Source: an uncultured Clostridia bacterium
GTDB lineage: Bacteria > Bacillota > Clostridia > Oscillospirales > Oscillospiraceae
DNA: 62,035 bases
Direction: 5' to 3'
Assembly: GCA_946411475.1 (NCBI GenBank)
Contig: CAMKED010000001.1
Coordinates: 1-62,035 of the forward strand
Part shown: positions 1-62,035 of the stretch, piece after piece
Numbering within the stretch: the stretch's first letter is position 1
Layout: the number at the start of each line of letters is the position of its first letter
Notes under the pieces: model-generated
Seen by the model: the letters and a program-made list of their open reading frames with translations, nothing else
What the model was told of the DNA's origin: nothing
The model's database searches: none
Made by a program: the position numbers and the translations under genes

Positions 1-491
1 GCACCGGCAAGACCCGCCGCGTGCTGGTGTTCGCCAAGGACGCCAAGGCTGACGAAGCCAAGGAAGCCGGCGCCGATTACGTCGGCGGCATGGAGCTGGT
101 GGAAAAGATCCAGAAGGAAAACTGGTTCGAGTTCGACGTCGTCGTTGCTGCTCCCGACATGATGGGCATCGTCGGCCGTCTCGGTAAGGTCCTGGGCCCC
201 AAGGGCTTGATGCCCTCTCCCAAGGCTGGCACCGTGACCCCCAACGTCTCCGCCGCTGTCAAGGAGATCAAAGCCGGTAAGATCGAGTACCGTCTCGACA
301 AGACCAACATCATCCACTGCCCCATCGGCAAGGTTTCCTTCGGCCCCGAGAAGCTCGAGGAGAACCTGTCCACCCTGATCGGCGCGGTCATCAAGGCCAA
401 GCCCGCCGCTGCCAAGGGCCAGTATATCAAGTCCTGCGTCATCGCGTCCACCATGGGCCCCGGCGTCAAGGTCAACACTGCCAAGTATTGA
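1..491 (+). CDS. rplA: 50S ribosomal protein uL1, C-terminal part (5' end outside window)
   Basis: ORF 21..491 stays open to the window edge. The translation (...[15 protein letters not shown]...[22 protein letters not shown]...) is a typical L1 sequence. Stop at 489-491, followed by a terminator. Confidence 0.95.
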
Positions 492-514
492 TCCCGGCTT
501 GATTCGGATTGTTC

Positions 515-555
515 CGGCAGCACTGCGCGAATGCGCGGTGCTGCCGATTTTTTTC
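515..555 (+). terminator. Intrinsic terminator after rplA
   Basis: The stem cggcagcactgcgcg/gcgcggtgctgccg (one G-U pair) has a 3-nt loop and is followed by attttttttcc. Confidence 0.8.
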
Positions 556-556
556 C

Positions 557-584
557 TTGACAAAATCTATTTTTCTGCTACAAT
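557..584 (+). promoter_or_regulatory. Sigma-A type promoter of the queT leader
   Basis: TTGACA (557-562), a 16-nt spacer, then TACAAT (579-584). It lies about 20 nt upstream of the riboswitch aptamer. Confidence 0.7.
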
Positions 585-604
585 AAGGCTGCTCCAATTG
601 AATA

Positions 605-645
605 CGACAGTTCGTGACCATCCTGTCGTTAAACAAAACTATTGG
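605..645 (+). promoter_or_regulatory. preQ1-I riboswitch aptamer
   Basis: CGACAG-UUCGUGACCAUC-CUGUCG-UUAAACAAAACUAUUGG has a 6-bp P1, a UUC...-type loop and an A-rich ...AAAACUA tail, as in the B. subtilis queC and T. tengcongensis preQ1-I aptamers. It sits upstream of a QueT transporter gene, a classic preQ1-regulated target. Confidence 0.8.
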
Positions 646-670
646 ATCGCTCCCGCTGGGAGCCAAAGAT

Positions 671-697
671 GGGCGCAGTGCGCCCAATTTTTCTTTT
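671..697 (+). terminator. Riboswitch expression-platform terminator
   Basis: GGGCGCagtGCGCCC followed by aatttttctttt, located between the aptamer and the queT RBS (ggagg at 699-703). Confidence 0.75.
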
Positions 698-710
698 GGA
701 GGAAAAACCT

Positions 711-1256
711 ATGAAGCTTACCCCTCGCAGGATCGCCTTTGCCGGCATCCTTGCCGCGATCTACGCGGCGCTCACCCTTGCCACCTCCAGCTTTGCCTAC
801 GGACCGGTCCAGTTCCGGATCGCCGAGGCCTTCGCAGTGCTCTGCTGCTTCACGCCGGCCGCCATTCCGGGCATGGTCGTGGGCTGCATGGCGGCCAATC
901 TGGCCTCTTCGGTCTCTGCCTGGGACTTCGTCATCGGCACGACTGCAACGCTGCTGGCCTGCGTCGTGACCTGGCTGATGTCCCGTCCGCTGCGCCGGGC
1001 GCAGACGGAGAAGCTGACGCGGCGGAATCTGCTGCTGGTGTTTCTGGCGCCTTTGCCGACCGTTCTGTTCAATGCCGTGATCGTCGGCGCGGAAATCGCG
1101 TATTTCTTCGACGACCGCGCCTTCCTGACCGCCTGGTGGCTCAACGGTCTGTCCGTCGGCGCCGGAGAGGCTGCGGTTCTGTACGCGCTGGGCGTACCGC
1201 TCCTGTTCTGGCTGCTGAAAGACAAGCGCCTCAACCCGCAGCTTCGCGCTATTTGA
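711..1256 (+). CDS. queT: Queuosine precursor transporter QueT
   Basis: The internal ATG at 711 of ORF 642..1256 is preceded by ggaggaaaaacct. The product is a multi-TM protein (MKLTPRRIAFAGILAAIYAALTLATSSFAYGPVQFRIAEAF...) typical of the QueT/COG4708 family. A preQ1 riboswitch lies upstream. Confidence 0.8.
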   Translation: MKLTPRRIAFAGILAAIYAALTLATSSFAYGPVQFRIAEAFAVLCCFTPAAIPGMVVGCMAANLASSVSAWDFVIGTTATLLACVVTWLMSRPLRRAQTEKLTRRNLLLVFLAPLPTVLFNAVIVGAEIAYFFDDRAFLTAWWLNGLSVGAGEAAVLYALGVPLLFWLLKDKRLNPQLRAI

Positions 1257-1325
1257 CAGAATATGAAAAACGAGAGCCGATCCGCGGTCACGGATCGGCT
1301 CTCGCTGGTTATCCAACAAGGACGC

Positions 1326-2000
1326 TTACTTTTTCGGCAGCATGCCGGAAATCAGACCCACGAAGCCGGAAATCGGCATCGTTTGCAGTATGATCTTGCC
1401 TGGGCCGGTGACCACGGTGTTGAAGAAGCCCTCGCCGCCGAGCATTTTGTTTTTGATGCCCTTGACGGACTGCACGTCCATCTGCACGGAGGCGTCCATC
1501 ATGGCCAGGTAGCCGGTGTCGAGGATCATCTGCTGGCCAGGCGCCAGGTTGTATTCCATCACGGTGCCGTCGATCTCCAGGAAGGCAATGCCCTGGCCGG
1601 AGAGCTTCTGCATCACAAAGCCTTCGCCGCCGAGCAGGCCGGTGCCGAGCTTCTTCTGCCAATGGACGCTGAGCTCCACGCCTGCGGTAGAGGCCAGGAA
1701 GGCCTTTTTCTGGCAGATCACGGGGTGCTCCGGGGTGATTTCCACGGCCCGGATGGAGCCGGGGAAGCTGGAGGCGAAGGCAATCATGCCGGGGCCGCCC
1801 TGGGCGGTGTACTGGTTCTGGAACGCATTCTCACCGGAGAACATCCGGCCCAGGACCTTGCCTGCGCCGCCGCCGACGGTGTCCATCTGCATGTTGGGGC
1901 TCATCCAGCTCATCGCGCCGGATTCACAGATCAGGGTTTCGCCGGGATCCACGTTGCAGATCACAACGGGCATGGGTTCGCCGTAGATTTGGTACTTCAT
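1326..2000 (-). CDS. TIGR00266/AIM24 (DUF124) family protein
   Basis: A 224-aa ORF with the characteristic ...GESLICESGAMSWM...GGEGFVMQKLSGQG.AFLEIDG... pattern. An RBS ggagg lies upstream. Confidence 0.7.
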   Translation of the reverse strand: MKYQIYGEPMPVVICNVDPGETLICESGAMSWMSPNMQMDTVGGGAGKVLGRMFSGENAFQNQYTAQGGPGMIAFASSFPGSIRAVEITPEHPVICQKKAFLASTAGVELSVHWQKKLGTGLLGGEGFVMQKLSGQGIAFLEIDGTVMEYNLAPGQQMILDTGYLAMMDASVQMDVQSVKGIKNKMLGGEGFFNTVVTGPGKIILQTMPISGFVGLISGMLPKK

Positions 2001-2050
2001 GCTGGAACCTCCTTTTTTGATCGTCTGAATTGTATGTGACCGGGGTTAAC

Positions 2051-3082
2051 TTATTCCTTCAGCAGCTTGCGCCGCGCGAAGTTGATGGGACCCTCCTGCA
2101 TCCGGTTGATCCAGCTCAGGCTCTTGCCGCAGCCGTAGGCCACGCAGGAATCCGCGTCGTCGGCCACGGTGCAGCGCATACCGGTGCGTTCGGTGATCAG
2201 CTTGTCCATGCCCCAGAGCTGGGCGCCGCCGCCGGTGAGGATGATGCCGTTGCGGGCGACGTCGGCTACGAGCTCCGGTGTGGTCTGTTCGAGCACGGCC
2301 AGAATCTCGTCGGTGATCTGACGGGCGGGCCTGCGCAGGGCTTCGAGCATGTCTTCGGAGCTCACGCTGATCTCGCGGGGCAGGCCGGTTTTGAAATCCC
2401 TGCCCTTGACGGGGGCCACGACCGGCTGCTCCCGCTCATACACGGTGCCCACGCTGATCTTGGCGTCCTCGGCGATGGTTTGCCCCACGATCAGGCCGTA
2501 TTTCTTCCGCAAATAGCGGATGATGGCCTCGTCGAAGTTGTTGCCTGCTACCTTGATGGAGGCGGAGTTTGCCAGCCCGTTCATCGTCAGCACGCCGACG
2601 TCCGTCGTGCCGCCGCCGATGTCCACCACCATGTGGCCGTCCGGTCCTTCAAAGCTTAAATTCGCGCCGAGCGCGGCAGCCAGGGGCTCCTCGATCAGGT
2701 AGACCCGGCGGGCGCCGGCCTCCTGCGCAATCTGCACCACGGCGCGTTCCTCAATGCTGGTGATGCCGCTCGGAACGGAAATGATCACACGGGGCTTTAC
2801 GAAATTGTTTTTGAAAATCTGGCGGAAAAACTCGGCCAGCATTCGCTGCGTGAGCTCATAGTCCGAGACCACGCCCTCCTGCAGGGGGTGCATGGCGACC
2901 ACGTTGCCGGGAGTCCTGCCCAGCATATTCCGGGCGGCGGAGCCGACCTTGAGGATTTTTCCGGTATTCTTGTCTACCGCGACGACGGAGGGCTCCCGCA
3001 GCACGATTCCCTTGCCCTCGGCATATATGACTACGTTGGCAGTCCCCAGGTCGATGCCCAGGTCCTTGGAGAAAATTGACAT
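2051..3082 (-). CDS. mreB: Rod shape-determining protein MreB/Mbl
   Basis: 343 aa. The translation MSIFSKDLGIDLGTANVVIY...VVDIGGGTTDV...ILTGGGAQL shows the actin-fold phosphate and adenosine motifs. Confidence 0.93.
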   Translation of the reverse strand: MSIFSKDLGIDLGTANVVIYAEGKGIVLREPSVVAVDKNTGKILKVGSAARNMLGRTPGNVVAMHPLQEGVVSDYELTQRMLAEFFRQIFKNNFVKPRVIISVPSGITSIEERAVVQIAQEAGARRVYLIEEPLAAALGANLSFEGPDGHMVVDIGGGTTDVGVLTMNGLANSASIKVAGNNFDEAIIRYLRKKYGLIVGQTIAEDAKISVGTVYEREQPVVAPVKGRDFKTGLPREISVSSEDMLEALRRPARQITDEILAVLEQTTPELVADVARNGIILTGGGAQLWGMDKLITERTGMRCTVADDADSCVAYGCGKSLSWINRMQEGPINFARRKLLKE

Positions 3083-3135
3083 GTTATGATCACCTACATT
3101 GTAATTTCAATTTGCATTCGTGACCGCCGGAACGG

Positions 3136-3230
3136 ATATGAAGTATTTCTGCGAAATATGAAGTATGCCTTGCGGCACATGAAGTATCTCTTTTCGAGAT
3201 ATGAAGTATGTGCGTCAGCAAGTACTTCAT
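3136..3230. repeat. GAAGTAT mini-hairpin module (4 direct units + 1 inverted unit)
   Basis: TGAAGTAT occurs at 3139, 3159, 3180 and 3202, and inverted (TACTTCA) at 3223. Each 12-14-nt spacer is itself a small hairpin (tatttcTGCgaaata, tgccTTGCggca, atctcTTTTCgagat). The last arm contains the comFC stop codon. Confidence 0.9.
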
Positions 3231-3868
3231 GCCTGCGTGACGGCCAGCGCGGCCACGTCTACGGACTTTGCGCCTGCTTCCAGCAGGACGCGGCTTGCCT
3301 CGGAGACGGTAGCGCCGGTCGTCAGCACGTCGTCGATCAGCAGGATCCGCTTTCCGCGCACGGCTTCCGGGTCGCGAACGCGAAAGGCCCCGTGAATATT
3401 TTGCTGCCGTTCTTCCGGCCCGAGGGTCCGCGACTGCGGCCTGACCCGGCTGCGTTTTTGCAGCGTGGAGACGGGCTTCATACCCAGCGCCTTTCCGACC
3501 GCCTGGGCCAGCAGCTCCGACTGATCGTAGCCCCGCCGCCAGCGGCGAAGCGGGCTCACGGCCACGTAAGTCAGCAGGTCGAAGTCCCTGCCCAGCCGTT
3601 CCTCCACAGCCTTTGCCAGCCAGGGCCCGTAATACCGGGCGTAGAAGCGGCAGTCGCTGAATTTGAAGCGCAGAATGGAAGCGCGGCAGTCGCCCTCATA
3701 CCAAAGCGCAGCGGCCCAGCGGCGGTAGTGTGACCCGCGCCTGGCCCCGGAGATCGGCTCCGGGATCGCGGCGGCGCAGTCCGGGCAGAGCCGTTCCGCG
3801 TCCGGCCCGACCAGCTTGTGGCAGATCACGCAGCGCCGCGGCCAGAGCAAATCTTTTATCAGATCCAT
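3227..3868 (-). CDS. comFC: ComF family protein (phosphoribosyltransferase-like, ComFC)
   Basis: The internal ATG at 3868 of ORF 3227..3961 gives an N-terminal CxxC...CxxC zinc finger (CVICHKLV...CPDCAAAI) and a C-terminal PRTase motif (LLIDDVLTTGATV). Confidence 0.8.
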   Translation of the reverse strand: MDLIKDLLWPRRCVICHKLVGPDAERLCPDCAAAIPEPISGARRGSHYRRWAAALWYEGDCRASILRFKFSDCRFYARYYGPWLAKAVEERLGRDFDLLTYVAVSPLRRWRRGYDQSELLAQAVGKALGMKPVSTLQKRSRVRPQSRTLGPEERQQNIHGAFRVRDPEAVRGKRILLIDDVLTTGATVSEASRVLLEAGAKSVDVAALAVTQA

Positions 3869-3880
3869 ACAACTACGTTC

Positions 3881-4040
3881 GGGGCGTCCCCGAAAGGACT
3901 TGCTTCGCTTCGGAGGACGCTGCCCCCTACAAGCGGGTTCCGTACCTGTCATTCTGAGCAAAGCGAAGAATCCGCCCCCGTCTCCTGTTGCCGATTGCCT
4001 AATACCTAATGCCTATTGTCTATCGTCTGTTTCCTATTGC
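3881..4040. repeat. Mosaic repeat block (GC hairpin, GTCATTCTGAGC...GAAGAATCC unit, CTATTGCC-type stutter)
   Basis: The unit gtcattctgagcaaagcgaagaatcc lies at 3948-3973. It is followed by tctcctgttgccgattgcctaatacctaatgcctattgtctatcgtctgtttcctattgcc. The stutter supplies the recD2 stop (cta at 4034-4036). Confidence 0.85.
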
Positions 4041-6256
4041 CTCAATTCTGCATTTGCGTGGCACAGCCGCCACTTGAGCCCGCTGAAGCGTTTTTGCTTT
4101 TTGTCGTTGTTTACCATATATTCCACGACGCCCTCGTCGCCCACCACGATCAGCAGCTCCCGCGCCCGCGTGATGGCGGTGTAGAGGATGCTGCGGCTCA
4201 GCAGCAGGGGCGTGCCCCGCCAGGCGCAGAGCACCACGGCCCGGTATTCGCTGCCCTGGCTCTTGTGGACGGTCATGGCGTAGGCGGGCTCCAACTGCGA
4301 GAGCATGTCGTAGGAGTAGACGGCCTCGCGGTCGTCGAAACGGATCGTCATGTTCTGGGCCTGACTGTCGATGGCCTTCACGGTTCCGACGTCGCCGTTG
4401 AAGATGCCGGAGCCCATGCCGGGCCCGTCCGCCTTGTTCCAGATGATGTCGTAGTTGTTGCGGATCTGCATGACCCGGTCTCCCTCGCGGAAGACAATCT
4501 CCCCGTGCCGCTTCTCATGCTTGCCGTCGGCGGGCGGATTCAGCGCCTGCTGTAATAGCCTGTTCAAAGCGCCGGTCCCGGTCTCGCCCTTGCGGGTGGG
4601 GGAGAGGACCTGAATATCCTCCGGCTGGAAGCCCATGTTCTGGGGCAGACGGCGGGCGCAGAGGTCGGTCACGGTCTGGCAGACAGCCTCGTCGCTGTCG
4701 CGCTGCAGGAAGAAAAAGTCTTTTTTCCGTTCGTGCAGCTCCGGGAGCTCGCCGCGGTTGACCCGGTGGGCGTTCATGACGATCAGGCTCTCCCGGGCCT
4801 GGCGGAAGATCTCCGTCAGCCGGACGGTGGGGATCATTTCACTGCGGATCAGATCGGAGAAGACGTTGCCCGCTCCGACGGAGGGAAGCTGATCCGGGTC
4901 GCCGACCAAGATCAGACGGCAGCGCTCCGGCAGCGCCTGCACTAAGTCGTACATCAGCAGCAGATCGACCATCGAGCTCTCGTCCACGATCACCGCGTCG
5001 CAGACCAGCGGATTGTGCTCGTTGTGGACGAAGATCATGTCTCCCGTCTCCGGGGAGACGTCCACCTCCAAAAGCCGGTGGATCGTGGAGGCGTCGCGGC
5101 CCGTCAGCTCGGTCAGCCGCTTGGCGGCCCGGCCGGTAGGGGCGGCGAGGAAGGTTTTCAGCCGCATCTGCTCAAACAGGTCGAGAATGCCGCGCAGGGT
5201 GGTGGTCTTGCCGGTGCCGGGGCCGCCGGTGACGATCAGCAACCGTTCTCCGGCCGCGGCGCGGATGGCTTCCTTCTGCAGATCGGCGTATTCGATTCCC
5301 TGCGCTGCTTCAATGCTTGCGACGGACTTGGCCAGATTTGCGGGCAGGGAGGCCTTGCCCCCGACCATCTCCGAAAAGCGGCGGGCCAGATAGCGCTCCG
5401 CCTGCCCGTAGGCGGGCAGATAGACCGCGCGCAGGGAGGCGATCTCGTCCAGCACGATCCGCTCCTGAACGTTCAGACGCTCCAGCCCGGCGCGGATGAT
5501 CTCCTGCGGCAGACGCAGGAAGGTCGCCGTGGCCTCCACCAACTGCGGTTCGGGCACGAAGACGTGGCCGCCGGTGGAATTGTAGCTTAATTCATAGAGG
5601 ATCCCCGCGTCCACGCGGCGCTCGTCGTCGCCGTCGAAGCCCAGCTCCAACGCAAAGGCGTCCACCTGGGCGAAGGGTGCGTTGAAGCCCTCCTCGGTCA
5701 GAAAGTAGGGATTGTCCTGAATGGCCATCATGGACAGCTCGCCGTAGGCCTTGTAGATCTTCACGGCCAGCTCCGTGGGGAGGCGGTAGCCGCTGAGGAA
5801 CTCAGCCAGATGCCGCAGCCCCTGCTGGGACTGGAAGCTCTCCTGGATCTCCCTGGCCTTGGCCTCGGAGATGCCGGGCACGGTGGCAAGCTGTTCCGGT
5901 TCATGTTCAATGATTTTCAGGCTGTCCGCGCCGAAGCGCTCCACGATCCGGGCCGCGATCTTTGGCCCGACGCCGCGGATCGCGTGGGAGGAGAGGTAGG
6001 CCAGGATTTCGATCCGGGACTCCGGCATCAACCGTTCGAGATTCACGACCTCCAACTGCTTGCCGTAGGTGCTGTGGCTGCTCCAACGGCCCTCCACCCG
6101 CAGGCGTTCGCCCACGTTGGTGTCGGGCACGGTGCCGACCACGGTGGTGGTCTCGCCCTTGCCGTCCTTCAGCCGCAGGACCGTGTAGCCGTTTTCCGCG
6201 TTCTGAAAGACCACCGCCGAAACGCTGCCCTCGATCCGAATCAATTCTTGTTCCAT
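4034..6256 (-). CDS. recD2: SF1B ATP-dependent RecD-like DNA helicase (RecD2)
   Basis: 740 aa. It has an N-terminal OB/HhH region, Walker A (VTGGPGTGKTT), and the motifs LILVGDPDQLPSVGAG and ...AMTVHKSQGSEY. Confidence 0.9.
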   Translation of the reverse strand: MEQELIRIEGSVSAVVFQNAENGYTVLRLKDGKGETTTVVGTVPDTNVGERLRVEGRWSSHSTYGKQLEVVNLERLMPESRIEILAYLSSHAIRGVGPKIAARIVERFGADSLKIIEHEPEQLATVPGISEAKAREIQESFQSQQGLRHLAEFLSGYRLPTELAVKIYKAYGELSMMAIQDNPYFLTEEGFNAPFAQVDAFALELGFDGDDERRVDAGILYELSYNSTGGHVFVPEPQLVEATATFLRLPQEIIRAGLERLNVQERIVLDEIASLRAVYLPAYGQAERYLARRFSEMVGGKASLPANLAKSVASIEAAQGIEYADLQKEAIRAAAGERLLIVTGGPGTGKTTTLRGILDLFEQMRLKTFLAAPTGRAAKRLTELTGRDASTIHRLLEVDVSPETGDMIFVHNEHNPLVCDAVIVDESSMVDLLLMYDLVQALPERCRLILVGDPDQLPSVGAGNVFSDLIRSEMIPTVRLTEIFRQARESLIVMNAHRVNRGELPELHERKKDFFFLQRDSDEAVCQTVTDLCARRLPQNMGFQPEDIQVLSPTRKGETGTGALNRLLQQALNPPADGKHEKRHGEIVFREGDRVMQIRNNYDIIWNKADGPGMGSGIFNGDVGTVKAIDSQAQNMTIRFDDREAVYSYDMLSQLEPAYAMTVHKSQGSEYRAVVLCAWRGTPLLLSRSILYTAITRARELLIVVGDEGVVEYMVNNDKKQKRFSGLKWRLCHANAELRQ

Positions 6257-6261
6257 GAAAC

Positions 6262-6361
6262 CCTCTCCGTAGGGGCGGCCGGTGGCCGCCCGCTGCGCGT
6301 CCCTCGTCTCCTATTGCCTGTTGCCTATAGCTTATAGCCTATTGCCTAAATATCTATTGCC
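6262..6361. repeat. GTAG-headed palindrome plus CTATTGCC stutter
   Basis: ccGTAGGGGCGGCCggtGGCCGCCC lies at 6269-6291. It is followed by tctcctattgcctgttgcctatagcttatagcctattgcctaaatatctattgcc (6307-6361). Confidence 0.85.
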
Positions 6362-6391
6362 TTCTTCTTATTCTACACAAAAAAACGCGTT

Positions 6392-6447
6392 CTGTCTATC
6401 AAAAAATGAATTTTTTGATAGACAGAAGCGAAAAACCGGGCTATACT
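6392..6447 (+). promoter_or_regulatory. Perfect 15-bp inverted repeat (operator-like) overlapping a putative promoter
   Basis: CTGTCTATCAAAAAA-tgaa-TTTTTTGATAGACAG spans 6392-6425. TAGACA (6419-6424), a 17-nt spacer and TATACT (6442-6447) follow, upstream of the HMA-domain gene. Confidence 0.55.
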
Positions 6448-6491
6448 ATACCTGTCAAAACAAGCGAACGAAACCGAAAGGAGAAAAAACC

Positions 6492-6746
6492 ATGACGAAA
6501 ACCGTGCTAAGCGTTGAGGGCATGATGTGCGGCATGTGCGAAAAGCACCTGAACGAGGCCATCGAGAAGGCTTTTGACGTCAAGAAAGTGACTTCCTCCC
6601 ATCTCAACAAGCAGACCGAGATCCTCTCCGAGGCGCCCCTGGACGAGGCGCTGCTCAGAACTACCGTCGACGAAGCGGGCTATACCCTGAACGGTATCCG
6701 CACCGAGCCCTACGAGAAGAAGGGCTTCTCCCTGTTCCGGAAATAA
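6492..6746 (+). CDS. Heavy-metal-associated (HMA) domain protein, CopZ-like
   Basis: The internal ATG at 6492 is preceded by aaaggag. The translation MTKTVLSVEGMMCGMCEKHLNEAIEK... contains the MxCxxC metal-binding motif. Confidence 0.8.
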   Translation: MTKTVLSVEGMMCGMCEKHLNEAIEKAFDVKKVTSSHLNKQTEILSEAPLDEALLRTTVDEAGYTLNGIRTEPYEKKGFSLFRK

Positions 6747-6768
6747 GCCGTTTTCTCTCGCGCATACA

Positions 6769-6804
6769 GCACACGCCCGCAGGCCGAAGCCTGCGGGCGT
6801 GTGC
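6769..6804. terminator. Bidirectional hairpin between convergent genes
   Basis: GCACACGCCCGCAGGC-cgaa-GCCTGCGGGCGTGTGC forms a 16-bp perfect stem. The flanking U-tracts are weak. Confidence 0.6.
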
Positions 6805-6805
6805 G

Positions 6806-8317
6806 TTAATAATCCTTAGTATTTTCAATAACGATGTGAAGCAGGTTTCGCAGTGCCTGACCGTCAGAGAACAGATACTCTTCCGCTCGATCGGAGCTGT
6901 ATTCCTTCCCCGGCTCGTACAATACCAGACCTTTTTCATACAGGCAGCCCCGGATCCACGCGGCTCCCCGTTTCAAACAGAATTCCATCCATGCTTGTCC
7001 CATGTCCTCGGAATGATCCAGCGGTTTTTCCAATTCCAGTCCCCGGATCGCTTCCTCGAATTGTTCGCAGATCTCAGCGTCCTTGCAGAACTCGCTGTCG
7101 GAACCAGCGTGCGGAAAAGGCAGCACTGCGCTCACGCTCCAGCCGCCGCCGTCCCGATCCAAGAGCTCTGTCTGGACGGTCCCGCCGATTGCCGTGACCC
7201 CAAGCATACCATAGAGAAAGAAAAAGAAAACGGACAGCCCGAAGATTGCAAGGAAGCCTGCCCGCCGCTTTTGCGGGTGCAGCACCTGCGCCATCCGATA
7301 GCGCAGCCCCGAAGCGGAGGCGGAGAGGCAGGTGGTAAAGCCCATGGCCGTTCCGGCGTTGCTGAGCAGCAGACCGGCATAATTTTTGCGTTGTTCTTCT
7401 GTTAATTCGTTTGTGGCCAGCTCGTCGCAGCAGAGCTCCAGATCCTCAGCGGCTTTCCCCAGACCCGGCCAAAGCATGGGAATGAACCAACCTGCCGCGC
7501 AGAGAAAGCCCAGCGTGAATTTCAACCAGTTGTCCTGATGCATCAGATGGATGGCTTCGTGGCGGAAGATCAGCCGCAGCTCCTGCTCGCTGTATTCCCG
7601 CTGGGGCAGAACAAGGCATCGCGTTTTTTCCCACAAGCCGATGACCAAAGGGCAATCCACAGCAGGAGAGCGCAGGACAGACACTTCTTTACTGGGGCTC
7701 ACGTTGTTTTCAATCTCTGCCCGCTTCTTGTTTTCGTCGAAGCAGAGCGCCCTCCAGGTAGATAAAAAGAGATTACGTTCCTGTGCTGACACGGGAACCG
7801 CGTCCCACAAAAGGGCCTTCCGAAAGCGAAGATGGGAGACGAGCTTCCAGATCAGAACGGCGAAGAAGCCTGCCGCCCAAACAAGCAGGGCGATCCACAG
7901 GGCAGAGCGGGGCAGACGCACAACAAACAGCGGAGCATCGGGAGTAAATTTGTGCAGCAGCAGGACCAGAAAAAAATAAAATATCAGATTTGGAAGCAGC
8001 CACAGTGCGGCGCAGCCCCGCGCGGAGATCCGTTTCCGCAGCAGCGGCGTCAGCGCCCAAAGCAGGGCGGAATAAACAAGCGTCGCCGCAAGCATCCGAA
8101 GCAGTTTTGCGAGATAAGAGAAGAACAGCCCTAAAAAGAAAGATAATAAGAGAAGCAAAAAAAACACGTCGGGGAGCGCCTGCGGGTAATAATCCGGCGC
8201 AAAGCGGTTGCGGCTTCGAGAAATAGCGCGAGTGAGCGCAAACGTCATCAGCGTATACGCACCAAGGAGCAGCGCATACAGCAACAGGGAGCCCAGCCGG
8301 GATAAAAGGTCAGTCAT
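6806..8317 (-). CDS. M56 family (BlaR1/MecR1-like) membrane metallopeptidase, no PBP sensor domain
   Basis: 503 aa and multi-TM. The HExxH motif (FRHEAIHLMHQDNW) sits in the typical M56 context. The C-terminal ~150 aa are not penicillin-binding-like. Confidence 0.8.
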   Translation of the reverse strand: MTDLLSRLGSLLLYALLLGAYTLMTFALTRAISRSRNRFAPDYYPQALPDVFFLLLLLSFFLGLFFSYLAKLLRMLAATLVYSALLWALTPLLRKRISARGCAALWLLPNLIFYFFLVLLLHKFTPDAPLFVVRLPRSALWIALLVWAAGFFAVLIWKLVSHLRFRKALLWDAVPVSAQERNLFLSTWRALCFDENKKRAEIENNVSPSKEVSVLRSPAVDCPLVIGLWEKTRCLVLPQREYSEQELRLIFRHEAIHLMHQDNWLKFTLGFLCAAGWFIPMLWPGLGKAAEDLELCCDELATNELTEEQRKNYAGLLLSNAGTAMGFTTCLSASASGLRYRMAQVLHPQKRRAGFLAIFGLSVFFFFLYGMLGVTAIGGTVQTELLDRDGGGWSVSAVLPFPHAGSDSEFCKDAEICEQFEEAIRGLELEKPLDHSEDMGQAWMEFCLKRGAAWIRGCLYEKGLVLYEPGKEYSSDRAEEYLFSDGQALRNLLHIVIENTKDY

Positions 8318-8392
8318 TTCAATTCCTCATTTCTGTGCGTGGGAGAGAACACAATATAAAATCACGCGTACATGCGTTCAAAACGTGCGGGA

Positions 8393-9937
8393 TCAGGGAT
8401 CAGGGATCAGATACACCGTGGGCTTGCTGTCGTCCGTATAGCGCTGACCGTACAGTTCAACGTCCCCGGCATGGACCACGATCCGATCTGCAAAGACCCG
8501 GAGCAGCATTTTTTCTCCGTTGTCCCGCGCCAGGATCACACGGACTTCCTCAGAGGAAGGGACTTTCCAGTATTCGTAATAAGGAATGTCGTATTCGAAC
8601 AGATCCTGATTGTCCTTCCACAGTGCACGTTCCAGCTTCAGACCCTGCAGCTCCTTCTCCGTCGTCTCCACAAGCACCGGACTTGTGCTGTATGTACGCA
8701 CATGGCGGGAATAAACAGCATAAACCTGCCAGCCCTTGTCCAGAATCTCGGTCTGGACGGTGCCAAGCCGCGCCTGAATGCCGACGCTCCCGATCAGGAG
8801 AAAAAACAGAGCGATGATAAGGATGTTGACGTTATGTGTACTGATTCGACGGCGCGGGAGCAGGACCTGCTTCAAGCGATAGCGGAAGCCCCGGGCAGAG
8901 GCGGAGAGGCAGGTGGTAAAGCCTTTGGCCGTTCCAGCGTTGCTGAGCAGCAGATTGGCGTACGCTCTGCGCTGCTCCGGCTCCATATCCGCCGTGGCGA
9001 CCTCGTCGCAGCAGAGTTCCAGGTCCTCCGAGGCCTTTCCGATCCCAAACCAGAGCGAGGGAATGAACCACCCGGCGGCGCAGATCAGCGCCAGAAAAAC
9101 CTTGGTGCGGATGTCGTCACGGAGCAGATGAATGATCTCGTGCCGCAGGATCATCTCCAAGTCGTCCCGACTGTATGCCTGGGCCGGCAGCACCAGATAG
9201 ATGTTTTTATTCCGCAGGCCGATGGTGAGGGGAGAGGAAACCGCCGGGGAGCGGAGAATATGACGGTAATCCAGAATTGCCTCTACGTGGCGGCAGACAC
9301 TGCGTTCGACGGAGTTCCGGTAAGTCACTTCCGCGGGAAGCACCATCGCCTGCCACACCTGCGCGTAAAGTCCGTATTCCCACTGCTCCGCCTGGACCGC
9401 GTCTTGCAGGATGTGCTTCCGGAAGCGCAGGTGGAAGAACATCTTCCACAGCAGCACGCTGAGGAACCCAATCAGCCAGGTCACAAACGCCGTCCAAAGA
9501 ACGGGACTGGAAAGCCGAATCACAAGCAAGGGATCGGCCATGATCCGACGCTGGAGGATCAGAGGGCCACAGAAAAGCGCACCCGGCACGATCCAAAGCT
9601 CCGCACAGGTGCGAGCGGAAAAGTGCCGCCGCAGCCAAGGCATCAGCGCAAGCAGCAGGATTGTGATCGGGAGCAGAAGAAACAGGAAAGCCAAGTCCCA
9701 GTGGAGCATCGGGACAAATTCGCTCGGTGTAAGAAGGCAGACAATGTGAAAGAGGAGGAATAAAAGACCATAGACATATAGAAAGGTGTACGGTCCCGTC
9801 GTATATCGATATACGCCCGACGGCTTTTCATTCTGTTTTTTCAAGCGCTTATGGCGCCGGTCCAGATAGCCGACGAGCGCGGCGGTCAGAAGCACGCTTC
9901 CGACTATGAACAATTTCTGCTTTATGGAAGAACTCAC
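8393..9937 (-). CDS. M56 family (BlaR1/MecR1-like) membrane metallopeptidase, paralog
   Basis: 514 aa with HExxH (LRHEIIHLLRDDIR). Its ATGA start overlaps the stop of the upstream BlaI-like gene. Confidence 0.8.
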   Translation of the reverse strand: MSSSIKQKLFIVGSVLLTAALVGYLDRRHKRLKKQNEKPSGVYRYTTGPYTFLYVYGLLFLLFHIVCLLTPSEFVPMLHWDLAFLFLLLPITILLLALMPWLRRHFSARTCAELWIVPGALFCGPLILQRRIMADPLLVIRLSSPVLWTAFVTWLIGFLSVLLWKMFFHLRFRKHILQDAVQAEQWEYGLYAQVWQAMVLPAEVTYRNSVERSVCRHVEAILDYRHILRSPAVSSPLTIGLRNKNIYLVLPAQAYSRDDLEMILRHEIIHLLRDDIRTKVFLALICAAGWFIPSLWFGIGKASEDLELCCDEVATADMEPEQRRAYANLLLSNAGTAKGFTTCLSASARGFRYRLKQVLLPRRRISTHNVNILIIALFFLLIGSVGIQARLGTVQTEILDKGWQVYAVYSRHVRTYSTSPVLVETTEKELQGLKLERALWKDNQDLFEYDIPYYEYWKVPSSEEVRVILARDNGEKMLLRVFADRIVVHAGDVELYGQRYTDDSKPTVYLIPDP

Positions 9938-10311
9938 AGCGTTCCCTCCTCCAGCATTTTACGCAGCTCGGCCAGGTCCTCCTTTGAGAGGCCGGAGGCC
10001 GTCAGCGCCGAGGCGAAGGCGGACATGGAGCCGCCGAAGAGCTGATCCACGAAGCGCTTGCTCTGCCGGGCCTGATAGTCCGCCTGGGACACCAGAGGCG
10101 TGTAGACGCTGGAACGGCCCTGCTTTTCGATTTGGACGAAGCCCTTCTCGGCCAGCCGGGTCAGCAGGGTCAGCAGCGTGGTCTGCGCTATCGGCCGCAG
10201 CTTCGCCATCTCGGCCTCCACCGTCGAGCGCGCCACCGGCGCCTCGCAGCGCCAAAGCACTTGCATGACTTCCAGCTCCGCATCCGGCAGCCGGTTTTTT
10301 CGGTCAAACAT
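9934..10311 (-). CDS. BlaI/MecI/CopY family transcriptional repressor
   Basis: The internal ATG at 10311 of ORF 9934..10401 gives a winged-helix Penicillinase_R type sequence: ...LPDAELEVMQVLWRCEAPVARSTVEAEM...TLLTLLTRLAEKGFVQIEKQGRSSVYTPLVSQADY. Confidence 0.85.
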   Translation of the reverse strand: MFDRKNRLPDAELEVMQVLWRCEAPVARSTVEAEMAKLRPIAQTTLLTLLTRLAEKGFVQIEKQGRSSVYTPLVSQADYQARQSKRFVDQLFGGSMSAFASALTASGLSKEDLAELRKMLEEGTL

Positions 10312-10331
10312 GGGATCAACTCCTCTACGCT

Positions 10332-10374
10332 TGTAGTGTGACGTTATTCTACATCCATAGAGTGAATTTGTCAA
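10332..10374 (-). promoter_or_regulatory. Putative promoter with overlapping inverted repeat of the blaI-like operon
   Basis: On the minus strand: TTGACA (10374-10369), 17 nt, TAGAAT (10351-10346). TGTAG-N12-CTACA (10332-10353) overlaps the -10 and resembles TACA/TGTA-type BlaI/CopY boxes only loosely. Confidence 0.45.
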
Positions 10375-10518
10375 GTATGATTTCAAGAAAAAACCGACCA
10401 CCGATCACGGCAGCCGGAAAAAATTTCAAAATGTTCTGAATTTGTAATATTTCTGTAATATATGTGTGCTACAATGTTCTGTGGAGCGATATGGGGATCG
10501 TCCCCTGCGGGGAAATGC

Positions 10519-10573
10519 GGGCGCACAATGTGCGCCCCTACGGCCAATTCTCAACTCTCAATTTTCAACTTTT
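10519..10573. repeat. Inverted GTAG-palindrome plus TTGARA stutter
   Basis: GGGCGCACAaTGTGCGCCCCTAC lies at 10519-10541. It is followed by ccaattctcaactctcaattttcaactttt, and this stutter contains the stop of the DUF4830 gene. Confidence 0.85.
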
Positions 10574-11044
10574 TACCACCCCTCGCATTTTCCCGCCCGG
10601 GGCGGTGTCGGTGACGTCGCCGCCGACGATCCGGCCGTCCAGGACGAAGATCGTGGCGTAGACCGGGCCCTCGGCGTCCTCTGCGTTCAGCACCTCGTAG
10701 ACGTAGCGGGTGGCCTGACGGCCTGCGTACTGGGTCAGATCGAAGCCCTGGGATTTCTGCAGCTCGTTGTACCGCCGGAAAACCTCCGTGTCCGCTGTGG
10801 GAATCTTTACGGACTGTGTCTGGACCGGCTCTGCGTTGACCTGCCAGCCCTGCTGCGTGACGTAGGCCACGCGGGCCTCGTTGCTTTCTCCGTTGCGGGC
10901 GTCCGCCGCCTCCGGTGTCCCGGTTTTTGCGGCCGCCAAAATCGCGCCAAGCACAAACACGGCGATCAGCAGCGTCACCACTGCCGCCAGCTTGGTTTTG
11001 GAGACCTTGGTCGTTATCACAAACACGTTGATACACCCTTTCAT
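10565..11044 (-). CDS. DUF4830 domain-containing membrane-anchored protein
   Basis: 159 aa with an N-terminal TM segment, then ...QQGWQVNAEPVQTQSVKIP...FRRYNELQKSQGFDL..Y.G....RYVYEV...DGRIVGGDV, as recalled for DUF4830 proteins of Clostridia. Confidence 0.7.
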   Translation of the reverse strand: MKGCINVFVITTKVSKTKLAAVVTLLIAVFVLGAILAAAKTGTPEAADARNGESNEARVAYVTQQGWQVNAEPVQTQSVKIPTADTEVFRRYNELQKSQGFDLTQYAGRQATRYVYEVLNAEDAEGPVYATIFVLDGRIVGGDVTDTAPGGKMRGVVKS

Positions 11045-11102
11045 CCATGATGTCTGGTGCAGTCTATGATTTACTGCATTGAACTATTCCAAAATTCGCA
11101 GC

Positions 11103-11323
11103 GCCGGAAATCTGCCGGCCAAGTCAAGTCCGTAGTGCCGGTAATCTGCCGGCCAAGTCAAGTCCGTAGTGCCGGTAATCTGCCGGCCAAGTCAAGTCCG
11201 TAGTGCCGGCAATCTGCCGGCCAAGTCAAGTCCGTAGTGCCGGCAATCTGCTGGCCAAGTCAAGTCCGTAGTGCCGGCAATCTGCCGGCCAAGTCAAGTC
11301 CGTAGTGCCGGCAATCTGCCGGC
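11103..11323. repeat. 34-bp tandem repeat, 7 hairpin copies
   Basis: The unit is CTGCCGGCCAAGTCAAGTCCGTAGTGCCGGnAAT. TCTGCC recurs at 11111, 11145, 11179, 11213, 11247, 11281 and 11315 (period exactly 34). The variable position runs A, T, T, C, C, C, C. Each unit carries GCCGGnAATCTGCCGGC. Confidence 0.95.
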
Positions 11324-11339
11324 TGTTTCAGGAGATAAA

Positions 11340-12038
11340 ATGATAAGATTAGATAAATTTCTGTCCGACGCCGGCCTGGCCTCCCGGCGGGAACTGAAAG
11401 ACCTTCTGAAAGCCGGCGCCGTCACGGTCAACGGCAAGCCCGTCACGGACGGGGCTGCCAAGGTAGATCCCGAGGCGGATCGGATCTGCTTCCACGGCGA
11501 GACCGTGGAGGGACCGCGCCGGGTGGTCCTGCTGCTCCATAAGCCGGCGGGCTTTGTGACCTCCACCGAGGATCCCCGGGACCGGACCGTCATGGAGCTG
11601 ATTCCTGCTGCGTACCTGCGGCACAAGGTGGTTCCCGTCGGCCGCCTGGACAAGGAGACCGAGGGCCTGCTGCTGCTCACCAACGACGGCGAGCTGGCGC
11701 ACCGGCTGATCTCCCCGAAGCATGGGGTCGAGAAGCGCTATTACGCCCGCCATGCGGGAACGGCTTCGCCCGAGGACGTCGCGGCGTTTGCCGCGGGCTT
11801 GACGCTCAAGGACGGAAGCGTTTGCCGTCCTGCCGTCCTGCGGCCGCTCGGTCTCGGCGAGAGCGAGATCGTTGTTACCGAGGGCAAATACCACCAGGTC
11901 CGCCGCATGATGGCCTCTCGCGGTCTGCCGGTGGAATACCTTCGCCGCGAGCAGGAGGGAAGCCTGTGCCTGGACGGCCTGGCCCTCGGCGCAGTCCGGG
12001 AGCTGACGGAGGAGGAGATCAAGGCGCTTTGCGAATGA
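11340..12038 (+). CDS. RsuA/RluB family rRNA pseudouridine synthase
   Basis: The ATG at 11340 follows caggagataaa. The translation shows an S4 domain (MIRLDKFLSDAGLASRRELKDLLKAG.VTVNG) and the catalytic motif VGRLDKETEGLLLLTNDGEL. Confidence 0.85.
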   Translation: MIRLDKFLSDAGLASRRELKDLLKAGAVTVNGKPVTDGAAKVDPEADRICFHGETVEGPRRVVLLLHKPAGFVTSTEDPRDRTVMELIPAAYLRHKVVPVGRLDKETEGLLLLTNDGELAHRLISPKHGVEKRYYARHAGTASPEDVAAFAAGLTLKDGSVCRPAVLRPLGLGESEIVVTEGKYHQVRRMMASRGLPVEYLRREQEGSLCLDGLALGAVRELTEEEIKALCE

Positions 12039-12290
12039 AGTATGTGCCTCGCACATATTTGGACGCTGAACTCTGAACCCTGAACTCTACGGAAGCTATT
12101 ACAAACAACAGCCACCCCTCCACCGCCTTGAGGCGGTCCCCCTCCCCTGCAAGCAGGGGAGGTCATGCCCTGAACTCTACGGAAGCTATTACAAACAACA
12201 GCCACCCCTCCACCGCCTTGAGGCGGTCCCCCTCCCCTGCAAGCAGGGGAGGTCATGCCCTGAACTCTGAACCCACCCTGATCTCTGTTC
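12033..12290. repeat. GAAGTAT unit, TCAGRGT stutter and two identical tandem copies of a 90-nt element
   Basis: Copies 12081-12170 and 12171-12260 are identical 90/90: tgaactctacggaagctattacaaacaacagccacccctccaccgccttgaggcggtccccctcccctgcaagcaggggaggtcatgccc. A third copy lies inverted at 46751-46840. Confidence 0.95.
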
Positions 12291-12519
12291 CCTGTTCCTA
12301 TACAAATTCCACAAAGCAAAATCATTGACAAATCCAGTAAAAACGATTGCTCTGATTCGGGTGAAATTGGCCACATCGCCGGATTTGTTGTCTTTTTGCA
12401 TAAATAATTCTTCAAAAATTAACGGAAAATACCAAAAAGCTCTTGCAAAATGAATGCGGATAGGGTATGATAAAGCTTAGACATTGTATAAACCATCACA
12501 CTGACAGGAGTGCGGTAAT

Positions 12520-13614
12520 ATGACGAATCATATCTTTTCCGACGTGATCCAGCAGATGAAGGCTGCAACGGACCGTCAAATCGGCGTGATTGACGCCGAA
12601 GGCACCGTCGTTGCATGCTCAGACGCGGAACAGTTGGGCGCCAAATATCCCAAGCTTGCCCGGGTGGTCGCGCTTTCCGACGACCAGGCCATGAACTTTT
12701 CCGGGAAAACTGTCCGGGCGCTGTCCAACTTCGGCAGCAGCTTCGACTATGCCGTCTTCGTGAACGGAGACGACGAGATGGCCCACAGCCTCTGCCTCAT
12801 GGCGCAGGTTGCCCTGAACTGTACCAAAATCTATTATGAAGAGAAGCACGACAAGGCGACCTTTGTCAAGAATATCATCACCGACAACATTCTCCCCGGC
12901 GACATCTATATCCGCGCCAAGGAGCTGCATTTCTCCGCCGACCAGAACCACACCGTTTTTCTGATCCGCCAGACCGGGACCGTGGACGTGGGGATCGTGG
13001 ACGTGCTGCAGAACCTTTTCCCGGACCGGCAGCAGGACTTCGTGATCTCCCTCAACGAGACGGACGTCGCCGTGGTCAAGAGCGTCGGCGCCGAGGTCGA
13101 ACAGGCCGAACTGATGGCCCTCGCTTCCAGCATGGAGGAGGCTGTCAAGAGTCAGCTCTTCGTCAAGACGATCATCGGCATCGGCGGCGTGGCGGAGCAC
13201 CTGCGGGAGCTTGCCGATTCCTACAAGGAAGCCCAGGTCGCCATCGAGGTGGGCAAGGTCTTCGACACCGAGAAGACGGTCATCACCTATGAAAACCTCG
13301 GCATCGGCCGCCTGATCTACCAGCTTCCCACCACCCTCTGCGAGATTTTCCTGGGCGAGGTGTTCAAGAAAAATTCGATCGACACGCTGGACCAGGAGAC
13401 GCTGTTTACCATCAACAAGTTCTTTGAGAACAACCTGAACGTTTCCGAGACCTCCCGCAAGCTCTTCGTCCACCGGAACACTCTGGTCTACCGGCTGGAA
13501 AAGATCAAGAAGCTTACGGGCCTCGACCTCCGGGAGTTTGACCACGCCATCATCTTCAAGGTCGCGCTGATGGTCAAAAAGTATCTCGCGTCCCGCGATA
13601 ATAAGATGTTCTGA
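12520..13614 (+). CDS. CdaR/PucR family transcriptional regulator
   Basis: 364 aa with an N-terminal diacid-recognition-like region and a C-terminal PucR HTH (SETSRKLFVHRNTLVYRLEKIKKLTGLDL). Confidence 0.75.
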   Translation: MTNHIFSDVIQQMKAATDRQIGVIDAEGTVVACSDAEQLGAKYPKLARVVALSDDQAMNFSGKTVRALSNFGSSFDYAVFVNGDDEMAHSLCLMAQVALNCTKIYYEEKHDKATFVKNIITDNILPGDIYIRAKELHFSADQNHTVFLIRQTGTVDVGIVDVLQNLFPDRQQDFVISLNETDVAVVKSVGAEVEQAELMALASSMEEAVKSQLFVKTIIGIGGVAEHLRELADSYKEAQVAIEVGKVFDTEKTVITYENLGIGRLIYQLPTTLCEIFLGEVFKKNSIDTLDQETLFTINKFFENNLNVSETSRKLFVHRNTLVYRLEKIKKLTGLDLREFDHAIIFKVALMVKKYLASRDNKMF

Positions 13615-13616
13615 GC

Positions 13617-13664
13617 GTAGGGACAAGCATTGCTTGTCCGCGGACGAGCGCTGCTCGTCCCTAC
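13617..13664. repeat. Inverted doublet of GTAGGGAC palindromes (REPIN-like)
   Basis: The sequence is GTAGGGACAAGCATTGCTTGTCC-gc-GGACGAGCGCTGCTCGTCCCTAC. It begins 3 nt after the stop of the CdaR-like gene. Confidence 0.9.
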
Positions 13665-13694
13665 ATACATTATTGTTCGTTATAGGAGATTTCT

Positions 13695-14384
13695 ATGATC
13701 GTATTTCGTAACGTCACCAAGGTCTATACCGGTGGAAGCCGTGCGCTGGAAGGCGTGAACCTCCAAATCGACGACGGAGAGTTTGTTTTCCTGGTCGGTC
13801 CCTCCGGCTCCGGAAAGTCCACCATTATCAAGCTCCTGACTGCGGAGCTGGAGCCCACCTCCGGCTCCATCGAGGTCAACGGCTATCGGCTGGAAACCAT
13901 CAAAAAGCGCCAGATCCCCTACATGCGCCGTACCGTCGGCGTTATCTTCCAGGACTTCCGCCTGATCGAAAACAAGACGGTTTTTGAAAACGTAGCCTAC
14001 GGCATGCGCATCGTGGGCGCCTCCGGCAAGGAGATCAAGGCCCGCGTGCCCTACGTGCTGGACCTGGTCGGCCTGGAGAACCGCGGCCGCCGCCTGCCGC
14101 ATGAGCTTTCCGGCGGCGAGCAGCAGCGTGTCGCCATCGCCCGCGCCCTGGTGAACAACCCGGCCATGATCGTGGCCGACGAGCCCACCGGCAACCTGGA
14201 CCCGCAGCGTTCCTATGAGATTATGATGCTTTTGGAGTCCATCAACGCCCTGGGAACCACCGTGATGGTGGTGACCCACGAGCAGGAGCTGGTCAACCGC
14301 TTCACCAAGCGAGTCATTGCCATCAATGAAGGCAAGGTTATCAACGACGGAATGGATGGGTACTATTTCAATGAAGAGAATTAG
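13695..14384 (+). CDS. ftsE: Cell division ATP-binding protein FtsE
   Basis: 229 aa with Walker A (GPSGSGKST), the ABC signature ([15 protein letters not shown]) and Walker B ([11 protein letters not shown]). Confidence 0.93.
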
Positions 14385-15261
14385 AAAGCTGGGCTACCTC
14401 TTCAAAGAGGGCATTCGCAATATGTTCACCCACGGCTTCATGTCCTTTGCGGCCGTGTGCGTTACGGTGGCCTGCCTGGTCATCATCGGCGGTTTTTCGC
14501 TGATCATCTACAATCTGAGCCTGTTCGTCTCCGATATGGAGCAGCAGAACCGGGTTCTGGTATACATTGATGAAACCTACGACACCGGATCGGCCAAATC
14601 CGTCGGCTCCAAGATCAATCTGGTGGACAACGTCCGCGAGGCGGTCTTTATGTCCCGGGAGGAAGCAGTGGATCGCTTCATCAAGGATCAGGGCGCAGAC
14701 GAAACCTTTGCCGGCATCAACCCCTCGGACCTGCGTGACCGCTTTATCGTCACCCTGGAGGACAACTCCAAAATGGCCGAGACCGTGGAACAGCTCCGCA
14801 AGATCGAGGGCGTGGCACGAATTGCCGACCGGCCTGAGATCGCCGAGGGCATTACCACCATCCAGCGCGTTCTGAACATTGTCTCCATCGGTATTATCGT
14901 GGTGCTGCTGGTGGTCTCCCTGTTTATGATCTCCAATACGATCAAGCTTGCCATGTACGACCGGCGCGACGAGATCGCCATCATGAAGATGATCGGCGCG
15001 ACCAACCGCTTTATCCGCCTCCCTTACTTTGTGGAAGGCTTCCTGATCGGCGTCATTTCCGCCGCGGCTGCTTTCTTTACCGAGTGGGGGCTCTACGATC
15101 TGCTTGCGTCCCGCATCACCCAGATGCAGAGCATGCAGCTTCTCAGCATTGTTCCGTTCCAGGAAGTGTTTATGCCCATGGTCGTGACCTTCGGAGCGGC
15201 CGGCCTGTTCGTCGGCATGTTCGGCTCCGTCATGTCCATCCGCAAGTTCCTTGACGTCTGA
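14371..15261 (+). CDS. ftsX: Cell division permease-like protein FtsX
   Basis: The start [18 protein letters not shown] overlaps the ftsE end. The protein has 4 TM segments and a large extracellular loop. Confidence 0.88.
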   Translation: MKRIRKLGYLFKEGIRNMFTHGFMSFAAVCVTVACLVIIGGFSLIIYNLSLFVSDMEQQNRVLVYIDETYDTGSAKSVGSKINLVDNVREAVFMSREEAVDRFIKDQGADETFAGINPSDLRDRFIVTLEDNSKMAETVEQLRKIEGVARIADRPEIAEGITTIQRVLNIVSIGIIVVLLVVSLFMISNTIKLAMYDRRDEIAIMKMIGATNRFIRLPYFVEGFLIGVISAAAAFFTEWGLYDLLASRITQMQSMQLLSIVPFQEVFMPMVVTFGAAGLFVGMFGSVMSIRKFLDV

Positions 15262-15289
15262 TCCAAACGAAAAGGGGGGTATGCTAATC

Positions 15290-16624
15290 ATGTACAAGCA
15301 TCGCAGATTGATCGTTTCGGTGATCGCCGGACTGCTTGCGCTGCTGCTTGTCGGAGGCCTGATTCTCAACGCTGTCGCAGAAAGCTCCGGCGCCATCAAA
15401 TCCCGCATCGAATCCCTGAAGCGGGAGGAGGAAGAGATCGCCGCCGAGAAGAAAGCCGCCGCAGAGCAGCGGGAATCCAACGAATCGGAGATCCTGGACC
15501 TGGTGGAGAAAAAGAACCAGATCGATCAGCAGATCAAGCTGACCCAGGAATCCATCGAAACGAAGAATGAACTGATCCGGGAGTACAGCCTCCTGATCGC
15601 AGAAAAGCAGAACGAGCTCGGCGACGCCGTGCAGGGACGCGACAGCCTGAACGAGCAATACCGCGTCCGCATCCGCGCCATGGAAGAGAACGGAAAGCTG
15701 ACCTATTGGTCGATTCTGTTCAAGGCAAACAGCTTTGCAGATCTTCTGGACCGCGTGGAGATGATCAACGAGATTGCCAGCTCCGACGCCAGAATGATCA
15801 ACCAGCTCCAGGCAGCCGCGCAGCAAATTGAAATTGCCCGCCAGGAGCTTGCCGCCGAAAAGGTGGAGATGGAAGAGGCGAAGGAGTCCCTGGCTGCCGA
15901 GCAGCAGGAACTGGAACAACAGCGCGCTGAGGCCGACGGCGTAATGGCAGAGCTGATGGCGGACCATGAAGAGTATGCCGCGGCGGAAAGCAAGTACGCG
16001 GCCGAGCAGGAAGCGCTGCTGGCCAAGATCGCCTCGGAGGAGACGAAGTATCAGCAGGCAGTGGCTGCGGAGGAACAGGCCCGCCGTGAGGCGGAGGCTG
16101 CCGCCAGGGCCCGCGAACAGGCTGCCAAGGAACGGGAGAAAGAGGCGTCCGGCGGAGGCAGCTCCTCCGGCGGAAGCAGCTCCGGCGGCGGCAGCTCCTA
16201 CAACGGCGCGGTCAGCAGCTACGGCTTCAGTTGGCCCTGCACCGCACGGGCGCTGACCTGCCCGTTCGGACCGCGCGTTCACCCCATTACCGGCGTTTAC
16301 AGCAATCACAGCGGCGTGGACATCGGCGCCAGCTATGGCTCTCCCATCTATGCCTGCGCCTCCGGCACCGTGACCACCGCCACCTACGGCACGGCCTACG
16401 GCTACTACGTGACGATCAACCACGGCAACGGTTTCTCTACGCTTTACGGCCATATGATCCGCTACACGGTCAGCTCGGGCGATTACGTGACCCGCGGCGA
16501 GATCATCGGCTACGTGGGCAGCACCGGCTGGTCCACCGGCCCGCATCTGCATCTGACCATGTACCACAACGGGACGCTGGTCAACCCGCTGGACTATCTG
16601 CCTGCAGGCGGATACTTCGTATAA
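15290..16624 (+). CDS. Coiled-coil M23 (LytM-type) peptidoglycan metalloendopeptidase
   Basis: A signal/TM segment is followed by a long coiled coil, a GGSSS linker and an intact M23 domain (HSGVDIGASYGSPIYA...GSTGWSTGPHLHL). The start is chosen at 15290; 15281 is an alternative. Confidence 0.85.
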   Translation: MYKHRRLIVSVIAGLLALLLVGGLILNAVAESSGAIKSRIESLKREEEEIAAEKKAAAEQRESNESEILDLVEKKNQIDQQIKLTQESIETKNELIREYSLLIAEKQNELGDAVQGRDSLNEQYRVRIRAMEENGKLTYWSILFKANSFADLLDRVEMINEIASSDARMINQLQAAAQQIEIARQELAAEKVEMEEAKESLAAEQQELEQQRAEADGVMAELMADHEEYAAAESKYAAEQEALLAKIASEETKYQQAVAAEEQARREAEAAARAREQAAKEREKEASGGGSSSGGSSSGGGSSYNGAVSSYGFSWPCTARALTCPFGPRVHPITGVYSNHSGVDIGASYGSPIYACASGTVTTATYGTAYGYYVTINHGNGFSTLYGHMIRYTVSSGDYVTRGEIIGYVGSTGWSTGPHLHLTMYHNGTLVNPLDYLPAGGYFV

Positions 16625-16652
16625 TCTGAGAGAACAGAAAGAAAGGCATGCA

Positions 16653-17864
16653 ATGAAATCACATCGTCATTTGATCGTTTCCGCTGCCGCCGTGATTCTG
16701 GCTTTGCTGATGACGGGCAGCATGTGCCTGTCCGCCTTCGCGGAGAGCTCCAGTACCATCAAGGCGCGTATTGACGAGCTGAAGCGGCAGGAGGCGGCAA
16801 TCTCCGAGCAGAAGAAGGAAGCGCGCGAACAGCGTGAGGCCAACGAATCGGAGATCCTCGACCTCGTGGATCAAAAGAACGAGATCGATCAGCAGTTGAT
16901 GCTGACGCACAGCGCCATTGAAACGAAAAACGAGCTGATCCGCGAATACAATCTGCTGATTGCGGAAAAACAGAACGAGCTTGGCGACGCCATCTCGGCG
17001 CGCGATGCGCTCAACGAGCAGTATCGCCAGCGCATTCGCGCCATGGAAGAGAACGGGAAGCTGTCCTATTGGTCTATTCTCTTCCGGGCGAGCAGCTTTT
17101 CGGACCTGCTGGACCGCGTGGAGATGATCAATGAGATCGCCCGCGCCGACTCCAAAATGATCGAGCGGCTCCAGGAATCCGCCCAGCAGATCGAGGCGGT
17201 CCGGCAGGAGCTGGCCGCCGAGAAGGTGGAGATGGAGGAGGCCAAAGAGGCCCTGGCCGCCGAGGAAGCGGAAATGGAAACGCAGCGCGTCGAGGCGGAC
17301 AACCTGATGGCGGAGCTGATGGAAGACCACGAGAAGTATGCCGAGATTGAGAGCAAGTTTGAGGAAGAGCGCGAGGCTCTGCTGAAGCAGATCGCCGCCG
17401 AGCAGACCAAATACAAACAGGCGGTCGCTGCCGAATCTTCCGCCGGCTCCGTCAGCAGCGCAGGTCTGAGCTGGCCCTGTTCCGCCCGCGCGATCACCAG
17501 CCCGTTCGGTACCCGCCGCGACCCCTTCACCGGGGTTACCACAACCCACAGCGGCATTGACATCGGTGCAAGCTATGGCTCTCCCATCTACGCCTGCGCC
17601 TCCGGCACAGTGACCGCCGCCACCTATAACTCGATCTTTGGGTATCACGTGCGGATCAACCACGGCAACGGCTTCCTCACGCTCTACGGCCACATGATCC
17701 GTTACACGGTTCACGAAGGCCAGCAGGTGCAGCGCGGCGAGCTCATCGGTTACGTCGGCAGCACCGGCAAGTCTACGGCGCCGCATCTGCATCTGACGCT
17801 GTACTGCAACGGCTCCCTGGTCAATCCCCTGAACTATCTTCCGTCCGGCTGGTATTACGCCTGA
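16653..17864 (+). CDS. Coiled-coil M23 peptidoglycan metalloendopeptidase, tandem paralog
   Basis: 403 aa, collinear with the preceding gene (ESSSTIKARIDELKRQE...HSGIDIGASYGSPIYA...GSTGKSTAPHLHL). Confidence 0.85.
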   Translation: MKSHRHLIVSAAAVILALLMTGSMCLSAFAESSSTIKARIDELKRQEAAISEQKKEAREQREANESEILDLVDQKNEIDQQLMLTHSAIETKNELIREYNLLIAEKQNELGDAISARDALNEQYRQRIRAMEENGKLSYWSILFRASSFSDLLDRVEMINEIARADSKMIERLQESAQQIEAVRQELAAEKVEMEEAKEALAAEEAEMETQRVEADNLMAELMEDHEKYAEIESKFEEEREALLKQIAAEQTKYKQAVAAESSAGSVSSAGLSWPCSARAITSPFGTRRDPFTGVTTTHSGIDIGASYGSPIYACASGTVTAATYNSIFGYHVRINHGNGFLTLYGHMIRYTVHEGQQVQRGELIGYVGSTGKSTAPHLHLTLYCNGSLVNPLNYLPSGWYYA

Positions 17865-17879
17865 TCCTGCCGGGACTGC

Positions 17880-17905
17880 GATAGGACGAGCTCGCTCGTC
17901 CTATC
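17880..17905. repeat. Degenerate GTAGGGAC-type palindrome (GATAGGAC head)
   Basis: The sequence is GATAGGACGAGCtcGCTCGTCCTATC, directly downstream of the second M23 gene. Confidence 0.75.
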
Positions 17906-18109
17906 TTATACTATTATCCAATAAAACCATTTAATATCTTTGCGGCCAGATTTGTGCCATACATCGTTGTCGTCCTTGCCGGGCGTCAAGCCCGCCTGCG
18001 TCCTCCGTCTCGTCTGACGCAAATCTGCCTCGCAAATCTTTTTAAAGCGTTTTATCGGATAATAGTATTACTATTACAGGAAAAATTACAGGAAAACGAG
18101 GATACAAAA

Positions 18110-19390
18110 ATGGACCCTATCAACAACAATTCCGAGTTTCGCACGCAGCCTCCCGTGCAGGTGGTGACGAAGACCCGCGTCTGGCCAATCATTCTGGCAG
18201 CCCTGCTTGCCGCGATCGCGACGTTTACCGGCTGCTTTTTCGTCTTTTTTGCCGAACGGATGAATGCGCCGAAAACGCAGAAACCGTCGGAAGAAGCCGA
18301 AGGGACGTCCGCCTGGGAGCACAAGCTCTCCCAGATCCAGGAACTGGTCGATACGTATTTCATCGGCGAGTTGGACGAGGAGAAGCTGGCCGATGCGGCC
18401 GCTGCGGGTATGATCGAAGGGTTGGACGATGAGTGGAGCTACTATATCTCCGCTGCGGATTACGCCTCCTATCAGGAGACCGTCACCAATTCCTACGTCG
18501 GGATCGGCGTTACCATCACGGCTGAGAACGTAAAAAAGGGTCTGCGTATCATCGACGTGACGCCGGACAGCCCCGCCTATGCCGCGGGACTGGAGATCGG
18601 CGATTTGATCCTTGCCGTAGAAGGCACGCCGGTCCTGGACGGCTCCGAGGGCGCTCTGGACCTGGCGGAGACCAAAGATCGCGTCCGCGGCAAGGAGGGC
18701 ACCAGCGTGACCCTCACGATCTCCCATGAGGAGACGACGCGGGACGTGATCATCACGCGCGCCCGCATCAAAACCGTCAACGTCTCTTGGGAGATGTTGG
18801 ACGGGAAGCTTGCGCTGATCCGGATCCGCAACTTTGAGCAGGACGCCGCAACGGACGCCATTTCCGCCATCGAGGCTGCCAAAGCGCAGGGCGCCGTCGG
18901 CCTGATCTTCGACGTGCGCTACAATCCCGGCGGATACAAGCATGAGCTTGTGAAGCTGCTGGACTACCTGCTGCCGAAGGGCCCGTTGTTCCGCAGCGTG
19001 GACTACAACGGCAAGGAAAACGTGGACTACTCCGACGCCTCGTTCCTGGATATGCCCATGGTCGTGCTGTGCAACTATGAATCCTATTCCGCCGCAGAGT
19101 TTTTCCCGGCTGCGCTGCAGGAATATCACGCCGCAACCATCATCGGCGAGCAAACCTACGGCAAGGGCCGCTTCCAGACCTCCATGAAGCTGGACGACGG
19201 CTCCGCCATCAACATCTCGATCGGCCAGTATACCACGCCCAACGGCGTCAGCCTGGTCGGCAAGGGGATCACACCCGATATTATCGTGGAGCTGAGCGAC
19301 GAGCAGAAGAAGGAGCTTTACTACAACCTTCTGGACAAGGCAGACGACGCGCAGCTGCAAAAGGCCATCGAGGTGCTGACGAATCCGTAG
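18110..19390 (+). CDS. S41 family C-terminal processing peptidase (CtpA/CtpB-like)
   Basis: Internal ATG at 18110. The protein has a TM anchor, a PDZ domain (GIGVTI...GLRIIDVTPDSPAYAAGLEIGDLILAVEG) and an S41 core (...DVRYNPGG...SYSAAEFF...GEQTYGKG). Confidence 0.88.
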   Translation: MDPINNNSEFRTQPPVQVVTKTRVWPIILAALLAAIATFTGCFFVFFAERMNAPKTQKPSEEAEGTSAWEHKLSQIQELVDTYFIGELDEEKLADAAAAGMIEGLDDEWSYYISAADYASYQETVTNSYVGIGVTITAENVKKGLRIIDVTPDSPAYAAGLEIGDLILAVEGTPVLDGSEGALDLAETKDRVRGKEGTSVTLTISHEETTRDVIITRARIKTVNVSWEMLDGKLALIRIRNFEQDAATDAISAIEAAKAQGAVGLIFDVRYNPGGYKHELVKLLDYLLPKGPLFRSVDYNGKENVDYSDASFLDMPMVVLCNYESYSAAEFFPAALQEYHAATIIGEQTYGKGRFQTSMKLDDGSAINISIGQYTTPNGVSLVGKGITPDIIVELSDEQKKELYYNLLDKADDAQLQKAIEVLTNP

Positions 19391-19475
19391 GGCTGTAGGG
19401 ACGGCACCCTGCCGTCCGTGGTTCAGAGTTCAGGGTTCCGGGTTCAGAGCCCGCAGCGCGGGCAATCTGCCCGCC
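19387..19475. repeat. GTAG heads, GTAGGGAC palindrome, TCAGRGT stutter, GCGGGCAATCTGCCCGC hairpin
   Basis: The sequence is cCGTAGggctGTAGGGACGGCAcccTGCCGTCC, then gtggttcagagttcagggttccgggttcagag, then gcgggcaatctgcccgcc. The stop TAG of the S41 gene (19388-19390) is part of the first GTAG. Confidence 0.85.
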
Positions 19476-19624
19476 CGGTTTGCCGGAGGAAAACAATCAG
19501 ATAACAGATAATCGTTTCGGTATTGCTGCGCGATGAATTGTAGTTCTATTTGCCAATTCGTTGAATTGGAAAAAAACGACAATTCTCAATTCTCACCGCT
19601 CAATTCTAAATACAGGAGCTGTCA

Positions 19625-20239
19625 ATGGAATTAGATCACCAAACAAAACAAACCCTCGCAGAAGTCTCCGCGCTGTTGGTCGCTCACCCAATCGAGACGC
19701 CCCGGCTGCTGCTGCGGCCCTTTCGGCCGTCCGACTTGGAAGATCTGTACGAATACCTCGCCCAAAAGGAACAGCAGCGCCTGTCCGGGAATCCACCCTG
19801 CGATTCCGTTGACGACGCCAAAATGCGACTGGATTATATCCTGCGCGCGGACCATCCGCAGGCGTATTTTGCCATCGTCCTCAAAGTGGAGGAGAAGGTG
19901 ATCGGCAATCTCACGGTTCATCAATACCCCTTTCTGGATTCCGATGAGACCCTGCGGGCGCTCCGGGGCGTGACGCTCTCCTACGTCCTCAACGAGCGCT
20001 GCTGGCGGCGGGGCCTGATGACCGAGCTGCTGCGGGCAGTCTATTCCTTCCTGTTTGAGCAGGCCAAGCTGGACTATATCCAATCCGGCTATTTCGACTT
20101 CAACGAGGCCTCCGGCGGCCTGCAGCGCAAGCTCGGAATGCGCCTTTGGACGGAGGCGTCGTTTGATATGGATGGCGTCGAGTATAAGACCAAAGAAATG
20201 ATCCTGTTCCGGGAAGAATTTGAGGCAGGAAACAGTTGA
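19625..20239 (+). CDS. GNAT family N-acetyltransferase (RimJ/RimL-like)
   Basis: 204 aa. It carries ...IETPRLLLRPFRPSDLEDLYEYL... and ...WRRGLMTELLRAV..., typical of Acetyltransf_3 proteins. Confidence 0.8.
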   Translation: MELDHQTKQTLAEVSALLVAHPIETPRLLLRPFRPSDLEDLYEYLAQKEQQRLSGNPPCDSVDDAKMRLDYILRADHPQAYFAIVLKVEEKVIGNLTVHQYPFLDSDETLRALRGVTLSYVLNERCWRRGLMTELLRAVYSFLFEQAKLDYIQSGYFDFNEASGGLQRKLGMRLWTEASFDMDGVEYKTKEMILFREEFEAGNS

Positions 20240-20307
20240 CAAACGGAAATCCGCCCTGTATAATATAGCGACGCAAAAGTAAAATGTGTCAGAAAGGCGG
20301 GACCGAC

Positions 20308-20796
20308 ATGGCGAAGGAATTCAAAATCACAAGCATCCGGCTCAAAGAACTGGAAGAGGAACTGAAATACCTCAAAACGACCCGGGAAAAGGAAGTCGCG
20401 GAGCATCTGAAGGAAGCACGCTCCTTCGGCGACCTGTCGGAGAACAGCGAATACGATGAGGCGAAAAACGAGCAAGCACAGCTCTACGGCCGCATCGCAG
20501 AGGTGGAGAATATTCTGGCCAATGCCGTCATCATTGACGACGGCCTGGACGGCGTGGAGGAATCCAGCATCGGCCGTGTCGGCCTGGGATGCACCGTGAA
20601 GGTCCGCGACCTGGAGCTTGACGAAGAGGACATCTACGCGATCGTCGGCTCTCAGGAGGCAGATCCCAAGAATTACCGGATCTCCGATGATTCTCCCTTC
20701 GGCCGCGCCATGCTGGGCAAAACAGTCGGCGACGTCGTCACCGTTGAAGCCCCTGCCGGTACCATCCAGTTCGAGATCCTTTCTGTCGAGAAATAA
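20308..20796 (+). CDS. greA: Transcription elongation factor GreA
   Basis: Internal ATG at 20308. The translation is MAKEFKITSIRLKELEEELKYLKTTREKEVAEHLKEARSFGDLSENSEYDEAK... Confidence 0.93.
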   Translation: MAKEFKITSIRLKELEEELKYLKTTREKEVAEHLKEARSFGDLSENSEYDEAKNEQAQLYGRIAEVENILANAVIIDDGLDGVEESSIGRVGLGCTVKVRDLELDEEDIYAIVGSQEADPKNYRISDDSPFGRAMLGKTVGDVVTVEAPAGTIQFEILSVEK

Positions 20797-20799
20797 TCC

Positions 20800-21014
20800 G
20801 TAGGGGCGCACAGTGTGCGCCACGGGAGGAAGTGCGTTATCGAGACACCACCTCATCCGTCATCGGGCTTCCGTGAGACGCCCGCTGCCACCAGCGCTTA
20901 ATGTTGCCAGTTGCGTCAGCATAGCTGCCGCACTGGCGATGAAATCCACAACAGTCCCCCGGACTGTTGTGTCCCCTCAAGGGGAAGGCTTTGTAGGGGC
21001 GCACAGTGTGCGCC
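20800..21014. repeat. Mosaic block between greA and lysS
   Basis: GTAGGGGCGCACAGTGTGCGCC occurs at 20800 and again at 20993 (direct). ccacctcatccgtcatcgggcttccgtgagacgcccgctgccacc lies at 20848-20892, the hairpin CACAACAGTCCcccGGACTGTTGTG at 20947-20971, and CCCCTCAAGGGGAAGG at 20972-20989. Confidence 0.9.
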
Positions 21015-21074
21015 ATGTGAAAACATATCAGGCGGCCGGAACTCCGGCCGCCGTATCATATAGGAGGAAGCCCT

Positions 21075-23084
21075 ATGGCAAAGTTTCAACCGCAAGCCGA
21101 ACTGCCCCTGGTGGACCAGGTTCGCGTCCGGCATGAGAAGCTGCAGGCCTTGCAGCAGGAGGGGAGAGACCCCTTCCAGATCACAAAGTTTGACGTGACC
21201 CACCATGCGCAGGAGCTCAAGGACCGTTTTTCGGAAATGGAAGAGCAGACGGTCCGTCTGGCCGGCCGCATCATGTCCAAGCGCGGCATGGGCAAGGCCA
21301 TCTTTGCCGATTTACAGGACCGTTCCGGCCGCGTGCAGATTTATATCAAGGTGGACGAGATGGGCGAGGAAGCCTTTGCCGACTGCCGCAAGCTGGACGT
21401 CGGCGATATCGTCGGCGTCGAGGGCCCCGTCTTCAAGACCGAGCGCGGAGAGATCTCCGTCCGCACCCGCAGCGTCACCCTGCTGTCCAAGTCTCTGCTG
21501 CCCCTGCCCGAGAAGTACCACGGCCTCCAGGATAAGGAGCTGCGTTTCCGCCAGCGTTATCTGGATTTGATCGTCAATCCCGACGTGCAGGAGAATTTCC
21601 GCATCCGTTCCCGCTTCATCAGTTTCATGCGTCGCTATCTGGACGAGCAGGGCTACATTGAGGTGGAAACGCCCGTCCTGAATACCATTTCCGGCGGCGC
21701 TTCCGCCCGTCCCTTTGTGACCCACCACAATACGCTGGACATTGATATGTATATGCGCATTGCCACCGAGCTGCCGCTCAAGCGGCTGATCGTGGGCGGC
21801 ATGGAGCGGGTCTATGAGATCGGCCGCATCTTCCGCAACGAGGGCATGGACCCCAAGCACAACCCCGAGTTCACTTCCGTGGAGCTGTATGAGGCCTATG
21901 CCGATTTCCATCGGATGATGGACATTGCCGAGGGCATTCTCTCCGGCGCTGCGAAGGAGATCCTGGGCAGCTACAAGCTCTCCTGGATGGGCTATGACAT
22001 CGACCTGACCCCCGGCTGGCCCCGCCTGACCATGATCGAGGCAGTCAAGCGTTACGTTGGCATTGATTTCGGCGCGATCTCCGACGACGCCGAGGCAGTT
22101 GCCGCGGCCAAGGCGGTCGGCGTAGAACTGAACGCGGCTGCCGAGCCCACCTGGGGCAACGCCCTGTATGCCTGCTTCGACCAGAAGGTCGAGGAACAGC
22201 TCATTCAGCCCACCTTCATCACCATGTACCCGGTTGAGGTCAGCCCGCTGACCAAGCGCAGCCCCGCTGATCCCCGGCTGACGGAGCGCTTTGAGTTCTT
22301 CATCGCGCACTCCGAGATGGGCAACGCCTATTCCGAGCTCAACGACCCGATCGACCAGCGCGGCCGTTTCATGAAGCAGATGGAGCAGCGCGAGCGCGGC
22401 GACGACGAGGCCGAGATGATCGACGAAGACTTCCTGAACGCCTTGGAGTACGGCATGCCCCCCACGGGCGGCATGGGCATCGGCGTGGACCGCTGCGTCA
22501 TGCTCCTGTGCGGCGTGGACACCATCCGCGAGGTTATCCTCTTCCCGACGATGAAGCCGACGGACAAGGAGAAACCCGAGACCAAGATTGAAGGGAAGCC
22601 GGAAGAACTGCCGGCGGATTTCGAATGCGCCTGCAATACCTGCCCCTCTCAGGAGGCCTGCAAGGCTGCGCAGGAAGCGGCATCGGCAGCCACCGTCGAA
22701 GAAAAGATCGACTTCTCCAACGTCGTGATCGAGCCATTGTTCCAGGATACGGTCGACTTCGAGACCTTCTCCAAGAGCGATTTCCGTGCGGTCAAGGTCC
22801 TGGCCTGCGAGGCTGTCAAGAAGTCCAAGAAGCTGCTCAAGTTTACCCTCGACGACGGCACCGGTACGCCCCGGACGATCCTCTCCGGCATCCACGCCTA
22901 TTATGAGCCCGAGCAGCTCATCGGCAAGACCTGTATCGCCATCACGAACCTGCCGCCCCGTCCCATGATGGGCATCGAATCCTGCGGTATGCTGATCAGC
23001 GCCGTTCATAAGGAAGGCGAAGAAGAAAAGCTCCACCTTCTGATGGTCGATCCTCACATTCCGGCAGGCGCTAAGCTGTGTTAA
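21075..23084 (+). CDS. lysS: Lysine--tRNA ligase (class II) fused to a C-terminal OB-fold tRNA-binding domain
   Basis: 669 aa. The LysRS core runs to about aa 495 (...GMGIGVDRCVMLLCGVDTIREVILFPTMKP). A ~60-aa linker with a CxCxxCx5C cluster follows. The C-terminus is a Trbp111/CsaA/MetG-C type domain (DFRAVKVLACEAVKKSKKLLKFTLDDGTG.RTILSGI...GKTCIAITNLPPRPMMGIESCGMLISA). Confidence 0.93.
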   Translation: MAKFQPQAELPLVDQVRVRHEKLQALQQEGRDPFQITKFDVTHHAQELKDRFSEMEEQTVRLAGRIMSKRGMGKAIFADLQDRSGRVQIYIKVDEMGEEAFADCRKLDVGDIVGVEGPVFKTERGEISVRTRSVTLLSKSLLPLPEKYHGLQDKELRFRQRYLDLIVNPDVQENFRIRSRFISFMRRYLDEQGYIEVETPVLNTISGGASARPFVTHHNTLDIDMYMRIATELPLKRLIVGGMERVYEIGRIFRNEGMDPKHNPEFTSVELYEAYADFHRMMDIAEGILSGAAKEILGSYKLSWMGYDIDLTPGWPRLTMIEAVKRYVGIDFGAISDDAEAVAAAKAVGVELNAAAEPTWGNALYACFDQKVEEQLIQPTFITMYPVEVSPLTKRSPADPRLTERFEFFIAHSEMGNAYSELNDPIDQRGRFMKQMEQRERGDDEAEMIDEDFLNALEYGMPPTGGMGIGVDRCVMLLCGVDTIREVILFPTMKPTDKEKPETKIEGKPEELPADFECACNTCPSQEACKAAQEAASAATVEEKIDFSNVVIEPLFQDTVDFETFSKSDFRAVKVLACEAVKKSKKLLKFTLDDGTGTPRTILSGIHAYYEPEQLIGKTCIAITNLPPRPMMGIESCGMLISAVHKEGEEEKLHLLMVDPHIPAGAKLC

Positions 23085-23134
23085 ATACAGCATTTTGCTG
23101 CTGCGCTTTTGACGGGAGTACGGGAGGTATGGGA

Positions 23135-23635
23135 ATGGAACACATGTATAAAGACGTTCAAATCAAGCCAGTCTGTGAGAGCGATGCATATTTTTTGCAT
23201 TTATTGATGAATGATCCTCCCGTCTTACAACGCTTGAACGAAGTTCCAACTCAGCAGCAAAACTGGATAGACGCGATCAACGAATGGTCTTGCGACGATG
23301 ATGAGGAGGATTATCTCATCTTTGATGGAAACACCCGAATCGGCTGGCTTGGAGTAAATGGGCTCCTTGGCGAGGACAAAGCAGCGTACTTAAAAATGGC
23401 GGTACTGCTTCCCAATTATCAGGGACACGGATTTGGCACTTTCGCAATTCGGGAATTGATGCGCCGCTTGAAGCACAGAGGATTTGAAAAGATTGTCCTG
23501 TATACAGACAGCGATAATGATCAAGCACAAGCCTGCTACCAAAAGTGCGGTTTCCGGGTCGTAGAATCACTCGTGGAAACGATGTCAAATGGAATGGCGG
23601 TTTCAAGATTCAAAATGGAAGCTTGCTTGCTGTAA
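23135..23635 (+). CDS. GNAT family N-acetyltransferase (visibly lower G+C)
   Basis: The ATG at 23135 follows gggagg. The translation ...AVLLPNYQGHGFGTFAIRELMRRLKHRGFEKIVLYTDSDNDQAQACYQKCGFRVV matches acetyl-CoA binding motif A. Base composition is clearly more AT-rich than in the neighbours. Confidence 0.75.
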   Translation: MEHMYKDVQIKPVCESDAYFLHLLMNDPPVLQRLNEVPTQQQNWIDAINEWSCDDDEEDYLIFDGNTRIGWLGVNGLLGEDKAAYLKMAVLLPNYQGHGFGTFAIRELMRRLKHRGFEKIVLYTDSDNDQAQACYQKCGFRVVESLVETMSNGMAVSRFKMEACLL

Positions 23636-23658
23636 TTGTGCGCCATCTATCGCGTCGT

Positions 23659-23715
23659 ATGATTCATCAACTGTTGGTTAAGCCCGGCACCCCGGCTGGC
23701 GCAAAGCTGTATTGA
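23659..23715 (+). pseudogene. Relic of a tRNA-binding-domain 3' end (lysS C-terminus-like)
   Basis: atgattcatcaactgttggttaagcccggcaccccggctggcgcaaagctgtattga translates to MIHQLLVKPGTPAGAKLY*. The lysS end reads KLHLLMVDPHIPAGAKLC* (23030-23084). Confidence 0.45.
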
Positions 23716-23907
23716 TCCGTTCAGTTATGTAAACTGTTTTTGTTGCTGCGAGCCCATTGATCTGCACAGTGGGCTCGCAGTATCCGTATCAGTCCGGAAA
23801 AAGCAAAGTTCTGCAAAGTTTTCAGTTGAAAAACGCAGGTCAATTATGATACAATAGCAGAAGAAACCGAAAGGGCAAAATCCATTGGACTGATACAGGA
23901 GGTTGCT

Positions 23908-24837
23908 ATGGAACAGAAAAAGAGACTTGTGACACGCAGTGATTTTGACGGCCTGGCCTGCGCGATGATGCTCCGCGAGCTCAATATCATCGACGAGATC
24001 AAGTTCGTTCACCCCAAGGACGTTCAGGACGGCAAGGTTGAACTGTCTTCCAACGATATTACGACCAATCTGCCCTATGATCCGCGCGTTTCCCTGGCCT
24101 TCGACCATCACGAATCCGAAATCGACCGTCTGAAGGCCAAGGAAGTCGGTGGCCAGTTGATCATCGATCCCCATGCCCGCAGCGCGGCCCGCGTGGTCTA
24201 TGACTACTACGGCGGCAAGAAGACCTTTGCGAGAATCAGCGAGGAGCTGATGACCGCGGTGGACAAGGGCGACAGTGCGGATTTCACGCTGGACGAGGTC
24301 CTGCATCCCGACGGCTGGGTGCTGCTGCATTATCTGATGGATCCGCGCACCGGACTTGGCCGCTTCCGCAATTTCCGCATTTCCAACTATGATCTGATGA
24401 TGGAACTGATCGGCTACTGTATGGATCATTCGATCGATGAAATTCTGGCCCACCCGGACGTGCAGGAGCGCGTCGTGCTCTACCGCGAGCAGGCGGCACT
24501 GTTTGAGGAACAGCTCAAGCGGATCGCCAAGATCTACGGGAAGGTCGTGGTTCTCGACCTGCGCGAGGAGGAGATCATCCACGCCGGCAACCGCTTTATG
24601 ATCTACGCTCTCTATCCCGAGACGCAGATCTCGGTTCATGTGGCCTGGGGCTTCCGCAAGCAGAACACGGCCGTCATGATCGGCAAGTCGATCTTCAACA
24701 AGGCCTCTCAGGTCGATATCGGTGAGCTTTGCCTGCGCTACGGCGGCGGCGGACACCGCAACGCCGGCACCTGCCAGCTCGACAATGACGTGGTCGACAA
24801 AGAGCTTCCCAACATCATCGAGGCGCTCAACGCCTGA
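23908..24837 (+). CDS. DHH-family phosphoesterase-like protein
   Basis: 309 aa. It shows ...LVTRSDFDGLACAMML..., ...AFDHHES... (DHH motif) and C-terminal GGGGHRNAGTCQL. Confidence 0.7.
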   Translation: MEQKKRLVTRSDFDGLACAMMLRELNIIDEIKFVHPKDVQDGKVELSSNDITTNLPYDPRVSLAFDHHESEIDRLKAKEVGGQLIIDPHARSAARVVYDYYGGKKTFARISEELMTAVDKGDSADFTLDEVLHPDGWVLLHYLMDPRTGLGRFRNFRISNYDLMMELIGYCMDHSIDEILAHPDVQERVVLYREQAALFEEQLKRIAKIYGKVVVLDLREEEIIHAGNRFMIYALYPETQISVHVAWGFRKQNTAVMIGKSIFNKASQVDIGELCLRYGGGGHRNAGTCQLDNDVVDKELPNIIEALNA

Positions 24838-24850
24838 TCAGAAATCATAA

Positions 24851-24892
24851 GCGCCGGTTCCCTGTGTGCAACGCACAGGGGACCGGCGCTTT
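24851..24892. terminator. Bidirectional hairpin between convergent genes
   Basis: GCGCCGGTTCCCTGTGtgcaaCGCACAGGGGACCGGCGC (one bulge/mismatch) is followed by tt. Confidence 0.6.
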
Positions 24893-24904
24893 GTCAGACT
24901 TGGA

Positions 24905-26782
24905 TCACGGAAGCTCCAGCGCTTCCTTCAAAAATGCGGCAATATCGGCCAAGGGGCTGTTCTTGTATTTTTGACGGAGTGGGTTTTTCAGGCCTGCGAT
25001 TGTCACCGCGTCCTGGAAGAAATACCGACCGTCGGCGCAGTCCAGCAGACGGTAGAAGGCGGCAACGCCTGCGCCGGGTTTCCCGGCCTCTTTTTGGCAG
25101 ATCTGCAGGCTCGCAACCGCAGAGATGGGATAGCTGATGACGTAGCCGGGGTTATCAAAAAAGTAGAGATCCCGGACCCAACTCATCGGCCGGATCGCGT
25201 CGGCATAGGGGACCCGGTGCCCGTCGTTCAGACAGCACTGCTCGTAGATTTCGTCCAGCTTCTCCAGCGTGAGCGTTTCCGGATCCTCGGAATAGACCCG
25301 CAGTTCAAAGTCGGCGTAAGTGCAGCGCTCTATGATCCGCTCCAGCAGAAGCTCCGCCAGCGACATGCGGAGGGCTTCAGCCTTTTCCTCCTCCGGCAGC
25401 GCCGCGTTGGCCAGAGCCAGGTATACCATCGCCTGAGAAAAGGTTTCCGTTGTTTCTGTGTCGTCATACATCCCGTAATGCACAAAGCAATCGACAAAGT
25501 GACCGAATTCGTGGGATATGGAGCCGTAGACGTCCCGGTACTTCAAGGGATTGATGAAGATGATGGGCGCCTCATATTCTGTCAGATAGGTCACAAAGCT
25601 GTAATCCCGCTTTTCCGGCGTCGGGCTGAGATCGTACAGCTCGTAGGCAGACAGGAAGCGGCAGGCGTCCCAAATGGGACCGCCCATTTGCTCCGCCGCG
25701 GTAGAAAGCAGGGCGATGGGGTCCTCATTCAGCGTGTCGGAATACCCCAGATGGAAATTCGGATCCCGCTCATACAGCGCGTTCGCCACCGGGACGAGAT
25801 TGTGGCGAACGTCGGAGAGAAAGAGCTCTGCGTCTTCCGGGGTATAATCTCTGCCGAAGCTGTCATAAATGAAGTCAATGTAGTTTTCATAGCCCGAAGC
25901 CGCGGCAAGCTGCTGACGCACGCGAACGATCTCCAGATAGAGCGCGCCGATTTCGTCGTGGTACTGCTCTATGTAGGCGCTGTACGCAGCGTCTCGAATC
26001 TCGACGGAATCAGATTTCTTCCACTCGTTGAGCAGCTTCGTTTCGCCCGCATAGGTCACGGAGGGGGCGCTGATCAGCGCGTGGTATTGCTCCAGCAGCT
26101 TGCTTTCCTGCTGCTGAAGCTCCAGATATTCGGCGCCGCCGTCCGGATTGTAATTTGCATAGTAGTCGAAGTAGAAACCGTCATATTCCCGTTCCAGTAT
26201 GGAGCGGCAGGGAGAGGCGGCGAAGGCTTGCATCAGTGCGGCATACTTATCCGACAGGAGATTGCTCTGTGCTACACAGTAGTTGTATTCCACCTCATAG
26301 TAACTGTCGGTGGTATTCAAAGCGTTGCGGAAGGCGGCGAGGGTATACATGGAGTCAAACTGCATCTGACGGTATTCCAGGTCGAAATAAGCGGCAAGCA
26401 GGGCGTCTGTGTCGAGGCTCGTCTTTGCCCGCTCGATCAGCGCGTCATAGTCCGCGATCAACTGTTCGGCGTCCTGGTGAACGTAGGGCATCTCGGCCAG
26501 CCGCAGCATGGAGATTTTTTCTCCTCTGTGTTCGGGACCGTAATCCCAGTTGGGCCGATAACGAACCAGACCTTCGTCGTTTTCCGGCGCAGCGGTCTCT
26601 GCTGCGGCCGTTGCGGCTTCCGCCGTGCCTGTTTCGGCGGTGCTGCCTGGCTGAGAACTGCTTTCCTCTGCGACTCGCGCAGCAGTGGTGCTTGTGCCGG
26701 CGGGACTGTCGGCGCAGCCGGCAAAGAGACTGAGCAGCAGCACGGCTGCCAGCAGCAGGGCGGTGATTCGGCTTTGTTTCAT
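24905..26782 (-). CDS. Secreted lipoprotein zinc metallopeptidase (HEFGH motif, PepF/M3-like)
   Basis: 625 aa with a lipobox LLSLFAGC, a Ser/Thr/Ala-rich linker and the HExxH motif ISHEFGHFVDCF. Confidence 0.6.
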   Translation of the reverse strand: MKQSRITALLLAAVLLLSLFAGCADSPAGTSTTAARVAEESSSQPGSTAETGTAEAATAAAETAAPENDEGLVRYRPNWDYGPEHRGEKISMLRLAEMPYVHQDAEQLIADYDALIERAKTSLDTDALLAAYFDLEYRQMQFDSMYTLAAFRNALNTTDSYYEVEYNYCVAQSNLLSDKYAALMQAFAASPCRSILEREYDGFYFDYYANYNPDGGAEYLELQQQESKLLEQYHALISAPSVTYAGETKLLNEWKKSDSVEIRDAAYSAYIEQYHDEIGALYLEIVRVRQQLAAASGYENYIDFIYDSFGRDYTPEDAELFLSDVRHNLVPVANALYERDPNFHLGYSDTLNEDPIALLSTAAEQMGGPIWDACRFLSAYELYDLSPTPEKRDYSFVTYLTEYEAPIIFINPLKYRDVYGSISHEFGHFVDCFVHYGMYDDTETTETFSQAMVYLALANAALPEEEKAEALRMSLAELLLERIIERCTYADFELRVYSEDPETLTLEKLDEIYEQCCLNDGHRVPYADAIRPMSWVRDLYFFDNPGYVISYPISAVASLQICQKEAGKPGAGVAAFYRLLDCADGRYFFQDAVTIAGLKNPLRQKYKNSPLADIAAFLKEALELP

Positions 26783-26856
26783 GTTGATCGTTTCCTTTCC
26801 GTTTATGAATTACGGCAGCTCCGTGCAGAATTGCGGAAAGACCCCGGTTCTCGGCG

Positions 26857-28662
26857 TCAGTTCATATGGAAGGCGTCTTTCAGGAATGCTGCGGTCTTTT
26901 CCAGGGTAGCTTCCTCAAATGGACTGTCCAGGCCAACCTCTTCAAGAACCGCGGCGAATTTCTTTCCGTGTGTGCGATTCAGCAGACGGCAGAAGGCGTC
27001 GACGCCTGCGCCGGGATTCTCCGCTTCCAGCCGGCAGATCTGCAAAGCAGTGACCGCAGAGTCGGAATAGCTGATGACGTAGCCGGGGTAAGCAAAGAAA
27101 TGCAGGTAGGCGCTCCAATAGTTGCTTTTAAAACGCACGCCGGAAACACCGGAAATGCCGAAATCCTTCATACACTGCCCGAATATGGCGTCGAGATGTT
27201 CCACGGTCAGCTCCTCCGGCGCAAGCGCGTAAACCTGCAGCTCAAAGTCCGCATAGGCACCCTCCTGAAGGATGGCGTAAACCAGTAGATCCGACACAGT
27301 CGCTCGGAGGTTCGAAGCCCGCGCATCATCCGAGAACGGATCGGCATAGGCAAACGCCAGATACTGCATCGCCTGAGAATAGGTCTCTCCGGTTTCATGG
27401 TCCCCGATACTGCCGTAATTGTAATAATAATCGGTAAAATGTCCGAATTCATGGAACAGCGTGATGACCAGATCTTTTGAAGAGGGATCTACGAAAAGAA
27501 AGGGCGCCTCATAGTTCCCGAGATAGCTTGTATAGCCGGTGCCCATTTTGTTCCGCGAGTAAGAGACGTCATACAGCTCGTGGCCGGACATGAACCGGAA
27601 GGCCTCCCAAATGGGGCCGCCCATCCGTTCCGCGGCAGCGGAAAGGTAATCCACAGACTTTGACTCATCCCAGTAGGAATAGTACGAATACGGACCGGCT
27701 ATGTTGGGGTTTTTCATCAGCGGAGCAAGGAAGTCTTTGACGCAGGCCAGATACTCACGCGCCTGAGCGGGTGTATAATCCCGCTTGAAGCTGCAGGCAT
27801 AGCTGTAATCCATGTAGTTCTCATAGCCCTTTGCTTCGGCAATCTTTTGGCGGAGCTTGACAAGCTCGATAAAAATCTGACCGGAGGCCTCGTGGTTCTT
27901 CTCAATATCCTGGGGGTTGGTATAATCGGCTGTCGACGCCAGCGCATAGTATTGGGCAAGCAGATCGTTTTCCTGCTTCAGCAGGTCGAGGTAGCTCTCG
28001 TCTCCGACGTTGAAATTGTCATAGTCCAGGAAGAATCCTTCGCCGAAATACGCCTTTTCCAGCTCGTCCCGGCAGGGAGAGGCGGCGAAGGCGGCATAGA
28101 GCGCGTTTTCCTTTTCCTCTGCAATATCTCCTTGCTCCTCGCAGTAATCGTATTCATCGGCAAAATAGCTGTCATTCATGTCCATGCTATAATGGAAGTA
28201 CGCCAGGGAACACATCGTTGTGAAGTTGCTGATTTGCACGGCAATCGGGTAATAGTCGGTCAAAAGCGCTTCCGCGTCGCTGCACCCGGGGACCTTCTCC
28301 GTGAGCGCCTCAAGATCGGCAATCAGCTTATCCGCGTCCGGGCGGATGTACTCCATCTCGGAAAGCTTCGGGATCGTCAGGGGCTCCTCCGGCAGGAATC
28401 TCAGATCCCCGCCATTCTGCATTCGAACCGGAATTTCAAAGTCGAACGTGGATTCTTCGGTCTCCCGGACGGTAGCTTCCTGCGAGACGGTCGAAGAATC
28501 CGCCGGGACTGTTTCGGAGGAGCCGGCGGGCTGAGAACTGCTTTTTTCTGTGATTCGCGCAGCGGTGGTGCTTGTGCCGGCGGGAGCGTCCGCGCAGCCT
28601 GCAAAGAGACTGAGCAGGAGGATTACGGACAGTAGCAGGGCAAAAATTCGTACGGGTTTCAT
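26857..28662 (-). CDS. Secreted lipoprotein zinc metallopeptidase, tandem paralog
   Basis: 601 aa with the same lipobox (LLSLFAGC) and the motif LFHEFGHFTDYY. Confidence 0.6.
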   Translation of the reverse strand: MKPVRIFALLLSVILLLSLFAGCADAPAGTSTTAARITEKSSSQPAGSSETVPADSSTVSQEATVRETEESTFDFEIPVRMQNGGDLRFLPEEPLTIPKLSEMEYIRPDADKLIADLEALTEKVPGCSDAEALLTDYYPIAVQISNFTTMCSLAYFHYSMDMNDSYFADEYDYCEEQGDIAEEKENALYAAFAASPCRDELEKAYFGEGFFLDYDNFNVGDESYLDLLKQENDLLAQYYALASTADYTNPQDIEKNHEASGQIFIELVKLRQKIAEAKGYENYMDYSYACSFKRDYTPAQAREYLACVKDFLAPLMKNPNIAGPYSYYSYWDESKSVDYLSAAAERMGGPIWEAFRFMSGHELYDVSYSRNKMGTGYTSYLGNYEAPFLFVDPSSKDLVITLFHEFGHFTDYYYNYGSIGDHETGETYSQAMQYLAFAYADPFSDDARASNLRATVSDLLVYAILQEGAYADFELQVYALAPEELTVEHLDAIFGQCMKDFGISGVSGVRFKSNYWSAYLHFFAYPGYVISYSDSAVTALQICRLEAENPGAGVDAFCRLLNRTHGKKFAAVLEEVGLDSPFEEATLEKTAAFLKDAFHMN

Positions 28663-28884
28663 GTTGAACCTCTCCTTTTTGTTGTTTGATCGCGAGAATC
28701 GGGATCATCTGTCCGTTAATGTCAAATATTAAGGAATTGTTACACAATTTTATCACATTTTTTAAAGCAATGCAATATTATTTTCGGCGTCATCGGATCG
28801 TTCTATGCAGAAAAGCTTCCCGGTTTTTCTTGCTTTTTTTCGGCCGCTATGGTATGATAGGAAAGATGGAAAGGAGGGGACGAC

Positions 28885-30504
28885 ATGGAAAACAGACCGG
28901 CGTCTTTCTGGCGGAGCCGGCTTCCCGGGCCGGTGCTTGCGGCGGCGGTGGGCTGTTTTTTTGCGGGCTTCTTTGCCCATGTGTTTGCCTTTACGAACAT
29001 CCTTCCAAACTCAGACGGCGTCTCCCGGGTGTTTGACGCGCAGCAGATGACCGTCTCCGGACGCTGGTTTTTGCACTACGCCTCCGCCTGGAACGGATAT
29101 CTCCAGGCGCCCGCGGTCATTGGCTTTTTTGCCCTTCTGTTTTTGTCTGTTTCCGCCGGCCTGACGGCGTCTGTACTCCGGCTGCGGAGCCTTGGCCTGA
29201 GCGCCCTGTGCGGCGCGCTGCTGTCCGTCTTCCCGTCGGTCGCCTACACCTTCCTCTATCTGTTCACAGCCTCCGCCTACTGCTTCGGCATCCTGCTGGC
29301 AGTGTTGTCGGTCTGGCTGGTTTCCCGTTACAAATACGGTTTTCTGTTTGCCGCGCCGGTGCTGGCCTGCGCCGTGGGCACCTACCAGGCCTATCTTGCC
29401 GTGGCGGCCGCCCTGTCCCTGATCTGCGTGCTGCTCTATGCCCTGGAGGGCGAGCGGAGCGCCGGGGAGATCTTCCGCTGCGCTCTCAAGTATCTGACGT
29501 TCCTTGTGCTCGGCGTCGGCCTGTATGCGCTGATTCTGTGGGTCTTCCTGCAAGTCAAGGACCTGAGCCTGCTGGACTACAAGGGCATATCGTCCTTCGG
29601 GAAGGAGCTGCGCCTCGGGACGCTTCTGGAATCGATCGGGGCTGCCTATCGGAACTTCCTGCGCTACTTCTTTGTTCCGCGCAGCTTTGCCAACTACACC
29701 ACGCCCGCAGCAGTTGCGGGCAACGCCCTGCTCCTGCTGACGGCGCTCTGGGCCTTTGTCCGTGTCGTGCGCCGTGTGGGCTTCCGGCGGCGGCCCGGGG
29801 CTTTTGCGCTGACGCTGCTCCTCTGCGCGCTGCTTCCGCTGGCCCTGAATCTGACGGTCCTGATGGGAGAAGCCATGCCGATCATGCGCTATTCGCTGGT
29901 GCTGACCTACGTGCTGGCCCTGAGCCTGGTGGACCGCGCCGCGCCGGAGGAAAGCAAAAAACCTGCGGGCAAGAAAAAGCAGAAGCCCACGAAACGGACG
30001 CCCTGGCTGCACGGAGCAGCCTGCTGCGCGGCGGGGCTGCTGCTGATCCTCAGCTTTCAGATCGACAATCTGGCCTACACCGTCTCTGCGCAGGCGCACC
30101 GGGCCACGGAATCCTTTGCGACCCGTCTGGTGGAGCGGGTGGAATCCACCCCCGGTTATCGAAACGGGATGGAGGTCGTCATCATCGGCGGCTTCCCGTC
30201 AAACGTGTATTACAGTGAGATCGAAGCCTTTTCTCTTGTGGAGGATTACAGCAATCTTTCCAGCTCGGTCATCCCGCTGAACAAGCACGTCTACTATTAT
30301 CTTAACGACTGGATGAACGTGCCCTGGAAGACCCCGAGTGAGGAAAAGCTGCAAGCGGTGTCCGACAGCGCACAGTTTCAGGCCATGCCCCTCTATCCGG
30401 ACGACGGCAGCGTCGTGATCGCGGACGGAAGGGTCATCGTCAAGCTGGCCTCCCGATATACACCGAAAAAGGCGTACGAAATCGCCTATGAAAACCGAAG
30501 ATAA
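28885..30504 (+). CDS. Polytopic membrane protein, glucosyltransferase GtrII-like family (tentative)
   Basis: 539 aa with about 10 TM segments and a soluble C-terminal domain. The N-terminus (...FAFTNILPNSDGVSRVF...VSGRWFL) resembles Glucos_trans_II proteins from memory only. Confidence 0.5.
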   Translation: MENRPASFWRSRLPGPVLAAAVGCFFAGFFAHVFAFTNILPNSDGVSRVFDAQQMTVSGRWFLHYASAWNGYLQAPAVIGFFALLFLSVSAGLTASVLRLRSLGLSALCGALLSVFPSVAYTFLYLFTASAYCFGILLAVLSVWLVSRYKYGFLFAAPVLACAVGTYQAYLAVAAALSLICVLLYALEGERSAGEIFRCALKYLTFLVLGVGLYALILWVFLQVKDLSLLDYKGISSFGKELRLGTLLESIGAAYRNFLRYFFVPRSFANYTTPAAVAGNALLLLTALWAFVRVVRRVGFRRRPGAFALTLLLCALLPLALNLTVLMGEAMPIMRYSLVLTYVLALSLVDRAAPEESKKPAGKKKQKPTKRTPWLHGAACCAAGLLLILSFQIDNLAYTVSAQAHRATESFATRLVERVESTPGYRNGMEVVIIGGFPSNVYYSEIEAFSLVEDYSNLSSSVIPLNKHVYYYLNDWMNVPWKTPSEEKLQAVSDSAQFQAMPLYPDDGSVVIADGRVIVKLASRYTPKKAYEIAYENRR

Positions 30505-30553
30505 AGCGAACTGCCTGCGGGCAGTCGGCGCATAAGAAAGGAATCATACGAAA

Positions 30554-30778
30554 ATGGACATTCATGAACGCTTTGTGCTCCAGGACTGCCCCCATTGCGG
30601 CGGCGCAGGTATGTTGGAGGAAGAGAACGGCTGGTGCGTCTACGCTGTCTGTATGGACTGTGGCTGCCAGACCGCGCCGTTTGAATATCGCACCCCCGCC
30701 GAGCGGGAGAAGGCCGCCGAAACGGCAGCCATGCTCTGGAACGTCGGCAAAGTGATCCGCCAGGAGAACGGCGAATAA
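30554..30778 (+). CDS. Small zinc-ribbon protein, Lar (restriction alleviation) family-like
   Basis: 74 aa. CPHCGG...CMDCGC together with C-terminal ...AAMLWN resembles Lar-family proteins. The assignment is tentative. Confidence 0.45.
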   Translation: MDIHERFVLQDCPHCGGAGMLEEENGWCVYAVCMDCGCQTAPFEYRTPAEREKAAETAAMLWNVGKVIRQENGE

Positions 30779-30809
30779 CGAGTGAGAAATAAAAAAGGAG
30801 GTTAATTCC

Positions 30810-32141
30810 ATGAAAACCAATACTGCGGTCAAAGGTCTCATTGATTTTCTGAGCAAGAGCCCCTCTGCGTTCCATGCAGTCGAGAATTTGCGGCAAATGC
30901 TGCTGGCGGACGGTTTTGCTGAGCTGCCCGAGAGCCGTCGTTGGGACGTTAAGCCCGGCGGTCGCTATTTCACCACCCGCAACGGCTCCAGCATCCTGGC
31001 CTTCCGCGTGGGCACCGAGCTCTCCGAGCCCTGCTTCACTCTGACTGCCTCTCATTCCGATTCTCCCTGCTTCAAGATCAAGGAGAACGCTGAGCTGCGC
31101 GTCCGCGACAAGTACGTCCAGCTCAATACCGAGGGCTACGGCGGCATGATCTGCTCCACCTGGATGGACCGGCCGCTCGGCGTGGCGGGCCGCGTCCTGG
31201 TGCGGGTCAAGACGGAGGCAGGGGAGCGCTACGAGACCCGGCTTCTCGACTTTGACCGCGATCTGGTCCTGATCCCCAATATGGCCATCCACATGAACCG
31301 CAAGATCAACGACGGCTATACCTTCAACAGGCAGATCGACATGGTCCCGCTCTTCGGCTCCGGCAAGCTGAAAAAGGGTGCGTTCAAGGCCATGATTGCC
31401 AAGGAACTCGGCGTGGCCGAGGCGGATATCCTGGGCTCCGATCTCTTCCTGTATAACCGCATGGCGCCCACCGTCTGGGGTGCGGAAAATGAATACGTCT
31501 CCGCCGGCCGTCTGGACGATCTGGAATGCGCCTACGGCACGTTGCGCGGCTTCCTGCAGGGCAAGAACGAGAAGACCATCCAGGTCTGGTGCTGCTTTGA
31601 CAACGAAGAAGTCGGCTCCGGCACCAAGCAGGGCGCAGATTCCACCATGCTGGAGGACGTGCTGCGCCGCATTGCCAACGGCCTGGGTTTCGACGATGAG
31701 GACTACCGCTGCATGACCGCCCGGAGCTTCATGCTCTCCTGCGACAATGCCCATGCGGTCCACCCCAACCACCCGGAGAAGACCGACGCCACCAACTGCA
31801 CGTTCATGAACGAGGGCATCGTAGTCAAGGCCCATGCCGGACAGAAGTACACCTCCGACGCAGTCTCCGTGGCCCTGTTCCGCGGCGTTTGCGAGAAGGC
31901 CGGCGTGCCGGTCCAGTTCTTTGCCAACCGTTCCGACGAGAACGGCGGCTCTACGCTGGGCAATATCGCGATGGCGCACGTGTCCATGAATACCGTCGAT
32001 CTCGGTCTGCCCCAGCTTGCCATGCACAGCAGCTACGAGACCGCGGGCGTGCAGGATCTGAAATACCTCGAAACTGCCAGCGCGGCCTTCTACGGCACGC
32101 ACTTTACGGCAGACGGCAAGGGCGGCTTCGCGGCTGAATGA
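30810..32141 (+). CDS. M18 family aminopeptidase
   Basis: 443 aa. The translation shows ...LIDFLSKSPSAFHAVENL..., ...TASHSDSPCFKIKE... and ...DNEEVGS... Confidence 0.88.
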   Translation: MKTNTAVKGLIDFLSKSPSAFHAVENLRQMLLADGFAELPESRRWDVKPGGRYFTTRNGSSILAFRVGTELSEPCFTLTASHSDSPCFKIKENAELRVRDKYVQLNTEGYGGMICSTWMDRPLGVAGRVLVRVKTEAGERYETRLLDFDRDLVLIPNMAIHMNRKINDGYTFNRQIDMVPLFGSGKLKKGAFKAMIAKELGVAEADILGSDLFLYNRMAPTVWGAENEYVSAGRLDDLECAYGTLRGFLQGKNEKTIQVWCCFDNEEVGSGTKQGADSTMLEDVLRRIANGLGFDDEDYRCMTARSFMLSCDNAHAVHPNHPEKTDATNCTFMNEGIVVKAHAGQKYTSDAVSVALFRGVCEKAGVPVQFFANRSDENGGSTLGNIAMAHVSMNTVDLGLPQLAMHSSYETAGVQDLKYLETASAAFYGTHFTADGKGGFAAE

Positions 32142-32323
32142 AGTATTTGCTTGCGCAAATATGAAGTATGCTTCGCATTTGAAGTGTGCTCCGCACATGA
32201 AGTATGGCTGCGCCATATCTCTCGCGCGTCCAAATATGCGCGGCAGCGCATACTTCATATCCGCGCCGGCGGGTACTTCATATTCCGCAGGAATACTTCA
32301 TATCGCCGCCAGGCGATACTTCA
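32139..32323. repeat. Inverted doublet of GAAGTAT mini-hairpin modules (4 forward + 4 reverse units)
   Basis: TGAAGTAT/TGAAGTGT occurs at 32139, 32162, 32180 and 32198, and ATACTTCA/GTACTTCA at 32250, 32273, 32293 and 32316. The first unit contains the stop TGA of the M18 gene. Confidence 0.9.
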
Positions 32324-32344
32324 TCCAACCACAGGAGGCTGCCG

Positions 32345-33145
32345 ATGTTCCAAAAGCTTACTGATACGTCATATGCCGTCTCCGCCTGGTCCGGCGGGAC
32401 GACGACGCAGCTTGCAATTTTTCCGCCGGAGGCAAAGTATGCCGACCGGGACTTCCTTTGGCGGGTCAGCTCTGCCACGGTGGATCTGGAGGAATCGGAC
32501 TTCACCGCCCTGCCGGACTATGACCGCCTGATCGCCACCCTGCAGGGGGAGATCGTACTGACCCACAACGGCGGCGCGCCGATAAAGCTTCACCCTTTCG
32601 AGGTCCACGCCTTTTCCGGTGCGGACGCGACGCACAGCGTCGGCTGCTGCACGGACTTCAACCTGATGCTCCGCCGCGGCCGCGCCGCCGGAACCATGGA
32701 GGCTTTGCGTCTGACGGACGCACCGACCCGCCTCTCCGTAGGGACAAGCATTGCTTGTCCGAAAACCTCCCCTGCAAGCAGGGGAGGAGGAGCGCCGCAG
32801 CGCGGCGCGGAGGAGGGGTGCCTCCCGCCCGAGGTACCAACTGCCCCCGCTGTAGGGACAAGCATTGCTTGTCCGCCCAATGCCTCTGAAGAGACGCTGC
32901 TTCTCTACTGCGCAGAGGGTTCCTGCACCGCAACCGTAGGGGCGGTTGAAACCTCCCCTGCAAGCAGGGGAGGTGGAGCGCCGCAGCGCGGCGCGGAGGA
33001 GGGGTGTTGCCCGCAACCCGCAGCGGCTATCCCCGTCTCCCTCCGCGCAGGCGAAACCCTCCTGCTGACTGCCCCCGCAGCGCTGACCTTCACCGGCGAG
33101 GCCACCCTCATGCTCTGCCGGATCCGGACTGACAACAAAACGTAA
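32345..33145 (+). CDS. HutD/Ves family protein carrying two in-frame repeat-derived insertions
   Basis: The ATG at 32345 follows caggagg. It shows HutD-like sequence (SAWSGGTTTQLAIFPPEAKYADRDFLWRVSSATVDLEESDFTALPDYDRLIATLQGE). At 266 aa it is longer than the ~185 aa usual for the family. The extra ~80 aa map exactly onto repeat units at 32736-33010. Confidence 0.7.
   Translation: MFQKLTDTSYAVSAWSGGTTTQLAIFPPEAKYADRDFLWRVSSATVDLEESDFTALPDYDRLIATLQGEIVLTHNGGAPIKLHPFEVHAFSGADATHSVGCCTDFNLMLRRGRAAGTMEALRLTDAPTRLSVGTSIACPKTSPASRGGGAPQRGAEEGCLPPEVPTAPAVGTSIACPPNASEETLLLYCAEGSCTATVGAVETSPASRGGGAPQRGAEEGCCPQPAAAIPVSLRAGETLLLTAPAALTFTGEATLMLCRIRTDNKT
32736..33010. repeat. Intragenic repeat units inside the hutD-like ORF
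   Basis: GTAGGGACAAGCATTGCTTGTCC occurs at 32738 and 32852. CCTCCCCTGCAAGCAGGGGAGG + GAGCGCCGCAGCGCGGCGCGGAGGAGGGGTG occurs at 32767-32820 and 32952-33006. A GTAGGGGCGG head lies at 32936. Confidence 0.9.
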
Positions 33146-33146
33146 T

Positions 33147-33195
33147 CATAATAATATGGGGACAAACCTGTGCGGTTTGTCCCCATATTATTATG
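33147..33195. terminator. Long perfect hairpin between convergent genes (bidirectional terminator candidate)
   Basis: CATAATAATATGGGGACAAACC-tgtgc-GGTTTGTCCCCATATTATTATG forms a 22-bp perfect stem. It marks the left border of a lower-GC segment. Confidence 0.7.
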
Positions 33196-33958
33196 GCTGA
33201 GATATTTTTTCAAGACACGCAAGCATTTTTCCGGCACAACGAAGATCGACTTCTGCGTAATAATCTGCCTCGGCATCTGTGAACGCACTTTCATCCATGG
33301 CATCAAACTTTGCTGTCATTTCTATTTCTTTTTGTACTAAGGCAGTGTACGTTGCAAGCTGGGAAGTATCACTTGCGTCATAGCTTTCCATGAATGCGCA
33401 GTAAGAATCGATAAACTCCTCATAACTGTCAATAGCTTCTTTGACTTCGGGGCGTATGATACTTTGATCTATACCGGTATCAGTCAAAGTTGCCTTTTCC
33501 GTTTCCTGCTCTTTTTCTGCGGTTGTAGATTCTGGCACGCTTGTTGCTGCAGTTGTTTTGCTTCCGGTGCTTTCCCTTGGAACTGCGCGAGTTTCGGCTG
33601 TGCGAGATTCCGTTGCTACAACCGGCGTAGTTCTATCGTTAGAAGATGAACGGGAAGTTGAATTGGAGCCAGAACCGGAGCCTCTGGATTTGACGGCCGC
33701 AACGATGATAATGACGAGAACGATAATGAACCATGGCTTCTGGGTGATCGATTTCTTCGTTTTTTCTGCTTTCTTTGAACGATTCAGTTCAACGGGCTTC
33801 GAGAAAATACTTGCTTTCGAGGGTTGACCCTGCGCATAGTTAGCGCCAGTTTGCTGCTGGCCTTGCGCGGTGTTGGCAGACTGATAGATTTGCGCTCCAC
33901 ATTTCGGACAGAATTTCGTGCCGTCTTGGACGGCGGTTCTGCAATTTGGACAGTACAT
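33191..33958 (-). CDS. Zinc-ribbon membrane protein, unknown function
   Basis: 255 aa. The N-terminus has CPNC...CPKC, followed by a Q-rich region, one TM segment (WFIIVLVIIIVAAV), an S/T-rich linker and a helical C-terminal domain. Confidence 0.6.
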   Translation of the reverse strand: MYCPNCRTAVQDGTKFCPKCGAQIYQSANTAQGQQQTGANYAQGQPSKASIFSKPVELNRSKKAEKTKKSITQKPWFIIVLVIIIVAAVKSRGSGSGSNSTSRSSSNDRTTPVVATESRTAETRAVPRESTGSKTTAATSVPESTTAEKEQETEKATLTDTGIDQSIIRPEVKEAIDSYEEFIDSYCAFMESYDASDTSQLATYTALVQKEIEMTAKFDAMDESAFTDAEADYYAEVDLRCAGKMLACLEKISQP

Positions 33959-34008
33959 TTTTAACGATCCCTTCTATACTCTTTTTATAAGTGCTTTTCC
34001 TGCACGTT

Positions 34009-34491
34009 TTAAACGTAGTACGGGTTTGGTTTTGAGAGAATCTGAAAGATGTCAATGATCCAACCGAATCCAAAAAGACCGAATGTAAACAGATACAGGA
34101 TTCCGAGATTGGAATTGCCCTCATAGAACTTGTGCGCACCGAAGTAACCCAGAAATACACATAACAGCAGAGCGACCCATTTGTCCTTTGGCGTTCCGGT
34201 ATTGACGGATACGTTGACTTGCTGGCTGACGGGCGTCTGATTCGCCGGAGGCTGATAGAAAACGAAGGTTGGCTGCTGCGCTTTCAGCTCCTGAACTTGT
34301 CTTCCACATTTCGGACAAACGACACAATCTGCGTTAATTGCTTCACCGCAATAAATACAGAATTTTTGATTGTCCTTTCGTGTTTGTCTGGTATCGTCAT
34401 AATACCTTGTTCCGCAGCTTTGACAGACGAGCATGCCGTTTTGCTGAACGATTTCCCGGCTTCCGCACATTTGACAAACGATAGCTTTCAT
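34009..34491 (-). CDS. Double zinc-ribbon plus TM2 domain protein
   Basis: 160 aa. Two CxxC...CxxC pairs are followed by a TM2 domain (KWVALLLCVFLGYFGAHKFYEGN...GILYLFTFGLFGFGWIIDIF). Confidence 0.7.
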   Translation of the reverse strand: MKAIVCQMCGSREIVQQNGMLVCQSCGTRYYDDTRQTRKDNQKFCIYCGEAINADCVVCPKCGRQVQELKAQQPTFVFYQPPANQTPVSQQVNVSVNTGTPKDKWVALLLCVFLGYFGAHKFYEGNSNLGILYLFTFGLFGFGWIIDIFQILSKPNPYYV

Positions 34492-34620
34492 CTTTTCCTC
34501 CTTTACTCACAAATCACTTCTAAAACGGACAAAGCGGAGTGCAGCTTTTTTTCTCAGAAAAGACAAAAAATGTGCAGCCCCAATCGAAGCTGCACACGAA
34601 AAACGCATACCCCGATTGCT

Positions 34621-34722
34621 GCTACACAAATCGATGACCCAACAAAAGGCGCCAAAGTGGAGATGCGCTTTTACCATAAGTAAAAATGCACCTTTTGTTG
34701 GAAAATATTCGATTTGTGTAGC
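34621..34722. other. 102-nt nested inverted repeat (structured RNA or MITE-like element)
   Basis: GCTACACAAATCGA (34621-34634) pairs with TCGATTTGTGTAGC (34709-34722). CCAACAAAAGG (34639-34649) pairs with CCTTTTGTTGG (34691-34701). It lies in the AT-rich divergent spacer between the TM2 and M28 genes. Confidence 0.6.
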
Positions 34723-34879
34723 ACCTTCATTATATCATAGGAGGTCTTTCTGTTCAATCCTTTTTTCAAAAAATTGGACCGATTTTGAATACAGAAGGTT
34801 TTTTTCAGCTTCCCTCTTCCATTTTAGAAAACTTATGATACAATAAGAACAGATAATAAAAAAGAGAGGAGCACCAATC

Positions 34880-36109
34880 ATGACCCAGGAACTGATGAAG
34901 CGCATCTTCGCGGAAACCGATTTTGTTCACCGCAGCGGCACGCCGGAGGAGCTCCGCGTGGCCGAATATCTCAAGGCCCAATGCGACGCGCTGGGCGTCC
35001 CGGCCTGGATCGAGTCCTTCCCCGTGGCCATGGGCGAGATCGAGGAGGCCCACGTCTACGCCGACGGCAAGGAGATCCCCTGTAAGGGCTTCTTCTGCTG
35101 CGGCAGCGGCGAGGTCGAAGCCGAGCTCTACTATATGCCTGCCCAGGATCCGGTCTCCGTGGCCGGCGCCAAGGACAAGATCGTCCTGATGGACAGCTCC
35201 GGCATCGGCTTCTTCGGCTATCAGGATCTGATGAAAGCCGGCGCCAAGGGCATTCTGTTCCAGTACGGCGATATCCATTATCCCATTGACGACATTGACG
35301 AGCGCGACCTGCGCGCCGCCGTAGTCGGAGAGGAGCAGAAGGTCCTCTGCGCCATGCTGAACACCGCAGACGCCGTGAACCTGCTGCGCAGCGAGACCAA
35401 GCGCGTCAAGATCAGCATCCGCCAGCGGGAATACGAAGGCAGATCCAACAACGTGATCGCGGAGCTGCCCGGCAAGCGGGACGAGTGGATCGTTCTCTCG
35501 GCCCACTACGACACCACAGCGCTTTCCCACGGCTCCTACGACAATATGTCCGGCTGCGTGGGTATCCTCGGCGTGCTGGAGGCTTTGAAGGACAAGCCGC
35601 TGAACTACGGCCTGCGCCTGGTGTTCTGCGGCAGCGAGGAGCGCGGCCTGCTGGGCTCCAAGGCCTATACCAAGGATCATGAAGCCGAGCTGCCCAAGAT
35701 TGCCCTGAACGTCAACCTGGACATGATCGGCACCTGGCTGGGCAAATTCATTGCCAAGGTCTCTGCGGAGGACAAATTGGTCCACTATCTGAGCTACATC
35801 GGCGCGGAGCTGAGCTTCCCGGTGGAGGCCAAGCAGGGCGTCTATTCCAGCGATTCAACCCCCTTTGCCGATAAGGGCGTCCCCGCCCTGTCCTTTGCCC
35901 GTCTGGCTTCGCCCAATGCTGCCCCGATCCACTGCCGTTACGACCTGCCCGAGGTCCTGTCCATGGCACAAATGGAGAAGGATATCGCTTTCATCGCGGA
36001 GTTTACCCGCCGCATGGCCATGTCCGCCGTTTGTCCCGTGGGCCGCGACATTCCCGAGAAGGTCAAGACCGAGCTCGACGAATACCTGTTCCGCAAGCGT
36101 CGCGCCTGA
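34880..36109 (+). CDS. M28 family peptidase
   Basis: 409 aa. It shows ...NVIAELPG...VLSAHYDT..., ...CGSEERGLLGSKAY... and ...NLDMIG... Confidence 0.8.
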   Translation: MTQELMKRIFAETDFVHRSGTPEELRVAEYLKAQCDALGVPAWIESFPVAMGEIEEAHVYADGKEIPCKGFFCCGSGEVEAELYYMPAQDPVSVAGAKDKIVLMDSSGIGFFGYQDLMKAGAKGILFQYGDIHYPIDDIDERDLRAAVVGEEQKVLCAMLNTADAVNLLRSETKRVKISIRQREYEGRSNNVIAELPGKRDEWIVLSAHYDTTALSHGSYDNMSGCVGILGVLEALKDKPLNYGLRLVFCGSEERGLLGSKAYTKDHEAELPKIALNVNLDMIGTWLGKFIAKVSAEDKLVHYLSYIGAELSFPVEAKQGVYSSDSTPFADKGVPALSFARLASPNAAPIHCRYDLPEVLSMAQMEKDIAFIAEFTRRMAMSAVCPVGRDIPEKVKTELDEYLFRKRRA

Positions 36110-36422
36110 GCCTTCCCCTTGAGGGGAAGGTGCCCCAGTGCGCACACTGGGGCGGATGAGGTGGTGCCCCAGCAACGCAATTGAGAGTTGAGAATTGAGA
36201 ATTGTCGGTGTTTTGCAGATTGCCATCTGCAAAACGAAAAACGATGAAGCCGACAGCGACGCGAAGACAGAGCCAGCGCTACAGGCCGTAGGGACGACTC
36301 GGAGCCGTCCGCATATTCCTTTTTTCATCGTTCAAATGGCAATTTGAACGATACCATCACTTTCAACGTTCCATTTTCAACTTTCAACTGTTTTTCCCCT
36401 GGCACACACTGTGCGCCCCTAC
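36110..36422. repeat. Large mosaic repeat block between the M28 and aldo/keto reductase genes
   Basis: The block holds GCCTTCCCCTTGAGGGGAAGG + TGCCCCAGTGCGCACACTGGGGC + GGATGAGGTGG (36110-36164) and a TTGAGAR stutter (36181-36204). It also holds the AT hairpins GTTTTGCAGATtgccATCTGCAAAAC (36210-36235) and TCGTTCAAATggcaATTTGAACGA (36328-36351). GTAGGGACGACTCGGAGCCGTCC lies at 36288, a TTTCAAC stutter at 36361-36390, and an inverted GTAG palindrome at 36401-36422. Confidence 0.9.
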
Positions 36423-36480
36423 AGCACAACGGTGCAGTTCCCTTTTAATTCTTACTTCTTCCCAATAAAGGAGATCCACC

Positions 36481-37488
36481 ATGCAATACAAACAATTAGG
36501 TAATTCAGAGCTCAAGGTTTCCGCCATTGCCCTCGGCACCTGGGGGCTGGGCGGCGGCAGCGTCTGGTCCGACAAGGATTCCACCGCTGCTGAGGCTGCC
36601 CGTCTGCTGGACGCCTGCAAGGCGCAGGGGATCAACTACATTGACACCGCCCCCGTCTACGGCACCGGGGCCAGCGAGGAGCTGCTGGGTGCTGCGCTGC
36701 AGGGCCGCCGCCACGACTTCATTCTCCAGACCAAGTGCTCGCTGAACTGGAGAGGGGAGGGCGGCAACTTCCACTACTCCCGCGACGGCTACACCGTCAA
36801 CAACGATACCCGGCCCGAAGCCGTCCGCCGCGACGTGGAGGATTCGCTTCGCCGCATGAAGACCGACTATCTGGACTCCGTGATCGTCCACTACGTCTGC
36901 AAATCCTTCCCCGTGGCCGAGACGGTCGGCGCGCTCGAGGATCTGATCCGCGAAGGCAAGATCCGCGCTTACGGCCTGTCCAACAGCCAGCCCGCAGACC
37001 TGGACGAATATCAGTCCGTGCCGGAAAAGAAGCAGGGCGTCAGCGTGGTGCAGGAGTTTTTCAGCATTCTCTCGCCCTTCCACGGCCGTGACTACTTCCC
37101 CGTCTGCGAGAAGTACAACACCACCTTCCAGACCTATGGCGTCCTGGAGGAGGGCTTCCTGACCGGCCCTGCCTTTCTGGAGCGGAAGTTTGCCAAGACC
37201 GACATCCGCTCCCGGATCCCCTGGGTGCAGGAGCAATACCACGACGGCCTGCGCAAGGCCTTCGAGACCTGGACGCCGCTGTGCGAGGAAAAGCATTGCA
37301 GCTTCGCCCAGCTCGTCGAGGCCTGGGCGCTGGCCCAGCATCCCAATATGAGCCTGCTGGTCGGCATGCGCAAGCCTGAAAACGTAGCCGACACAGTTCG
37401 CTGCCTCGAGCTCAAGCTGACGCCCGCCGAGCTGACCGCCATGGAGGAGACCGTCAAATCCATCCAGGTCGAGGTGCTGGACAAGTAA
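36481..37488 (+). CDS. Aldo/keto reductase
   Basis: 335 aa. The translation is MQYKQLGNSELKVSAIALGTWGLGG...INYIDTAPVYGTGASEELLG... Confidence 0.9.
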   Translation: MQYKQLGNSELKVSAIALGTWGLGGGSVWSDKDSTAAEAARLLDACKAQGINYIDTAPVYGTGASEELLGAALQGRRHDFILQTKCSLNWRGEGGNFHYSRDGYTVNNDTRPEAVRRDVEDSLRRMKTDYLDSVIVHYVCKSFPVAETVGALEDLIREGKIRAYGLSNSQPADLDEYQSVPEKKQGVSVVQEFFSILSPFHGRDYFPVCEKYNTTFQTYGVLEEGFLTGPAFLERKFAKTDIRSRIPWVQEQYHDGLRKAFETWTPLCEEKHCSFAQLVEAWALAQHPNMSLLVGMRKPENVADTVRCLELKLTPAELTAMEETVKSIQVEVLDK

Positions 37489-37542
37489 AAAGAAAACCGT
37501 TTCCGTTCTGACAAGCCGTGCGCGTAAAGGAGTACGAGAAAT

Positions 37543-38256
37543 ATGAACATCTACGCCGCAGCGTCGTTGTTTGCCATTCTGATTCTGCTGTATTGGGTGA
37601 TTTCCGAGGTGTTCACGGTTCTGTTCCGCCTGATCGGACTGCCGGAGGAGAAGGCTCGCTTCCAGGTGATCTCCCTGCTGACGGGGACGGGCTTTACCAC
37701 GCGGGAGAGCGAGATGATCCTCTCCACCCGGTCCCGCCGCCGTCTGGCCAGGATCACCGTGCTGTTCGGCTATGTGTTCAATATCACCTTCGTTTCCACC
37801 GTGGTGAACGTGTTCCTGTCCGCGGGCGCGGGCGGCTTCGGCTCCTCGGTTTTGAGTATGCTGATCCCGCTGGCGACGCTGGCTGCCGTGTTGAGCCTGT
37901 CGAGGACCCGCGAGGTGCGGATGTGGATAGATCGCCGCATCGAACGCGCGGCGGACAGCTTTGGCAGCAACCGCAACGCCAACGGCGTTATGCGCATTGA
38001 CGAGTTGGGTCCACAGACCATCGCCCGTGTCAGCATCAAAACGGTTCCGGAGGATCTGGAGGAAAAGACCCTCTCGCAGTTGGCCCTGAAGCCGAAATGG
38101 GATATTCTGGTCCTTATGGTGGAACGTGCCGACCGCACGACCGAAAATCCAACGGCAAAGACGGTGTTCCGCGCGGGCGACCGGGTCACGGTCTGCGGAG
38201 ACTATCGAAAAATCTGCCAGGTCTTCCAGGCCCGCGAACGCTTTTCCGACAATTGA
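37543..38256 (+). CDS. Membrane protein with C-terminal TrkA-C (RCK_C) domain
   Basis: 237 aa. The N-terminal TM segments carry a pore-like ...LLTGTGFTT... sequence. The C-terminus (...ISQLALKPKWDILVLMVER...FRAGDRVTVCGD) is TrkA-C like. Confidence 0.65.
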   Translation: MNIYAAASLFAILILLYWVISEVFTVLFRLIGLPEEKARFQVISLLTGTGFTTRESEMILSTRSRRRLARITVLFGYVFNITFVSTVVNVFLSAGAGGFGSSVLSMLIPLATLAAVLSLSRTREVRMWIDRRIERAADSFGSNRNANGVMRIDELGPQTIARVSIKTVPEDLEEKTLSQLALKPKWDILVLMVERADRTTENPTAKTVFRAGDRVTVCGDYRKICQVFQARERFSDN

Positions 38257-38266
38257 ACGCAGCCAT

Positions 38267-38289
38267 GTAGCGGCGCACACTGGTGCGCC
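38267..38289. repeat. GTAG-headed palindrome (GTAGCGGCGCAC variant)
   Basis: The sequence is GTAGCGGCGCACACtgGTGCGCC. Confidence 0.85.
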
Positions 38290-38325
38290 ACGCTGCCAAA
38301 CGAACCTGAAACAAAGGAGCCTTAC

Positions 38326-38868
38326 ATGAACGATGAAGCGCTGATCTGGAATGTTACGCATACCGAAGCCCTGCTGCACACGCCTGTCTTTGACGTCCTC
38401 GCCCAGAAGGAGGTCTCCGCTTCCGGCCATTCGGGGACCTATGTCGCGATGCAGGCTCCGGACTGGGTCATGGTGATCCCGGTGCTCGGCGAGGATTTTC
38501 TGCTGGTCCGTCAGTGGCGGCACGCCGCCCGCTGCCTGACCACGGAGTTTCCCGGCGGCGTCCGGGACGGGGACGAGGATCCTGCCGAGACAGCGGCGCG
38601 CGAGCTGCTGGAGGAGACCGGCTTCCGGGCGGGAACGCTTCGTCTGCTCGGACGCTGCAATCCCAATCCCGCCCTGTTTTCCAATACCTTTCATTGCTAT
38701 CTGGCGCAGGAGTTGATTCCCACCGGAGTCCAACACCTGGACGCGGACGAGCTTCTGCGCTATGAGCGTCGCCCGATCCGCGAGGTTGTGGCCGCATTCG
38801 GCAGCCCCGAATTCAGCCACGGCCTGATGGGAACTGCCCTGGCCTTCTACCTGCGGGAGAAGCAATAA
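38326..38868 (+). CDS. NUDIX hydrolase
   Basis: 180 aa with the Nudix box GGVRDGDEDPAETAARELLEETG. Confidence 0.85.
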   Translation: MNDEALIWNVTHTEALLHTPVFDVLAQKEVSASGHSGTYVAMQAPDWVMVIPVLGEDFLLVRQWRHAARCLTTEFPGGVRDGDEDPAETAARELLEETGFRAGTLRLLGRCNPNPALFSNTFHCYLAQELIPTGVQHLDADELLRYERRPIREVVAAFGSPEFSHGLMGTALAFYLREKQ

Positions 38869-38872
38869 TATG

Positions 38873-38904
38873 AAAAACCGGTCGCCCGCAGGCGACCGGT
38901 TTTT
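38873..38904. terminator. Bidirectional intrinsic terminator
   Basis: The sequence is AAAAACCGGTCGCCcgcaGGCGACCGGTTTTT. Confidence 0.85.
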
Positions 38905-38908
38905 CAAA

Positions 38909-38963
38909 GCCTTCCCCTCAAGGGGAAGGCTCCCCAGTGCGCACACTGGGGCGGATGAGGTGG
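38909..38963. repeat. Three-part CCTTCCCC composite element
   Basis: The sequence is GCCTTCCCCTCAAGGGGAAGGC + TCCCCAGTGCGCACACTGGGGC + GGATGAGGTGG, nearly identical to 36110-36164. Confidence 0.9.
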
Positions 38964-38999
38964 AGTTGTTGTATGGAATGATGCCGATAAACGGAAAAG

Positions 39000-39629
39000 T
39001 TACAGCGAAGAATAGCCGAAGCTGTTGACCAGGGCGTCCAGACGGCGGCCGGCCTTGCAGTAGGGGCAGTCGCGGTAATCGTAGCTGGCGTAGTTGGGCA
39101 GGTCCCGGATGTCGTAGACGGAGTGGACCAGAATGCCGGCGGATTCGGGGACGGTGCTGTAAAGGGCGGCGATGCCGGCGGCCTGGCCGCCGTAATAGCG
39201 GATGGCCTCAATGGAGCGGTTGGCCGTGAAGCCGGTGGTCACGCTGGCCATCAGGATCAGGACGTGCTTGTCCCGGATCAGGGGCTGTGCGTTGTCGCGG
39301 AAAATGATCTGGCTGTTGGCGTTGTATTCCGGCTCCAGCACGCAAATATCCCGATGTTCGTTCACACCGCGGGGAGTGTTGACCAGTTCCCGGGCCAGGC
39401 AGGTGCCGATGACGGCGGTGCCGTCCAGACAGAGAATGGTGTCTACCAGGTCAGTTGCGTACTTGGGAGCCAGTTCCTTCGCAACGGCGATGGCCTCCTC
39501 CAGTCGGGTCTTTTGGGCGGAGATGTCAATGTAGTAATTGATATGGCTGTGGTTGGTGGCGAAGTGGCCACGGGCCACGCGGAACGGGACGTTGCCTCTC
39601 TTGATGGGCAGCTCTTGGATCTCGATCAT
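39000..39629 (-). CDS. Phosphoribosyltransferase-fold protein
   Basis: The internal ATG at 39629 follows aaagggagg. It has a PRPP-loop-like VLILMASVTTGFT motif and a C-terminal CPYC. Confidence 0.6.
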   Translation of the reverse strand: MIEIQELPIKRGNVPFRVARGHFATNHSHINYYIDISAQKTRLEEAIAVAKELAPKYATDLVDTILCLDGTAVIGTCLARELVNTPRGVNEHRDICVLEPEYNANSQIIFRDNAQPLIRDKHVLILMASVTTGFTANRSIEAIRYYGGQAAGIAALYSTVPESAGILVHSVYDIRDLPNYASYDYRDCPYCKAGRRLDALVNSFGYSSL

Positions 39630-39786
39630 GTTACAGTCCTCCCTTTTTAGTTTGCGCGTATGCGTTATCGTGTTCTGCGGGAAAAACAAAAAAGCGGCCT
39701 TTATCCGGCAGCAGAGACCGGGAATCATCGCTTTTTTTCATTGTAACTCCAAGACGGGGGCTTTGTCAAGAGCTTCTGCCTTTCCG

Positions 39787-39815
39787 TTGACAAAAAAATG
39801 ATTTTTCGGTATAAT
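39787..39815 (+). promoter_or_regulatory. Consensus sigma-A promoter
   Basis: TTGACA (39787-39792), a 17-nt spacer, then TATAAT (39810-39815). Confidence 0.65.
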
Positions 39816-39841
39816 ACTAACAAATATAGTATAAGGGGGAG

Positions 39842-40465
39842 TTGGCCGTGAACAGCAACACCGTTTTGCAGGCTGTCGGTTATTTTTCCACGGTTTTGAT
39901 TTTGATCTCTTTTTTGATGACCTCGGTGCTGAAGCTGCGGCTGGTGAACCTGATCGGCTCAGCCATCTTTGTGGTGTTTGCCTTCCTGACACAATCCTAT
40001 CCGACGGCGATCATGAACGTGGGTCTGTGCATCATCAATATTTACTTCATCATTCGCCTGCTGCGCTCCAAACGCCTGACGCTGATGCTGCCGATTGCCC
40101 TGGACAGCGCCTATCTCCGGGCCTTTGAGGAGCTTTACCGGGCGGATATTCACCGCTATTTTCCAAACTTCGATCCCAATGCGTCCCAGGCGGACACCGC
40201 CTATTTCGTCTACTATGACATGGACCCTGCCGGTCTGACCATGGGCCGCAGGACGGAGGACGGCACGCTGGAGCTGCTGCTGGACTATACCATTCCCAAA
40301 TACCGGGACGCCTCCGTGGGCCGCTTTCTCTATCCCCATCTGCTGGGCGAGGAGGGCTTCACCGCGCTGGAGCTCCGCAAACCCACCGCGTATCACGAGA
40401 AGTATCTGAAAAAGGTCGGCTTTCGCAAGGAAAACGACTGCTACCGGCTGACGAACAACGCGTAA
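39842..40465 (+). CDS. Hypothetical protein: 3-TM YgjV-like N-terminus plus soluble C-terminal domain
   Basis: A 207-aa ORF with a TTG start per the ORF track; the GTG at 39848 is an alternative start. RBS gggggag lies upstream. There is no confident family assignment. Confidence 0.5.
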   Translation: MAVNSNTVLQAVGYFSTVLILISFLMTSVLKLRLVNLIGSAIFVVFAFLTQSYPTAIMNVGLCIINIYFIIRLLRSKRLTLMLPIALDSAYLRAFEELYRADIHRYFPNFDPNASQADTAYFVYYDMDPAGLTMGRRTEDGTLELLLDYTIPKYRDASVGRFLYPHLLGEEGFTALELRKPTAYHEKYLKKVGFRKENDCYRLTNNA

Positions 40466-40490
40466 ACGCTTGAATTATGGAGGACTCACC

Positions 40491-41165
40491 ATGAAGCTGC
40501 TCTATGCCGAGGACGAACGCAGCCTTTCGGAGGCTGTGGTGGACGTTCTGGAATACCACAAGTATAAGGTGGACGCCGTCTATGACGGCCAGGATGCGCT
40601 GGATTACGCCGAAAACGATCAGTACGACGGGATCATCCTGGACGTCATGATGCCGCGCAAAAGCGGCTTTGAGGTTCTGCGTGCGCTCCGCGCAAAAGGA
40701 GACCGCACGCCCATTCTGCTGCTGACTGCCAAGGCTGAGGTGGAGGACCGGATCCAGGGCCTGGACCTCGGCGCGGACGACTATTTGCCCAAGCCCTTCG
40801 CCATGGGCGAGCTGCTGGCCCGCATCCGGGCCATGCTCCGCCGCAGGGAGGAGTTTACGCCGGATCTTCTGACCATGGGAAATCTTTCCCTGGACCGCCA
40901 GAGCTATACCCTTTGCGTGGGGGAGAACCGGCTGTTGCTGCCCAAACTGGAATTCCAGATGATGGAGCTGTTTCTGCTGAACCGCGGGATCTACCTTTCC
41001 ACCGAGGACATTCTGGTAAAGGTCTGGGGCTATGACACGGATGCGGAGATCGGGATCGTCTGGGTCTATATCTCCTATCTGCGAAAGAAGCTGACGAGCC
41101 TGGGGGCAGACGTAGCCATCAAGGCGAAACGGAACATCGGCTACACGCTGGAGTTGACGACATGA
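40491..41165 (+). CDS. OmpR-family response regulator
   Basis: MKLLYAEDERSL...ILDVMMPRKSGFEVL...LLLTAK... is a receiver domain, followed by a winged-helix output domain (...IGYTLE). Confidence 0.92.
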   Translation: MKLLYAEDERSLSEAVVDVLEYHKYKVDAVYDGQDALDYAENDQYDGIILDVMMPRKSGFEVLRALRAKGDRTPILLLTAKAEVEDRIQGLDLGADDYLPKPFAMGELLARIRAMLRRREEFTPDLLTMGNLSLDRQSYTLCVGENRLLLPKLEFQMMELFLLNRGIYLSTEDILVKVWGYDTDAEIGIVWVYISYLRKKLTSLGADVAIKAKRNIGYTLELTT

Positions 41166-42466
41166 TTCGTACGCTGAAACGAAAATTCATCATGGCGGCC
41201 ATGGTCGCCGTTACGGTGCTGCTGGTGACGATCCTGGGCATTCTGAACCTGGTCAACGCCTGGAGCACCCGGCAGGAAAGCCTGCGTCTGCTCGATAATC
41301 TGATCCAGATGGAGACGCAGATCCCCCCGGAGCTGCCGGAAGGGGAAAGCTTTCCCACGTTTCCCGAGGGGGAACGGCCCTTCCGCGGCGGCGAAGACCG
41401 GGACCGCGGCTTTATGATGGGCCAGTTGACGGAGAATGATCGCATGTCCGCGGTTTTCTTCGTTGTCAGAATGCAGGACGGATCTGTCACCGGGACGGAT
41501 CTGAGCCGAATCTCCGCCGTCTCCGAAGCTGAGGCTGCCGCGCTGGCGGAAGCGGCGTCCGCTACGGGAAAGACGGAGGGCAGCGTGGACAACTATCGTT
41601 ACGCCACCGCGCAGGCAGGCACCGGCGAGACGGTCTACGTTTTCCTGGAGGTCTCCAATCGGCGCAACGCCGTGCTGCGCGTGGCGGCCCTCTCCGCGCT
41701 TGCCGGCTTTGCAGGCTGGCTGCTGATGCTTGGCCTGGTGGTGCTCCTGGCAAGGCGCACCATTGCGCCGATCGCGGAAAATATGGACCGGCAGCGGCAG
41801 TTTGTGACCGACGCCGGACATGAACTGAAAACCCCGCTTGCCATCATACAGGCCAATACGGAGGCCATGGAGTTGATCCAGGGCGAGAATAAATGGAGCC
41901 GCAACATCAAGGCGCAAACGGCCCGCTTGACCGAGCTGACCCGGAATCTGCTGACCCTGGCCCGGGCCGAGGAGATTCCCGCGCAGGGCAGCTTCGCCTC
42001 GGTGGACTTCTCAGCTCTGACAACGAAGACCGCGCAAATGTTCCAGACGCCGATGGAGCAGAAGGGCCTGAGCCTGGAAGCGGAGACAGAGGCGGGAATC
42101 AGCGTTCGCGGCCAGGAGGCGCAGCTTTCCAATCTCTGTTCGATCCTGTTTGACAACGCCGTGAAATACGCCACAGAGGGCTCCGTGCTGCGCCTGCGTC
42201 TGCGAGCCGAGGAGAAGACTTGCACCCTGCGGCTGGAAAACCGCTGCGACAAGCTGCCGGACTGCCCGCCGGAGCGGCTCTTTGACCGCTTCTACCGCGC
42301 GGACGCAGCCCGGACCCAGTCCACCGGCGGCTTCGGCATCGGCCTTTCCGCGGCTCAGGTCATCGTCCTGCAGCACCGCGGCCGCCTCGAAGCGGAATAC
42401 CCCGCGGAGGACCGAATCGCCTTTACCGTCACGCTGCCAGTGCAGCAAGTGACAGGTGACAATTGA
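41162..42466 (+). CDS. Sensor histidine kinase
   Basis: 434 aa with 2 TM segments, an H-box (FVTDAGHELKTPLAII) and N/G boxes (LFDNAVKY..., GGFGIGLS). Its start overlaps the response-regulator stop. Confidence 0.9.
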   Translation: MIRTLKRKFIMAAMVAVTVLLVTILGILNLVNAWSTRQESLRLLDNLIQMETQIPPELPEGESFPTFPEGERPFRGGEDRDRGFMMGQLTENDRMSAVFFVVRMQDGSVTGTDLSRISAVSEAEAAALAEAASATGKTEGSVDNYRYATAQAGTGETVYVFLEVSNRRNAVLRVAALSALAGFAGWLLMLGLVVLLARRTIAPIAENMDRQRQFVTDAGHELKTPLAIIQANTEAMELIQGENKWSRNIKAQTARLTELTRNLLTLARAEEIPAQGSFASVDFSALTTKTAQMFQTPMEQKGLSLEAETEAGISVRGQEAQLSNLCSILFDNAVKYATEGSVLRLRLRAEEKTCTLRLENRCDKLPDCPPERLFDRFYRADAARTQSTGGFGIGLSAAQVIVLQHRGRLEAEYPAEDRIAFTVTLPVQQVTGDN

Positions 42467-42508
42467 CAGTTTTACACCCGCCTGCAGGGACGGCACTCTG
42501 CCGTCTGC
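42445..42508. repeat. GTGACA stutter plus degenerate GGGAC palindrome
   Basis: caagtgacaggtgacaattgacag contains the kinase stop at 42464-42466. It is followed by GCAGGGACGGCActcTGCCGTCTGC (42484-42508). Confidence 0.75.
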
Positions 42509-42598
42509 GAACTCCACCCATCCTTTGAAGCCAATTTCAAAAAATGTGAGGTAATACCTAACATACAAAGCAAGCCAAACCGGGTATAATCTGGTTGG

Positions 42599-42853
42599 GT
42601 GATGCAAATGGACGAGATAAAGCCGCAGGGCTCAATCTACGACGTGATTCGACGAAGCATTCGCAGGTATCGAAAAGCACAGGGGATGACCTCGGCGGAG
42701 TTGGCTGAGTTGGCTGGCCTTTCCCATGTTTTCATTCGCCAGATTGAAAGCGAGAAAACAAGATATAACTTTTCTGTGGAGACGTTTTATACGATTTCGC
42801 AGGCACTTGGCGTTGGAATGGACGCCCTGGCCCAAGAAGCAGAGCCAAAATAG
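42599..42853 (+). CDS. XRE-family HTH transcriptional regulator (orphan)
   Basis: The 84-aa translation ...IRRYRKAQGMTSAELAELAGLSHVFIRQIESEK... is an HTH_3 type sequence. TATAAT at 42585-42590 lies only 8-17 nt before the candidate starts (GTG 42599, ATG 42602, ATG 42608), so the mRNA may be leaderless. Confidence 0.75.
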   Translation: MMQMDEIKPQGSIYDVIRRSIRRYRKAQGMTSAELAELAGLSHVFIRQIESEKTRYNFSVETFYTISQALGVGMDALAQEAEPK

Positions 42854-42891
42854 TCCGGGAACAGCACAGACGCTGCTCCCGGACATTTTTT
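42853..42891. terminator. Intrinsic terminator (bidirectional position)
   Basis: GTCCGGGAACAGCacagacGCTGCTCCCGGAC is followed by attttttg. Confidence 0.8.
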
Positions 42892-42918
42892 GTCAATTGT
42901 CACCTGTCACTTGTCACT
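42891..42918. repeat. TGTCAC stutter
   Basis: The sequence is tgtcaattgtcacctgtcacttgtcact. It contains the stop (tca at 42914-42916) of the transketolase C-terminal subunit gene. Confidence 0.8.
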
Positions 42919-43861
42919 TTTTCAATGCGACTGCCTTCCGGCACTTCTCGGCCAGCACTGCGGGGGTCAGACCGTAGTATTCCAGCACGGCGGCGGCGGT
43001 GCCGCTGCGGCCGAAGGTGTCGTTGACGCCGTGACGCACGACGGGAACGGGGCAGTTCTCGGCCACCAGCTCAGCCACAGCGCCGCCCAGGCCGCCCAGA
43101 ACGGAGGCCTCTTCGGAGGTGACAATGGCGCCGGTTTCCCGGGCTGCTTTCAAAACCAACTCCGCATCCAGGGGCTTGATGGTGTGCATATCGATGACGC
43201 GGGCGGAAATGCCCTCTGCTGCCAGTATCTCCCGGGCCTGGCGGGCCATGCCCACCATGATGCCGGTGGCGATGATCGTCACGTCGCTGCCGTCGGCAAT
43301 CGTGACGCCCTTCCCAAGCTCAAACTTGTAGTCAGACAGCTCGTCGGTGAAGATCTCGGTGGCGGAGCGGGCCAGACGGAGATAGGCGGGGCCGTCGTAG
43401 TTCAGCAGGGCTTCTACGGCCAGCCGCATTTCGTGACCGTCGCAGGGGCAAACCACAGTCATGCCGGGAATCTGCCGCATCAGGGCCAGGTCTTCGGTGC
43501 ACTGATGGGTGGCGCCGTCCTCGCCGACGGAGATGCCGCCGTGGGAGCCGACGACCTTGACGTTCAGATGGGGATAGGCGACGGAGTTGCGGACCTGCTC
43601 GTAAGAGCGGCCGGCAGCGAAGATGGCGAAGGTGTTGGTAAAGGGCTTCAAACCGGAGGCAGCCATGCCCGCGGCAATGCCGATCATGTTATTCTCCGCG
43701 ATACCGCAGTCGAAGAAGCGCTGGGGATAAGCGGCCCGGAAGTCCTTTGTCTGGGTGGCCATGGCCAGGTCTGCGTCCAGGACCATCAGTTCGGGGTACT
43801 TCTCGGCAAATTCTACCAGGGCCTTGCCGTAGGCAGCCCGCGTTGCAATTTTCCCTGCCAT
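42914..43861 (-). CDS. Transketolase, C-terminal (pyrimidine-binding) subunit
   Basis: The internal ATG at 43861 gives MAGKIATRAAYGKALVEFAEKYPELMVLDADLA...GIAENNMIGIAAG... Confidence 0.92.
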   Translation of the reverse strand: MAGKIATRAAYGKALVEFAEKYPELMVLDADLAMATQTKDFRAAYPQRFFDCGIAENNMIGIAAGMAASGLKPFTNTFAIFAAGRSYEQVRNSVAYPHLNVKVVGSHGGISVGEDGATHQCTEDLALMRQIPGMTVVCPCDGHEMRLAVEALLNYDGPAYLRLARSATEIFTDELSDYKFELGKGVTIADGSDVTIIATGIMVGMARQAREILAAEGISARVIDMHTIKPLDAELVLKAARETGAIVTSEEASVLGGLGGAVAELVAENCPVPVVRHGVNDTFGRSGTAAAVLEYYGLTPAVLAEKCRKAVALKK

Positions 43862-43862
43862 A

Positions 43863-44708
43863 TCATTTACCCTCCAGTTCTTTGATTTTGCGTTCCAGTT
43901 CTGCCTTTGCGATGGCAAACTCATCGTCGTTGGGGGCTTTTCCGTGCCAGCCGGCCTGGTTCTCCATGAAGGAGACGCCCTTGCCCTTGACGGTGGCCAT
44001 CAGAATGGCGGTGGGCTTTCCCTTTGTCCGCCGGGCTTCGGCCAGAGCGGCCAGGATCTGCGCGAAGTCGTGGCCGTCGATCTTGATCACGTGCCAGTTG
44101 AAGGCTTCCAGCTTTTTGTCCAGCGGCTCAGTGGGCATGACGTCCTTGGTGGCGCCGTCGATCTGCAGACCGTTCACGTCGATGAAGGCGCACAGATTGT
44201 CCAGCTTCCACTTGGCGGCGGCCATCATGGCCTCCCAGATCTGGCCTTCGGCCAGCTCGCCGTCACCGCAGATGGCATAGGTGCGCCAAAGCTTGCCGGT
44301 GATTTTAGCGGTCATCGCCATGCCGACGGCAGCGGAGAGACCCTGCCCCAGAGAACCGGTGGACATGTCCACGCCGGGGACGTTCCGCATGTCGGGGTGA
44401 CCGGAAAGATGGGCCTTGATGGAGCGCAGGAGCTGGAGATCCTCCACCGGGAAGAAGCCCTGCATGGCCAGCACTGCGTAGAGAGCCGGCGCGCAGTGTC
44501 CCTTTGACAGGACGAAGCGGTCACGGTCTTCCCAGTTGGGATTATGCGGGTCGACGTTCATCTCGTTGAAGTAGAGAACAGTCAGCGCGTCCGCGCAGGA
44601 GAGGGAGCCGCCGGGGTGGCCGGAGGCGGCACGGTGGACGGCGTCCACCGCCAGCAGCCTTGCCTTGTAGGCCGTGACGGCCAGGTCTTTGCCGAACAGT
44701 TTTTCCAT
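43863..44708 (-). CDS. Transketolase, N-terminal (TPP-binding) subunit
   Basis: 281 aa. It shows ...SGHPGGSLSCADALTVLYF... and ...GDGELAEGQIWEA... Confidence 0.92.
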   Translation of the reverse strand: MEKLFGKDLAVTAYKARLLAVDAVHRAASGHPGGSLSCADALTVLYFNEMNVDPHNPNWEDRDRFVLSKGHCAPALYAVLAMQGFFPVEDLQLLRSIKAHLSGHPDMRNVPGVDMSTGSLGQGLSAAVGMAMTAKITGKLWRTYAICGDGELAEGQIWEAMMAAAKWKLDNLCAFIDVNGLQIDGATKDVMPTEPLDKKLEAFNWHVIKIDGHDFAQILAALAEARRTKGKPTAILMATVKGKGVSFMENQAGWHGKAPNDDEFAIAKAELERKIKELEGK

Positions 44709-44751
44709 AGTATCCTTCCTTTGTGTCTGTATTGATGGTTTCAGATTTGAA

Positions 44752-46659
44752 TTACTCTTCGTAAAGGAATTCCGTTTGCCAATAATAGGAGAGAGTTTGC
44801 ATGAGGTGATATTTTTCCGAGTGCGTCCCCGGAATAGCGGTAGAAAGCACGCCGTTGACGCTCACTCGGCCCTTTGTGGAGTAGACCGGGAAATCGGCCA
44901 TCATATCCGCCATGGCTTGCAGATAGACGGGGCCGTCGCCCCAGCCCAGCGTGTCGAAGAGGACGTTCATCAGGTAGCAGGGAGATATGGTGGGACCGTT
45001 CTGCAATTCCTTTCCTGCAAAGCCGAACAGCGAGCGGGCAGCGTCGTTCATCCAGATCACGTAATCCGTGGAATAATAGTTAAAGAAGCCTTGCTCGGTG
45101 GCGAGATCCACATCCATGCCAAAGTGCTCGTAGGCGGCGGTGGTGTAGTTGTTGATGTCTTTGCCCAGCGTGGCCTTGTGGTCGCCGTAGAGCAGCAGGA
45201 CGATGGGCCGTTCACTGGCCCGGAAGCGCTCGATCAGCACGGACAGCTCTTCGTCGCGTCTGGCGCAGCAGCCGAGATAGTTGTTCATGGCGTAGCCGTC
45301 CGGGGTGCGCGCGTCCTTACGGACGTAGCGGCTCGCGTACTTGTTGGAGTTGTAGTAGTATGGGCCGTGCCCCTCGTAGGTGACGGAGAAATTGAAATAG
45401 GGGCTGTCATTGGTTTCCAGATGCGCCTGATATTGCTCCCAAATCACGTCGAAGAGTACGTCGTCGTTCGCGATGTTCTCCGCGCCGACCAGCTCGTCAA
45501 AGCCGTCTTCCCGGAAGCGGTAGCTGTCAAAGCCCAGATAACGGTCTACGTTCAGACGGTTGTAGAACCAACCGTTGAAGGGGTGCGCGCCTTCGGTGCG
45601 GTAGCCCTGCTGCCGCAGATACCAGAGGTAGGAGTTGGTGGGTTTCCGCCAATCCTTCAGCGTGTAGTTGCCGGTTAGGAAGCAGCGCTCCGCGTCCTTG
45701 GTGTTGCCGCCGAAGCCGTTGGTGACCAGGGAACCGAGCATCACGGCGTCGTCCACCAGTGCGTGGTAATCGTCGTAGCAGGAAAAATCCAGGGCTTCCT
45801 TGTTGCACTCCAGTTTGGAGAGGTCTGCGTAGCTTTCCCGCATGATGACGAAGACGTCCGCCTTCCTCTCGGCGGGAATGTCCGTCTCGGTGTATTGGGC
45901 CAGAGTTTGTTCCGCCTTGGACTTGGAATAATCCGAAGGCCTGCCGCTGGCCGTGAAGGCGGAGCGGGTGAAGGAAAAGACCACGCCGCGGGAAGCGTAA
46001 ATCTCGGTGACCGACCAGGTATTTACGTGGTCGTAGTGCTTGGTCAGATTCAGCATTTCTCCGGAGCAGGCGGCTACCAGAGAAAGGGTCAGCACAGCGG
46101 CAGCCGCTGTCAATCCGATCACGCGGCCCATGTTCCAGCGCGGCTTCCAGCGGCTCAGCAGGGCCAGCAGCACCGTGAAGCCCAGCGCGCCGCCCACGGC
46201 GATCATAAGCCGGGGGCTCAGCTCCAGCTCATAGCCCTGCGTCCCGGTGATGGCCAGCGCCTCTCGCAGGCAGGTGATGTCCTGGAATTCCAGCGGATCG
46301 GAGCGGATGATAATCAGATAATAGTTCCCGATTGCCACGCCGAGCCAAATCAGGGCGGTGAGCAGATAGGCGATCCAGGCCCGCCCGATCAAGGCAAAGA
46401 AAACCAGGCAGAAAGCGAAAATCAGGGCAAAATTGATCAAGGGGATCCAGAGATCCTCCCAGTAGCCCAGCCAGATTTCCGGGTTCAGACTGCTGTAAGA
46501 CAGCCGCAGCGTGAAGTAGGTCAGCGCCGCGCAGCCGACCAGCAGCAGAAGGAGCTGCCAGAGAACGAAAAAAACGCGCTTCTGCTCCGGCAGCCGTTTT
46601 TGAAGCACCAAGACCGGCTCCGTTTGCTTTTTCTTTTGGTTTCGTTCCTTTTTTGCCAT
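44752..46659 (-). CDS. LTA synthase family protein (membrane-anchored sulfatase-fold enzyme)
   Basis: 635 aa with 5 N-terminal TM segments and an extracellular alkaline-phosphatase/sulfatase-like domain. Confidence 0.75.
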   Translation of the reverse strand: MAKKERNQKKKQTEPVLVLQKRLPEQKRVFFVLWQLLLLLVGCAALTYFTLRLSYSSLNPEIWLGYWEDLWIPLINFALIFAFCLVFFALIGRAWIAYLLTALIWLGVAIGNYYLIIIRSDPLEFQDITCLREALAITGTQGYELELSPRLMIAVGGALGFTVLLALLSRWKPRWNMGRVIGLTAAAAVLTLSLVAACSGEMLNLTKHYDHVNTWSVTEIYASRGVVFSFTRSAFTASGRPSDYSKSKAEQTLAQYTETDIPAERKADVFVIMRESYADLSKLECNKEALDFSCYDDYHALVDDAVMLGSLVTNGFGGNTKDAERCFLTGNYTLKDWRKPTNSYLWYLRQQGYRTEGAHPFNGWFYNRLNVDRYLGFDSYRFREDGFDELVGAENIANDDVLFDVIWEQYQAHLETNDSPYFNFSVTYEGHGPYYYNSNKYASRYVRKDARTPDGYAMNNYLGCCARRDEELSVLIERFRASERPIVLLLYGDHKATLGKDINNYTTAAYEHFGMDVDLATEQGFFNYYSTDYVIWMNDAARSLFGFAGKELQNGPTISPCYLMNVLFDTLGWGDGPVYLQAMADMMADFPVYSTKGRVSVNGVLSTAIPGTHSEKYHLMQTLSYYWQTEFLYEE

Positions 46660-46675
46660 AGGTTGCCTTCCTCGT

Positions 46676-46893
46676 TTTGGGTTCAGAGTTCAGAGTCCGT
46701 AGGGACGAGCATTGCTCGTCCGTGGTTCAGAGTTCAGGGTTCAGAGTTCAGGGTATGACCTCCCCTGCTTGCAGGGGAGGGGGACCGCCTCAAGGCGGTG
46801 GAGGGGTGGCTGTTGTATGTAATTGCTTCCGTAGGGTTCAGAGTTCAGGGTTCAGAGTTCAGAGTCCGTCCCCTGTTGCCGATTGCCTTGTCA
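46676..46893. repeat. Mosaic block: TCAGRGT stutter, GTAGGGAC palindrome, inverted 90-nt element, CTGTTGCC stutter
   Basis: gggttcagagttcagagtcc is followed by GTAGGGACGAGCATTGCTCGTCC (46699-46721) and another stutter. The inverted copy of the 12081-12170 element lies at 46751-46840 (86/90 identical by eye). A further stutter and ccctgttgccgattgccttgtcacc follow. Confidence 0.9.
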
Positions 46894-48072
46894 CCGCTTC
46901 TTTGCCAGCGGCTCGCTCTTTTCCTGCGCCTCCTGGAGCAGGCCAATGATCTGATTGGAGACCAAAAACCCCTTCGGCGTCAGGATCCAGCGTCCGTCGG
47001 CCTGGTAGAACAGATCCCGCTGCGCCAGCGGCGTGATGGCCTCCAACAGCGGCTCAAAGGGCATGAGATAATTCTTTTCATACTCCTCCGGGGAGATGCC
47101 CTGTGTGGTCCGCAGCCGCAGCATGACGTATTCTCCGGCCCGCTCCCGGGCAGGAATGGCGTCACATTCGGAGAGAATGGGAATGTCCTGCTTCAACACG
47201 CCGCGGATATAAGTCTGAATATCGCGAACGTAGGTGTAGCGTTTGCCGGCGAAGTCTGAGGCCGCGGCGGGGCCGAAGCCGATGTATTCGTCCCCCAGCC
47301 AGTATTTGAGATTGTGACGGGACTCGAAGCCCGGCTTTGCAAAATTGGAAATCTCATACTGTCGGTAACCGGCTTCGTCAAGGATCGACACGGCGTCCAG
47401 ATACATCTCTGCCTGCAGCTCGTCGGAGGGCAGATTCGCGGCGTCCTTATACTCCCAGAGCGGTGTGCCCTCTTCCACCTTGAGCCCGTAGCAGGAGATA
47501 TGCTCCGGCTTCAGCTCCAGCACGTGGAGGAGGGTCTCCTTCCACTGCGGCGCGGTCTGATTCGGCAGTCCGTACATCAGATCGACGGAGACGTTGTCAA
47601 AACCGCACTTCCGGGCGGCATGCACGGCTGCCCGGGCCTGCTCGTAGTTGTGGGGCCTGCCCAGCTTTTGCAGCACGTCGTCGCGGTCAGACTGTACGCC
47701 GAGGGACATCCGGTTGAAGCCCTCGGAACGGAGCTTTTTCAACAGGGAATCCGTCACGGAGTCAGGGTTGGCCTCAAAGGTGATCTCCGCGTTTTTGTCC
47801 ACGCGGAAGCGATGCTGCAGCTCGGCGAAGATGCGGCGCAGGCTGTCCGCGCCGAAGAAGGAGGGGGTTCCGCCGCCGAAGTAGACGGTGTCTACCACGT
47901 AATCCGTGGCGCGGGCCCCGCATTCCTTGAAGTGGACCGCCAGCGCCTGCAGATAGTTGTCCACCAGCCGCCGATCCCGGCTGCCGCCGATGGAGTAGAA
48001 GTCGCAGTACTGACACTTGCTGCGGCAAAAGGGAATGTGGATGTAGATGCCCAAGGGCTTTAGTACGTTCAT
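46891..48072 (-). CDS. hemW: Radical SAM heme chaperone HemW (HemN-like)
   Basis: 393 aa. MNVLKPLGIYIHIPFCRSKCQYCDFYS... contains the CxxxCxxC motif. It lies downstream of lepA, as in many bacteria. Confidence 0.9.
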   Translation of the reverse strand: MNVLKPLGIYIHIPFCRSKCQYCDFYSIGGSRDRRLVDNYLQALAVHFKECGARATDYVVDTVYFGGGTPSFFGADSLRRIFAELQHRFRVDKNAEITFEANPDSVTDSLLKKLRSEGFNRMSLGVQSDRDDVLQKLGRPHNYEQARAAVHAARKCGFDNVSVDLMYGLPNQTAPQWKETLLHVLELKPEHISCYGLKVEEGTPLWEYKDAANLPSDELQAEMYLDAVSILDEAGYRQYEISNFAKPGFESRHNLKYWLGDEYIGFGPAAASDFAGKRYTYVRDIQTYIRGVLKQDIPILSECDAIPARERAGEYVMLRLRTTQGISPEEYEKNYLMPFEPLLEAITPLAQRDLFYQADGRWILTPKGFLVSNQIIGLLQEAQEKSEPLAKKR

Positions 48073-48094
48073 TGTTTACGCTCCTGTGAAGGAA

Positions 48095-48387
48095 TGAAGT
48101 ATTGCCTGGAGGCAATATGAAGTATTCCTTCGGAATATGAAGGATCTCTTTTGGAGAGATATGAAGTATGTGCGACGCGCATATCTGGAAGCAAGGGAAG
48201 GTGTCTCGTGGAAAGTCGTAGGGATGAGCAGTGCTCGTCCGGCATTCGTACCCAGTCGGATCGCCCCGAGAGCGGACAAGCAGTGCTTGTCCCTACATCC
48301 GGAAAGATATGGCGCAGCTATACTTCATAAGCAAAGTGTCTTCATACGGCGAAGCCGTACTTCACATTTGCGTCAGCAAATACTTCA
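48095..48387. repeat. Composite palindrome: 4 GAAGTAT units, a GTAGGGA REPIN-like doublet, then 4 inverted units
   Basis: TGAAGTAT/TGAAGGAT occurs at 48095, 48118, 48138 and 48162. GTAGGGATGAGCAGTGCTCGTCC (48218-48240) and the inverted GGACAAGCAGTGCTTGTCCCTAC (48274-48296) sit in the centre. ATACTTCA-type units follow at 48320, 48338 (degenerate), 48357 and 48380. Confidence 0.9.
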
Positions 48388-48391
48388 TTTC

Positions 48392-50197
<1,806 letters not shown>

Positions 50198-50243
50198 ATC
50201 ATAATCCCTCAAAACAGGCATTCTATCCCTTATAATCCACCAC

Positions 50244-50272
50244 ATTATAGCAGACAAAGCCCGGTTTGTAAA
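50244..50272 (-). promoter_or_regulatory. Putative lepA promoter
   Basis: On the minus strand: TTTACA (50272-50267), 17 nt, TATAAT (50249-50244). Confidence 0.55.
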
Positions 50273-50328
50273 GGCCAAAAAAGCTGTTGCGGCGCGCTTC
50301 GGCAGCGGCGCGGGACCCGCTTCCCCGC

Positions 50329-50506
50329 CTGTCATTCTGAACGAAGTGAAGAATCCGTACCCCCGCGGCAAGCCGCAGGCGTAAATGAATCCTGAAAAAC
50401 GAAAAACTGTAAAATGAAGAATGGGGGTATTCTCAAATTGCCATTTGAGAATGAATTGAAATAGAGACGAGGGACGCGGATTCTTCGCGTTGCTCAGAAT
50501 GACAGG
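50329..50506. repeat. MITE-like element bounded by inverted GTCATTCTGA...GAAGAATCCG units
   Basis: The left end is cctgtcattctgaacgaagtgaagaatccg (50329-50358). The right end is cggattcttcgcgttgctcagaatgacagg (50477-50506). The interior holds a GC hairpin CCGCGGCAAGCCGCAGG and the AT hairpin ATTCTCAAATtgccATTTGAGAAT (50429-50452). Confidence 0.8.
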
Positions 50507-50554
50507 CACTGAAACGCCCGTGGGTTTTATTATTTTTCAAAAATGAAAAAGCTC

Positions 50555-50610
50555 TTGACATTCTCGATAATCGAGAATATAATACAGACAGTCAAACTCG
50601 AATATCGAGA
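50555..50610 (+). promoter_or_regulatory. padR promoter with two palindromic operators
   Basis: TTGACA (50555-50560), 17 nt, TATAAT (50578-50583). ATTCTCGAT-A-ATCGAGAAT (50560-50578) fills the spacer. A second CTCGA-ATA-TCGAG lies at 50596-50610, just before the RBS ggagg. Confidence 0.75.
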
Positions 50611-50623
50611 TTGGAGGTCTGAC

Positions 50624-50947
50624 ATGGCGCGAGAGAAATTCAAAACCCTGACGGAGCAGATGTTCTACACCCTGCTCTGCCTGCGGGAGGTCTGCTACGG
50701 CATGGACATCCTCGACCGCGTTCCGGCCATGACGAACCGCCGGGTGAACATCGGCTCCGGCACGCTCTACACCCTGCTGGAGCAGTTCTTGGACGCGGAG
50801 ATGATCCGGGAGGTCGGCGTGGAGGGCCGAAAGCGCAGCTATATCCTCACGGAAAAAGGAGAAGAAATGCTGAAAACCGAATGCGAGCGCATGGCGGCCC
50901 AGCTCGCGGATTATCAGCGCATCTTTGGAAAGGAGAACAAGAAATGA
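50624..50947 (+). CDS. PadR family transcriptional regulator
   Basis: The internal ATG at 50624 gives ...YGMDILDRV......GSGTLYTLLEQFLDAEMIREVGVEGRKRSYILTEKGEEML, a PadR winged helix. Confidence 0.85.
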   Translation: MAREKFKTLTEQMFYTLLCLREVCYGMDILDRVPAMTNRRVNIGSGTLYTLLEQFLDAEMIREVGVEGRKRSYILTEKGEEMLKTECERMAAQLADYQRIFGKENKK

Positions 50948-52368
50948 AACAGACCAAACGAAGCCTCGCGCTCTTTGGCTTTTTTGACCGCGACGGCATC
51001 GAGGCCTGGCTCGAGCGGCAGGCCGAGAAGGGCTGGCTCTTGGAGCGTGTGAGCGAGCTGTTCTGGCATTTTCGCCGGATCGAGCCGAAAAAACTGCATT
51101 TTTCTCTGGTCTATGACCCCAATGGCTCTGTATTTGACGCCAGGCCCACGGAAGCGCAGTTGGAGTTTCAGGATTTTTGCGCGCACACGGGCTGGAAGCT
51201 GGCGGCCTTCAACGCCCAAATGCAGATCTATTACAACGAATCCGCTGCGCCGACGCCCATCGAGACCGATGAGCTGCTGGAGCTGCCCGCGATTCGGACG
51301 TCGATCCGAAAGCACTACCTGCCGATGTTTTCCATCTTCACCTTTGACGCGATCTTCTTTTGCGCGCTCTTTTTCTTCCGCCTGTCCTACGATCCCCTTG
51401 CCGTCCTGACGAACACGTCCTATCTGCTTTTTGGCCTGTGCGCCATGCTGATGCTGGTCGGTTCGGCGGTAGATTTGATCAGCTTTTTGTGCTGGCGGCG
51501 GCAGGCCGGGCGGGCGATCGGGCAGGGAGGCGCGCTTCCCAAAACCAGACGGGTCTTTCCGTGCCGTTACGCGATTCTGCTCCTGCTGTTGCTGTGTTCG
51601 GTATTTATGCTGGCCTCCTTTGCAGAGCAGCTTCATTTGAAGACCGGCATCCGTTTTGCGATCCTGAGCTTTGTCGGCATGCTGGGTGGGGCAGGCTGTA
51701 TTGTTCTGACCTTCGAGCTGATCAAGAGGCGGAGGATGTCGAGGCGGAAGAATCGAATCCTTGCGATCTCCCTTGTCCTTTTATATTCGGTAGGCTTCGC
51801 TGCGTTTCTGATCGGGATGATCTTTCACCAGCTTCCGTCCGGGCGGCTGTCAAGTACTCCGGCGGAGACTTACGAATACAGGGGACACAGCTTTGCGGTC
51901 TACCGCGATGAGATTCCGCTGACCATCGAGGACTTGATGGATCCGGGCTACGATCTGTATTCTTATGAGCTCCACTATAACGAGGCTTCTGTGCTTTTGG
52001 AGTTTTTGCAGGCGGAGCAAAGTCCCTGCTGGGACGCCCTTGCCGAGCCGGCCCTGAGCTACAGCGTCACCACGGTCAAGCTGCCGTTGCTGTACGACTG
52101 GTGCAGGGATCTGAACCTTGCGGATATTTCTACCCTCACAGGACATATCCGGGTCAGCTACGAGGACGACCCGCCCGACCGCTTTATCCGGGTGGATCCC
52201 GGCCCGTGGCAGGCGAACGAGGCCTATCAGCGCATGTTTGACGACGAGCCGGATAGCTGGTTCGTGCTCTGCTATGACGAGCGCATCGTGCGGATCATCT
52301 TCGACGGAGACGATTGGACGCTGAACGACGCGCAAAAGCGCCTGGTTGGGGAGACACTCGGAAAATAA
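50944..52368 (+). CDS. DUF2812 domain-containing membrane protein
   Basis: An ATGA overlap joins it to padR. MKQTKRSLALFGFFDRDGIEAWLERQAEKGWLLERVSELFWHFRRIEPKKLHF... is a typical DUF2812 N-terminus. It also has 5-6 TM segments and a C-terminal domain. Confidence 0.7.
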   Translation: MKQTKRSLALFGFFDRDGIEAWLERQAEKGWLLERVSELFWHFRRIEPKKLHFSLVYDPNGSVFDARPTEAQLEFQDFCAHTGWKLAAFNAQMQIYYNESAAPTPIETDELLELPAIRTSIRKHYLPMFSIFTFDAIFFCALFFFRLSYDPLAVLTNTSYLLFGLCAMLMLVGSAVDLISFLCWRRQAGRAIGQGGALPKTRRVFPCRYAILLLLLLCSVFMLASFAEQLHLKTGIRFAILSFVGMLGGAGCIVLTFELIKRRRMSRRKNRILAISLVLLYSVGFAAFLIGMIFHQLPSGRLSSTPAETYEYRGHSFAVYRDEIPLTIEDLMDPGYDLYSYELHYNEASVLLEFLQAEQSPCWDALAEPALSYSVTTVKLPLLYDWCRDLNLADISTLTGHIRVSYEDDPPDRFIRVDPGPWQANEAYQRMFDDEPDSWFVLCYDERIVRIIFDGDDWTLNDAQKRLVGETLGK

Positions 52369-52376
52369 GAAAGAAG

Positions 52377-52421
52377 CCCGCCGCGCCGCGTCCAAATCGG
52401 ACGCGGCGCGGCGGATTTTTG
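52377..52421. terminator. Bidirectional intrinsic terminator
   Basis: CCGCCGCGCCGCGTCCaaatcGGACGCGGCGCGGCGG is followed by attttt. Confidence 0.8.
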
Positions 52422-52426
52422 AACGT

Positions 52427-53074
52427 TCAGTTGCCAAGCAAAAATGCCGCCAGCGCGCCGAAGTCCCGGGCGGTGCAGATCACCCCGGCGGCTTCGAGCT
52501 CCCCGGGCGCCGCGTAGCCCCAGAGCGCGCCGATGCAGGCAATGCCGGCCTGAGCCGCGCCGATGGCGTCGTATTTGGTGTCGCCCACCAGCACGGTGTC
52601 GGCAGGCTCCGCCCCGCACAGCTCCATCGCCCGCCGGACGACCATCCATTTCCGGTCGTCCTTTTTGCCGGGCGTGCTGCCCACGATTGCGTCAAAGCAA
52701 TCCCGCAGCCCTGCCCGATCCAGCAGCAGCTCCGCCAGCGCCTGGGGCTTGGAGGTGGCCACGCCCAGATGCAGCCCTGCGGCCCGAAGCCGGAGGAGCA
52801 TCTCTCCCACGCCGGGAAAGGGGGCGCTCTCATAGACCCCGATGGGCAGATAGCGCTCGCGGTAATCCAGAACCAACTGCTCTGCCAGAGCCTTGTCCAC
52901 CCCGTAGACCTCCATGAACTTGTCTACCAGCGGCGGTCCCGCAAAGCAGCGCAGGGATTCCAGCGGGGCTTCGATCCCGTGCTTTCCCAGCGCGTATTGG
53001 ACGCATTTTGTGATGCCCTCCACCGTGTCGTAGAGGGTGCCGTCAAAGTCAAATAATACGGTGTTGTATTTCAT
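52427..53074 (-). CDS. HAD-IA family hydrolase (phosphoglycolate phosphatase-like)
   Basis: 215 aa. The translation is MKYNTVLFDFDGTLYDT... with ...VGDTKYD... Confidence 0.85.
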   Translation of the reverse strand: MKYNTVLFDFDGTLYDTVEGITKCVQYALGKHGIEAPLESLRCFAGPPLVDKFMEVYGVDKALAEQLVLDYRERYLPIGVYESAPFPGVGEMLLRLRAAGLHLGVATSKPQALAELLLDRAGLRDCFDAIVGSTPGKKDDRKWMVVRRAMELCGAEPADTVLVGDTKYDAIGAAQAGIACIGALWGYAAPGELEAAGVICTARDFGALAAFLLGN

Positions 53075-53120
53075 AACAGTTCCTCTTTGTTCGATTATAG
53101 CAAAATGCTATTCAGTGTCA

Positions 53121-53326
53121 GAATAGTTGAAAGTTGAAAATGGAAAGGTATCTATTCAGTCGCACCCGCTCCGTAGTGGCCGCGCACCTGCGCGGCCATG
53201 GCGCGTATCGCTTTTTTCTGTGGATTTATGGCCGCGCAGGTGCGCGGCCACTACGACCCTGCTGAACAGATACATGGCAATTTGAAAAACTCCTCCATTT
53301 TCAACTCTCAACGTTCATTTTTCAAC
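53121..53326. repeat. TTGAAAR stutters flanking a long REPIN-like inverted doublet
   Basis: gaatagttgaaagttgaaaatggaaagg leads into GTATCTATTCAG...GTAGTGGCCGCGCAccTGCGCGGCCAT (53173-53199). A 28-nt spacer separates it from ATGGCCGCGCAggTGCGCGGCCACTAC (53228-53254) and ...CTGAACAGATAC. The block ends with ccattttcaactctcaacgttcatttttcaactc. Confidence 0.9.
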
Positions 53327-53369
53327 TCGATCTGCATTGCACGCAGTTCTTTGACACAGTGCTTCGCGA

Positions 53370-54173
53370 TCAGATATGATCTACCTTGTTCATGCTCCCC
53401 ATCCGATAGCCTCCCAGGTCGACTGTGACCCAGCGGTAGCCCAGGCCCCGCAGAGCTTCGTTGACTGCGGCGGCCAGGGCCGGATCCCGGAGCCGGGCCA
53501 TTCCGGACTCGTCCAGCTCGAGCCGGGCCAGATCGCCGTGATCCCGCACCCGGAGCTGCCGGAAGCCCTGCGCTGCGAGCCAGTTCTCCGCGGCCTCCAC
53601 CCGGGCCAGGCCCGCGGCGGAGATGGGCCGGCCGGTCACAAAACGGGTCGCCAGACAGGCCATCGCGGGCTTGTCCCAGGTGGACAGGCCCAGTTCCTTA
53701 GAGATGGCGCGAATCTCCGATTTGGTCAGCTCCGCTTCCAGCAGGGGAGAGCGGACGCCCAGCTCCCGGATGGCTCGCATGCCGGGGCGGTAGTCGCCTA
53801 AGTCGTCCAGATTGGAGCCCTCGGCCACCCATTGCAGGCCGAGGCTCCGGGCCGTCTCTGCGATTTGCGTAAAGATGGCCTTTTTGCACAGATAGCAGCG
53901 CTCCGGCGGGTTGTCCGCTACGTCGGGGATGGACAGCGTGTCCACGTCCGGCAGAATATGCCGGACGCCCTCGGCCGCACAGAACGCGGCGGCAGCCTCC
54001 AGCTCCCGCGCCGGAACGAAGCGGGAGCGCACCGTCACCGCCGCGGCCCGCTCGCCCAGCGCTTCCCGGGCCGCCCGCAGCAGCAGCGTGGAATCCACGC
54101 CGCCCGAAAAGGCCACGGCCACGGAGCCCAGCTCCCGCAGCAGCCCCAGCAGCCGATCATACCCGCCGCTCAT
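53370..54173 (-). CDS. larE: ATP-dependent sacrificial sulfur transferase LarE
   Basis: The start at 54173 makes an ATGA overlap with the larC stop. The translation ...VAVAFSGGVDSTLLL... shows the PP-loop SGGxDS, with a conserved Cys context (...CYLCKK...). Confidence 0.85.
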   Translation of the reverse strand: MSGGYDRLLGLLRELGSVAVAFSGGVDSTLLLRAAREALGERAAAVTVRSRFVPARELEAAAAFCAAEGVRHILPDVDTLSIPDVADNPPERCYLCKKAIFTQIAETARSLGLQWVAEGSNLDDLGDYRPGMRAIRELGVRSPLLEAELTKSEIRAISKELGLSTWDKPAMACLATRFVTGRPISAAGLARVEAAENWLAAQGFRQLRVRDHGDLARLELDESGMARLRDPALAAAVNEALRGLGYRWVTVDLGGYRMGSMNKVDHI

Positions 54174-55507
54174 GCTTCTGCATGTAGGGACAAGCATTGC
54201 TTGTCCGTCTGAATTGCTTGCCGTACCGTGTCAATGGAAATCCCCTGTTCCAGTGCAATACGCGCCAGGTCATCATATTCGTATTTGACCCGTTCCACGC
54301 CGAACCCGGAGGCAATCTTTCGCCGCACGGGGCCGAACGCGGTCTCTACGGTGTCCACCCGCCGCTCCAACACGGCCCGGCGCAGGACGGCTTCCCGCAC
54401 CCCTAAGGTCGTGGTGTGCCGGAAGAGCAGGGAGATCATGCTGTCCCGATCTGCGTGTTTACATAACACACAAAACATCGTTCCGGGACGGCCTTTCTTC
54501 ATCCCAATGGCCTCGGTCCAAACGTCCAGCGCCCCGGCCTCCAACAGCCGCTCGACCGCGAAGCCGACGGCCTCGCCCGTCATGTCGTCGAGATTGCAGC
54601 GGAGCTCCAGCACCTCGTCGGCCTCCTGCTCCGCCGTTTCGCCCAGCAGGGCGCGGACGCAGTTGGCCGCAGGGAAGTCCTTCCGGCCCATGCCGTAGCC
54701 GATGGCTGCGGTCCGCATCACGGGCATTGCCCCGAACTTGTTGACATAATATTTTAACAAGGCCGCGCCCGTCGGCGTGCAGAGCTCGCCCTGGATCGCG
54801 CCGCCGTAGATCGGCACGCCCCGCAGCAGCTCCGCCGTAGCGGGGGCTGGGACGGGCATCAGCCCGTGCGCGCAGCGAACCTGCCCGCAGCCGACGTGGA
54901 TGGGGGAGCAGAGGATCTGTGCCGGGGCCAGCTCGTGGATCAGCAGGCAGACGGCCGCCACGTCGGCCACCGCGTCCAGGGAGCCCACCTCATGGAAGTG
55001 GATCTCCTCCACCGGGACGCCGTGCACCTTGCTCTCAGCCTCAGCCAGCAGCCCGTATACCGCCAGCACGTCAGCCTTGACCGCCTCGGGCAGGTCAAGA
55101 TGATCCTGCACCAGATGCGCGATCCCATGCATCCCGGTATGGGGATGATGATGGTGCTCCCCGTCCCCTGGTGACTGTTGACTGGTGACTGGCGACTCAT
55201 GATGCTCATGCTCGTGCGCCTCGGGAAAGCCTTCCCCCTGGGGGGAAGGTGTCGGCGCAGCCGACGGATGAGGGGGTGTCTCGTCGTGGTGATGCACATG
55301 CTCCTCCGCGCCGTCCACGGTCACGCGCATGTGCGTGCCGGAAATGCCGCACTTCACGGAATTCTCGGCCCGGTATTCCACCCCGGGGATGCCGAGCGCG
55401 TTGAGCCGGGCCAAAAACTCCGCCTTGTCGGGCAGCAGCTCGAGCAGGGCCGCCGTGAGCATGTCGCCCGCGGCGCCCATAGAGCAGTCAAAATAGAGTG
55501 TTTTCAT
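54170..55507 (-). CDS. larC: Nickel insertion protein LarC (nickel-pincer cofactor biosynthesis)
   Basis: 445 aa. MKTLYFDCSMGAAGDMLTAALLEL... is the DUF111 N-terminus. A His-rich central region carries a repeat-derived insert. Confidence 0.85.
   Translation of the reverse strand: MKTLYFDCSMGAAGDMLTAALLELLPDKAEFLARLNALGIPGVEYRAENSVKCGISGTHMRVTVDGAEEHVHHHDETPPHPSAAPTPSPQGEGFPEAHEHEHHESPVTSQQSPGDGEHHHHPHTGMHGIAHLVQDHLDLPEAVKADVLAVYGLLAEAESKVHGVPVEEIHFHEVGSLDAVADVAAVCLLIHELAPAQILCSPIHVGCGQVRCAHGLMPVPAPATAELLRGVPIYGGAIQGELCTPTGAALLKYYVNKFGAMPVMRTAAIGYGMGRKDFPAANCVRALLGETAEQEADEVLELRCNLDDMTGEAVGFAVERLLEAGALDVWTEAIGMKKGRPGTMFCVLCKHADRDSMISLLFRHTTTLGVREAVLRRAVLERRVDTVETAFGPVRRKIASGFGVERVKYEYDDLARIALEQGISIDTVRQAIQTDKQCLSLHAEA
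54184..54206. repeat. GTAGGGAC palindrome inside the last codons of larC
   Basis: GTAGGGACAAGCATTGCTTGTCC on the plus strand is read on the minus strand as ...TDKQCLSLHAEA*, ending at the larC/larE ATGA junction. Confidence 0.9.
55170..55277. repeat. Intragenic GTGAC stutter and CCTTCCCC composite inside larC
   Basis: ggtgactgttgactggtgactggcgac spans 55170-55196. GCCTTCCCCCTGGGGGGAAGG + TGTCGGCGCAGCCGAC + GGATGAGGGGG spans 55230-55277. The block translates on the minus strand as PPHPSAAPTPSPQGEGF...SPVTSQQSP. Confidence 0.9.
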
Positions 55508-56259
55508 CGCTTTGCCTCCATGTGATTGATCCGATTTGCCAGAAATCCGGCGCCGAAGCCGTTGTCGATGTTCACCACGCTGACCCCGCTGGCGCAGGAA
55601 TTCAGCATGGACAGCAGCGCCGAAACCCCGTGGAAGGAGGCTCCATAGCCCACGCTGGTCGGCACGGCGATCACCGGGCAGTCCACCAGCCCGCCGAGGA
55701 CGGATGCCAGAGCGCCCTCCATGCCCGCGATGGCGACGACCACCGACGCCCCCATCAGCTCGTCCAGATGGGAGAGCACGCGGTGCAGGCCTGCCACGCC
55801 CACGTCGTAGAGCCGTACCACGCGACTGCCGAGGAACTCTGCGGTCAGCGCGGCCTCCTCGGCCACGGGCAGGTCGCTGGTGCCGCCCGTGGCAACGACA
55901 ATATAGCCGAGCCCGTCTGGGGCAGGGGCCTCGCCCAAGCTGGCGATCCGGGCCGTCGCGTCATAGCGCAGGGGAAAGCGTCCAACCAGCGATTCGGCCT
56001 TTTCGGCGTCCAGACGGGTAATCAGCACGCGCGCCTGCCCGTTTTTGATCATCGTATCCAGAATCCCGGAGATCTGCTCGACGGTTTTGCCTGCCCCGTA
56101 GACGACCTCAGCAGCCCCCTGCCGCAGCTTGCGGTGGAGGTCCACCTTGGCGTAGCCGATGTCGGCAAAGGGAGCCTTTTTCAGCGCAAGCAGCGCCTCG
56201 TCCACGGAGACGGCTCCGCTCCGTAGCTGCTCCAAAATCTGTCTGGCGTCTGTATTCAT
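55504..56259 (-). CDS. larB: Nickel pincer cofactor biosynthesis protein LarB (AIR carboxylase-like)
   Basis: The internal ATG at 56259 gives ...DLHRKLRQGAAEVVYGAGKT... and ...VVATGGTSDLPVAEEA...VAIAGMEGALASVLGG... Its end makes an ATGA overlap with the larC start. Confidence 0.88.
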   Translation of the reverse strand: MNTDARQILEQLRSGAVSVDEALLALKKAPFADIGYAKVDLHRKLRQGAAEVVYGAGKTVEQISGILDTMIKNGQARVLITRLDAEKAESLVGRFPLRYDATARIASLGEAPAPDGLGYIVVATGGTSDLPVAEEAALTAEFLGSRVVRLYDVGVAGLHRVLSHLDELMGASVVVAIAGMEGALASVLGGLVDCPVIAVPTSVGYGASFHGVSALLSMLNSCASGVSVVNIDNGFGAGFLANRINHMEAKR

Positions 56260-56289
56260 GTGTTCGCCTCCCGCTTGTTTTCTTCCCAT

Positions 56290-56318
56290 ACTATACCATG
56301 CTTTGCGTGGAATTGCAA
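56290..56318 (-). promoter_or_regulatory. Putative larBCE promoter
   Basis: On the minus strand: TTGCAA (56318-56313), 17 nt, TATAGT (56295-56290). Confidence 0.55.
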
Positions 56319-56362
56319 AAGAAAAAGTTTCCCGGCTTCCGCAAACGCGAAAACCGGGAAAA
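56316..56362 (-). terminator. Intrinsic terminator after the DUF937 gene
   Basis: On the minus strand, TTTCCCGGttttcgcgtttgcggaagCCGGGAAA is followed by CTTTTTCTTTT. Confidence 0.7.
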
Positions 56363-56364
56363 AC

Positions 56365-57063
56365 TCAATGGAACAGGCTCAGCAGACCGTCCAGCAGGCC
56401 GGAGGACTGCTCCTGCTGCTGGTTGTTGTCGGTGAGCTGGATGGTGGTCGGATTGCTGCTCTGATTTGAGCCGCCGCCCAGCAGAGAGGAGAACAGGCCG
56501 GAGGCCATGGAGGCGTTGCTGTTCGAATTACCTCCCAGCAGGGAACCGAGGAGACCGCCGGAGCTCTGCTGGCTCTGATTACTCTGGCTGCCGCCGCCGA
56601 GCAGACCGCCCAACATCCCGAGCAGGCCGCCGGAGCTGCTTTGATTCGCGCTGCTCTGATTGGAATTGCCGAGCAGGGACAGCAGCAGGGGCGCGGCCAG
56701 TGCAAGAACGGAGGTGGACTTGCCCTTTGTGACGCCGGTGGCCTTGGAGATCTGGTCGATCAGTCCGGTTTGATCCTTGCCCAGAACGTGGCCGAGAATT
56801 TTCTTGCCGTCAGCCAGGTCCGCGCTTTTGAGGAAGGCGGCGGGGTCGGAAACGTCGTCCTTGCCGTGATCCGCCAGCGCTTTGGACAGGGAATCCGCAC
56901 CGGATGCGGTGCCTGCGTTCCGCTTCATGCCGCCCACCAGCGCCGGAATTCCGGCGGAGAGGACCTTTGCCACGTCCTCCTGCTTGAGCTTGGTGCGCTT
57001 GCAAATGGCGTCCAGGCCGCCGCCGGAGATCAGCGTGCCGATGGAGTTGAGATCAAACGCCAT
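56365..57063 (-). CDS. DUF937 domain-containing protein with G/S/Q/N-rich C-terminus
   Basis: 232 aa. The translation shows ...LSAGIPALVGGM... and ...GKKILGHVLG......ISKATG...KSTSVLALAAPLLLSLLG, followed by SGGLLGxLLGG repeats. Confidence 0.6.
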   Translation of the reverse strand: MAFDLNSIGTLISGGGLDAICKRTKLKQEDVAKVLSAGIPALVGGMKRNAGTASGADSLSKALADHGKDDVSDPAAFLKSADLADGKKILGHVLGKDQTGLIDQISKATGVTKGKSTSVLALAAPLLLSLLGNSNQSSANQSSSGGLLGMLGGLLGGGSQSNQSQQSSGGLLGSLLGGNSNSNASMASGLFSSLLGGGSNQSSNPTTIQLTDNNQQQEQSSGLLDGLLSLFH

Positions 57064-57064
57064 C

Positions 57065-57970
57065 TCAGTTTCCTCCCGTGACGGTCGGCGCTGCGGTCGT
57101 GTTGACGACGGGAACCTGATCCTTATTCTCGGAAGCAGTGCCGCCTTCTACGTTCAGCTCAGCCAGATTCAGGTTGATTCCCCAATCTGCGGCGTGTGCG
57201 GCGCAGTAGGAGCAGATCGCGGTACGGCCGGACTCAATGGCCTCGGTGACGGAGCCCTTGTAGACGGAGCTGGATTCACGGATATAGGGGCAATCGACCG
57301 CAACCTGCTCAGCGTCCGGGTCGCCGTTATACTTCAGGTGATACTTGTGTCCGAACTGGGTCCAGTAGACGTCGCCGTTGATCTGGGACTCAGCCTCGTC
57401 CTTCTGCTCGGCGGAGATGGGATGATAGTCCGCGGAGGCGGCTCCGGTGATCAGCAGCGCCACGGCTGCAATGATCGCGGCGATGGTCTTGGTCTTCTTG
57501 TCCAGCTTGTCGCTCTTCAGCAGCAGAACGATCAGCGGGATGAAGCAGATGCAAGCCATGATGACGCCCAGCTCGTTCCAGAGATAGAACAGGAACTTGC
57601 CGCGCTTCTCGCTCATGGGCTTGATGTGGTTGGCCTTCTTCCAAAGCTGTGCCGCAGTGATGCAGGCGGCCATATCCAGGACCACGAAACCGATGAACGC
57701 AATCCACATGTTGGTGTCGCCGTTATGCGTGAAGCGGATGACGAAGTTCTTGGTGATCGCCATGATGGCAAAGACCTCACAGACGATCGCAACGATCCAG
57801 AGAAGCACTGCGCCGATGCGCAGGCCGACGGTGCTGCCGCCGGTGGGCTTGTTGGGCGTGATGACGGTCTGCGGCTTTCTGGCCGCGGCGGGCTTCTTGG
57901 CGGGCTCGGCCGCCTTCTTGGCAGGCTCCGCAGCCTTCTTTTCCGTATTGCGGACGATCTTTTCTGCCAT
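57065..57970 (-). CDS. Hypothetical membrane protein (KKAAEPA repeats, 4 TM, Cys-containing C-terminal domain)
   Basis: A 301-aa ORF in an operon-like arrangement with the DUF937 gene (1-nt gap). No family was recognised. Confidence 0.5.
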   Translation of the reverse strand: MAEKIVRNTEKKAAEPAKKAAEPAKKPAAARKPQTVITPNKPTGGSTVGLRIGAVLLWIVAIVCEVFAIMAITKNFVIRFTHNGDTNMWIAFIGFVVLDMAACITAAQLWKKANHIKPMSEKRGKFLFYLWNELGVIMACICFIPLIVLLLKSDKLDKKTKTIAAIIAAVALLITGAASADYHPISAEQKDEAESQINGDVYWTQFGHKYHLKYNGDPDAEQVAVDCPYIRESSSVYKGSVTEAIESGRTAICSYCAAHAADWGINLNLAELNVEGGTASENKDQVPVVNTTAAPTVTGGN

Positions 57971-58014
57971 AAGGGAATTCCTCCATTTCTTTTTCTCAAA
58001 ATATAGGGGAATTG

Positions 58015-58644
58015 CTACCTTCTATTATCTATATCCTGTGGTTTTTTGTCAATAGGAGATTTCATGTTTTTTGAAATTTTATACCATAAACAGGCGAGCC
58101 AGTAGCCCATGATCGCCCCGGCGGTGTTCAGGATCAGATCGTCCAGCTCCGAGACCCCGGAGCCCAGAACGAATTGCATCGTCTCAATGCCCAGCGAGAG
58201 CAGAAAGCCCCACAGCATTGCAACTGTAGCGCCGGCAATCTGCCGGCCATTCTTCCGTAAGGGACGGGTTTCCCGGCCCGCCGCCGCAGCTCCCTGTAGC
58301 GGCGCACACCGGTGCGCCACGGGGAACGGTGCATTGTCGGTACGCCCCTCATCCGTCAGCGGGCTTGCGTGAGACGCCCGCTGCCACCTTCCCCCTCGGG
58401 GGAAGGCATTCCGCAGCCGCACCAGCACGCCCACCGGCATGAACCAAACCAGATTTCCCACAAACAGATAGGTGAAATACCGCCAGTATTCGATCCGAAT
58501 CAGCTTTGCGTAATAGGCAAAGGCGTCCCATTCGATCCGCCCGGAGAAGAGCCCGTGCCGAAAGCAGCCGTTCCGGAATACAGTCAGACGCAGCAGGGCG
58601 GCAAGCCAGAGAACGGCAAGCACCCGGATTACAGTTTTTTTCAT
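58015..58644 (-). CDS. VanZ family protein carrying a ~61-codon in-frame repeat-derived insertion
   Basis: Its ends are VanZ-like (MKKTVIRVLAVLWLAALLRLTVF... and ...LLSLGIETMQFVLGSGVSELDDLILNTAGAIMGY). The central 58225-58407 is made entirely of repeat units. Confidence 0.65.
   Translation of the reverse strand: MKKTVIRVLAVLWLAALLRLTVFRNGCFRHGLFSGRIEWDAFAYYAKLIRIEYWRYFTYLFVGNLVWFMPVGVLVRLRNAFPRGGRWQRASHASPLTDEGRTDNAPFPVAHRCAPLQGAAAAGRETRPLRKNGRQIAGATVAMLWGFLLSLGIETMQFVLGSGVSELDDLILNTAGAIMGYWLACLWYKISKNMKSPIDKKPQDIDNRR
58225..58407. repeat. Intragenic block of four repeat units inside the vanZ-like ORF
   Basis: The units are GTAGCGCCGGCAATCTGCCGGCC (58225-58247), GTAAGGGACGGGTTTCCCGGCCC (58257-58279) and GTAGCGGCGCACACcgGTGCGCC (58296-58318). 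The fourth is CCCCTCATCC + GTCAGCGGGCttgcgtgagacGCCCGCTGC + CACCTTCCCCCTCGGGGGAAGGC (58345-58407). Confidence 0.9.
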
Positions 58645-58654
58645 GCCCCTCCAG

Positions 58655-58750
58655 TTTCAGTTGAAAGTTGAAAATGGAAAGTTGAAAATGAATGTGTTTT
58701 GCAAATTGCAATTTGCAAAACTCCAAAATTCTCCATTCTCACTTCTCAAT
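58655..58750. repeat. TTGAAAR stutter, AT hairpin, TTCTCA stutter
   Basis: tttcagttgaaagttgaaaatggaaagttgaaaatgaa is followed by GTTTTGCAAATtgcaATTTGCAAAAC (58696-58721). Then comes ccaaaattctccattctcacttctcaatt, which contains the cinA stop at 58739-58741. Confidence 0.85.
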
Positions 58751-59227
58751 TAACTCCACCGCCAGATCTGCCGCCGCCTCCGCTGCCATGCAGCGGATCG
58801 CGTTCCGATCACCGTCGAATTTGCATTCCCGGGCCATGGTGATCTCCCCGTTGGAGGCGCTGACGTAGACCAGGCCCACGGGGCGGCCCGTGTCGTCGGA
58901 ATTCGGCCCGGCGATCCCGGTGATGCCGATTCCCAGATCCGCGCCGATCACCCGGCGCACCCCCTCGGCCATCTGCCGTGCCACAGGCTCCGAGACGGGG
59001 CCGAGGCTGTCCAGCAGCGTCTGATCCACACCCAAAATATCATGCTTGATCCGATTGCAGTAGGAAATCACGCCGCCCGGATAGACGGCGGAGCTGCCGG
59101 ATATGTCGGTGATAGACTTCCCGAGCAGCCCGCCCGTGCAGGACTCGGCCGTGGCGACGGTCAGGTGTTTGTTCTTGAGAAATTGTACCAATATTTCAAT
59201 CTGTGTAATCTTATGGGGCATCATCAT
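58739..59227 (-). CDS. pncC: CinA C-terminal domain protein (nicotinamide-nucleotide amidohydrolase PncC-like)
   Basis: The translation shows ...LTVATAESCTGGLLG..., ...GVISYCNRIKHDILGV... and ...GITGIAGP... The start is at 59227 or 59221. Confidence 0.85.
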   Translation of the reverse strand: MMMPHKITQIEILVQFLKNKHLTVATAESCTGGLLGKSITDISGSSAVYPGGVISYCNRIKHDILGVDQTLLDSLGPVSEPVARQMAEGVRRVIGADLGIGITGIAGPNSDDTGRPVGLVYVSASNGEITMARECKFDGDRNAIRCMAAEAAADLAVELIEK

Positions 59228-59630
59228 GATGGCCTCCTGTTCCTGATTCAGCATCCGGGCTGTTCCAGGGGCGCCGGAATCCGTTGAGCGCATACTGTTT
59301 CAATTCATCATTTGGAATCCATTCCCCTTGCTCCCGCAAAAGGTGGGGAAGAACGGCAAGAATTGCCGCTTGATTCAGCGGCCCGTAGATATGCGGGAAG
59401 TCCAGCCCGCCGCCGTCCTCCCACCGCACTTCGCTGGTCAAACGGTCTGTGTCAATGACCAATATTACCTTCTCAGCGCAATCATCCTTGAAGTTCGGCG
59501 CGACAAGATAATAAGTGTCCAGGTCGGAGCAATGAATGTATCCCCACCGTTCCAGACTGCTTGCGCCATAATTTCCCGAAGGGATTTCTGCTTCGTATTC
59601 GTGTTTGTTCGCAACATGTATGATTGTCAT
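59211..59630 (-). CDS. DUF952 domain-containing protein
   Basis: 139 aa. The translation is MTIIHVANKHEYE...SLERWGYIHCSDLDTYYLVAPNF......FPHIYGPLN... Confidence 0.75.
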   Translation of the reverse strand: MTIIHVANKHEYEAEIPSGNYGASSLERWGYIHCSDLDTYYLVAPNFKDDCAEKVILVIDTDRLTSEVRWEDGGGLDFPHIYGPLNQAAILAVLPHLLREQGEWIPNDELKQYALNGFRRPWNSPDAESGTGGHHDDAP

Positions 59631-59660
59631 TTTTTACCACGTATTTGTTAGCTTCCACGC

Positions 59661-59790
59661 GGACGGCTGCGAGCCGTCCCTACTGGCGTTCCCGTCTGTC
59701 ATTCTGCCTTGCCTTGAGCGCAGTCGAAAGGGGAGCGAAGAATCCGTATTCCCCGTCTCCTGTTGCCTGCTGCCGATTGTCTTCTATCCC
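59661..59790. repeat. Inverted GTAGGGAC palindrome, interrupted GTCATTCTG...GAAGAATCC unit, CTGTTGCC stutter
   Basis: GGACGGCTgcgAGCCGTCCCTAC lies at 59661-59683. gtcattctg[ccttgccttgagcgcagtcgaaagggga]gcgaagaatccg follows at 59698-59745. Then comes ccccgtctcctgttgcctgctgccgattgtcttctatcc, which contains the thiI stop (cta at 59784-59786). Confidence 0.85.
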
Positions 59791-60962
59791 TGATACCGGA
59801 TCTTGACCAGCTCGGTGTTCTCGATGGCGCGGGCGATCAGCCCCTCCACGTCGAGCTTCTGCTCGATGCGCTCCGCCTCGGCCAGCTTGGGCTTGGTCTT
59901 GGGGTGTTTGGGCGTGAAGACGGTGCAGCAGTCCTCGTAGGGGAGAATGGAGGTGTCCAGCGTGTCGATCCGCCGGGCAAGGACGACGATCTCCTCCTTG
60001 TCCATGCCAATGAGCGGGTGGAACACGGGCATGTCCACCACCGCGTGGGTCACGTTCATGGCCTGCATGGTCTGGGAGGCCACCTGACCCAGGTTTTCGC
60101 CGGTGACCAGGCACTCGCAGCCGTGATCCCGGGCAATGCGCTCGGCGATCCGCATCATGAACCTACGCATGATGATCGTGAAGTATTCCTCCGGGCAGTT
60201 GTCCCGGATGGCCTCCTGAATTTCGGTGAAGCCCACGATGTCCACGGTCATGCGGCCGCAGTAGCGTGCCATTTTCCGGGCCAGCTCCAGCACCTTGTCC
60301 TTGGCCAGCTCTGAGGTATAGGGGTAGGAGAAAAAGTGGATGGCCTCTAACTCCACGCCGCGCTTGGCGATCATGTAGCCCGCCACGGGAGAATCAATGC
60401 CGCCTGAGAGCAGAACTGCCGCCCGTCCGCCCACGCCGGTGGGCAGGCCGCCCGCGCCGGGCTCGGCCGGGCCGTGGACGTAGGCCGCAAAGTCGCGTAC
60501 CTCCACGTAGACCGTGTAATCCGGCTTGTGGACGTCCACCGGAACCTCGGGATAGGCTTCTGCCAGCCGTCCGCCGATGGTCTGAGAGATCTGGATGGAG
60601 TTGAGCGGAAAACGCTTGTCGGAGCGCTTGGACTCCACCTTGAAGGACTTGGCCGCCGCCAGATCGTCGCCCAGGTAGGCCACCACCGCGTCAAAAATCG
60701 CGTCCTCGCTTTTCTCGCAGGGACGGCAGCGGCAGAGGGAAATCGCACCGAAGATCGTGTGGCAGGCGTCCCAGGCCCCGTCCACGTCGCAGAGCTCGTT
60801 TTCCGGCTCCACGTAGACCGTGGACTGCAAAATCGTGACCTTGAAGTCCCCAAAGGGCCGCATCCGCCGCGCCACGTTGGTGCGCAGCTTGTTTTCAAAC
60901 ATCTTCTTGTTCGCGCCCTTGAGGACGATTTCTCCTAATTTCAGTAAAAAGATTTCGTTCAT
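59784..60962 (-). CDS. thiI: tRNA 4-thiouridine(8) synthase ThiI
   Basis: The internal ATG at 60962 follows aaggagaa. MNEIFLLKLGEIVLKGANKKMFE... is the THUMP-domain N-terminus, and LLSGGIDSPVAGYMIAKRG is the PP-loop. Confidence 0.9.
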   Translation of the reverse strand: MNEIFLLKLGEIVLKGANKKMFENKLRTNVARRMRPFGDFKVTILQSTVYVEPENELCDVDGAWDACHTIFGAISLCRCRPCEKSEDAIFDAVVAYLGDDLAAAKSFKVESKRSDKRFPLNSIQISQTIGGRLAEAYPEVPVDVHKPDYTVYVEVRDFAAYVHGPAEPGAGGLPTGVGGRAAVLLSGGIDSPVAGYMIAKRGVELEAIHFFSYPYTSELAKDKVLELARKMARYCGRMTVDIVGFTEIQEAIRDNCPEEYFTIIMRRFMMRIAERIARDHGCECLVTGENLGQVASQTMQAMNVTHAVVDMPVFHPLIGMDKEEIVVLARRIDTLDTSILPYEDCCTVFTPKHPKTKPKLAEAERIEQKLDVEGLIARAIENTELVKIRYQG

Positions 60963-60986
60963 GGGTATTCTCCTTGGTTCAAAATA

Positions 60987-61112
60987 GCCTTCCCCTTGAG
61001 GGGAAGGTGGCACGGCGAAGCCGTGACGGATGAGGTGGTGTTCCGCGTATACGGAAGGAAAAAGCAAAGCAGGCAGTTCGTTCCCGGCAAGCCTTCCCCT
61101 CAAGGGGAAGGC
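60987..61112. repeat. CCTTCCCC composite element plus a second CCTTCCCC hairpin
   Basis: GCCTTCCCCTTGAGGGGAAGG + TGGCACGGCGAAGCCGTGAC + GGATGAGGTGG spans 60987-61038. GCCTTCCCCTCAAGGGGAAGGC lies at 61091-61112. Confidence 0.9.
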
Positions 61113-61124
61113 TTTGGGGGAAGT

Positions 61125-62035
61125 TTAGTTTCGTCCGATTTTATAGGTGCGATATTGTATCGCTTCGGCGATATGCGCCACGCCGATTTGTTCCGCGCCT
61201 TCCAAGTCCGCAATCGTGCGGGCGACCTTCAAAATCCGGTCGTAGCTTCGGGCGGTCAACCCCATGGTATCAAAGGCCTCTTCCATGAGCTTCGCGCAGT
61301 CGTCATCCAGCACGCAAAGCTTGTGGAGCTGCTCCGGACGCATGCCGGCGTTGGAGACGGTATCTGTCCCGGCGAAGCGCCGGTGTTGGATGGCCCGGGC
61401 CGCGTTGACCCGCTCTCGGATCGCAGCGGAGGGCTCGCCCTCCCTGCGCCCTTGCAGCTCTTCAAAGCTGACGGCGGGCACCTCGATGATGATGTCGATC
61501 CGATCCAGCAGCGGGCCGGAAATGCGCCCCACGTAGTCCTGCACGGAGCGCTCCGAGCAGGTACAGCGCCCGGAGGGGTCCCCGTGCCAGCCGCAGCGGC
61601 AGGGGTTCATCGCGCAGACCAGCATGAATTGACAGGGGTAGGTTTCAGAGGCCATGGCCCGCGTGATCGTGACGATCCCGTCCTCCAAGGGCTGACGCAT
61701 GACCTCCATCGTCTCCTTGCGGAACTCGGGCAGCTCGTCCAGAAACAGCACGCCCCGGTGGGCCAGGGAGACCTCGCCCGGCTTTGGCACGGAACCGCCG
61801 CCTACCAGCCCCGGGGGCGTGACCGTGTGGTGCGGACTGCGGAAGGGACGCACCGTCACCAGTGGATTATCCGGATCGACGAGCCCCATGATCGAATGGA
61901 TCTGCGTGACCTCAAGTGCCTCGGAGCGAGTCATGTCGGGCAGGATGGAGGGCAGGCGCTTTGCCAGCATGGACTTGCCGGAGCCCGGAGGCCCGACCAT
62001 CAGCACGTTGTGGCCGCCCGCGGCGGCGATCTCCA
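61125..62035 (-). CDS. comM: Mg-chelatase-like AAA+ protein YifB/ComM (C-terminal part; 5' end outside window)
   Basis: The ORF stays open to the window edge. It shows ...[22 protein letters not shown]... and ...[11 protein letters not shown]......CPCG-type zinc motif ([15 protein letters not shown]). Confidence 0.9.

Follow-up and report, generated by a model that had tools for sequence, protein, structure and literature searches.

GTAG-headed REPs together with the RAYT (TnpA-REP) genes form a well-known system that occurs in several phyla, although work on it has, to our knowledge, been confined almost entirely to Proteobacteria and Cyanobacteria. In the survey of Di Nocera et al. 2013 (PMC3733652), the only groups listed with GTAG repeats are Proteobacteria, Cyanobacteria, Chloroflexi, and PVC. 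Members of this GTAG-tagged superfamily (e.g., the 23-nt SMAGs of Stenotrophomonas maltophilia) consist of a GC-rich stem of 7-9 bp, closed by a loop of 3-4 nt and preceded at a distance of 0-1 nt by an unpaired 5' GTAG. They form several families per genome, are arranged as GTAG-outside (HH) dimers, clusters, and tandem arrays, lie mostly downstream of genes with some in frame inside genes, and are RAYT-associated (PMC3733652). The biochemically active S. maltophilia REP consists of 23 nt (GTAG, 8 bp, and a 3-nt loop), and GTAG-dependent binding and cleavage of single-stranded REPs has been described biochemically for RAYT Groups 2 and 3 (PMC8266576). These are also the groups of the REPIN-RAYT systems of Pseudomonas and Enterobacteria (Bertels & Rainey 2011, PMC3116915), in which inverted REP doublets are the unit, each REP family belongs to a single RAYT lineage, and REPs lie on either side of the RAYT gene rather than within it. 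Subclass 2.4 (PMC6006769), which is Group 4 of Bertels et al. 2017 (PMC5581495), is described mainly from Cyanobacteria and Bacteroidetes. Intragenic REPs were reported for it in 2018 (Quentin et al., PMC6006769), with insertions "generally between HuH and Y" and "in addition to" flanking REPs, and our literature search found no biochemical test of any enzyme of this subclass. RAYT homologs in Clostridia have also been noted (PMC5581495). A preliminary description of the locus studied here had presented its palindromes as new for Clostridia. Our literature search likewise found no REP population described in this class beyond passing mentions, but the novelty was overstated, since the GTAG REP-RAYT system is well known and both the Clostridial RAYT homologs and the intragenic REPs of subclass 2.4 were already on record.

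The window (the whole stretch of 62 kb analyzed here) contains 27 intact units with GTAG and hairpin and about six degenerate ones (heads at 11098, 17880, 19453, 32936, 42484, and 58257), at a density of ~0.45 units per kb (Table 1). The intact units comprise 21 single or dimer units and the six GTAG units of a 34-nt tandem array, which is the only such array beside four GTAG-outside dimers. This count agrees with the approximately 27 palindromes estimated previously, and every site listed then carries a GTAG or degenerate head with a GC-rich hairpin. The site at 17880 does form a hairpin but, as a perfect GATAG palindrome, is doubtful as a REP, and the span of 3136 to 61112 was too wide, because REPs extend only from 6269 to 59683. 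Other repeat families occupy both ends of the wider span. As in the superfamily, some units lie in frame inside genes (HutD, VanZ, and LarC), and inverted doublets resembling the REPIN unit are present (53173/53254 and 13617/13664). What differs from the described superfamily is the host, a rumen Clostridium (Oscillospiraceae), the clade-specific stem sequences, and the frequent juxtaposition of units with heptamer microsatellites and two other families of hairpin repeats. A tRNA/tmRNA scan of the window gave no hit, and exact-protein look-ups for the open reading frames at 20284-20796 and 38326-38868 returned no record. The GC skew of the window is too flat to give the direction of replication, so the strand bias of the REPs could not be related to leading- or lagging-strand synthesis.

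Table 1. REP units and related hairpins in the 62-kb window.
Feature	Position	Strand	Context and remarks
REP, subfamily B variant GTAGGGGCGGCCGGTGGCCGCCC	6269..6291	+	
REP, subfamily B (GTAGGGGCGCACATTGTGCGCCC on - strand)	10519..10541	-	24 nt 3' of DUF4830 stop, sense orientation; kept in 5 conspecific contigs
Tandem array of 7 subfamily D units, 34-nt period, GTAG-T-GCCGGCAATCTGCCGGC + CAAGTCAAGTCC	11098..11325	+	First unit (11098) with GCAG head
REP, subfamily A, left arm of GTAG-outside dimer	13617..13639	+	2 nt past PucR-like stop
REP, subfamily A, right arm of dimer with 13617	13642..13664	-	Head mutated in contig L001 (99.5% identical)
Doubtful degenerate unit, perfect palindrome GATAGGACGAGC-TC-GCTCGTCCTATC, without GTAG head	17880..17905	.
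REP, subfamily A variant, GGACGGCA stem	19395..19417	+	4 nt past CtpB-like stop; GTTCAGA heptamer repeats 3' of it
Degenerate D-like unit, GCAG head (GCAGCGCGGGCAATCTGCCCGCC)	19453..19475	+
REP, subfamily B	20800..20821	+	3 nt past GreA stop; kept in conspecific contigs L125-L128
REP, subfamily B	20993..21014	+	Upstream of lysS; kept in L125
REP, subfamily A	32738..32760	+	In frame in HutD-like ORF, encodes VGTSIACP
REP, subfamily A	32852..32874	+	Second in-frame copy in HutD-like ORF
Truncated REP head (GTAGGGGCGG...)	32936..32948	+	Abuts copy of CCTCCCC double-hairpin element
REP, subfamily A variant, one stem mismatch	36288..36310	+	GTAG-outside pair with unit at 36401
REP, subfamily B (GTAGGGGCGCACAGTGTGTGCC)	36401..36422	-
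REP, GTAGCGGCGCAC variant, 4-nt loop	38267..38290	+	10 nt past a stop codon
Degenerate subfamily A unit, GCAG head	42484..42507	+
REP, subfamily A (GTAGGGACGAGCATTGCTCGTCC)	46699..46721	+	Identical 23-mer inside RAYT genes of L209 and L213
REP, subfamily A, left arm of GTAG-outside dimer	48218..48240	+	Nested between inverted TGAAGTAT-hairpin arrays
REP, subfamily A, right arm of dimer with 48218	48274..48296	-
REP, subfamily C, left arm, REPIN-like	53173..53198	+	Arms 100% complementary over 28 nt, spacer 28 nt (I25)
REP, subfamily C, right arm, REPIN-like	53229..53254	-
REP, subfamily A	54184..54206	+	Antisense in last larC codons, overlaps start of next gene
REP, subfamily D	58226..58247	+	Antisense, in frame within VanZ-like ORF
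Degenerate unit (GTAAGGGACGGG...)	58257..58279	+	Within VanZ-like ORF
REP, GTAGCGGCGCAC variant	58296..58319	+	Within VanZ-like ORF
REP, subfamily A variant (GGACGGCT stem)	59661..59683	-

The abundance of hairpins headed by GTAG in the window is far above chance, which favors the REP-like reading of the preliminary description. The motif GTAGGGACNAGC, allowing at most one mismatch, has eight matches versus 0.64 expected, a number that none of 100 shuffles reached. GTAG stands exactly at the foot of a perfect hairpin 13 times, versus a mean of 0.7 in dinucleotide shuffles, and a hairpin lies 3' of 8.4% of all GTAG tetramers, compared to ~2% for other common tetramers. When folded as ssDNA, the consensus units form the stem and leave the GTAG unpaired (-8 to -13 kcal/mol, z -2.6 to -4.6). 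Based on these four lines (motif count, GTAG at the hairpin foot, tetramer comparison, and fold energies), chance can be excluded. The head is also kept outside the window: in 800 kb from related assemblies, GTAG was found on 178 of 392 GC-rich hairpins versus 25 for the next tetramer, on one side only, with no hairpin carrying it on both sides (0/392).

The general design of a unit is (C)Y-GTAG-stem-loop-stem-G over ~26 nt, with stems of 7-9 bp and loops of 3-4 nt among the window units, and matches the 23-nt design of the S. maltophilia REP (PMC8266576). Across 322 units, the edges are sharp and the flanks random; position -1 is C or T in 94%, position -2 is C in 54%, and a G follows the stem on the 3' side in 88%. 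Since counting pairs on an alignment selected for pairing would be circular, covariation was assessed with only the head and the outer 4 bp fixed, and the inner 4 bp were scored. The inner stem is fully complementary in 11 of 12 window units and in 106 of 118 units from relatives (117/130 together), and at least 14 different stem sequences occur among the 130 units. Head and hairpin geometry are thus kept while the stems change through compensatory substitutions, which confirms an observation made by eye in the preliminary description.

The exact subfamily A motif was recovered in at least 117 stretches from at least 58 species-level assemblies, nearly all from rumen and labeled Oscillospiraceae, Ruminococcaceae, or Clostridia. 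A few assemblies with this motif bear other labels (Muribaculaceae, Obscuribacterales, and Alkaliphilus), which may be due to mis-binning. According to heuristic gene calls, 292 of the 382 classifiable units in the relatives are intergenic. Presence/absence differences at orthologous sites, which had been named as a feature distinguishing REPs from ordinary regulatory hairpins, were found in four relatives. Compared to the window, contig L054 has one extra REP and an expanded cluster; L111 has a different REP at a different position of the orthologous 3' end (window 59661..59683); the L095 spacer orthologous to the 42484 site contains three different REPs; and L118 has no GTAG hairpin between the genes orthologous to those around the 13642 site. 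REP content differs in species that are 84-86% identical to the window. Conspecific strains carry identical single REPs at 10519, 20800, and 20993, and among them the D array varies between three and seven units (seven in the window; three, four, or five in the others), a change in copy number that could stem from replication slippage. No transposition event was caught in these strain and species comparisons.

No RAYT or IS200 gene was detected in the window, either by phmmer with the 4ER8 sequence or by an HMM built from six RAYTs of the clade, and neither TnpA(IS200) nor TnpB is present; the search covered all six-frame ORFs of at least 70 aa and agrees with the earlier statement that a Y1 transposase is missing here. 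In related genomes, seven loci with RAYT genes were found, each gene being associated with GTAG hairpins, in favor of the preliminary interpretation. The best family for the RAYT ORFs is the NCBIfam model REP_Tyr_transpos (NF047646), with scores of 56.1-80.4 bits versus a curated cut-off of 80 bits that only one of six ORFs exceeds, the other five staying slightly below it at 56-79 bits, and the IS200 model gives at most 31 bits. In an alignment with 4ER8, both HUH histidines and the catalytic tyrosine are invariant. Of the residues contacting GTAG in the E. coli TnpA-REP (W94, Q95, E100, H101, and R104; PMC6006769), W94 and R104 are invariant in the same alignment, and the remaining three are kept in most RAYTs, with E100 replaced by D in three and L052 departing at Q95 and H101. 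An AlphaFold model of one of these enzymes (P0001, pLDDT 84.9) has 4ER8 as its best PDB match (E 5e-9, TM 0.63, rmsd 3.1 A), compared to E ~3e-6 and rmsd 7-15 A for the TnpA of IS608 and ISDra2. The model thus points to a TnpA-REP fold and not to that of an IS200/IS605 TnpA.

The RAYT genes of the relatives are associated with the same repeats as the window. The L021 and L052 RAYTs have flanking arrays like the window subfamilies C and B; L143, L147, and L152 carry the subfamily B sequence of the window; and A-type REPs lie inside the RAYT gene in L010, L038, L209, and L213, the last with five further A-type REPs within 20 kb. Most RAYT genes of the relatives contain an in-frame inverted REP pair, in one case identical to subfamily A. 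The commonest A variant of the window, GGACAAGC (VGTSIACP / GQAMLVPT), is not encoded in any RAYT loop among the best 120 homologs, where only the REP types GGACGAGC, GGACGACC, and GGGCGAGC were found. In a wider set of 79 distinct metagenomic RAYT relatives, every gene contains GTAG hairpins or has them no more than 400 nt away. In 53 of the 79 genes, a fixed inverted REP pair brackets the HUH segment, with one arm before and one after it, and genes with internal REPs hardly ever have flanking ones as well.

Judging by motifs and in-frame REPs, the enzymes of the relatives would fit subclass 2.4 (Group 4). They share its NH[IVL]H / NH[IFV]H, WQ, and YIxNNP motifs (with L052 deviating as WE and YVTYNP), the length of ~160-170 aa, the in-frame REPs in the gene, which in L039 include tandem repeats of REP-derived peptides, and REPs with long perfect stems and G-C pairs at the foot. 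The fixed inverted pair around the HUH segment and the near exclusion between internal and flanking REPs are, in contrast, not as described for this subclass.

Altogether, we interpret the palindromes as REPs of the GTAG-tagged superfamily, each family serving as substrate for its cognate RAYT, whose gene would lie in another part of the genome, with a probability of roughly 0.85. The locus would thus belong to a genuine REP-RAYT system of a known kind, extended to Clostridia. The preliminary description had likewise suggested REP-like elements, with a mobilizing activity, if any, outside the window or extinct, and its REP-like reading is supported by the RAYTs with cognate REPs in relatives. 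What we infer is catalysis, the mobilization of REPs, and the presence of a RAYT in this particular genome. In analogy to the characterized enzymes of E. coli, Stenotrophomonas, and Marinomonas, the RAYT would bind the hairpin of these small non-autonomous DNA units on single-stranded DNA, use the unpaired GTAG as a guide, and cut and rejoin at a nearby C-pyrimidine dinucleotide, which would seed new copies, inverted dimers, and arrays. Inserted units would then drift through compensatory changes, be tolerated in permissive protein loops, and might act as mRNA 3'-end hairpins. The several subfamilies of the window would correspond to several RAYT lineages, as in the one-to-one relation of REPIN systems, and these lineages would be of the subclass 2.4 type, usually with their own in-frame REP pair.

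It is less probable, yet worth considering, that the units are true REPs but that this species no longer has a functional RAYT, through loss or inactivation of the gene, leaving a decaying immobile set kept where harmless or useful. The absence of a RAYT from the window, the ~6 of 33 units with degenerate heads (GCAG, GTAAG, and GATAG), the conservation of single sites between conspecific strains, and a RAYT pseudogene with an internal stop in L038 would all be in line with this. However, five copies with an identical 23-mer stand in unrelated flanks (family D13), and these, together with the perfectly complementary arms of the subfamily C dimer, argue for recent copying. Moreover, species with 84-86% identity to the window have a different REP content, and relatives hold intact RAYTs with the same REP sequence. 

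Host-selected RNA hairpins, i.e., terminators or stabilizers of mRNA 3' ends spread by recombination or convergent selection with only an incidental RAYT link, appear improbable. Many units start 2-24 nt past a stop codon, those of relatives within 15 nt of a stop codon are in sense over antisense orientation by 29:4, and the stem is preserved by compensatory changes. Yet a run of at least four T within 10 nt on either strand is missing at all 27 units, so that intrinsic (Rho-independent) terminators were rejected, while ordinary T-run terminators exist elsewhere in the window. A plain RNA hairpin would also not need an invariant one-sided unpaired GTAG. The units occur in either orientation and are found within ORFs, at divergent promoters, and in arrays; the same head-plus-hairpin design recurs at all 79 RAYT relatives, and an Rfam scan of the whole window matched no family. 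The ends of IS200/IS605-type elements are subterminal hairpins as well and have a guide tetranucleotide on their 5' side (PMC8266576). Remnants of such ends are a highly improbable explanation, and so is, for the regular 34-nt subfamily D repeat, a degenerate CRISPR-like array. The units measure 23-26 nt and enclose no sequence between paired ends, the window lacks the IS proteins searched for, and the enzymes of the relatives score far better with the RAYT than with the IS200 model and superpose best on 4ER8. The CRISPR reading was rejected because the 12-nt "spacers" are identical, which makes the D array a plain tandem repeat.

Within the REP-RAYT interpretation, we tentatively suggest that in this lineage the gene may be "self-tagged", with two inverted copies of its own REP in frame at fixed surface loops that bracket the HUH segment and largely replace the flanking REPs. 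RAYT genes from contigs with GC contents of 39% and 55% contain an identical 23-nt REP, the two internal arms are ~93% identical within a gene while stems vary from gene to gene, and the L038 pseudogene is truncated right after its 3' internal REP, all of which would fit this idea. If functional, the ORF alone would carry the whole REP-RAYT system, which would explain how distant hosts such as Clostridia could be colonized, and the internal pair could be the master copy seeding genomic REPs or could let the gene regulate or inactivate itself. The RAYT genes that harbor such a pair are numerous, with 2,282 protein clusters (E <= 1e-20), and make a tractable system for RAYT/REP co-evolution.

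Dense populations of several REP families in uncultured rumen and gut Oscillospiraceae extend the range of these elements to a major Gram-positive gut lineage. They account for much of what looks odd in these genomes, namely many short peptides annotated as "hypothetical" and inserts in frame within genes (e.g., VGTSIACP-type loops), and, as many contigs of the relatives are short, break metagenome assemblies. Given its three to seven copies between strains, the D array can serve as a strain-typing marker.

The palindromes of the window are REPs (short, GC-rich hairpin units headed by GTAG) of the GTAG superfamily, in several families, as the preliminary description had proposed; each family matches a lineage of RAYTs (TnpA-REP, the Y1 HUH enzymes proposed to mobilise REPs) in related genomes. 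All sites named in that description were read and the described sequence was present at each. An independent scan of the window (~58% GC), in which a GTAG had to precede a hairpin of 7 bp or longer by 0-2 nt, yielded 27 matches, including three chance-like ones (25973, 47488 and 61533) and a truncated head at 32936, and overlooked three mismatched units of the subfamily D tandem array. Tallied by hand from several scans, there are 21 single or dimer units besides the array; roughly six further units are degenerate and have GCAG, GTAAG or GATAG as the head. Their frequency is far above chance by three counts: there are 8 matches to GTAGGGACNAGC when up to one mismatch is allowed (0.64 expected), there are 13 perfect hairpins footed by GTAG (0.7 in dinucleotide shuffles), and a hairpin follows 8.4% of all GTAG tetramers versus ~2% for other frequent tetramers. 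The span originally given to the population, 3136-61112, proved too wide, because both ends are other repeat families.

When folded as single-stranded DNA, the consensus units form the stem and leave GTAG unpaired. To keep the covariation test free of circularity, nothing was held constant but the head and the four outermost base pairs (GTAGGGRC-N4-N3-N4-GYCC), and the inner four pairs were scored. These were fully complementary in 11 of 12 window units and in 106 of 118 units of related genomes, with at least 14 different inner stems: the structure is conserved, the sequence is not. A table of 322 distinct units places the boundaries, with C at position -2 in 54%, C or T at position -1 in 94%, G directly 3' of the stem in 88%, and random sequence outside. 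Such sharp boundaries and random flanks have the look of discrete inserted units, unlike conserved regulatory regions. Ordinary terminators with T-runs occur elsewhere in the window (e.g., after 491 and 24837); a T-run of four or more within 10 nt is absent on either strand from all 27 window units, and a terminator reading was rejected. The same holds for known RNAs, as Rfam and tRNA scans of the window found nothing.

Discrete GTAG units of this kind are spread across related species. The exact subfamily A motif, scanned against species-representative genomes, was found in at least 117 stretches from at least 58 assemblies; with few exceptions, the matches listed come from MAGs of the ruminant gut that bear the label Oscillospiraceae, Ruminococcaceae, Ruminococcus or Clostridia. 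Parts of the window match two related loci, L054 (Oscillospiraceae Tb.RUG.182) and L111, at 84-86% identity, and the window thus belongs to their group; contigs with proteins identical to those of the window (L001, L119-L128) came from sheep and other gut metagenomes. In 800 kb of fetched related loci, from which the searched-for copies were taken out first, GTAG marks the exact 5' foot of a single strand in 178 of the 392 remaining GC-rich perfect hairpins (runner-up tetramer, 25) and of both strands in none, so the head is conserved well beyond the window; it is common to 84 different stem-loops.

Presence/absence polymorphism, which the preliminary description had put forward as a check, was observed between species, and within species it took the form of copy number in the D array only (3, 4, 5 or 7 units among conspecific strains). 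Upstream of hutD, L054 has an extra 58-nt insert that contains a GTAG REP, and its REP cluster within hutD is larger; in L111 a different REP follows an orthologous stop by 5 nt, at a site occupied by other sequence in the window; L095 has three REPs versus one degenerate unit at the orthologous window site; and the 13617/13664 dimer of the window has no GTAG REP as its counterpart in L118. Among conspecific strains the single REPs at 10519, 20800 and 20993 are identical, L001 differs from the window in its REPs by one point change in one head, and no single REP insertion was caught among the conspecific contigs compared. REP turnover is real but slow.

Several units (13617, 19395, 20800, 38267, 10519) have the same orientation as the gene upstream and start 2-24 nt past its stop codon, and in relatives, units within 15 nt of a stop are sense rather than antisense by 29:4 (heuristic gene calls). 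GTAG is outside in all four window dimers. Whatever the gene direction, 11 window singletons and the array are on the + strand versus 2 on the - strand. Bias towards one strand would be expected of a mechanism that acts on single strands and is linked to replication; the GC skew of the window is too flat to show its replication direction.

In agreement with the preliminary description, a Y1 transposase was not found in the 62-kb window. RAYT genes with cognate REPs are found in related loci, as six intact ORFs and one pseudogene. Their best family is NCBIfam REP_Tyr_transpos (NF047646; 56-80 bits, cut-off 80), versus at most 31 bits with the IS200 model. Aligned to E. coli TnpA-REP (reference sequence checked against the structure 4ER8), they keep HUH and the catalytic Tyr in YIxxNP. 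Among residues reported to contact GTAG in the E. coli crystal structure, W94, Q95, E100, H101 and R104 (PMC6006769), W94 and R104 are invariant and the others are present in most sequences. The predicted structure of the L010-type protein (pLDDT 85) has 4ER8 as its best match (E 5e-9, rmsd 3.1 A), with the IS608 and ISDra2 transposases behind. We infer that these enzymes are catalytically competent and mobilise REPs, and that an active RAYT is present in the source genome.

Two of the genes are classical REPtrons: L021, flanked by arrays of GTAGTGGCCGATG... resembling subfamily C, and L052, flanked by GTAGCGGCGRSC... resembling the GTAGCGGCGCAC variant of the window. The other five have an inverted REP pair within the coding sequence, which in L010 and L038 is of subfamily A. 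The L038 gene (4600-4900, CALCYI010000004.1) is the pseudogene, with an internal stop, and its frame stops precisely behind the 3' internal REP, beyond which the sequence is unrelated; this suggests a rearrangement at the REP. In L039 (1259-1960, ONPF01000005.1) the 3' internal REP is tripled in tandem, giving the repeated peptide GPSxTPAPTRExGT, and two further copies lie just upstream of the gene.

The internal pair recurs in a wider family. A metagenome scan gave more than 507 RAYT relatives, and the best 80 of these, 79 distinct genes, were analysed: both internal REPs are present in 53, one in eleven and none in fourteen. All 14 genes without internal REPs have flanking ones; among the 53 genes with the pair only 8 have one within 400 nt. 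Of 57 5' units, 56 are in frame (GTA GGG, Val-Gly), and the two arms, on average 93% identical, lie one each side of the HUH codons at a median separation of 146 nt. The encoded peptides, VG....RP and GR....PT, recur in a protein search (2282 clusters at E <= 1e-20; loops in 115 and 114, respectively, of the best 120) and form surface loops in the predicted structure (one at residues 43-50, flanked by two short strands, the other at 99-106, following the HUH strand). The L143, L147 and L152 RAYTs contain GTAGGGGCGCACAGTGTGCGCCC, that is, subfamily B, and L213 (55% GC contig) combines an A-type pair with five further A-type REPs within 20 kb. L209 (Logan DRR848540, 39% GC) carries on both arms GTAGGGACGAGCATTGCTCGTCC, the exact sequence at window 46699, and no other REPs in its 6.3 kb. 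That a 58%-GC window shares this GC-rich 23-nt REP may point either to a self-contained RAYT+REP gene having been transferred horizontally or to very strong constraint at the DNA level.

GTAG-tagged REPs and their association with RAYTs are established, as are their dimers, intragenic copies and location downstream of genes, in a survey that names Proteobacteria, Cyanobacteria, Chloroflexi and PVC and not Firmicutes (PMC3733652). RAYT Group 1 has been recorded in Clostridia, with no strong REP association (PMC5581495). Quentin et al. 2018 (PMC6006769) describe a subclass 2.4 with the motifs NH[IFV]H, WQ and YIxNNP and REPs "inserted in tnpAREP", such in-frame insertions being, according to them, unique to this subclass. 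The RAYTs found here fit its motifs, and thus embedded REPs are not new in principle; the main text on subclass 2.4 states neither a fixed inverted pair bracketing HUH nor a near mutual exclusion of internal and flanking REPs. The interest lies in the wider taxonomic range, which now takes in Clostridia, and in the large family of "self-tagged" RAYTs. Groups 2 and 3 enzymes cleave single-stranded REPs at CT or CA, guided by GTAG (PMC8266576), with which the C-pyrimidine just 5' of GTAG would be compatible.

REP subfamilies, in-frame copies and neighbouring repeats of the window
Feature	Position	Details
Subfamily A		stem arm GGACRAGC
Subfamily B		stem arm GGGCGCAC
Subfamily C		stem arm TGGCCGCG
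Subfamily D		stem arm GCCGGCA
Subfamily D tandem array	11098-11325	34-nt period, six GTAG units
HutD-like ORF		two in-frame REPs, encode VGTSIACP
VanZ-like ORF		three in-frame units, antisense
larC		in-frame REP in last codons
Second tagged-hairpin family, arrays	3136-3226, 32137-32330, 48090-48175, 48320-48393	
Third repeat family	12078-12268, 20840-20990, 32763-32828, 32949-33014, 36109-36164, 38908-38963, 46756-46821, 55209-55257, 58379-58427, 60986-61041, 61089-61113	12078-12268 is a 90-nt unit x2.1
Period-7 microsatellites	6310-6348, 10545-10570, 12066-12088, 12276-12298, 19421-19449, 19580-19611, 36179-36204, 36359-36389, 42890-42919, 46681-46696, 46725-46754, 46836-46865, 53125-53147, 58659-58690, 58727-58751	
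Palindromic element TGTCATTCTGAGCRAAGCGAAGAATCC	3938-3982, 50318-50357, 50469-50513	at gene ends

Other repeats accompany the REPs. A second tagged-hairpin family consists of short variable hairpins in arrays, with a conserved (A)TGAAGTAT ahead of every hairpin (18 exact TGAAGTAT in the window, 0.59 expected), and no enzyme associated with it was identified. Two of the arrays form inverted sets: the REP dimer 48218-48296 is enclosed by one, and the other has, in L054, a GTAG REP inserted at its centre. A third family, of ~56 nt and without a GTAG head, consists of a hairpin CCTYCCCC-loop-GGGGRAGG, a second variable hairpin and a conserved tail, GGATGAGGTGG or GGAGGGGTGG; one copy, encoding PSPQGEGFP, is in frame within the His-rich loop of larC, and others adjoin REPs within the HutD-like ORF. 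Many intergenic period-7 microsatellites (GTTCAGA, AGTTGAA, AATTGAG, CCTATTG, TTGTCAC; 3-5 copies each) often directly adjoin REP heads or tails, as they do in L095 (GAGAATT, CCTTGAT). The TGTCATTCTGAGCRAAGCGAAGAATCC element has a possible fourth copy just downstream of REP 59661-59683 and a further one within the expanded HutD cluster of L054.

Compared with the conspecific contigs L125 and L128, the window has a 78-nt insertion at ~20892-20969 that splits a copy of the double-hairpin element and has its own terminal hairpin, ACAACAGTCCCCCGGACTGTTGT; here a further small element differs between strains as an indel. The lower-GC stretch 33150-34860, which encodes two zinc-ribbon membrane proteins (DUF6591; TM2 domain) on the minus strand, is possibly an island; the span between its conserved flanks is ~2.6 kb in L054 vs ~1.9 kb in the window. 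Finally, three adjacent paralogous gene pairs share 70-80% DNA identity (15299-17743, 24905-28683 and 6806-9937), the types being PcsB/M23 peptidase-like genes, ~600-aa ORFs (24905-26782, 26857-28662) and 500-aa genes.

Follow-up and report, generated by a model that had tools for sequence, protein, structure and literature searches.

Paired arrays of GAAG-tagged mini-hairpins in rumen Oscillospiraceae: a probable lineage-specific repeat of the REP/BIME/REPIN kind

Results

Organization of the element at the M18 aminopeptidase-hutD locus

The window, by which we mean the whole stretch of 62,035 nucleotides that was analyzed, carries an M18 aminopeptidase gene (30810-32141) followed by a hutD-like gene, and an element made of two opposed arrays of small hairpins lies between them. 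Its parts are as follows.

32139-32141, + strand: TGA stop codon of the M18 aminopeptidase gene, with which the element begins
32139-32219, + strand: arm 1, four forward units in the order A-B-C-D
32139-32161, + strand: unit A, TGAAG followed by TATTTGCTTGCGCAAATA
32162-32179, + strand: unit B
32180-32197, + strand: unit C, linker TGAAGTGT with one mismatch
32198-32219, + strand: unit D, TGAAG followed by TATGGCTGCGCCATATC
32220-32229, no strand: minimal core between the arms, TCTCGCGCGT
32230-32323, - strand: arm 2, four reverse units, with covariance-model matches at 32296-32323 and 32253-32280
32230-32257, - strand: unit D', CCAAATATGCGCGGCAGCGCATACTTCA
32258-32280, - strand: unit C', GTACTTCA, one mismatch in the linker
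32281-32300, - strand: unit B'
32301-32323, - strand: unit A'
32333-32347, + strand: start of the hutD-like gene (AGGAGG ribosome-binding site 32333-32338, ATG 32345-32347), 9 nt past the end of the element

Each module consists of the tag GAAG, contained in a 5-nt linker TGAAG, and directly after it a perfect palindrome of 5-7 bp whose loop has 3-4 nt. An arm is made up of three to five different modules joined head to tail in a fixed order, and two different arms are opposed across a core that accepts other small repeats, GTAG REPs among them. The initial annotation had described four forward units followed by four reverse units at this site, and this is what we observed, with forward starts at 32139, 32162, 32180 and 32198 and reverse ends at 32257, 32280, 32300 and 32323. 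It had also described a ~95-nt unit present as an inverted doublet, which we do not find: the arms are different ordered arrays, A-B-C-D versus A'-B'-C'-D'. The overlap between stop codon and element recurs at 3227-3229 (- strand), at 12036-12038 and at two related loci (L066 and L084).

The stems had further been described as covarying around a fixed GAAGTAT spacer. We agree that hairpin potential is kept while the stems differ, but the spacer is shorter than was thought. At L122 and L123 the stem base TAT/ATA is replaced by C../..G and TGAAG is retained; TAT belongs to the stem, and the fixed single-stranded linker is (A)TGAAG.

Further copies in the window

Exact TGAAGTAT occurs 18 times in the window, counting both strands, against an expectation of 0.59 ± 0.83, and none of 100 shuffled sequences reaches 18. 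Sixteen of these occurrences fall in four loci (3139-3229, 12036-12062, 32139-32323 and 48095-48387), all of them intergenic. The remaining two, at 57329 and 60179, are isolated inside ORFs and look like chance. A covariance model, proposed earlier as a check, matches only at the four array loci when the window is scanned. The copies other than the one described above are these.

48095-48188, + strand: second full copy, arm 2 forward (orientation opposite to that of 32139-32323), with an orthologue in L067; units A' 48095-48117, B' 48118-48137, C' 48138-48161 (TGAAGGAT) and D' 48162-48188
48189-48305, no strand: second-copy core, containing two GTAG REPs inverted with respect to each other (GTAGGGATGAGCAGTGCTCGTCC, 48218-48240; GGACAAGCAGTGCTTGTCCCTAC, 48274-48296)
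48306-48387, - strand: arm 1 of the second copy, reversed; units D 48306-48327, C 48328-48344, B 48345-48364 and A 48365-48387, ending 4 nt from the lepA stop codon
3139-3229, + strand: third copy, internally deleted, with three arm-2 units and then a D'/A fusion; between a comF-like gene and mreB
12036-12062, + strand: solo D' unit, TGAAGTATGTGCCTCGCACATATTTGG, with a weak covariance-model match (9.1 bits)

In the third copy, the left half of D' is joined to the right half of A (TATGTGC directly followed by GTCAGCAAGTACTTCA). The TGA of the solo D' unit serves as the stop codon of a pseudouridine synthase gene, and CTGAACY heptamers lie downstream of it. Some of the resemblances pointed out in the initial annotation are borne out: the innermost unit recurs at 12036, at 32230-32257 (inverted) and at 48162, and the sequence at 3181 resembles that at 48140. 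The resemblance drawn between 3141 and 32141 is probably mistaken, since it is the B' unit TATTCCTGCGGAATA of which TATTTCTGCGAAATA is a variant, and not the A unit TATTTGC..GCAAATA.

Hairpin potential and folding

When the segments between linkers in the window and the related loci were examined, 54 of 96 were found to pair perfectly over at least 5 bases inward from both ends, whereas the random expectation for such pairing is estimated at about 0.1% (0.25^5). Stems of 7 bp are present in 23 of 71 units and stems of 6 bp in 22 of 71, the rest being shorter; the loops are 3-4 nt long, the linkers are spaced 18-23 bp apart, and the GAAG tag lies 0 nt from the hairpin in all units. On the TGAAG strand, 54 of 71 loops have the form T..C and the closing pair is C-G in 66 of 71, while on the CTTCA strand most loops read C[GNA]G or C[GNNA]G. 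Stems vary between unit types by changes on both sides, with 95.5% of cells paired and 27 two-sided changes, a combination matched by none of 500 shuffles; this covariation is that of a handful of unit types and not of many independent events. Mismatches within stems number eight for G.T versus five for A.C, which does not tell RNA-level from DNA-level selection. The predicted fold of 32139-32323 as RNA has an energy of -90.1 kcal/mol for the + strand (z -6.7 relative to shuffles) and -99.6 kcal/mol for the - strand (z -8.6), and the DNA fold has a z of -6.4 relative to shuffles.

Scans for promoters and terminators inside the element returned nothing above shuffles. A reading of ATGAAGTAT as a mini-ORF was dropped because its reading frames are not conserved, unit lengths being variable. 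Readings as cre, Chi, uptake-sequence or iteron sites were dropped for misfits of motif, spacing or copy pattern. Rfam at gathering thresholds gave no match in the whole window, and no relevant report came out of literature searches on the motif and on REP-like repeats of Oscillospiraceae or Firmicutes, in keeping with the earlier remark that the element was not recognized from any described family.

Distribution and evolution in related genomes

The composite element is present in at least six rumen Oscillospiraceae MAGs (Tb.RUG.182, Tb.RUG.97, RGIG8286, RUG11311 and two Clostridia MAGs), membership being based on about 350 kb of sequence. The order A-B-C-D is common to L017, L040, L066, L067, L068, L073, L084, L089, L093 and L121, and unit order is conserved in 15 full elements from the window and the six MAGs, with one metagenome contig in addition. 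This supports the earlier proposal that the arrays are copies of one composite element and not independent tandem expansions. The family is dispersed and intergenic at every locus examined. Unit order stays constant across copies, and cores are variable, often with nested GTAG REPs; in relatives, the core position is filled by some 80-110 nt of other small repeats.

Comparison of orthologous sites reveals that whole units are gained or lost, that cores are swapped, and that sites are filled or empty. At the M18-peptidase/hutD site, L119/L120 agree in their units but have a longer core, the core of L121 is a different one, L122/L123 have GC-shifted stems, and L118 and L124-L133 have no element. 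At the lepA-hemW site, L067 carries five units compared with four in the window, and its core is unrelated. The arms evolve much more slowly than fourfold degenerate sites: M18-hutD arms are 87-100% identical versus 64.5% at fourfold sites, and those of a second locus are about 82% identical versus 63-68%. We observed no excision or insertion between strains of one species. The reads of DRR868766 match the window at 99.2% identity. No target-site duplication was found at 15 copies or in the comparison of filled with empty sites, where the flanks merely lengthen the inverted repeat by 1-4 purines. None of 17 elements has a coding core, the two full copies had no blastn match in plasmids or phages, and the array pattern was found in no viral contig. 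Most matches from scans of genome contigs proved to be unrelated period-7 GAAGTAT microsatellites and other tandem repeats (cyanobacteria, Bacteroidota and others) and were rejected.

These repeats also matter in practice. Assemblies are broken by them, as in contig L001, which stops 28 nt into the element (window 32166), and ORFs in MAG annotation are inflated by them.

Gene context

The flanking genes are co-directional housekeeping genes (M18-hutD, lepA-hemW and comF-mreB) with no promoter-like site between them, and we infer that the element is co-transcribed within operons. Arm 2 is usually just ahead of the next ribosome-binding site. Arm 1 is at the upstream stop in six of seven independent co-directional loci, a bias that is not significant. 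Sites with the element have a strong AGGAGG Shine-Dalgarno sequence before hutD, and empty sites have short spacers and a weak or no Shine-Dalgarno sequence. The element is found in both orientations relative to transcription (L017), and also between divergent or convergent genes (L068, L073 and L089).

A RAYT gene and classical GTAG REPs in the same clade

Tb.RUG.182 encodes a RAYT (REP-associated tyrosine transposase) at L017:58-522, and the array at 7427-7624 lies in that 8-kb locus too. This protein is 38% identical to E. coli RayT and retains HUH, Tyr, W94, Q95 and R104, the W/Q/R residues being those that contact GTAG. Its homologues, annotated as RayT by JGI, sit between gyrB and gyrA with GTAG REPs on their flanks. 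There is no RAYT within the 62-kb window. At five RAYT loci (L017, L199/L200, L201, L202 and L203/L204) no array flanks the gene and no TGAAGTAT is nearby; the flanks at the loci examined carry classical GTAG REPs or none.

The clade carries several classes of classical GTAG REPs, some of them as in-frame insertions in a gene. Within the same genome, GTAG REPs and GAAG units are separate sequences, and the former nest in element cores. Among tags on the 5' side of perfect hairpins, GTAG and GAAG take the top places in the related family loci; the order in the window is GTAG (13), CTCC (7), GAAG (5). Neither GTAG nor GAAG tags are present in 68 kb from relatives with 75-80% identity at the amino-acid level.

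Discussion

We think it probable, if by no means certain, that 32139-32323 is a copy of a lineage-specific, non-coding interspersed repeat of rumen Oscillospiraceae, a mosaic of the REP/BIME/REPIN type that is assembled from smaller parts, bears a GAAG tag, spreads by way of single-stranded DNA hairpins and has a role in operons. The element is best read as an undescribed repeat family, a variant form of the REP/BIME/REPIN repeats of proteobacteria. Since the genome is full of classical GTAG REPs and the clade encodes a RAYT, we place the element in the REP/BIME world rather than regarding it as standing alone. Spread through single-stranded DNA hairpins is inferred; copies would arise and reshuffle as such hairpins are handled by an HUH/Y1 enzyme, either the resident RAYT or a relative, with slippage and recombination between identical linkers contributing. 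The folded, active strand would be the one reading CTTCA, and a RAYT that handles the units might cut at the CT of ATACTTCA or at that of the stem-loop. After becoming fixed between two genes that point the same way, the element would be transcribed within the operon, with its outer edge supplying the TGA stop, and might form a stable stack of stem-loops that buffers the expression of the two cistrons or partitions it between them, the role that REP/BIME elements play in E. coli.

REP/BIME repeats with their RAYTs, as in E. coli, Pseudomonas and Stenotrophomonas, are likewise short GC-rich extragenic palindromes with a tetranucleotide tag at 0 nt, adjoin stop codons in operons and lack target duplication. 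They occur singly, in head-to-tail tandem and in head-to-head pairs, and form mosaics with other motifs (PMC3733652, PMC6006769). The high copy number and the extragenic tandem and inverted clusters of such repeats have their counterpart in four intergenic loci within 62 kb and in head-to-tail arrays set in head-to-head pairs, and the host clade encodes a RAYT together with classical GTAG REPs that nest in the present elements. A REP has been defined by GTAG or GTGG located 0-2 nt 5' of a hairpin whose basal stem is fully paired over 7-20 nt and whose loop has 2-5 nt (PMC6006769 after PMC3733652). The 3-4-nt loops lie within this range and 7-bp stems are found in 23 of 71 units, but stems overall are 5-7 bp long, the tag is GAAG rather than GTAG or GTGG, and the opposite strand shows a loop bias toward C[GNA]G or C[GNNA]G. 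Also unlike REPs, the units differ in sequence, follow a fixed order, have TGAAG as sole spacer and reside in a Clostridia lineage; a survey of GTAG/CGTC repeats does not mention Firmicutes or Clostridia (PMC3733652). Stems of 5 bp are known from REPs of Marinomonas and Thauera (PMC8266576, PMC3733652). A Marinomonas RAYT has REPs of 5 bp as its substrates, and its selection of the tag falls mainly on A3G4 (PMC8266576); these are the two positions that GAAG shares with GTAG, which we count in favor of a link to RAYT. The E. coli RAYT tolerates no change of GTAG (PMC8266576). In a REPtron, the host encodes a RAYT and copies flank the cognate gene; here the host does encode one (L017, Tb.RUG.182), but the arrays are absent from its flanks at all five loci. 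That absence, the GAAG tag and the retention of GTAG-contacting residues by the RAYT all weigh against our preferred reading, and the likeness of GAAG to GTAG may be coincidence should CTTCA mark the active strand.

REPINs (Bertels and Rainey 2011, PMC3116915) similarly consist of two inverted halves with a short spacer, the whole predicted to fold as one long imperfect hairpin, and are confined to one lineage; the RAYT of the present clade is at gyrB-gyrA in every locus examined. In a REPIN the same REP occurs twice in inverted orientation, whereas each half of the present element comprises 3-5 distinct hairpins, the two arms are different multi-unit arrays, and the halves are complementary only at the linkers. 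Because the arms differ in unit number and spacing, the long hairpin is not conserved, while the local hairpins are.

Pneumococcal BOX elements (boxA-boxB(n)-boxC) are modular, with a variable tandem internal module, and are intergenic, co-transcribed and structured, without a transposase of their own. The present element is like BOX in its variable number of modules, intergenic location, strong structure and lack of its own transposase, but there is no sequence likeness, BOX modules are 45-60 nt long rather than single mini-palindromes on a 5-nt linker, and BOX has no paired inverted multi-unit arms.

The foremost alternative, which we regard as possible but clearly less likely than the REP-like reading, with which it is compatible, is that the element is mainly a cis-acting RNA device in operons, such as an intercistronic stabilizer, an RNase processing site or a translation decoupler, maintained by selection and not by mobility. 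Its acting parts would be the stacked hairpins and the AU-rich UGAAG linkers. Arm conservation well above that of fourfold sites, the constant position after one stop codon and before the ribosome-binding site of the following gene in pairs of co-directional housekeeping genes with no promoter-like site between them, the very stable predicted structure of both strands, and the strong AGGAGG before hutD where the element is present are all consistent with such a device. However, G.U-compatible mismatches are not in excess on the mRNA strand (8 versus 5), the element also occurs in both orientations and between divergent or convergent neighbors, and the bias of the loops agrees better with DNA mini-hairpins (GNA triloops) than with the GNRA loops of RNA. 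The device would also leave dispersal to unrelated operons, core swapping and lineage restriction unexplained.

It is rather doubtful, though conceivable, that the TGAAG mini-hairpins are a mobile module in their own right. An HUH-type enzyme that works on the CTTCA strand would add cassettes of TGAAG plus palindrome singly beside a TGAAG already in place and regenerate the target each time, such that ordered arrays grow and meet head to head and their single-stranded apex becomes a landing pad for GTAG REPs; with a TGA stop at one end and a ribosome-binding site just past the other, the element would be self-neutralizing. The enzyme might be another of the HUH type or the resident RAYT with a relaxed reading of the tag.

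We consider it improbable that a chromosomal protein, such as a nucleoid-associated protein or gyrase, binds the arrays as phased double-stranded sites and that they serve chromosome organization. BIME-2 binds gyrase in E. coli, a conserved 8-11-bp motif recurs here at about two helical turns, and the RAYT of the clade lies between gyrB and gyrA. Binding of IHF, Pol I and gyrase is known for REP/BIME elements (PMC6006769). The 18-23-bp spacing, however, does not hold sites on one helix face, double-strand binding gives no reason for palindromic, covarying spacers, and no candidate protein is known.

Tn7 (TnsB sites), Mu (L1-L3/R1-R3) and Tn402 (19-bp repeats) have multi-site transposon ends, two in inverted orientation, with three or four direct repeats of some 20 bp in each. 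Least likely of all is a MITE derived from a DDE transposon with such ends, its ATATGAAGTAT repeats about 21 bp apart being transposase-binding sites: three to five direct sites of ~20 bp per inverted arm at an 18-23-bp period, perfect inverted repeats over the outermost 8-9 nt, a size of 170-400 nt and variable occupancy of orthologous sites would suit it, but there is no target-site duplication at any copy, no coding core in 17 elements and no transposase or full-length parent with the same ends among the copies seen, plasmids, phages or viral contigs, and the palindromic inter-site segments, covarying stems and biased loop would go unexplained.

Work on REP, BIME and REPIN sequences has been carried out mostly in proteobacteria, and the assembly of their clusters is still unsettled. 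In a Clostridia lineage known from metagenomes alone, a gyrB-gyrA RAYT, GTAG REP classes and a compact GAAG palindrome system occur side by side, the last of these with strict unit order, strong conservation and dimensions much more compact than those of the GTAG REPs. If the GAAG arrays are not RAYT substrates, another enzyme or a purely RNA-level function would be implied. If, as our preferred REP-like reading allows, they are RAYT substrates, the tag and size limits of REPs would be widened, and these arrays would provide a natural case of array assembly.

Organization of the element and its copies

The segment at 32139-32323, whose sequence matches exactly that reported in the initial annotation, contains four forward units, each opening with TGAAGTAT except one that opens with TGAAGTGT (32180), and four reverse units, each closing with ATACTTCA except one that closes with GTACTTCA (32273). 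We observed 18 exact occurrences of TGAAGTAT on the two strands of the window, against 0.59 expected from dinucleotide-preserving shuffles, and none of 100 shuffles came near that number. Two of these, at 57329 and 60179, are isolated within ORFs and look like chance occurrences. The other 16 lie in four intergenic places, which also held all of the matches when a covariance model of 22 units was run unfiltered over the window:

3139-3229, copy with an internal deletion that fuses unit D' to unit A
12036-12062, solo D' unit
32139-32323, arm 1, core and arm 2
48095-48387, inverted element of the 32139 type, with a doublet of GTAG REPs (classical REP palindromes with a 5' GTAG tag) nested in its core

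A scan of species-representative genomes, which also yielded many unrelated period-7 microsatellites, identified genuine family members in MAGs of rumen Oscillospiraceae and Clostridia (Tb.RUG.182, Tb.RUG.97, RGIG8286, RUG11311, SRR8387720_bin.46 and SRR8387721_bin.10). Unit order is identical across 15 full elements.

Plan of the full element
Arm 1: A (TATTTGC-N4-GCAAATA), B (variable, e.g. TAYGGCTGCGCCRTA), C (ACGCTTCGCTTA or TGTGCTCCGCACA), D (TATGGCTGCGCCATATTTGACA)
Core: 10-270 nt, between arm 1 and arm 2
Arm 2 from outside, units 1-2: A' (TATCGCC-N4-GGCGATA), B' (TATTCC-N3-GGAATA)
Arm 2, units 3-4: C' (TATCTCC..GGAGATA or TATCCGC..GCGGATA), D' (TATGCGC..GCGCATATTGYGG)

The copies in the window fit this plan, confirming the original proposal that they derive from one composite element. 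The further proposal of a single ~95-nt unit present as an inverted doublet is incorrect, because the two arms differ. A second linker family of like design, TGAATTG with mini-hairpin units running forward and then in reverse (CAATTCA), is found inside some cores of related loci (L040:4510-4575, which is also the L119 core, and L098:1000-1130).

Structure of the mini-hairpins

The stretch between successive TGAAG motifs is palindromic and paired over its whole length, indicating that TAT is part of the stem and that only (A)TGAAG is single-stranded linker. Of 96 units taken from the window and related loci, 54 have five or more consecutive pairs reaching inward from both ends, and 326 of 348 stem positions are Watson-Crick. 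Within the 18-nt unit class, 95.5% of cells are paired and 27 cells show two-sided change; this pairing and covariation was equalled by none of 500 shuffles, and pairing in slid controls is 19-55%. A small number of unit types account for the covariation (TTGC/GCAA, CGCC/GGCG, CCGC/GCGG, CGGC/GCCG and TGCC/GGCA). The stems do covary as first described, but the supposedly fixed GAAGTAT spacer shrinks to the linker.

On the TGAAG strand, 54 of 71 loops are of the form T..C and 66 of 71 are closed by a C-G pair, which corresponds to C[GNA]G or C[GNNA]G loops on the CTTCA strand. We take these to be DNA mini-hairpins of the unusually stable kind, like d(GCGAAGC), reportedly described by Hirao and by Yoshizawa. 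The whole region folds far more stably than shuffled sequence (z -6.4 to -8.6; either strand, as RNA or DNA), and forward linkers pair with reverse linkers in the minimum-energy fold.

Gene context and conservation at orthologous sites

In the window, every large copy is flanked by housekeeping genes transcribed in the same direction (comF-like to mreB, M18 aminopeptidase to hutD, lepA to hemW). The elements take up the spacer between the stop codon and a point approximately 10-60 nt ahead of the next start; at five independent loci, the element's first TGA doubles as the stop codon of the gene. No promoter-like site was found inside the elements, and read-through transcription across them is therefore likely. 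Among independent co-directional loci, six place arm 1 toward the upstream stop and arm 2 toward the ribosome-binding site downstream, against one (L017) that does not; this bias is suggestive but falls short of significance. Some copies also lie between divergent or convergent genes. A contig of another sample (L001, Logan DRR868766), 99.2% identical to window 27810-32166, terminates 28 nt into the element, illustrating how these repeats break short-read assemblies.

A metagenome scan with the M18 peptidase produced relatives of the M18-hutD site graded by amino-acid identity:

L118, 94%: no element; AATGCAA heptamers occupy its site (L118:3615-3645)
L119/L120 (identical in sequence to L040 of Tb.RUG.182), 93%: units as in the window, down to the odd TGAAGTGT linker; core ~70 nt longer
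L121, 93% by tblastn: element at this site with a different core and partly different units
L122 and L123, 88%: element present; stem-base TAT/ATA changed to C../..G on both sides, TGAAG kept
L124-L133, 75-80%: spacers short and empty

At the lepA-hemW site, a related locus (L067) has five arm-2 units versus four in the window, and its core is wholly different. Whether an orthologous site carries the element differs among relatives, and whole units and cores turn over without target duplication: no direct duplication was seen at the element flanks, where just a few purines prolong the inverted repeat. In the M18 gene, the window and L119 agree at 64.5% of fourfold degenerate sites, whereas the arms are 87-100% identical (60-column windows); the corresponding values at lepA-hemW are 63-68% and about 82%. 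Orthologous copies also have locus-specific oddities in common. Together, these comparisons point to conserved orthologous copies rather than fresh insertions, alongside the turnover of whole units and cores.

Such conservation, like the gene context, fits a device acting primarily at the RNA level. That explanation is compatible with the data but is not favored, given the 8 G.T versus 5 A.C mismatches on the mRNA strand, the type of loop and the mixed orientations. If the element were a MITE with multi-site ends, the palindromes would go unexplained; no copy shows the target duplication expected of a MITE, and neither the cores of the copies nor the plasmids, phages and viral contigs searched yielded a parent element. 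Phased double-strand protein sites likewise fail to explain the palindromes, and the 18-23 bp spacing is unphased. Random tandem expansion, which the initial annotation had already rejected, is ruled out by the unit order conserved across genomes.

GTAG REPs and RAYT genes

Most descriptions of REP systems come from proteobacteria. The window is rich in other small palindromes, including several classes of GTAG plus GC-rich hairpin; these classical REP classes have differing covarying stems, e.g. GTAGGGACAAGCATTGCTTGTCC, GTAGGGGCGCACAGTGTGCGCC, GTAGTGGCCGCGCACCTGCGCGGCCAT and GTAGTGCCGGCAATCTGCCGGCCA:

13618, 32739, 32853, 46700 and 54185, forward strand, classical GTAG REPs
48274-48296, inverted, classical GTAG REPs
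20992 and 36392; 53172-53199 / 53228-53255; 19395, 19453 and 58226, further classical GTAG REPs

At 11098-11330, seven head-to-tail copies of (C)GTAGTGCCGGCAATCTGCCGGCCA plus AGTCAAGTC, with a period of 34 nt, lie directly upstream of a pseudouridine synthase gene, the real start of which is probably the ATG at 11341 rather than 11271.

In an unbiased scan of perfect hairpins for 5' tags, GTAG and GAAG were the top tags in the family loci, and GTAG (13), CTCC (7) and GAAG (5) ranked first to third in the window. Both GTAG and GAAG hairpin tags are absent from 68 kb of element-lacking relatives.

A tblastn search of 354 kb of family loci with E. coli RayT, a REP-associated tyrosine transposase (RAYT), revealed one ORF, L017:58-522, upstream of gyrA. 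HVH and the catalytic Tyr are present, as are the W/Q/R residues that in E. coli RayT make contact with GTAG (PMC6006769), and the ORF is flanked by GTAGTGGCCGCGCACCTGCGCGGCCAT, a REP that recurs in the window at 53172-53255. Three homologues, with 79, 60 and 55% identity, each lie between gyrB and gyrA, flanked by GTAG REPs with lineage-specific stems, and a 44% homologue located elsewhere is likewise flanked by GTAG REPs. No TGAAG arrays flank the RAYT genes at these loci (L017 and the 79, 60, 55 and 44% homologues). A RAYT gene between gyrB and gyrA (L017:58-522; L199-L202) occurs in relatives with proteins 55-96% identical, a conserved position that suggests a vertically inherited, domesticated gene.

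The Marinomonas RAYT acts on 5-bp REPs and reads chiefly the final two bases of the tag, AG (PMC8266576), which GAAG retains. Altered tags are not accepted by the E. coli enzyme (PMC8266576). Handling of the element by the resident RAYT is therefore possible, but we regard it as rather doubtful.

Other palindromes and repeats in the window

The hutD-like ORF (32345-33145) is 192-203 aa in REP-free relatives versus 266-320 aa in the clade of the window (also L118, L119 and L121), with in-frame insertion of GTAG REPs and other palindromes (window repeats 32730-33020). Its Pfam HutD match is limited to aa 9-132; the insertions encode the recurrent peptide SVGTSIACP and also SERSEAESKNP. Rickettsia palindromic elements similarly lie inside genes.

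Tandem heptamer runs (GTTCAGR, GTTGAAA, AATTGAG) occur in many spacers, frequently flanking GTAG REPs:

46665-46865, 19412-19450 and 12066-12090 (reverse complement)
36333-36390, 53113-53140 and 58658-58715
19567-19605 and 36179-36217

Heptamers together with CCTCCCCTGCAAGCAGGGGAGG and CCGCCTTGAGGCGG hairpins make up an exact 90-nt tandem duplication (12078-12167 / 12168-12257), an inverted copy of which, 93-96% complementary, lies 34 kb away at 46737-46861. Another family of palindromes, AGCCTTCCCCTCAAGGGGAAGGCT, in part followed by CCCCAGTGCGCACACTGGGG, is found at 20966, 36108, 38907, 55227, 60985 and 61089, some copies being at or within the ends of called ORFs. The comF-like and lepA ORFs carry the repeat CCTGTCATTCTGAGCRAAGCGAAGAATCCGC at their 5' ends (3938-3982, 50318-50357 and 50469-50513); since the lepA Pfam match begins at aa 110, the first ~100 codons of the called ORF may belong to the repeat and not to the gene.

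Origin and relation to known repeats

The element is a dispersed, ordered, structurally constrained and lineage-restricted intergenic repeat in a host clade that has RAYT and REPs. The systems it works most like are REP, BIME and REPIN repeats, but it lacks the GTAG/GTGG tag that defines a REP, does not flank the RAYT gene at the loci listed above, and does not have the two copies of one REP that make a REPIN. It matched no Rfam family and we found no description of it in the literature; the initial annotation had likewise not recognised it from any described family. A GTAG/CGTC survey makes no mention of Firmicutes or Clostridia (PMC3733652).

We consider it reasonably probable that the element is a REP/BIME-like repeat made via single-stranded DNA hairpins. 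An HUH/Y1 enzyme would generate and reshuffle it, with CTTCA as the folded strand, and slippage or recombination between identical linkers may also contribute. Once fixed, it would be transcribed inside operons as a stem-loop stack between cistrons, as with REP/BIME. The general category of the element is familiar, and its function is one that we infer. For REP specialists, what should be of note are the compact, ordered, GAAG-tagged arrays, their conservation, and a RAYT fixed between gyrB and gyrA in Clostridia.

Follow-up and report, generated by a model that had tools for sequence, protein, structure and literature searches.

The HutD gene of an uncultured rumen Oscillospiraceae lineage is very probably a functional gene into which extragenic palindromic repeats of the same genome have moved, occupying two tight beta-turns of the C-terminal half. 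The colonising repeats would be GTAG-tagged REP hairpins together with a companion two-hairpin module. The gene lies in a 62,035-nt stretch of contig CAMKED010000001.1, the whole of which was analysed and is referred to here as the window. The features of the gene and of its two inserts are as follows.

32333-32338, plus strand: AGGAGG ribosome-binding site, upstream of the HutD ORF
32345..33145, plus strand: HutD/Ves-family bicupin gene, 266 codons plus stop
32738..32875, plus strand: insert 1, 46 codons (VGTSIACPKTSPASRGGGAPQRGAEEGCLPPEVPTAPAVGTSIACP), in the turn after core position 133; absent from short orthologues
32738..32760, plus strand: GTAG-tagged REP hairpin, copy a (GTAG + GGACAAGC ATT GCTTGTCC), read as VGTSIACP
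32766..32820, plus strand: two-hairpin module of insert 1, read as TSPASRGGGAPQRGAEEG, consisting of hairpin 1 (32766-32787), hairpin 2 (32792-32808) and the tail GGAGGAGGGGTG (32809-32820)
32817..32838, plus strand: third hairpin of insert 1 (GGTGCCTC CCGCCC GAGGTACC), predicted in the fold
32852..32874, plus strand: GTAG-tagged REP hairpin, copy b, a direct repeat with copy a at 114-nt spacing
32876..32934, plus strand: native segment separating the inserts (PNASEETLLLYCAEGSCTAT), beta-hairpin strands, conserved in all orthologues (M module)
~32935..33015, plus strand: insert 2, about 27 codons (VGAVETSPASRGGGAPQRGAEEGCCPQ), in the turn after core position 153; absent from short orthologues; parts are a degenerate GTAG start (32936), hairpin 1 (32952-32973), hairpin 2 (32978-32994) and a tail (32995-33006)
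33016..33127, plus strand: native C-terminal strands 3' of both inserts, matched by the C-module HMM in the same frame
Predicted peptides spanning the insert junctions, for example: LSVGTSIACPK and TVGAVETSPASR

An earlier note on this DNA had assigned the gene to the HutD/Ves family, and profile and structure comparisons agree. The Pfam HutD family (PF05962) matches the ORF with an E value of 6.8e-33 and 114.8 bits against a cut-off of 25. The match spans residues 9-132 only, which correspond to profile positions 3-128 of 181, and the C-terminal third is missed because the inserts hide it. NCBIfam Ves scores 31.7 bits against a cut-off of 292; thus the window protein is not the equivalog of E. 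coli Ves. The best Foldseek matches of the window model were the HutD structures 1YLL and 5V00/5FCC (E 3e-12 to 8.5e-11; target TM-scores 0.77-0.82), and 1YLL, 5V00 and 5FCC were matched at the sequence level too. Upstream of the gene is an M18 aminopeptidase; in relatives, HutD is directly followed by an M28 peptidase. As the neighbours are peptidase genes and a hut operon context is absent from the locus in the window and in relatives, a role in histidine use is not implied.

The limits of the inserts were set by orthologues. The protein collection yielded 1624 HutD relatives, and the best 120 of the 1624 span 172-340 aa. Their alignment displays a conserved core, and large length differences are confined to two places. 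Among 109 homologues, internal additions of at least 15 aa occurred only after core position 133 (in 31 sequences) and core position 153 (in 60 sequences). In orthologues of 186-196 aa, LxLxxxPxxL directly joins ETLLLYC, and EGxCxx directly joins xLxxGExLL. Neither block has homologous residues in these short proteins, and the proposal that both are insertions therefore stands. The window protein carries 46 and 27 extra residues at the two positions, which fixes insert 1 at 32738-32875 and insert 2 at approximately 32935-33015.

These limits differ slightly from those first proposed. Block 1 had been drawn as 32736-32880, a span of 145 nt that is not a multiple of three. For block 2, drawn as 32935-33010 and likewise not divisible by three, the start holds and the end moves to about 33015, with an uncertainty of ~2 codons at its boundaries. 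The estimate of about 80 extra codons on a core of 186 aa becomes ~73 codons (46 + ~27) on a core of ~193 aa. Block 1 is also not made of the originally listed units alone, as it includes the third hairpin (32817-32838), whose stem is perfect in strain L082, and a 13-nt linker. Insert 2 contains a short GTTGC/GCAAC hairpin in addition to the parts listed above.

AlphaFold models place both inserts in loops, as had been anticipated. In the model of the window protein, the core has a pLDDT of >90, including the strands that follow the inserts. The insert-1 loop (residues 137-180) has a pLDDT of <50 and the insert-2 loop (residues 200-228) a pLDDT of ~60. Both low-confidence loops sit between beta strands, and the strand E184-199 has a pLDDT of >90. 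The model of an insert-free orthologue (P0118; pLDDT 96) contains the same strands, with three-residue turns at positions 133-135 and 151-153. In other words, both inserts are located at tight beta-turns. The insert peptides would be Gly/Pro/Ser/Arg-rich and probably disordered loops that spare the bicupin core.

The repeat units of the blocks belong to families that are dispersed in the window. All of the units named in the earlier note were found at the positions it gave, and shuffled sequences contained essentially none. The REP 23-mer GTAGGGACAAGCATTGCTTGTCC occurs exactly at 32738, 32852, 13617, and 54184, and near-copies are present at 46699 (2 mismatches) and at 48274 on the minus strand (1 mismatch). 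The unit CCTCCCCTGCAAGCAGGGGAGG occurs at 32766 and 32952 and elsewhere at 12141, 12231, and 46759. The unit GAGCGCCGCAGCGCGGCGC occurs in the window only at 32790 and 32976. The numbers of matches expected from shuffles were 0.00, 0.00, and 0.12, respectively. Units of the HutD blocks are also found at 5-6 other sites of the window, mostly intergenic.

The REP 23-mer consists of GTAG followed by a perfect 8-bp stem with a 3-nt loop, and it thus qualifies as a GTAG-tagged REP as defined in PMC3733652. When the 62-kb window was scanned for GTAG plus a perfect stem of ≥7 bp, 21 hairpins of several subfamilies were returned, compared with 0.8 in shuffles (maximum 3 in 50 shuffles). Sixteen of the 21 lie outside rough gene calls or at the edges of calls. 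REPIN-like inverted doublets were found at 13617(+)/13642(-), 2 nt apart, and at 53173(+)/53229(-). A third inverted pair, 48219/48274, combines one imperfect and one good copy.

The second component, the TSPA module family, has a fixed hairpin 1 (CCTCCCCTGC-WW-GCAGGGGAGG), a variable hairpin 2, and a GGAGGGGTG tail. Hairpin 2 takes at least 12 different stems and is almost always perfectly paired. In its fullest form, the module is enclosed by GTAG + GGGGCGGC ... GCCGCCC, which yields a three-way structure. Intergenic copies of the same architecture are present at 12141, 12231, and 46759 in the window and also in metagenome loci. The exact HutD-type module had no matches in JGI metagenome contigs, and a looser hairpin-1 pattern returned 120 loci from them. 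About two-thirds of these 120 were set aside as an unrelated soil/peat repeat that shares the hairpin (CACCCCACCCCAAC + hairpin). Among 40 module-family copies in metagenome loci, the one in L114 was alone in lying in a HutD gene with a full N-module match; the match in L194 was weak and partial.

One variant of hairpin 2, GCGCCGC..GCGGCGC, was found only inside HutD genes, which suggests that the copies at site 1 and site 2 stem from one acquisition that was copied within the gene. The two blocks are joined by a 66-nt direct repeat (32763-32828 and 32949-33014; 94% identical). The two HutD blocks may be descendants of one old insertion copied in the gene and not the products of repeated independent hits. 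The site-2 copy of a more general module variant in L008 is a separate acquisition.

The inserts also vary among strains and species. Three close relatives (L081, L082, and L083) were aligned to the window as DNA. L082, an independent ENA assembly, carries both blocks essentially base for base; its homology with the window gene stops at 33127. L081 lacks exactly 114 nt, that is, one REP, the two-hairpin module, and a linker, and the junction of this indel is a 24-nt REP direct repeat. Strain-level polymorphism, which had been suggested as a check on the inserts, thus takes the form of a clean indel bounded by direct REP copies. A separate target-site duplication was not seen in the comparison of the filled site (window) with the empty site (L081). 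The bounds of block 1 are two palindrome copies, which pair, and the same REP copies a and b bound the copy-variable 114-nt unit. L083 has the site-1 module and lacks the REPs. The more distant L001 has two copies of the 114-nt unit and hence three REPs along with two modules. Among relatives, this 38-codon unit of module plus REP is therefore present in 0, 1, or 2 copies. In other species, the same two turns hold different repeats, such as heptamer runs read as GSGSKDQGS. The nesting of repeats and the changes in copy number of the unit indicate that arrays lengthen through nested insertion and are altered through unequal recombination or slippage, with every change among surviving alleles a multiple of three.

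In-frame use of the module family is not restricted to HutD. The DUF2344 genes of L116 and L152 contain the module family in frame, in two multi-repeat inserts. In a MoaC-MOSC protein (L153), the module forms the linker, and in a DUF3102-like protein (L183), it is the opposite strand of the module and of a CHSERSE-type element that is read. Pfam and codon-position G+C support genuine coding sequence on both sides in these four loci. The frame TSPACRGGG is common to HutD, DUF2344, and MoaC-MOSC; it was rejected as the sole frame used, as L183 uses the opposite strand. Spanning ORFs at seven further GC-rich loci (L092, L098, L101, L118, L133, L138, and L149) are probably spurious on codon-position G+C.

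Are the inserts more than tolerated? They could be kept as RNA or DNA hairpins, be homogenised by conversion, or serve as functional protein loops. As hairpins, they would modulate translation, mRNA stability, or recombination; as protein, they would provide Cys-containing or length-variable loops. We consider this explanation unlikely. At site 1, the window, L001, L003, and L005 share an identical 23-nt REP, and the synonymous third positions of the N module differ among those four genomes by 18-35% (26-35% except for L001/L003). Pooled third-position differences amounted to 11 of 129 in the REP and 558 of 1913 in the N module, but the pairs are not independent and the Fisher value for this comparison is therefore indicative only. 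Stems are retained through a compensatory change in L008 (CCTCCCCTGC/GCAGGGGAGG to CCTCCCCCGC/GCGGGGGAGG) and through a wobble change to a G-T pair in L001. Both blocks fold far better than shuffles: insert 1 forms a REP-closed multi-hairpin with z = -5.5 (RNA parameters) or -6.1 (DNA parameters), and insert 2 has z = -3.9. The shared TSPACRGGG frame in three gene families points in the same direction. However, insert peptides of different species differ freely in kind and in length, many orthologues lack such peptides, and the module is used in frame in both orientations. Furthermore, recent re-insertion or function-free gene conversion would equally produce nucleotide conservation. The conservation of the REP is thus compatible with selection acting on the hairpin, with conversion from the pool of genomic REPs, or with re-insertion on repeated occasions; these sequences do not separate the three readings. 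A search of Rfam with both blocks returned no family, and its FourU and miRNA rows were at chance level. Likewise, the 46-aa insert peptide had no candidate in an index of 5.8 billion proteins, and such short low-complexity peptides are beyond the reach of searches of this kind. A phmmer search with the insert peptide returned 0 hits (E <= 0.001) among 1.84 billion representatives, and both results are uninformative on the spread of the element.

As had been claimed, the HutD ORF passes through both blocks without a stop and yields the peptides quoted for it. A stop-free single sequence is not evidence by itself, because the module is open in 6/6 frames; block 1 is stop-free in 5/6 frames, and the REP has a TAG stop in one forward frame. 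HutD loci were compared across species, with one genome per species. The loci were fetched by N-terminal motifs only, a sampling that introduces no bias towards intact C-termini. HMMs for the N, M, and C modules were built from insert-free proteins and run on three-frame translations of the loci. In all scorable loci, the three modules shared one frame with no internal stop. The insert-bearing species-level loci numbered about a dozen (including L001-L008, L010, L013, and L014), and all were in frame. The lengths of 46 codons, 27 codons, and the 114-nt unit are all divisible by three.

Measures of selection were in line with an intact gene. Between the window and species-level insert-bearing relatives, dN/dS was 0.11-0.22 in the N module and 0.25-0.63 in the C module; comparisons of the N module with the near-identical L081 and L082 contained too few differences to judge. 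The median pN/pS of the N module was 0.29 in insert-bearing and 0.42 in insert-free lineages, and that of the C module was 0.56 and 0.69, respectively. By these estimates, HutD is under purifying selection in insert-bearing lineages with no sign of relaxation. We infer translation of the full-length HutD product purely from this conservation.

The same data weigh against a decaying pseudogene or untranslated remnant that is open by chance through GC-rich repeats, which we regard as very improbable. Such a reading gains from the low cost of openness in these repeats, from an antisense ORF of 215 aa that also spans the HutD region, from the restriction of the Pfam match to the N-terminal two-thirds, and from frameshifts in some relatives. 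The database orthologues P0068, P0103, and P0114 are frameshifted or truncated, and P0009 is without the strand between the two insert sites. Either the inserts are costly or short-read assemblies collapse there. Nevertheless, the C module lies in frame 3' of both inserts in all insert-bearing loci, dN/dS stays <1 in each of the two modules with no relaxation compared with insert-free lineages, and the insert lengths keep to multiples of three. The confident AlphaFold core, which includes the strands after the inserts, and the good ribosome-binding site upstream also argue against decay. The untranslated pseudogene that the earlier note had named as a possible refutation is contradicted by the frame retention and by the dN/dS values. 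All of the checks suggested in that note that were feasible favoured its reading.

An assembly artefact, in which repeats induced chimeras or were collapsed or expanded during metagenome assembly, is scarcely credible. In its favour, the genome of this uncultured organism evidently derives from a metagenome, the two copies of a 58-nt repeat are spaced 186 nt apart, and P0009 resembles a collapse between repeat copies, but the independent assembly L082 has essentially identical blocks, and ENA, NCBI, and JGI assemblies carry variants at the same two sites.

How would colonisation of a functional HutD gene have proceeded? In the proposed model, the surviving insertions would be only those that were stop-free and divisible by three in length, selection having purged all others. 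The inserts would be translated as neutral disordered loops, leaving the bicupin core intact. Once established, an array would act like an intergenic REP cluster into which other repeat families nest. Recombination or slippage between direct REP copies would then cause the gain and loss of the 114-nt unit. The original insertion may have been due to mobilisation of a REP by a RAYT-type Y1 transposase or to hairpin-driven template switching. Inspection by eye of the ORFs that inverted REP pairs enclose, across 1.28 Mb of sequence, revealed no convincing RAYT or other transposase. This result and the lack of a visible target-site duplication make the mechanism of insertion conjectural. A cognate transposase is plausible, as Group 1 RAYTs have been reported from Clostridia too (PMC5581495).

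The closest analogues by description are the Rickettsia palindromic elements (RPE-1 and related; Ogata et al. 2000, 2002), which are summarised in PMC10969869 as in-frame palindromic repeats in unrelated housekeeping genes. According to the same summary, RPEs are a dispersed palindromic family that adds translated segments at fold-compatible positions and whose presence varies between relatives, as is the case here. Both HutD inserts are in frame at surface positions compatible with the fold, namely beta-turns. The resemblance noted earlier is thus sound as a functional analogy, and membership of the RPE families is not implied; on the descriptions compared, the HutD repeats are an RPE analogue only. 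The host is a free-living rumen Firmicute of ~59% G+C, in contrast to the AT-rich obligate intracellular alphaproteobacterium described for RPEs. Furthermore, RPEs are described as ~100-150 bp long, whereas the units found here are short (GTAG REP hairpins) or modular (a two-hairpin element), with several families stacked at the same two turns and a 114-nt unit that varies in copy number.

A second precedent is the 'REP-decorated proteins' with intragenic GTAG/CGTC REPs (Di Nocera et al. 2013, PMC3733652). GTAG REPs were defined by GTAG at one end followed by a short palindrome with a stem of 5-13 bp and a short loop (PMC3733652). They are mostly extragenic, with frequent inverted dimers, and a minority are intragenic as single, dimeric, or grouped elements that encode 20-82 aa (PMC3733652). 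Intragenic REPs sometimes occupy two sites per gene, and in one instance, recB of Xanthomonas, two species carry them at the same site (PMC3733652). The HutD units share with them the GTAG tag, a perfectly paired stem (7-10 bp), and a short loop (2-4 nt) (PMC3733652). The survey does not mention Firmicutes or Clostridia (PMC3733652). In contrast to those REPs, the ones in HutD are combined with non-REP hairpin modules, occupy the same turns across about a dozen species, and expand and contract at the strain level, with no RAYT found in the 1.28 Mb covered.

REPIN/RAYT systems (Bertels and Rainey 2011, PMC3116915; Bertels et al. 2017, PMC5581495) resemble the present case in the inverted REP doublets of the window (13617/13642 and 53173/53229). 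REPINs, however, are described as essentially extragenic (PMC3116915, PMC5581495), and the copies inside HutD are direct and not inverted. In-frame MITEs have been described as well, including intragenic ERIC, QMITE1 of Coxiella burnetii, and MITEs of Anabaena (PMC10969869, PMC5896051). Like the HutD repeats, they are small non-autonomous repeats with open frames that form translational fusions with host genes (PMC10969869, PMC5896051). MITEs have terminal inverted repeats and target-site duplications, whereas the HutD repeats show no visible duplication of this kind and consist of much shorter units.

Four aspects look new: the rumen Oscillospiraceae host, the stacking of repeat families at the same turns in about a dozen species, the in-frame variation in copy number of the 114-nt unit, and the nucleotide-level conservation of an in-gene REP. 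In-frame palindromic repeats were once thought to be a peculiarity of Rickettsia and were later catalogued mainly in Proteobacteria and Opitutus terrae. The present case extends the process to abundant uncultured Firmicutes of the gut and rumen. It also matters for annotation: the C-terminal third is lost to profile models, and such repeats lead gene callers to run ORFs through them or to split ORFs. As a natural experiment, the series of orthologues can reveal the amount of disordered sequence that a beta-turn will accept. Because the in-gene REP is more conserved than neighbouring synonymous sites, complete genomes would make the question of homogenisation versus selection testable.

Two further genes of the window carry in-frame repeats.

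54170..55507, minus strand: LarC, with a related two-hairpin element read as TPPHPSAAPTPSPQGEGF in a His-rich region
58015..58644, minus strand: VanZ, with ~50 repeat-derived codons in one loop

Together with HutD, they bring the genes with in-frame repeats to 3/~56 in the window. It is possible, if rather doubtful, that particular turns (HutD sites 1 and 2, one VanZ loop, and DUF2344) are standing landing pads. Repeats at such sites would keep their nucleotide identity over a synonymous divergence of ~0.5-0.8, through structure-level selection or conversion from the pool, with ongoing in-frame addition, duplication, and deletion. If this were true, it would amount to RPE-like colonisation at a per-gene frequency at least that of Rickettsia, with built-in variation of loop length. 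The Pfam match of VanZ takes 174 residues for 121 profile positions. VanZ orthologues range from 151 to 239 aa, and all of this variation is in one loop of REP peptides (e.g. ADKQCLSLQAG). The end of the LarC gene falls within a REP.

The HutD/Ves-family gene hutD is not the only gene in the window that accommodates repeats, and the VanZ-family gene is a second hot spot. Repeat-derived sequence that is read, or called, as coding, in the window or in other genomes, occurs at the following positions.

58015-58644, minus strand: VanZ-family gene, with a repeat stretch at 58226-58388.
54170-55507, minus strand: LarC (Ni_insertion) gene, with repeats at 55228-55279 and 54184-54206.
50464-50513 and 3938-3984: CHSERSE-type element, GATTCTTCG..CTCAGAATGACAG, read as CHSERSE... 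in other genomes.

About 50 repeat-derived codons, including two GTAG REPs (GTAG-tagged short palindromic hairpin repeats), lie in a single loop of the VanZ-family protein, and the repeat stretch is 83% identical to an intergenic sequence at 20800-20892. The length of VanZ orthologues varies between 151 and 239 aa, and all of this variation is confined to the repeat loop, whose variants include tandem ADGKVPSLQAG/ADKQCLSLQAG units. In LarC, the His-rich region contains a two-hairpin element read as TPPHPSAAPTPSPQGEGF. The element belongs to the CCTTCCCC..GGGGAAGG family, which has intergenic copies at 36109, 38908, and 60986. In addition, a GTAG REP spans the final 12 codons of LarC (..DKQCLSLHAEA*).

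Repeats also appear at called gene starts. The LepA ORF as called (48392..50509, minus strand) carries ~100 extra codons upstream of the GTPase domain and runs through a CHSERSE-type repeat. Because of this extension, the annotated LepA start is probably wrong. The ThiI ORF, with a listed start at 61103, likewise passes through a repeat; the true ThiI start is MNEIFLLKLG.

Some HutD database entries show apparent damage at the repeats (P0009, P0068, P0103, and P0114). P0009 lacks the beta strand between the two insert sites (sites 1 and 2), a pattern that looks like recombination between the two in-gene module copies or a collapse in the assembly. The loss of C-terminal homology beyond a repeat in P0068, P0103, and P0114 points to a frameshift.

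The 3' flank of hutD differs from that of the close strain L082. In the window, the interval from hutD to the M28 peptidase gene holds a 1.7-kb segment (33128-34827) where L082 has 45 nt. Two genes of lower third-position G+C, zinc-ribbon/DUF6591 and zinc-ribbon/TM2, are encoded on the minus strand of this segment. The segment also alters the last codons of HutD, which read RIRTDNKT* in the window and RITAL* in L082. The window and L082 are 95.8% identical upstream of the segment and 99.2% identical on its downstream side. At the left junction lies a 39-nt inverted repeat (33130-33212). In a self-comparison of the window, adjacent paralogous genes were observed as three pairs (6806-9937, 15251-17864, and 24905-28662), with nucleotide similarity within pairs in stretches of ~120-650 nt.

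Repeats also form arrays upstream of genes and between them.

32136-32347, 3130-3214, and 48081-48192: ATGAAGTAT...ATACTTCAT hairpin arrays, the first immediately 5' of hutD and the others at two further intergenic sites.
11103-11323: tandem array of a 34-nt unit, 6.5 copies, 97% matching.
12078-12268: intergenic 90-nt sequence duplicated perfectly in tandem, with 2.1 copies at 100% identity.

The ATGAAGTAT...ATACTTCAT arrays match the Rfam Gut-1 RNA motif (RF01706) only below threshold, with scores of 30.9 and 29.9 bits where the gathering score is 50. The 34-nt unit consists of a GTAG REP (GTAGTGCCGGCAATCTGCCGGC) and a 12-nt spacer, and its array overlaps the called start of the pseudouridine synthase gene directly downstream. 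Each 90-nt copy holds one two-hairpin module in reverse orientation.

A separate repeat family, a CCTCCCCTGCAAGCAGGGGAGG hairpin preceded by CACCCCACCCCAAC, was observed on high-G+C soil and peat metagenome contigs (L084, L088, and many of the loci L099-L163). It has the hairpin in common with the two-hairpin module of the window but has neither a second hairpin nor a tail; it is a case of one hairpin used convergently or through distant relationship.
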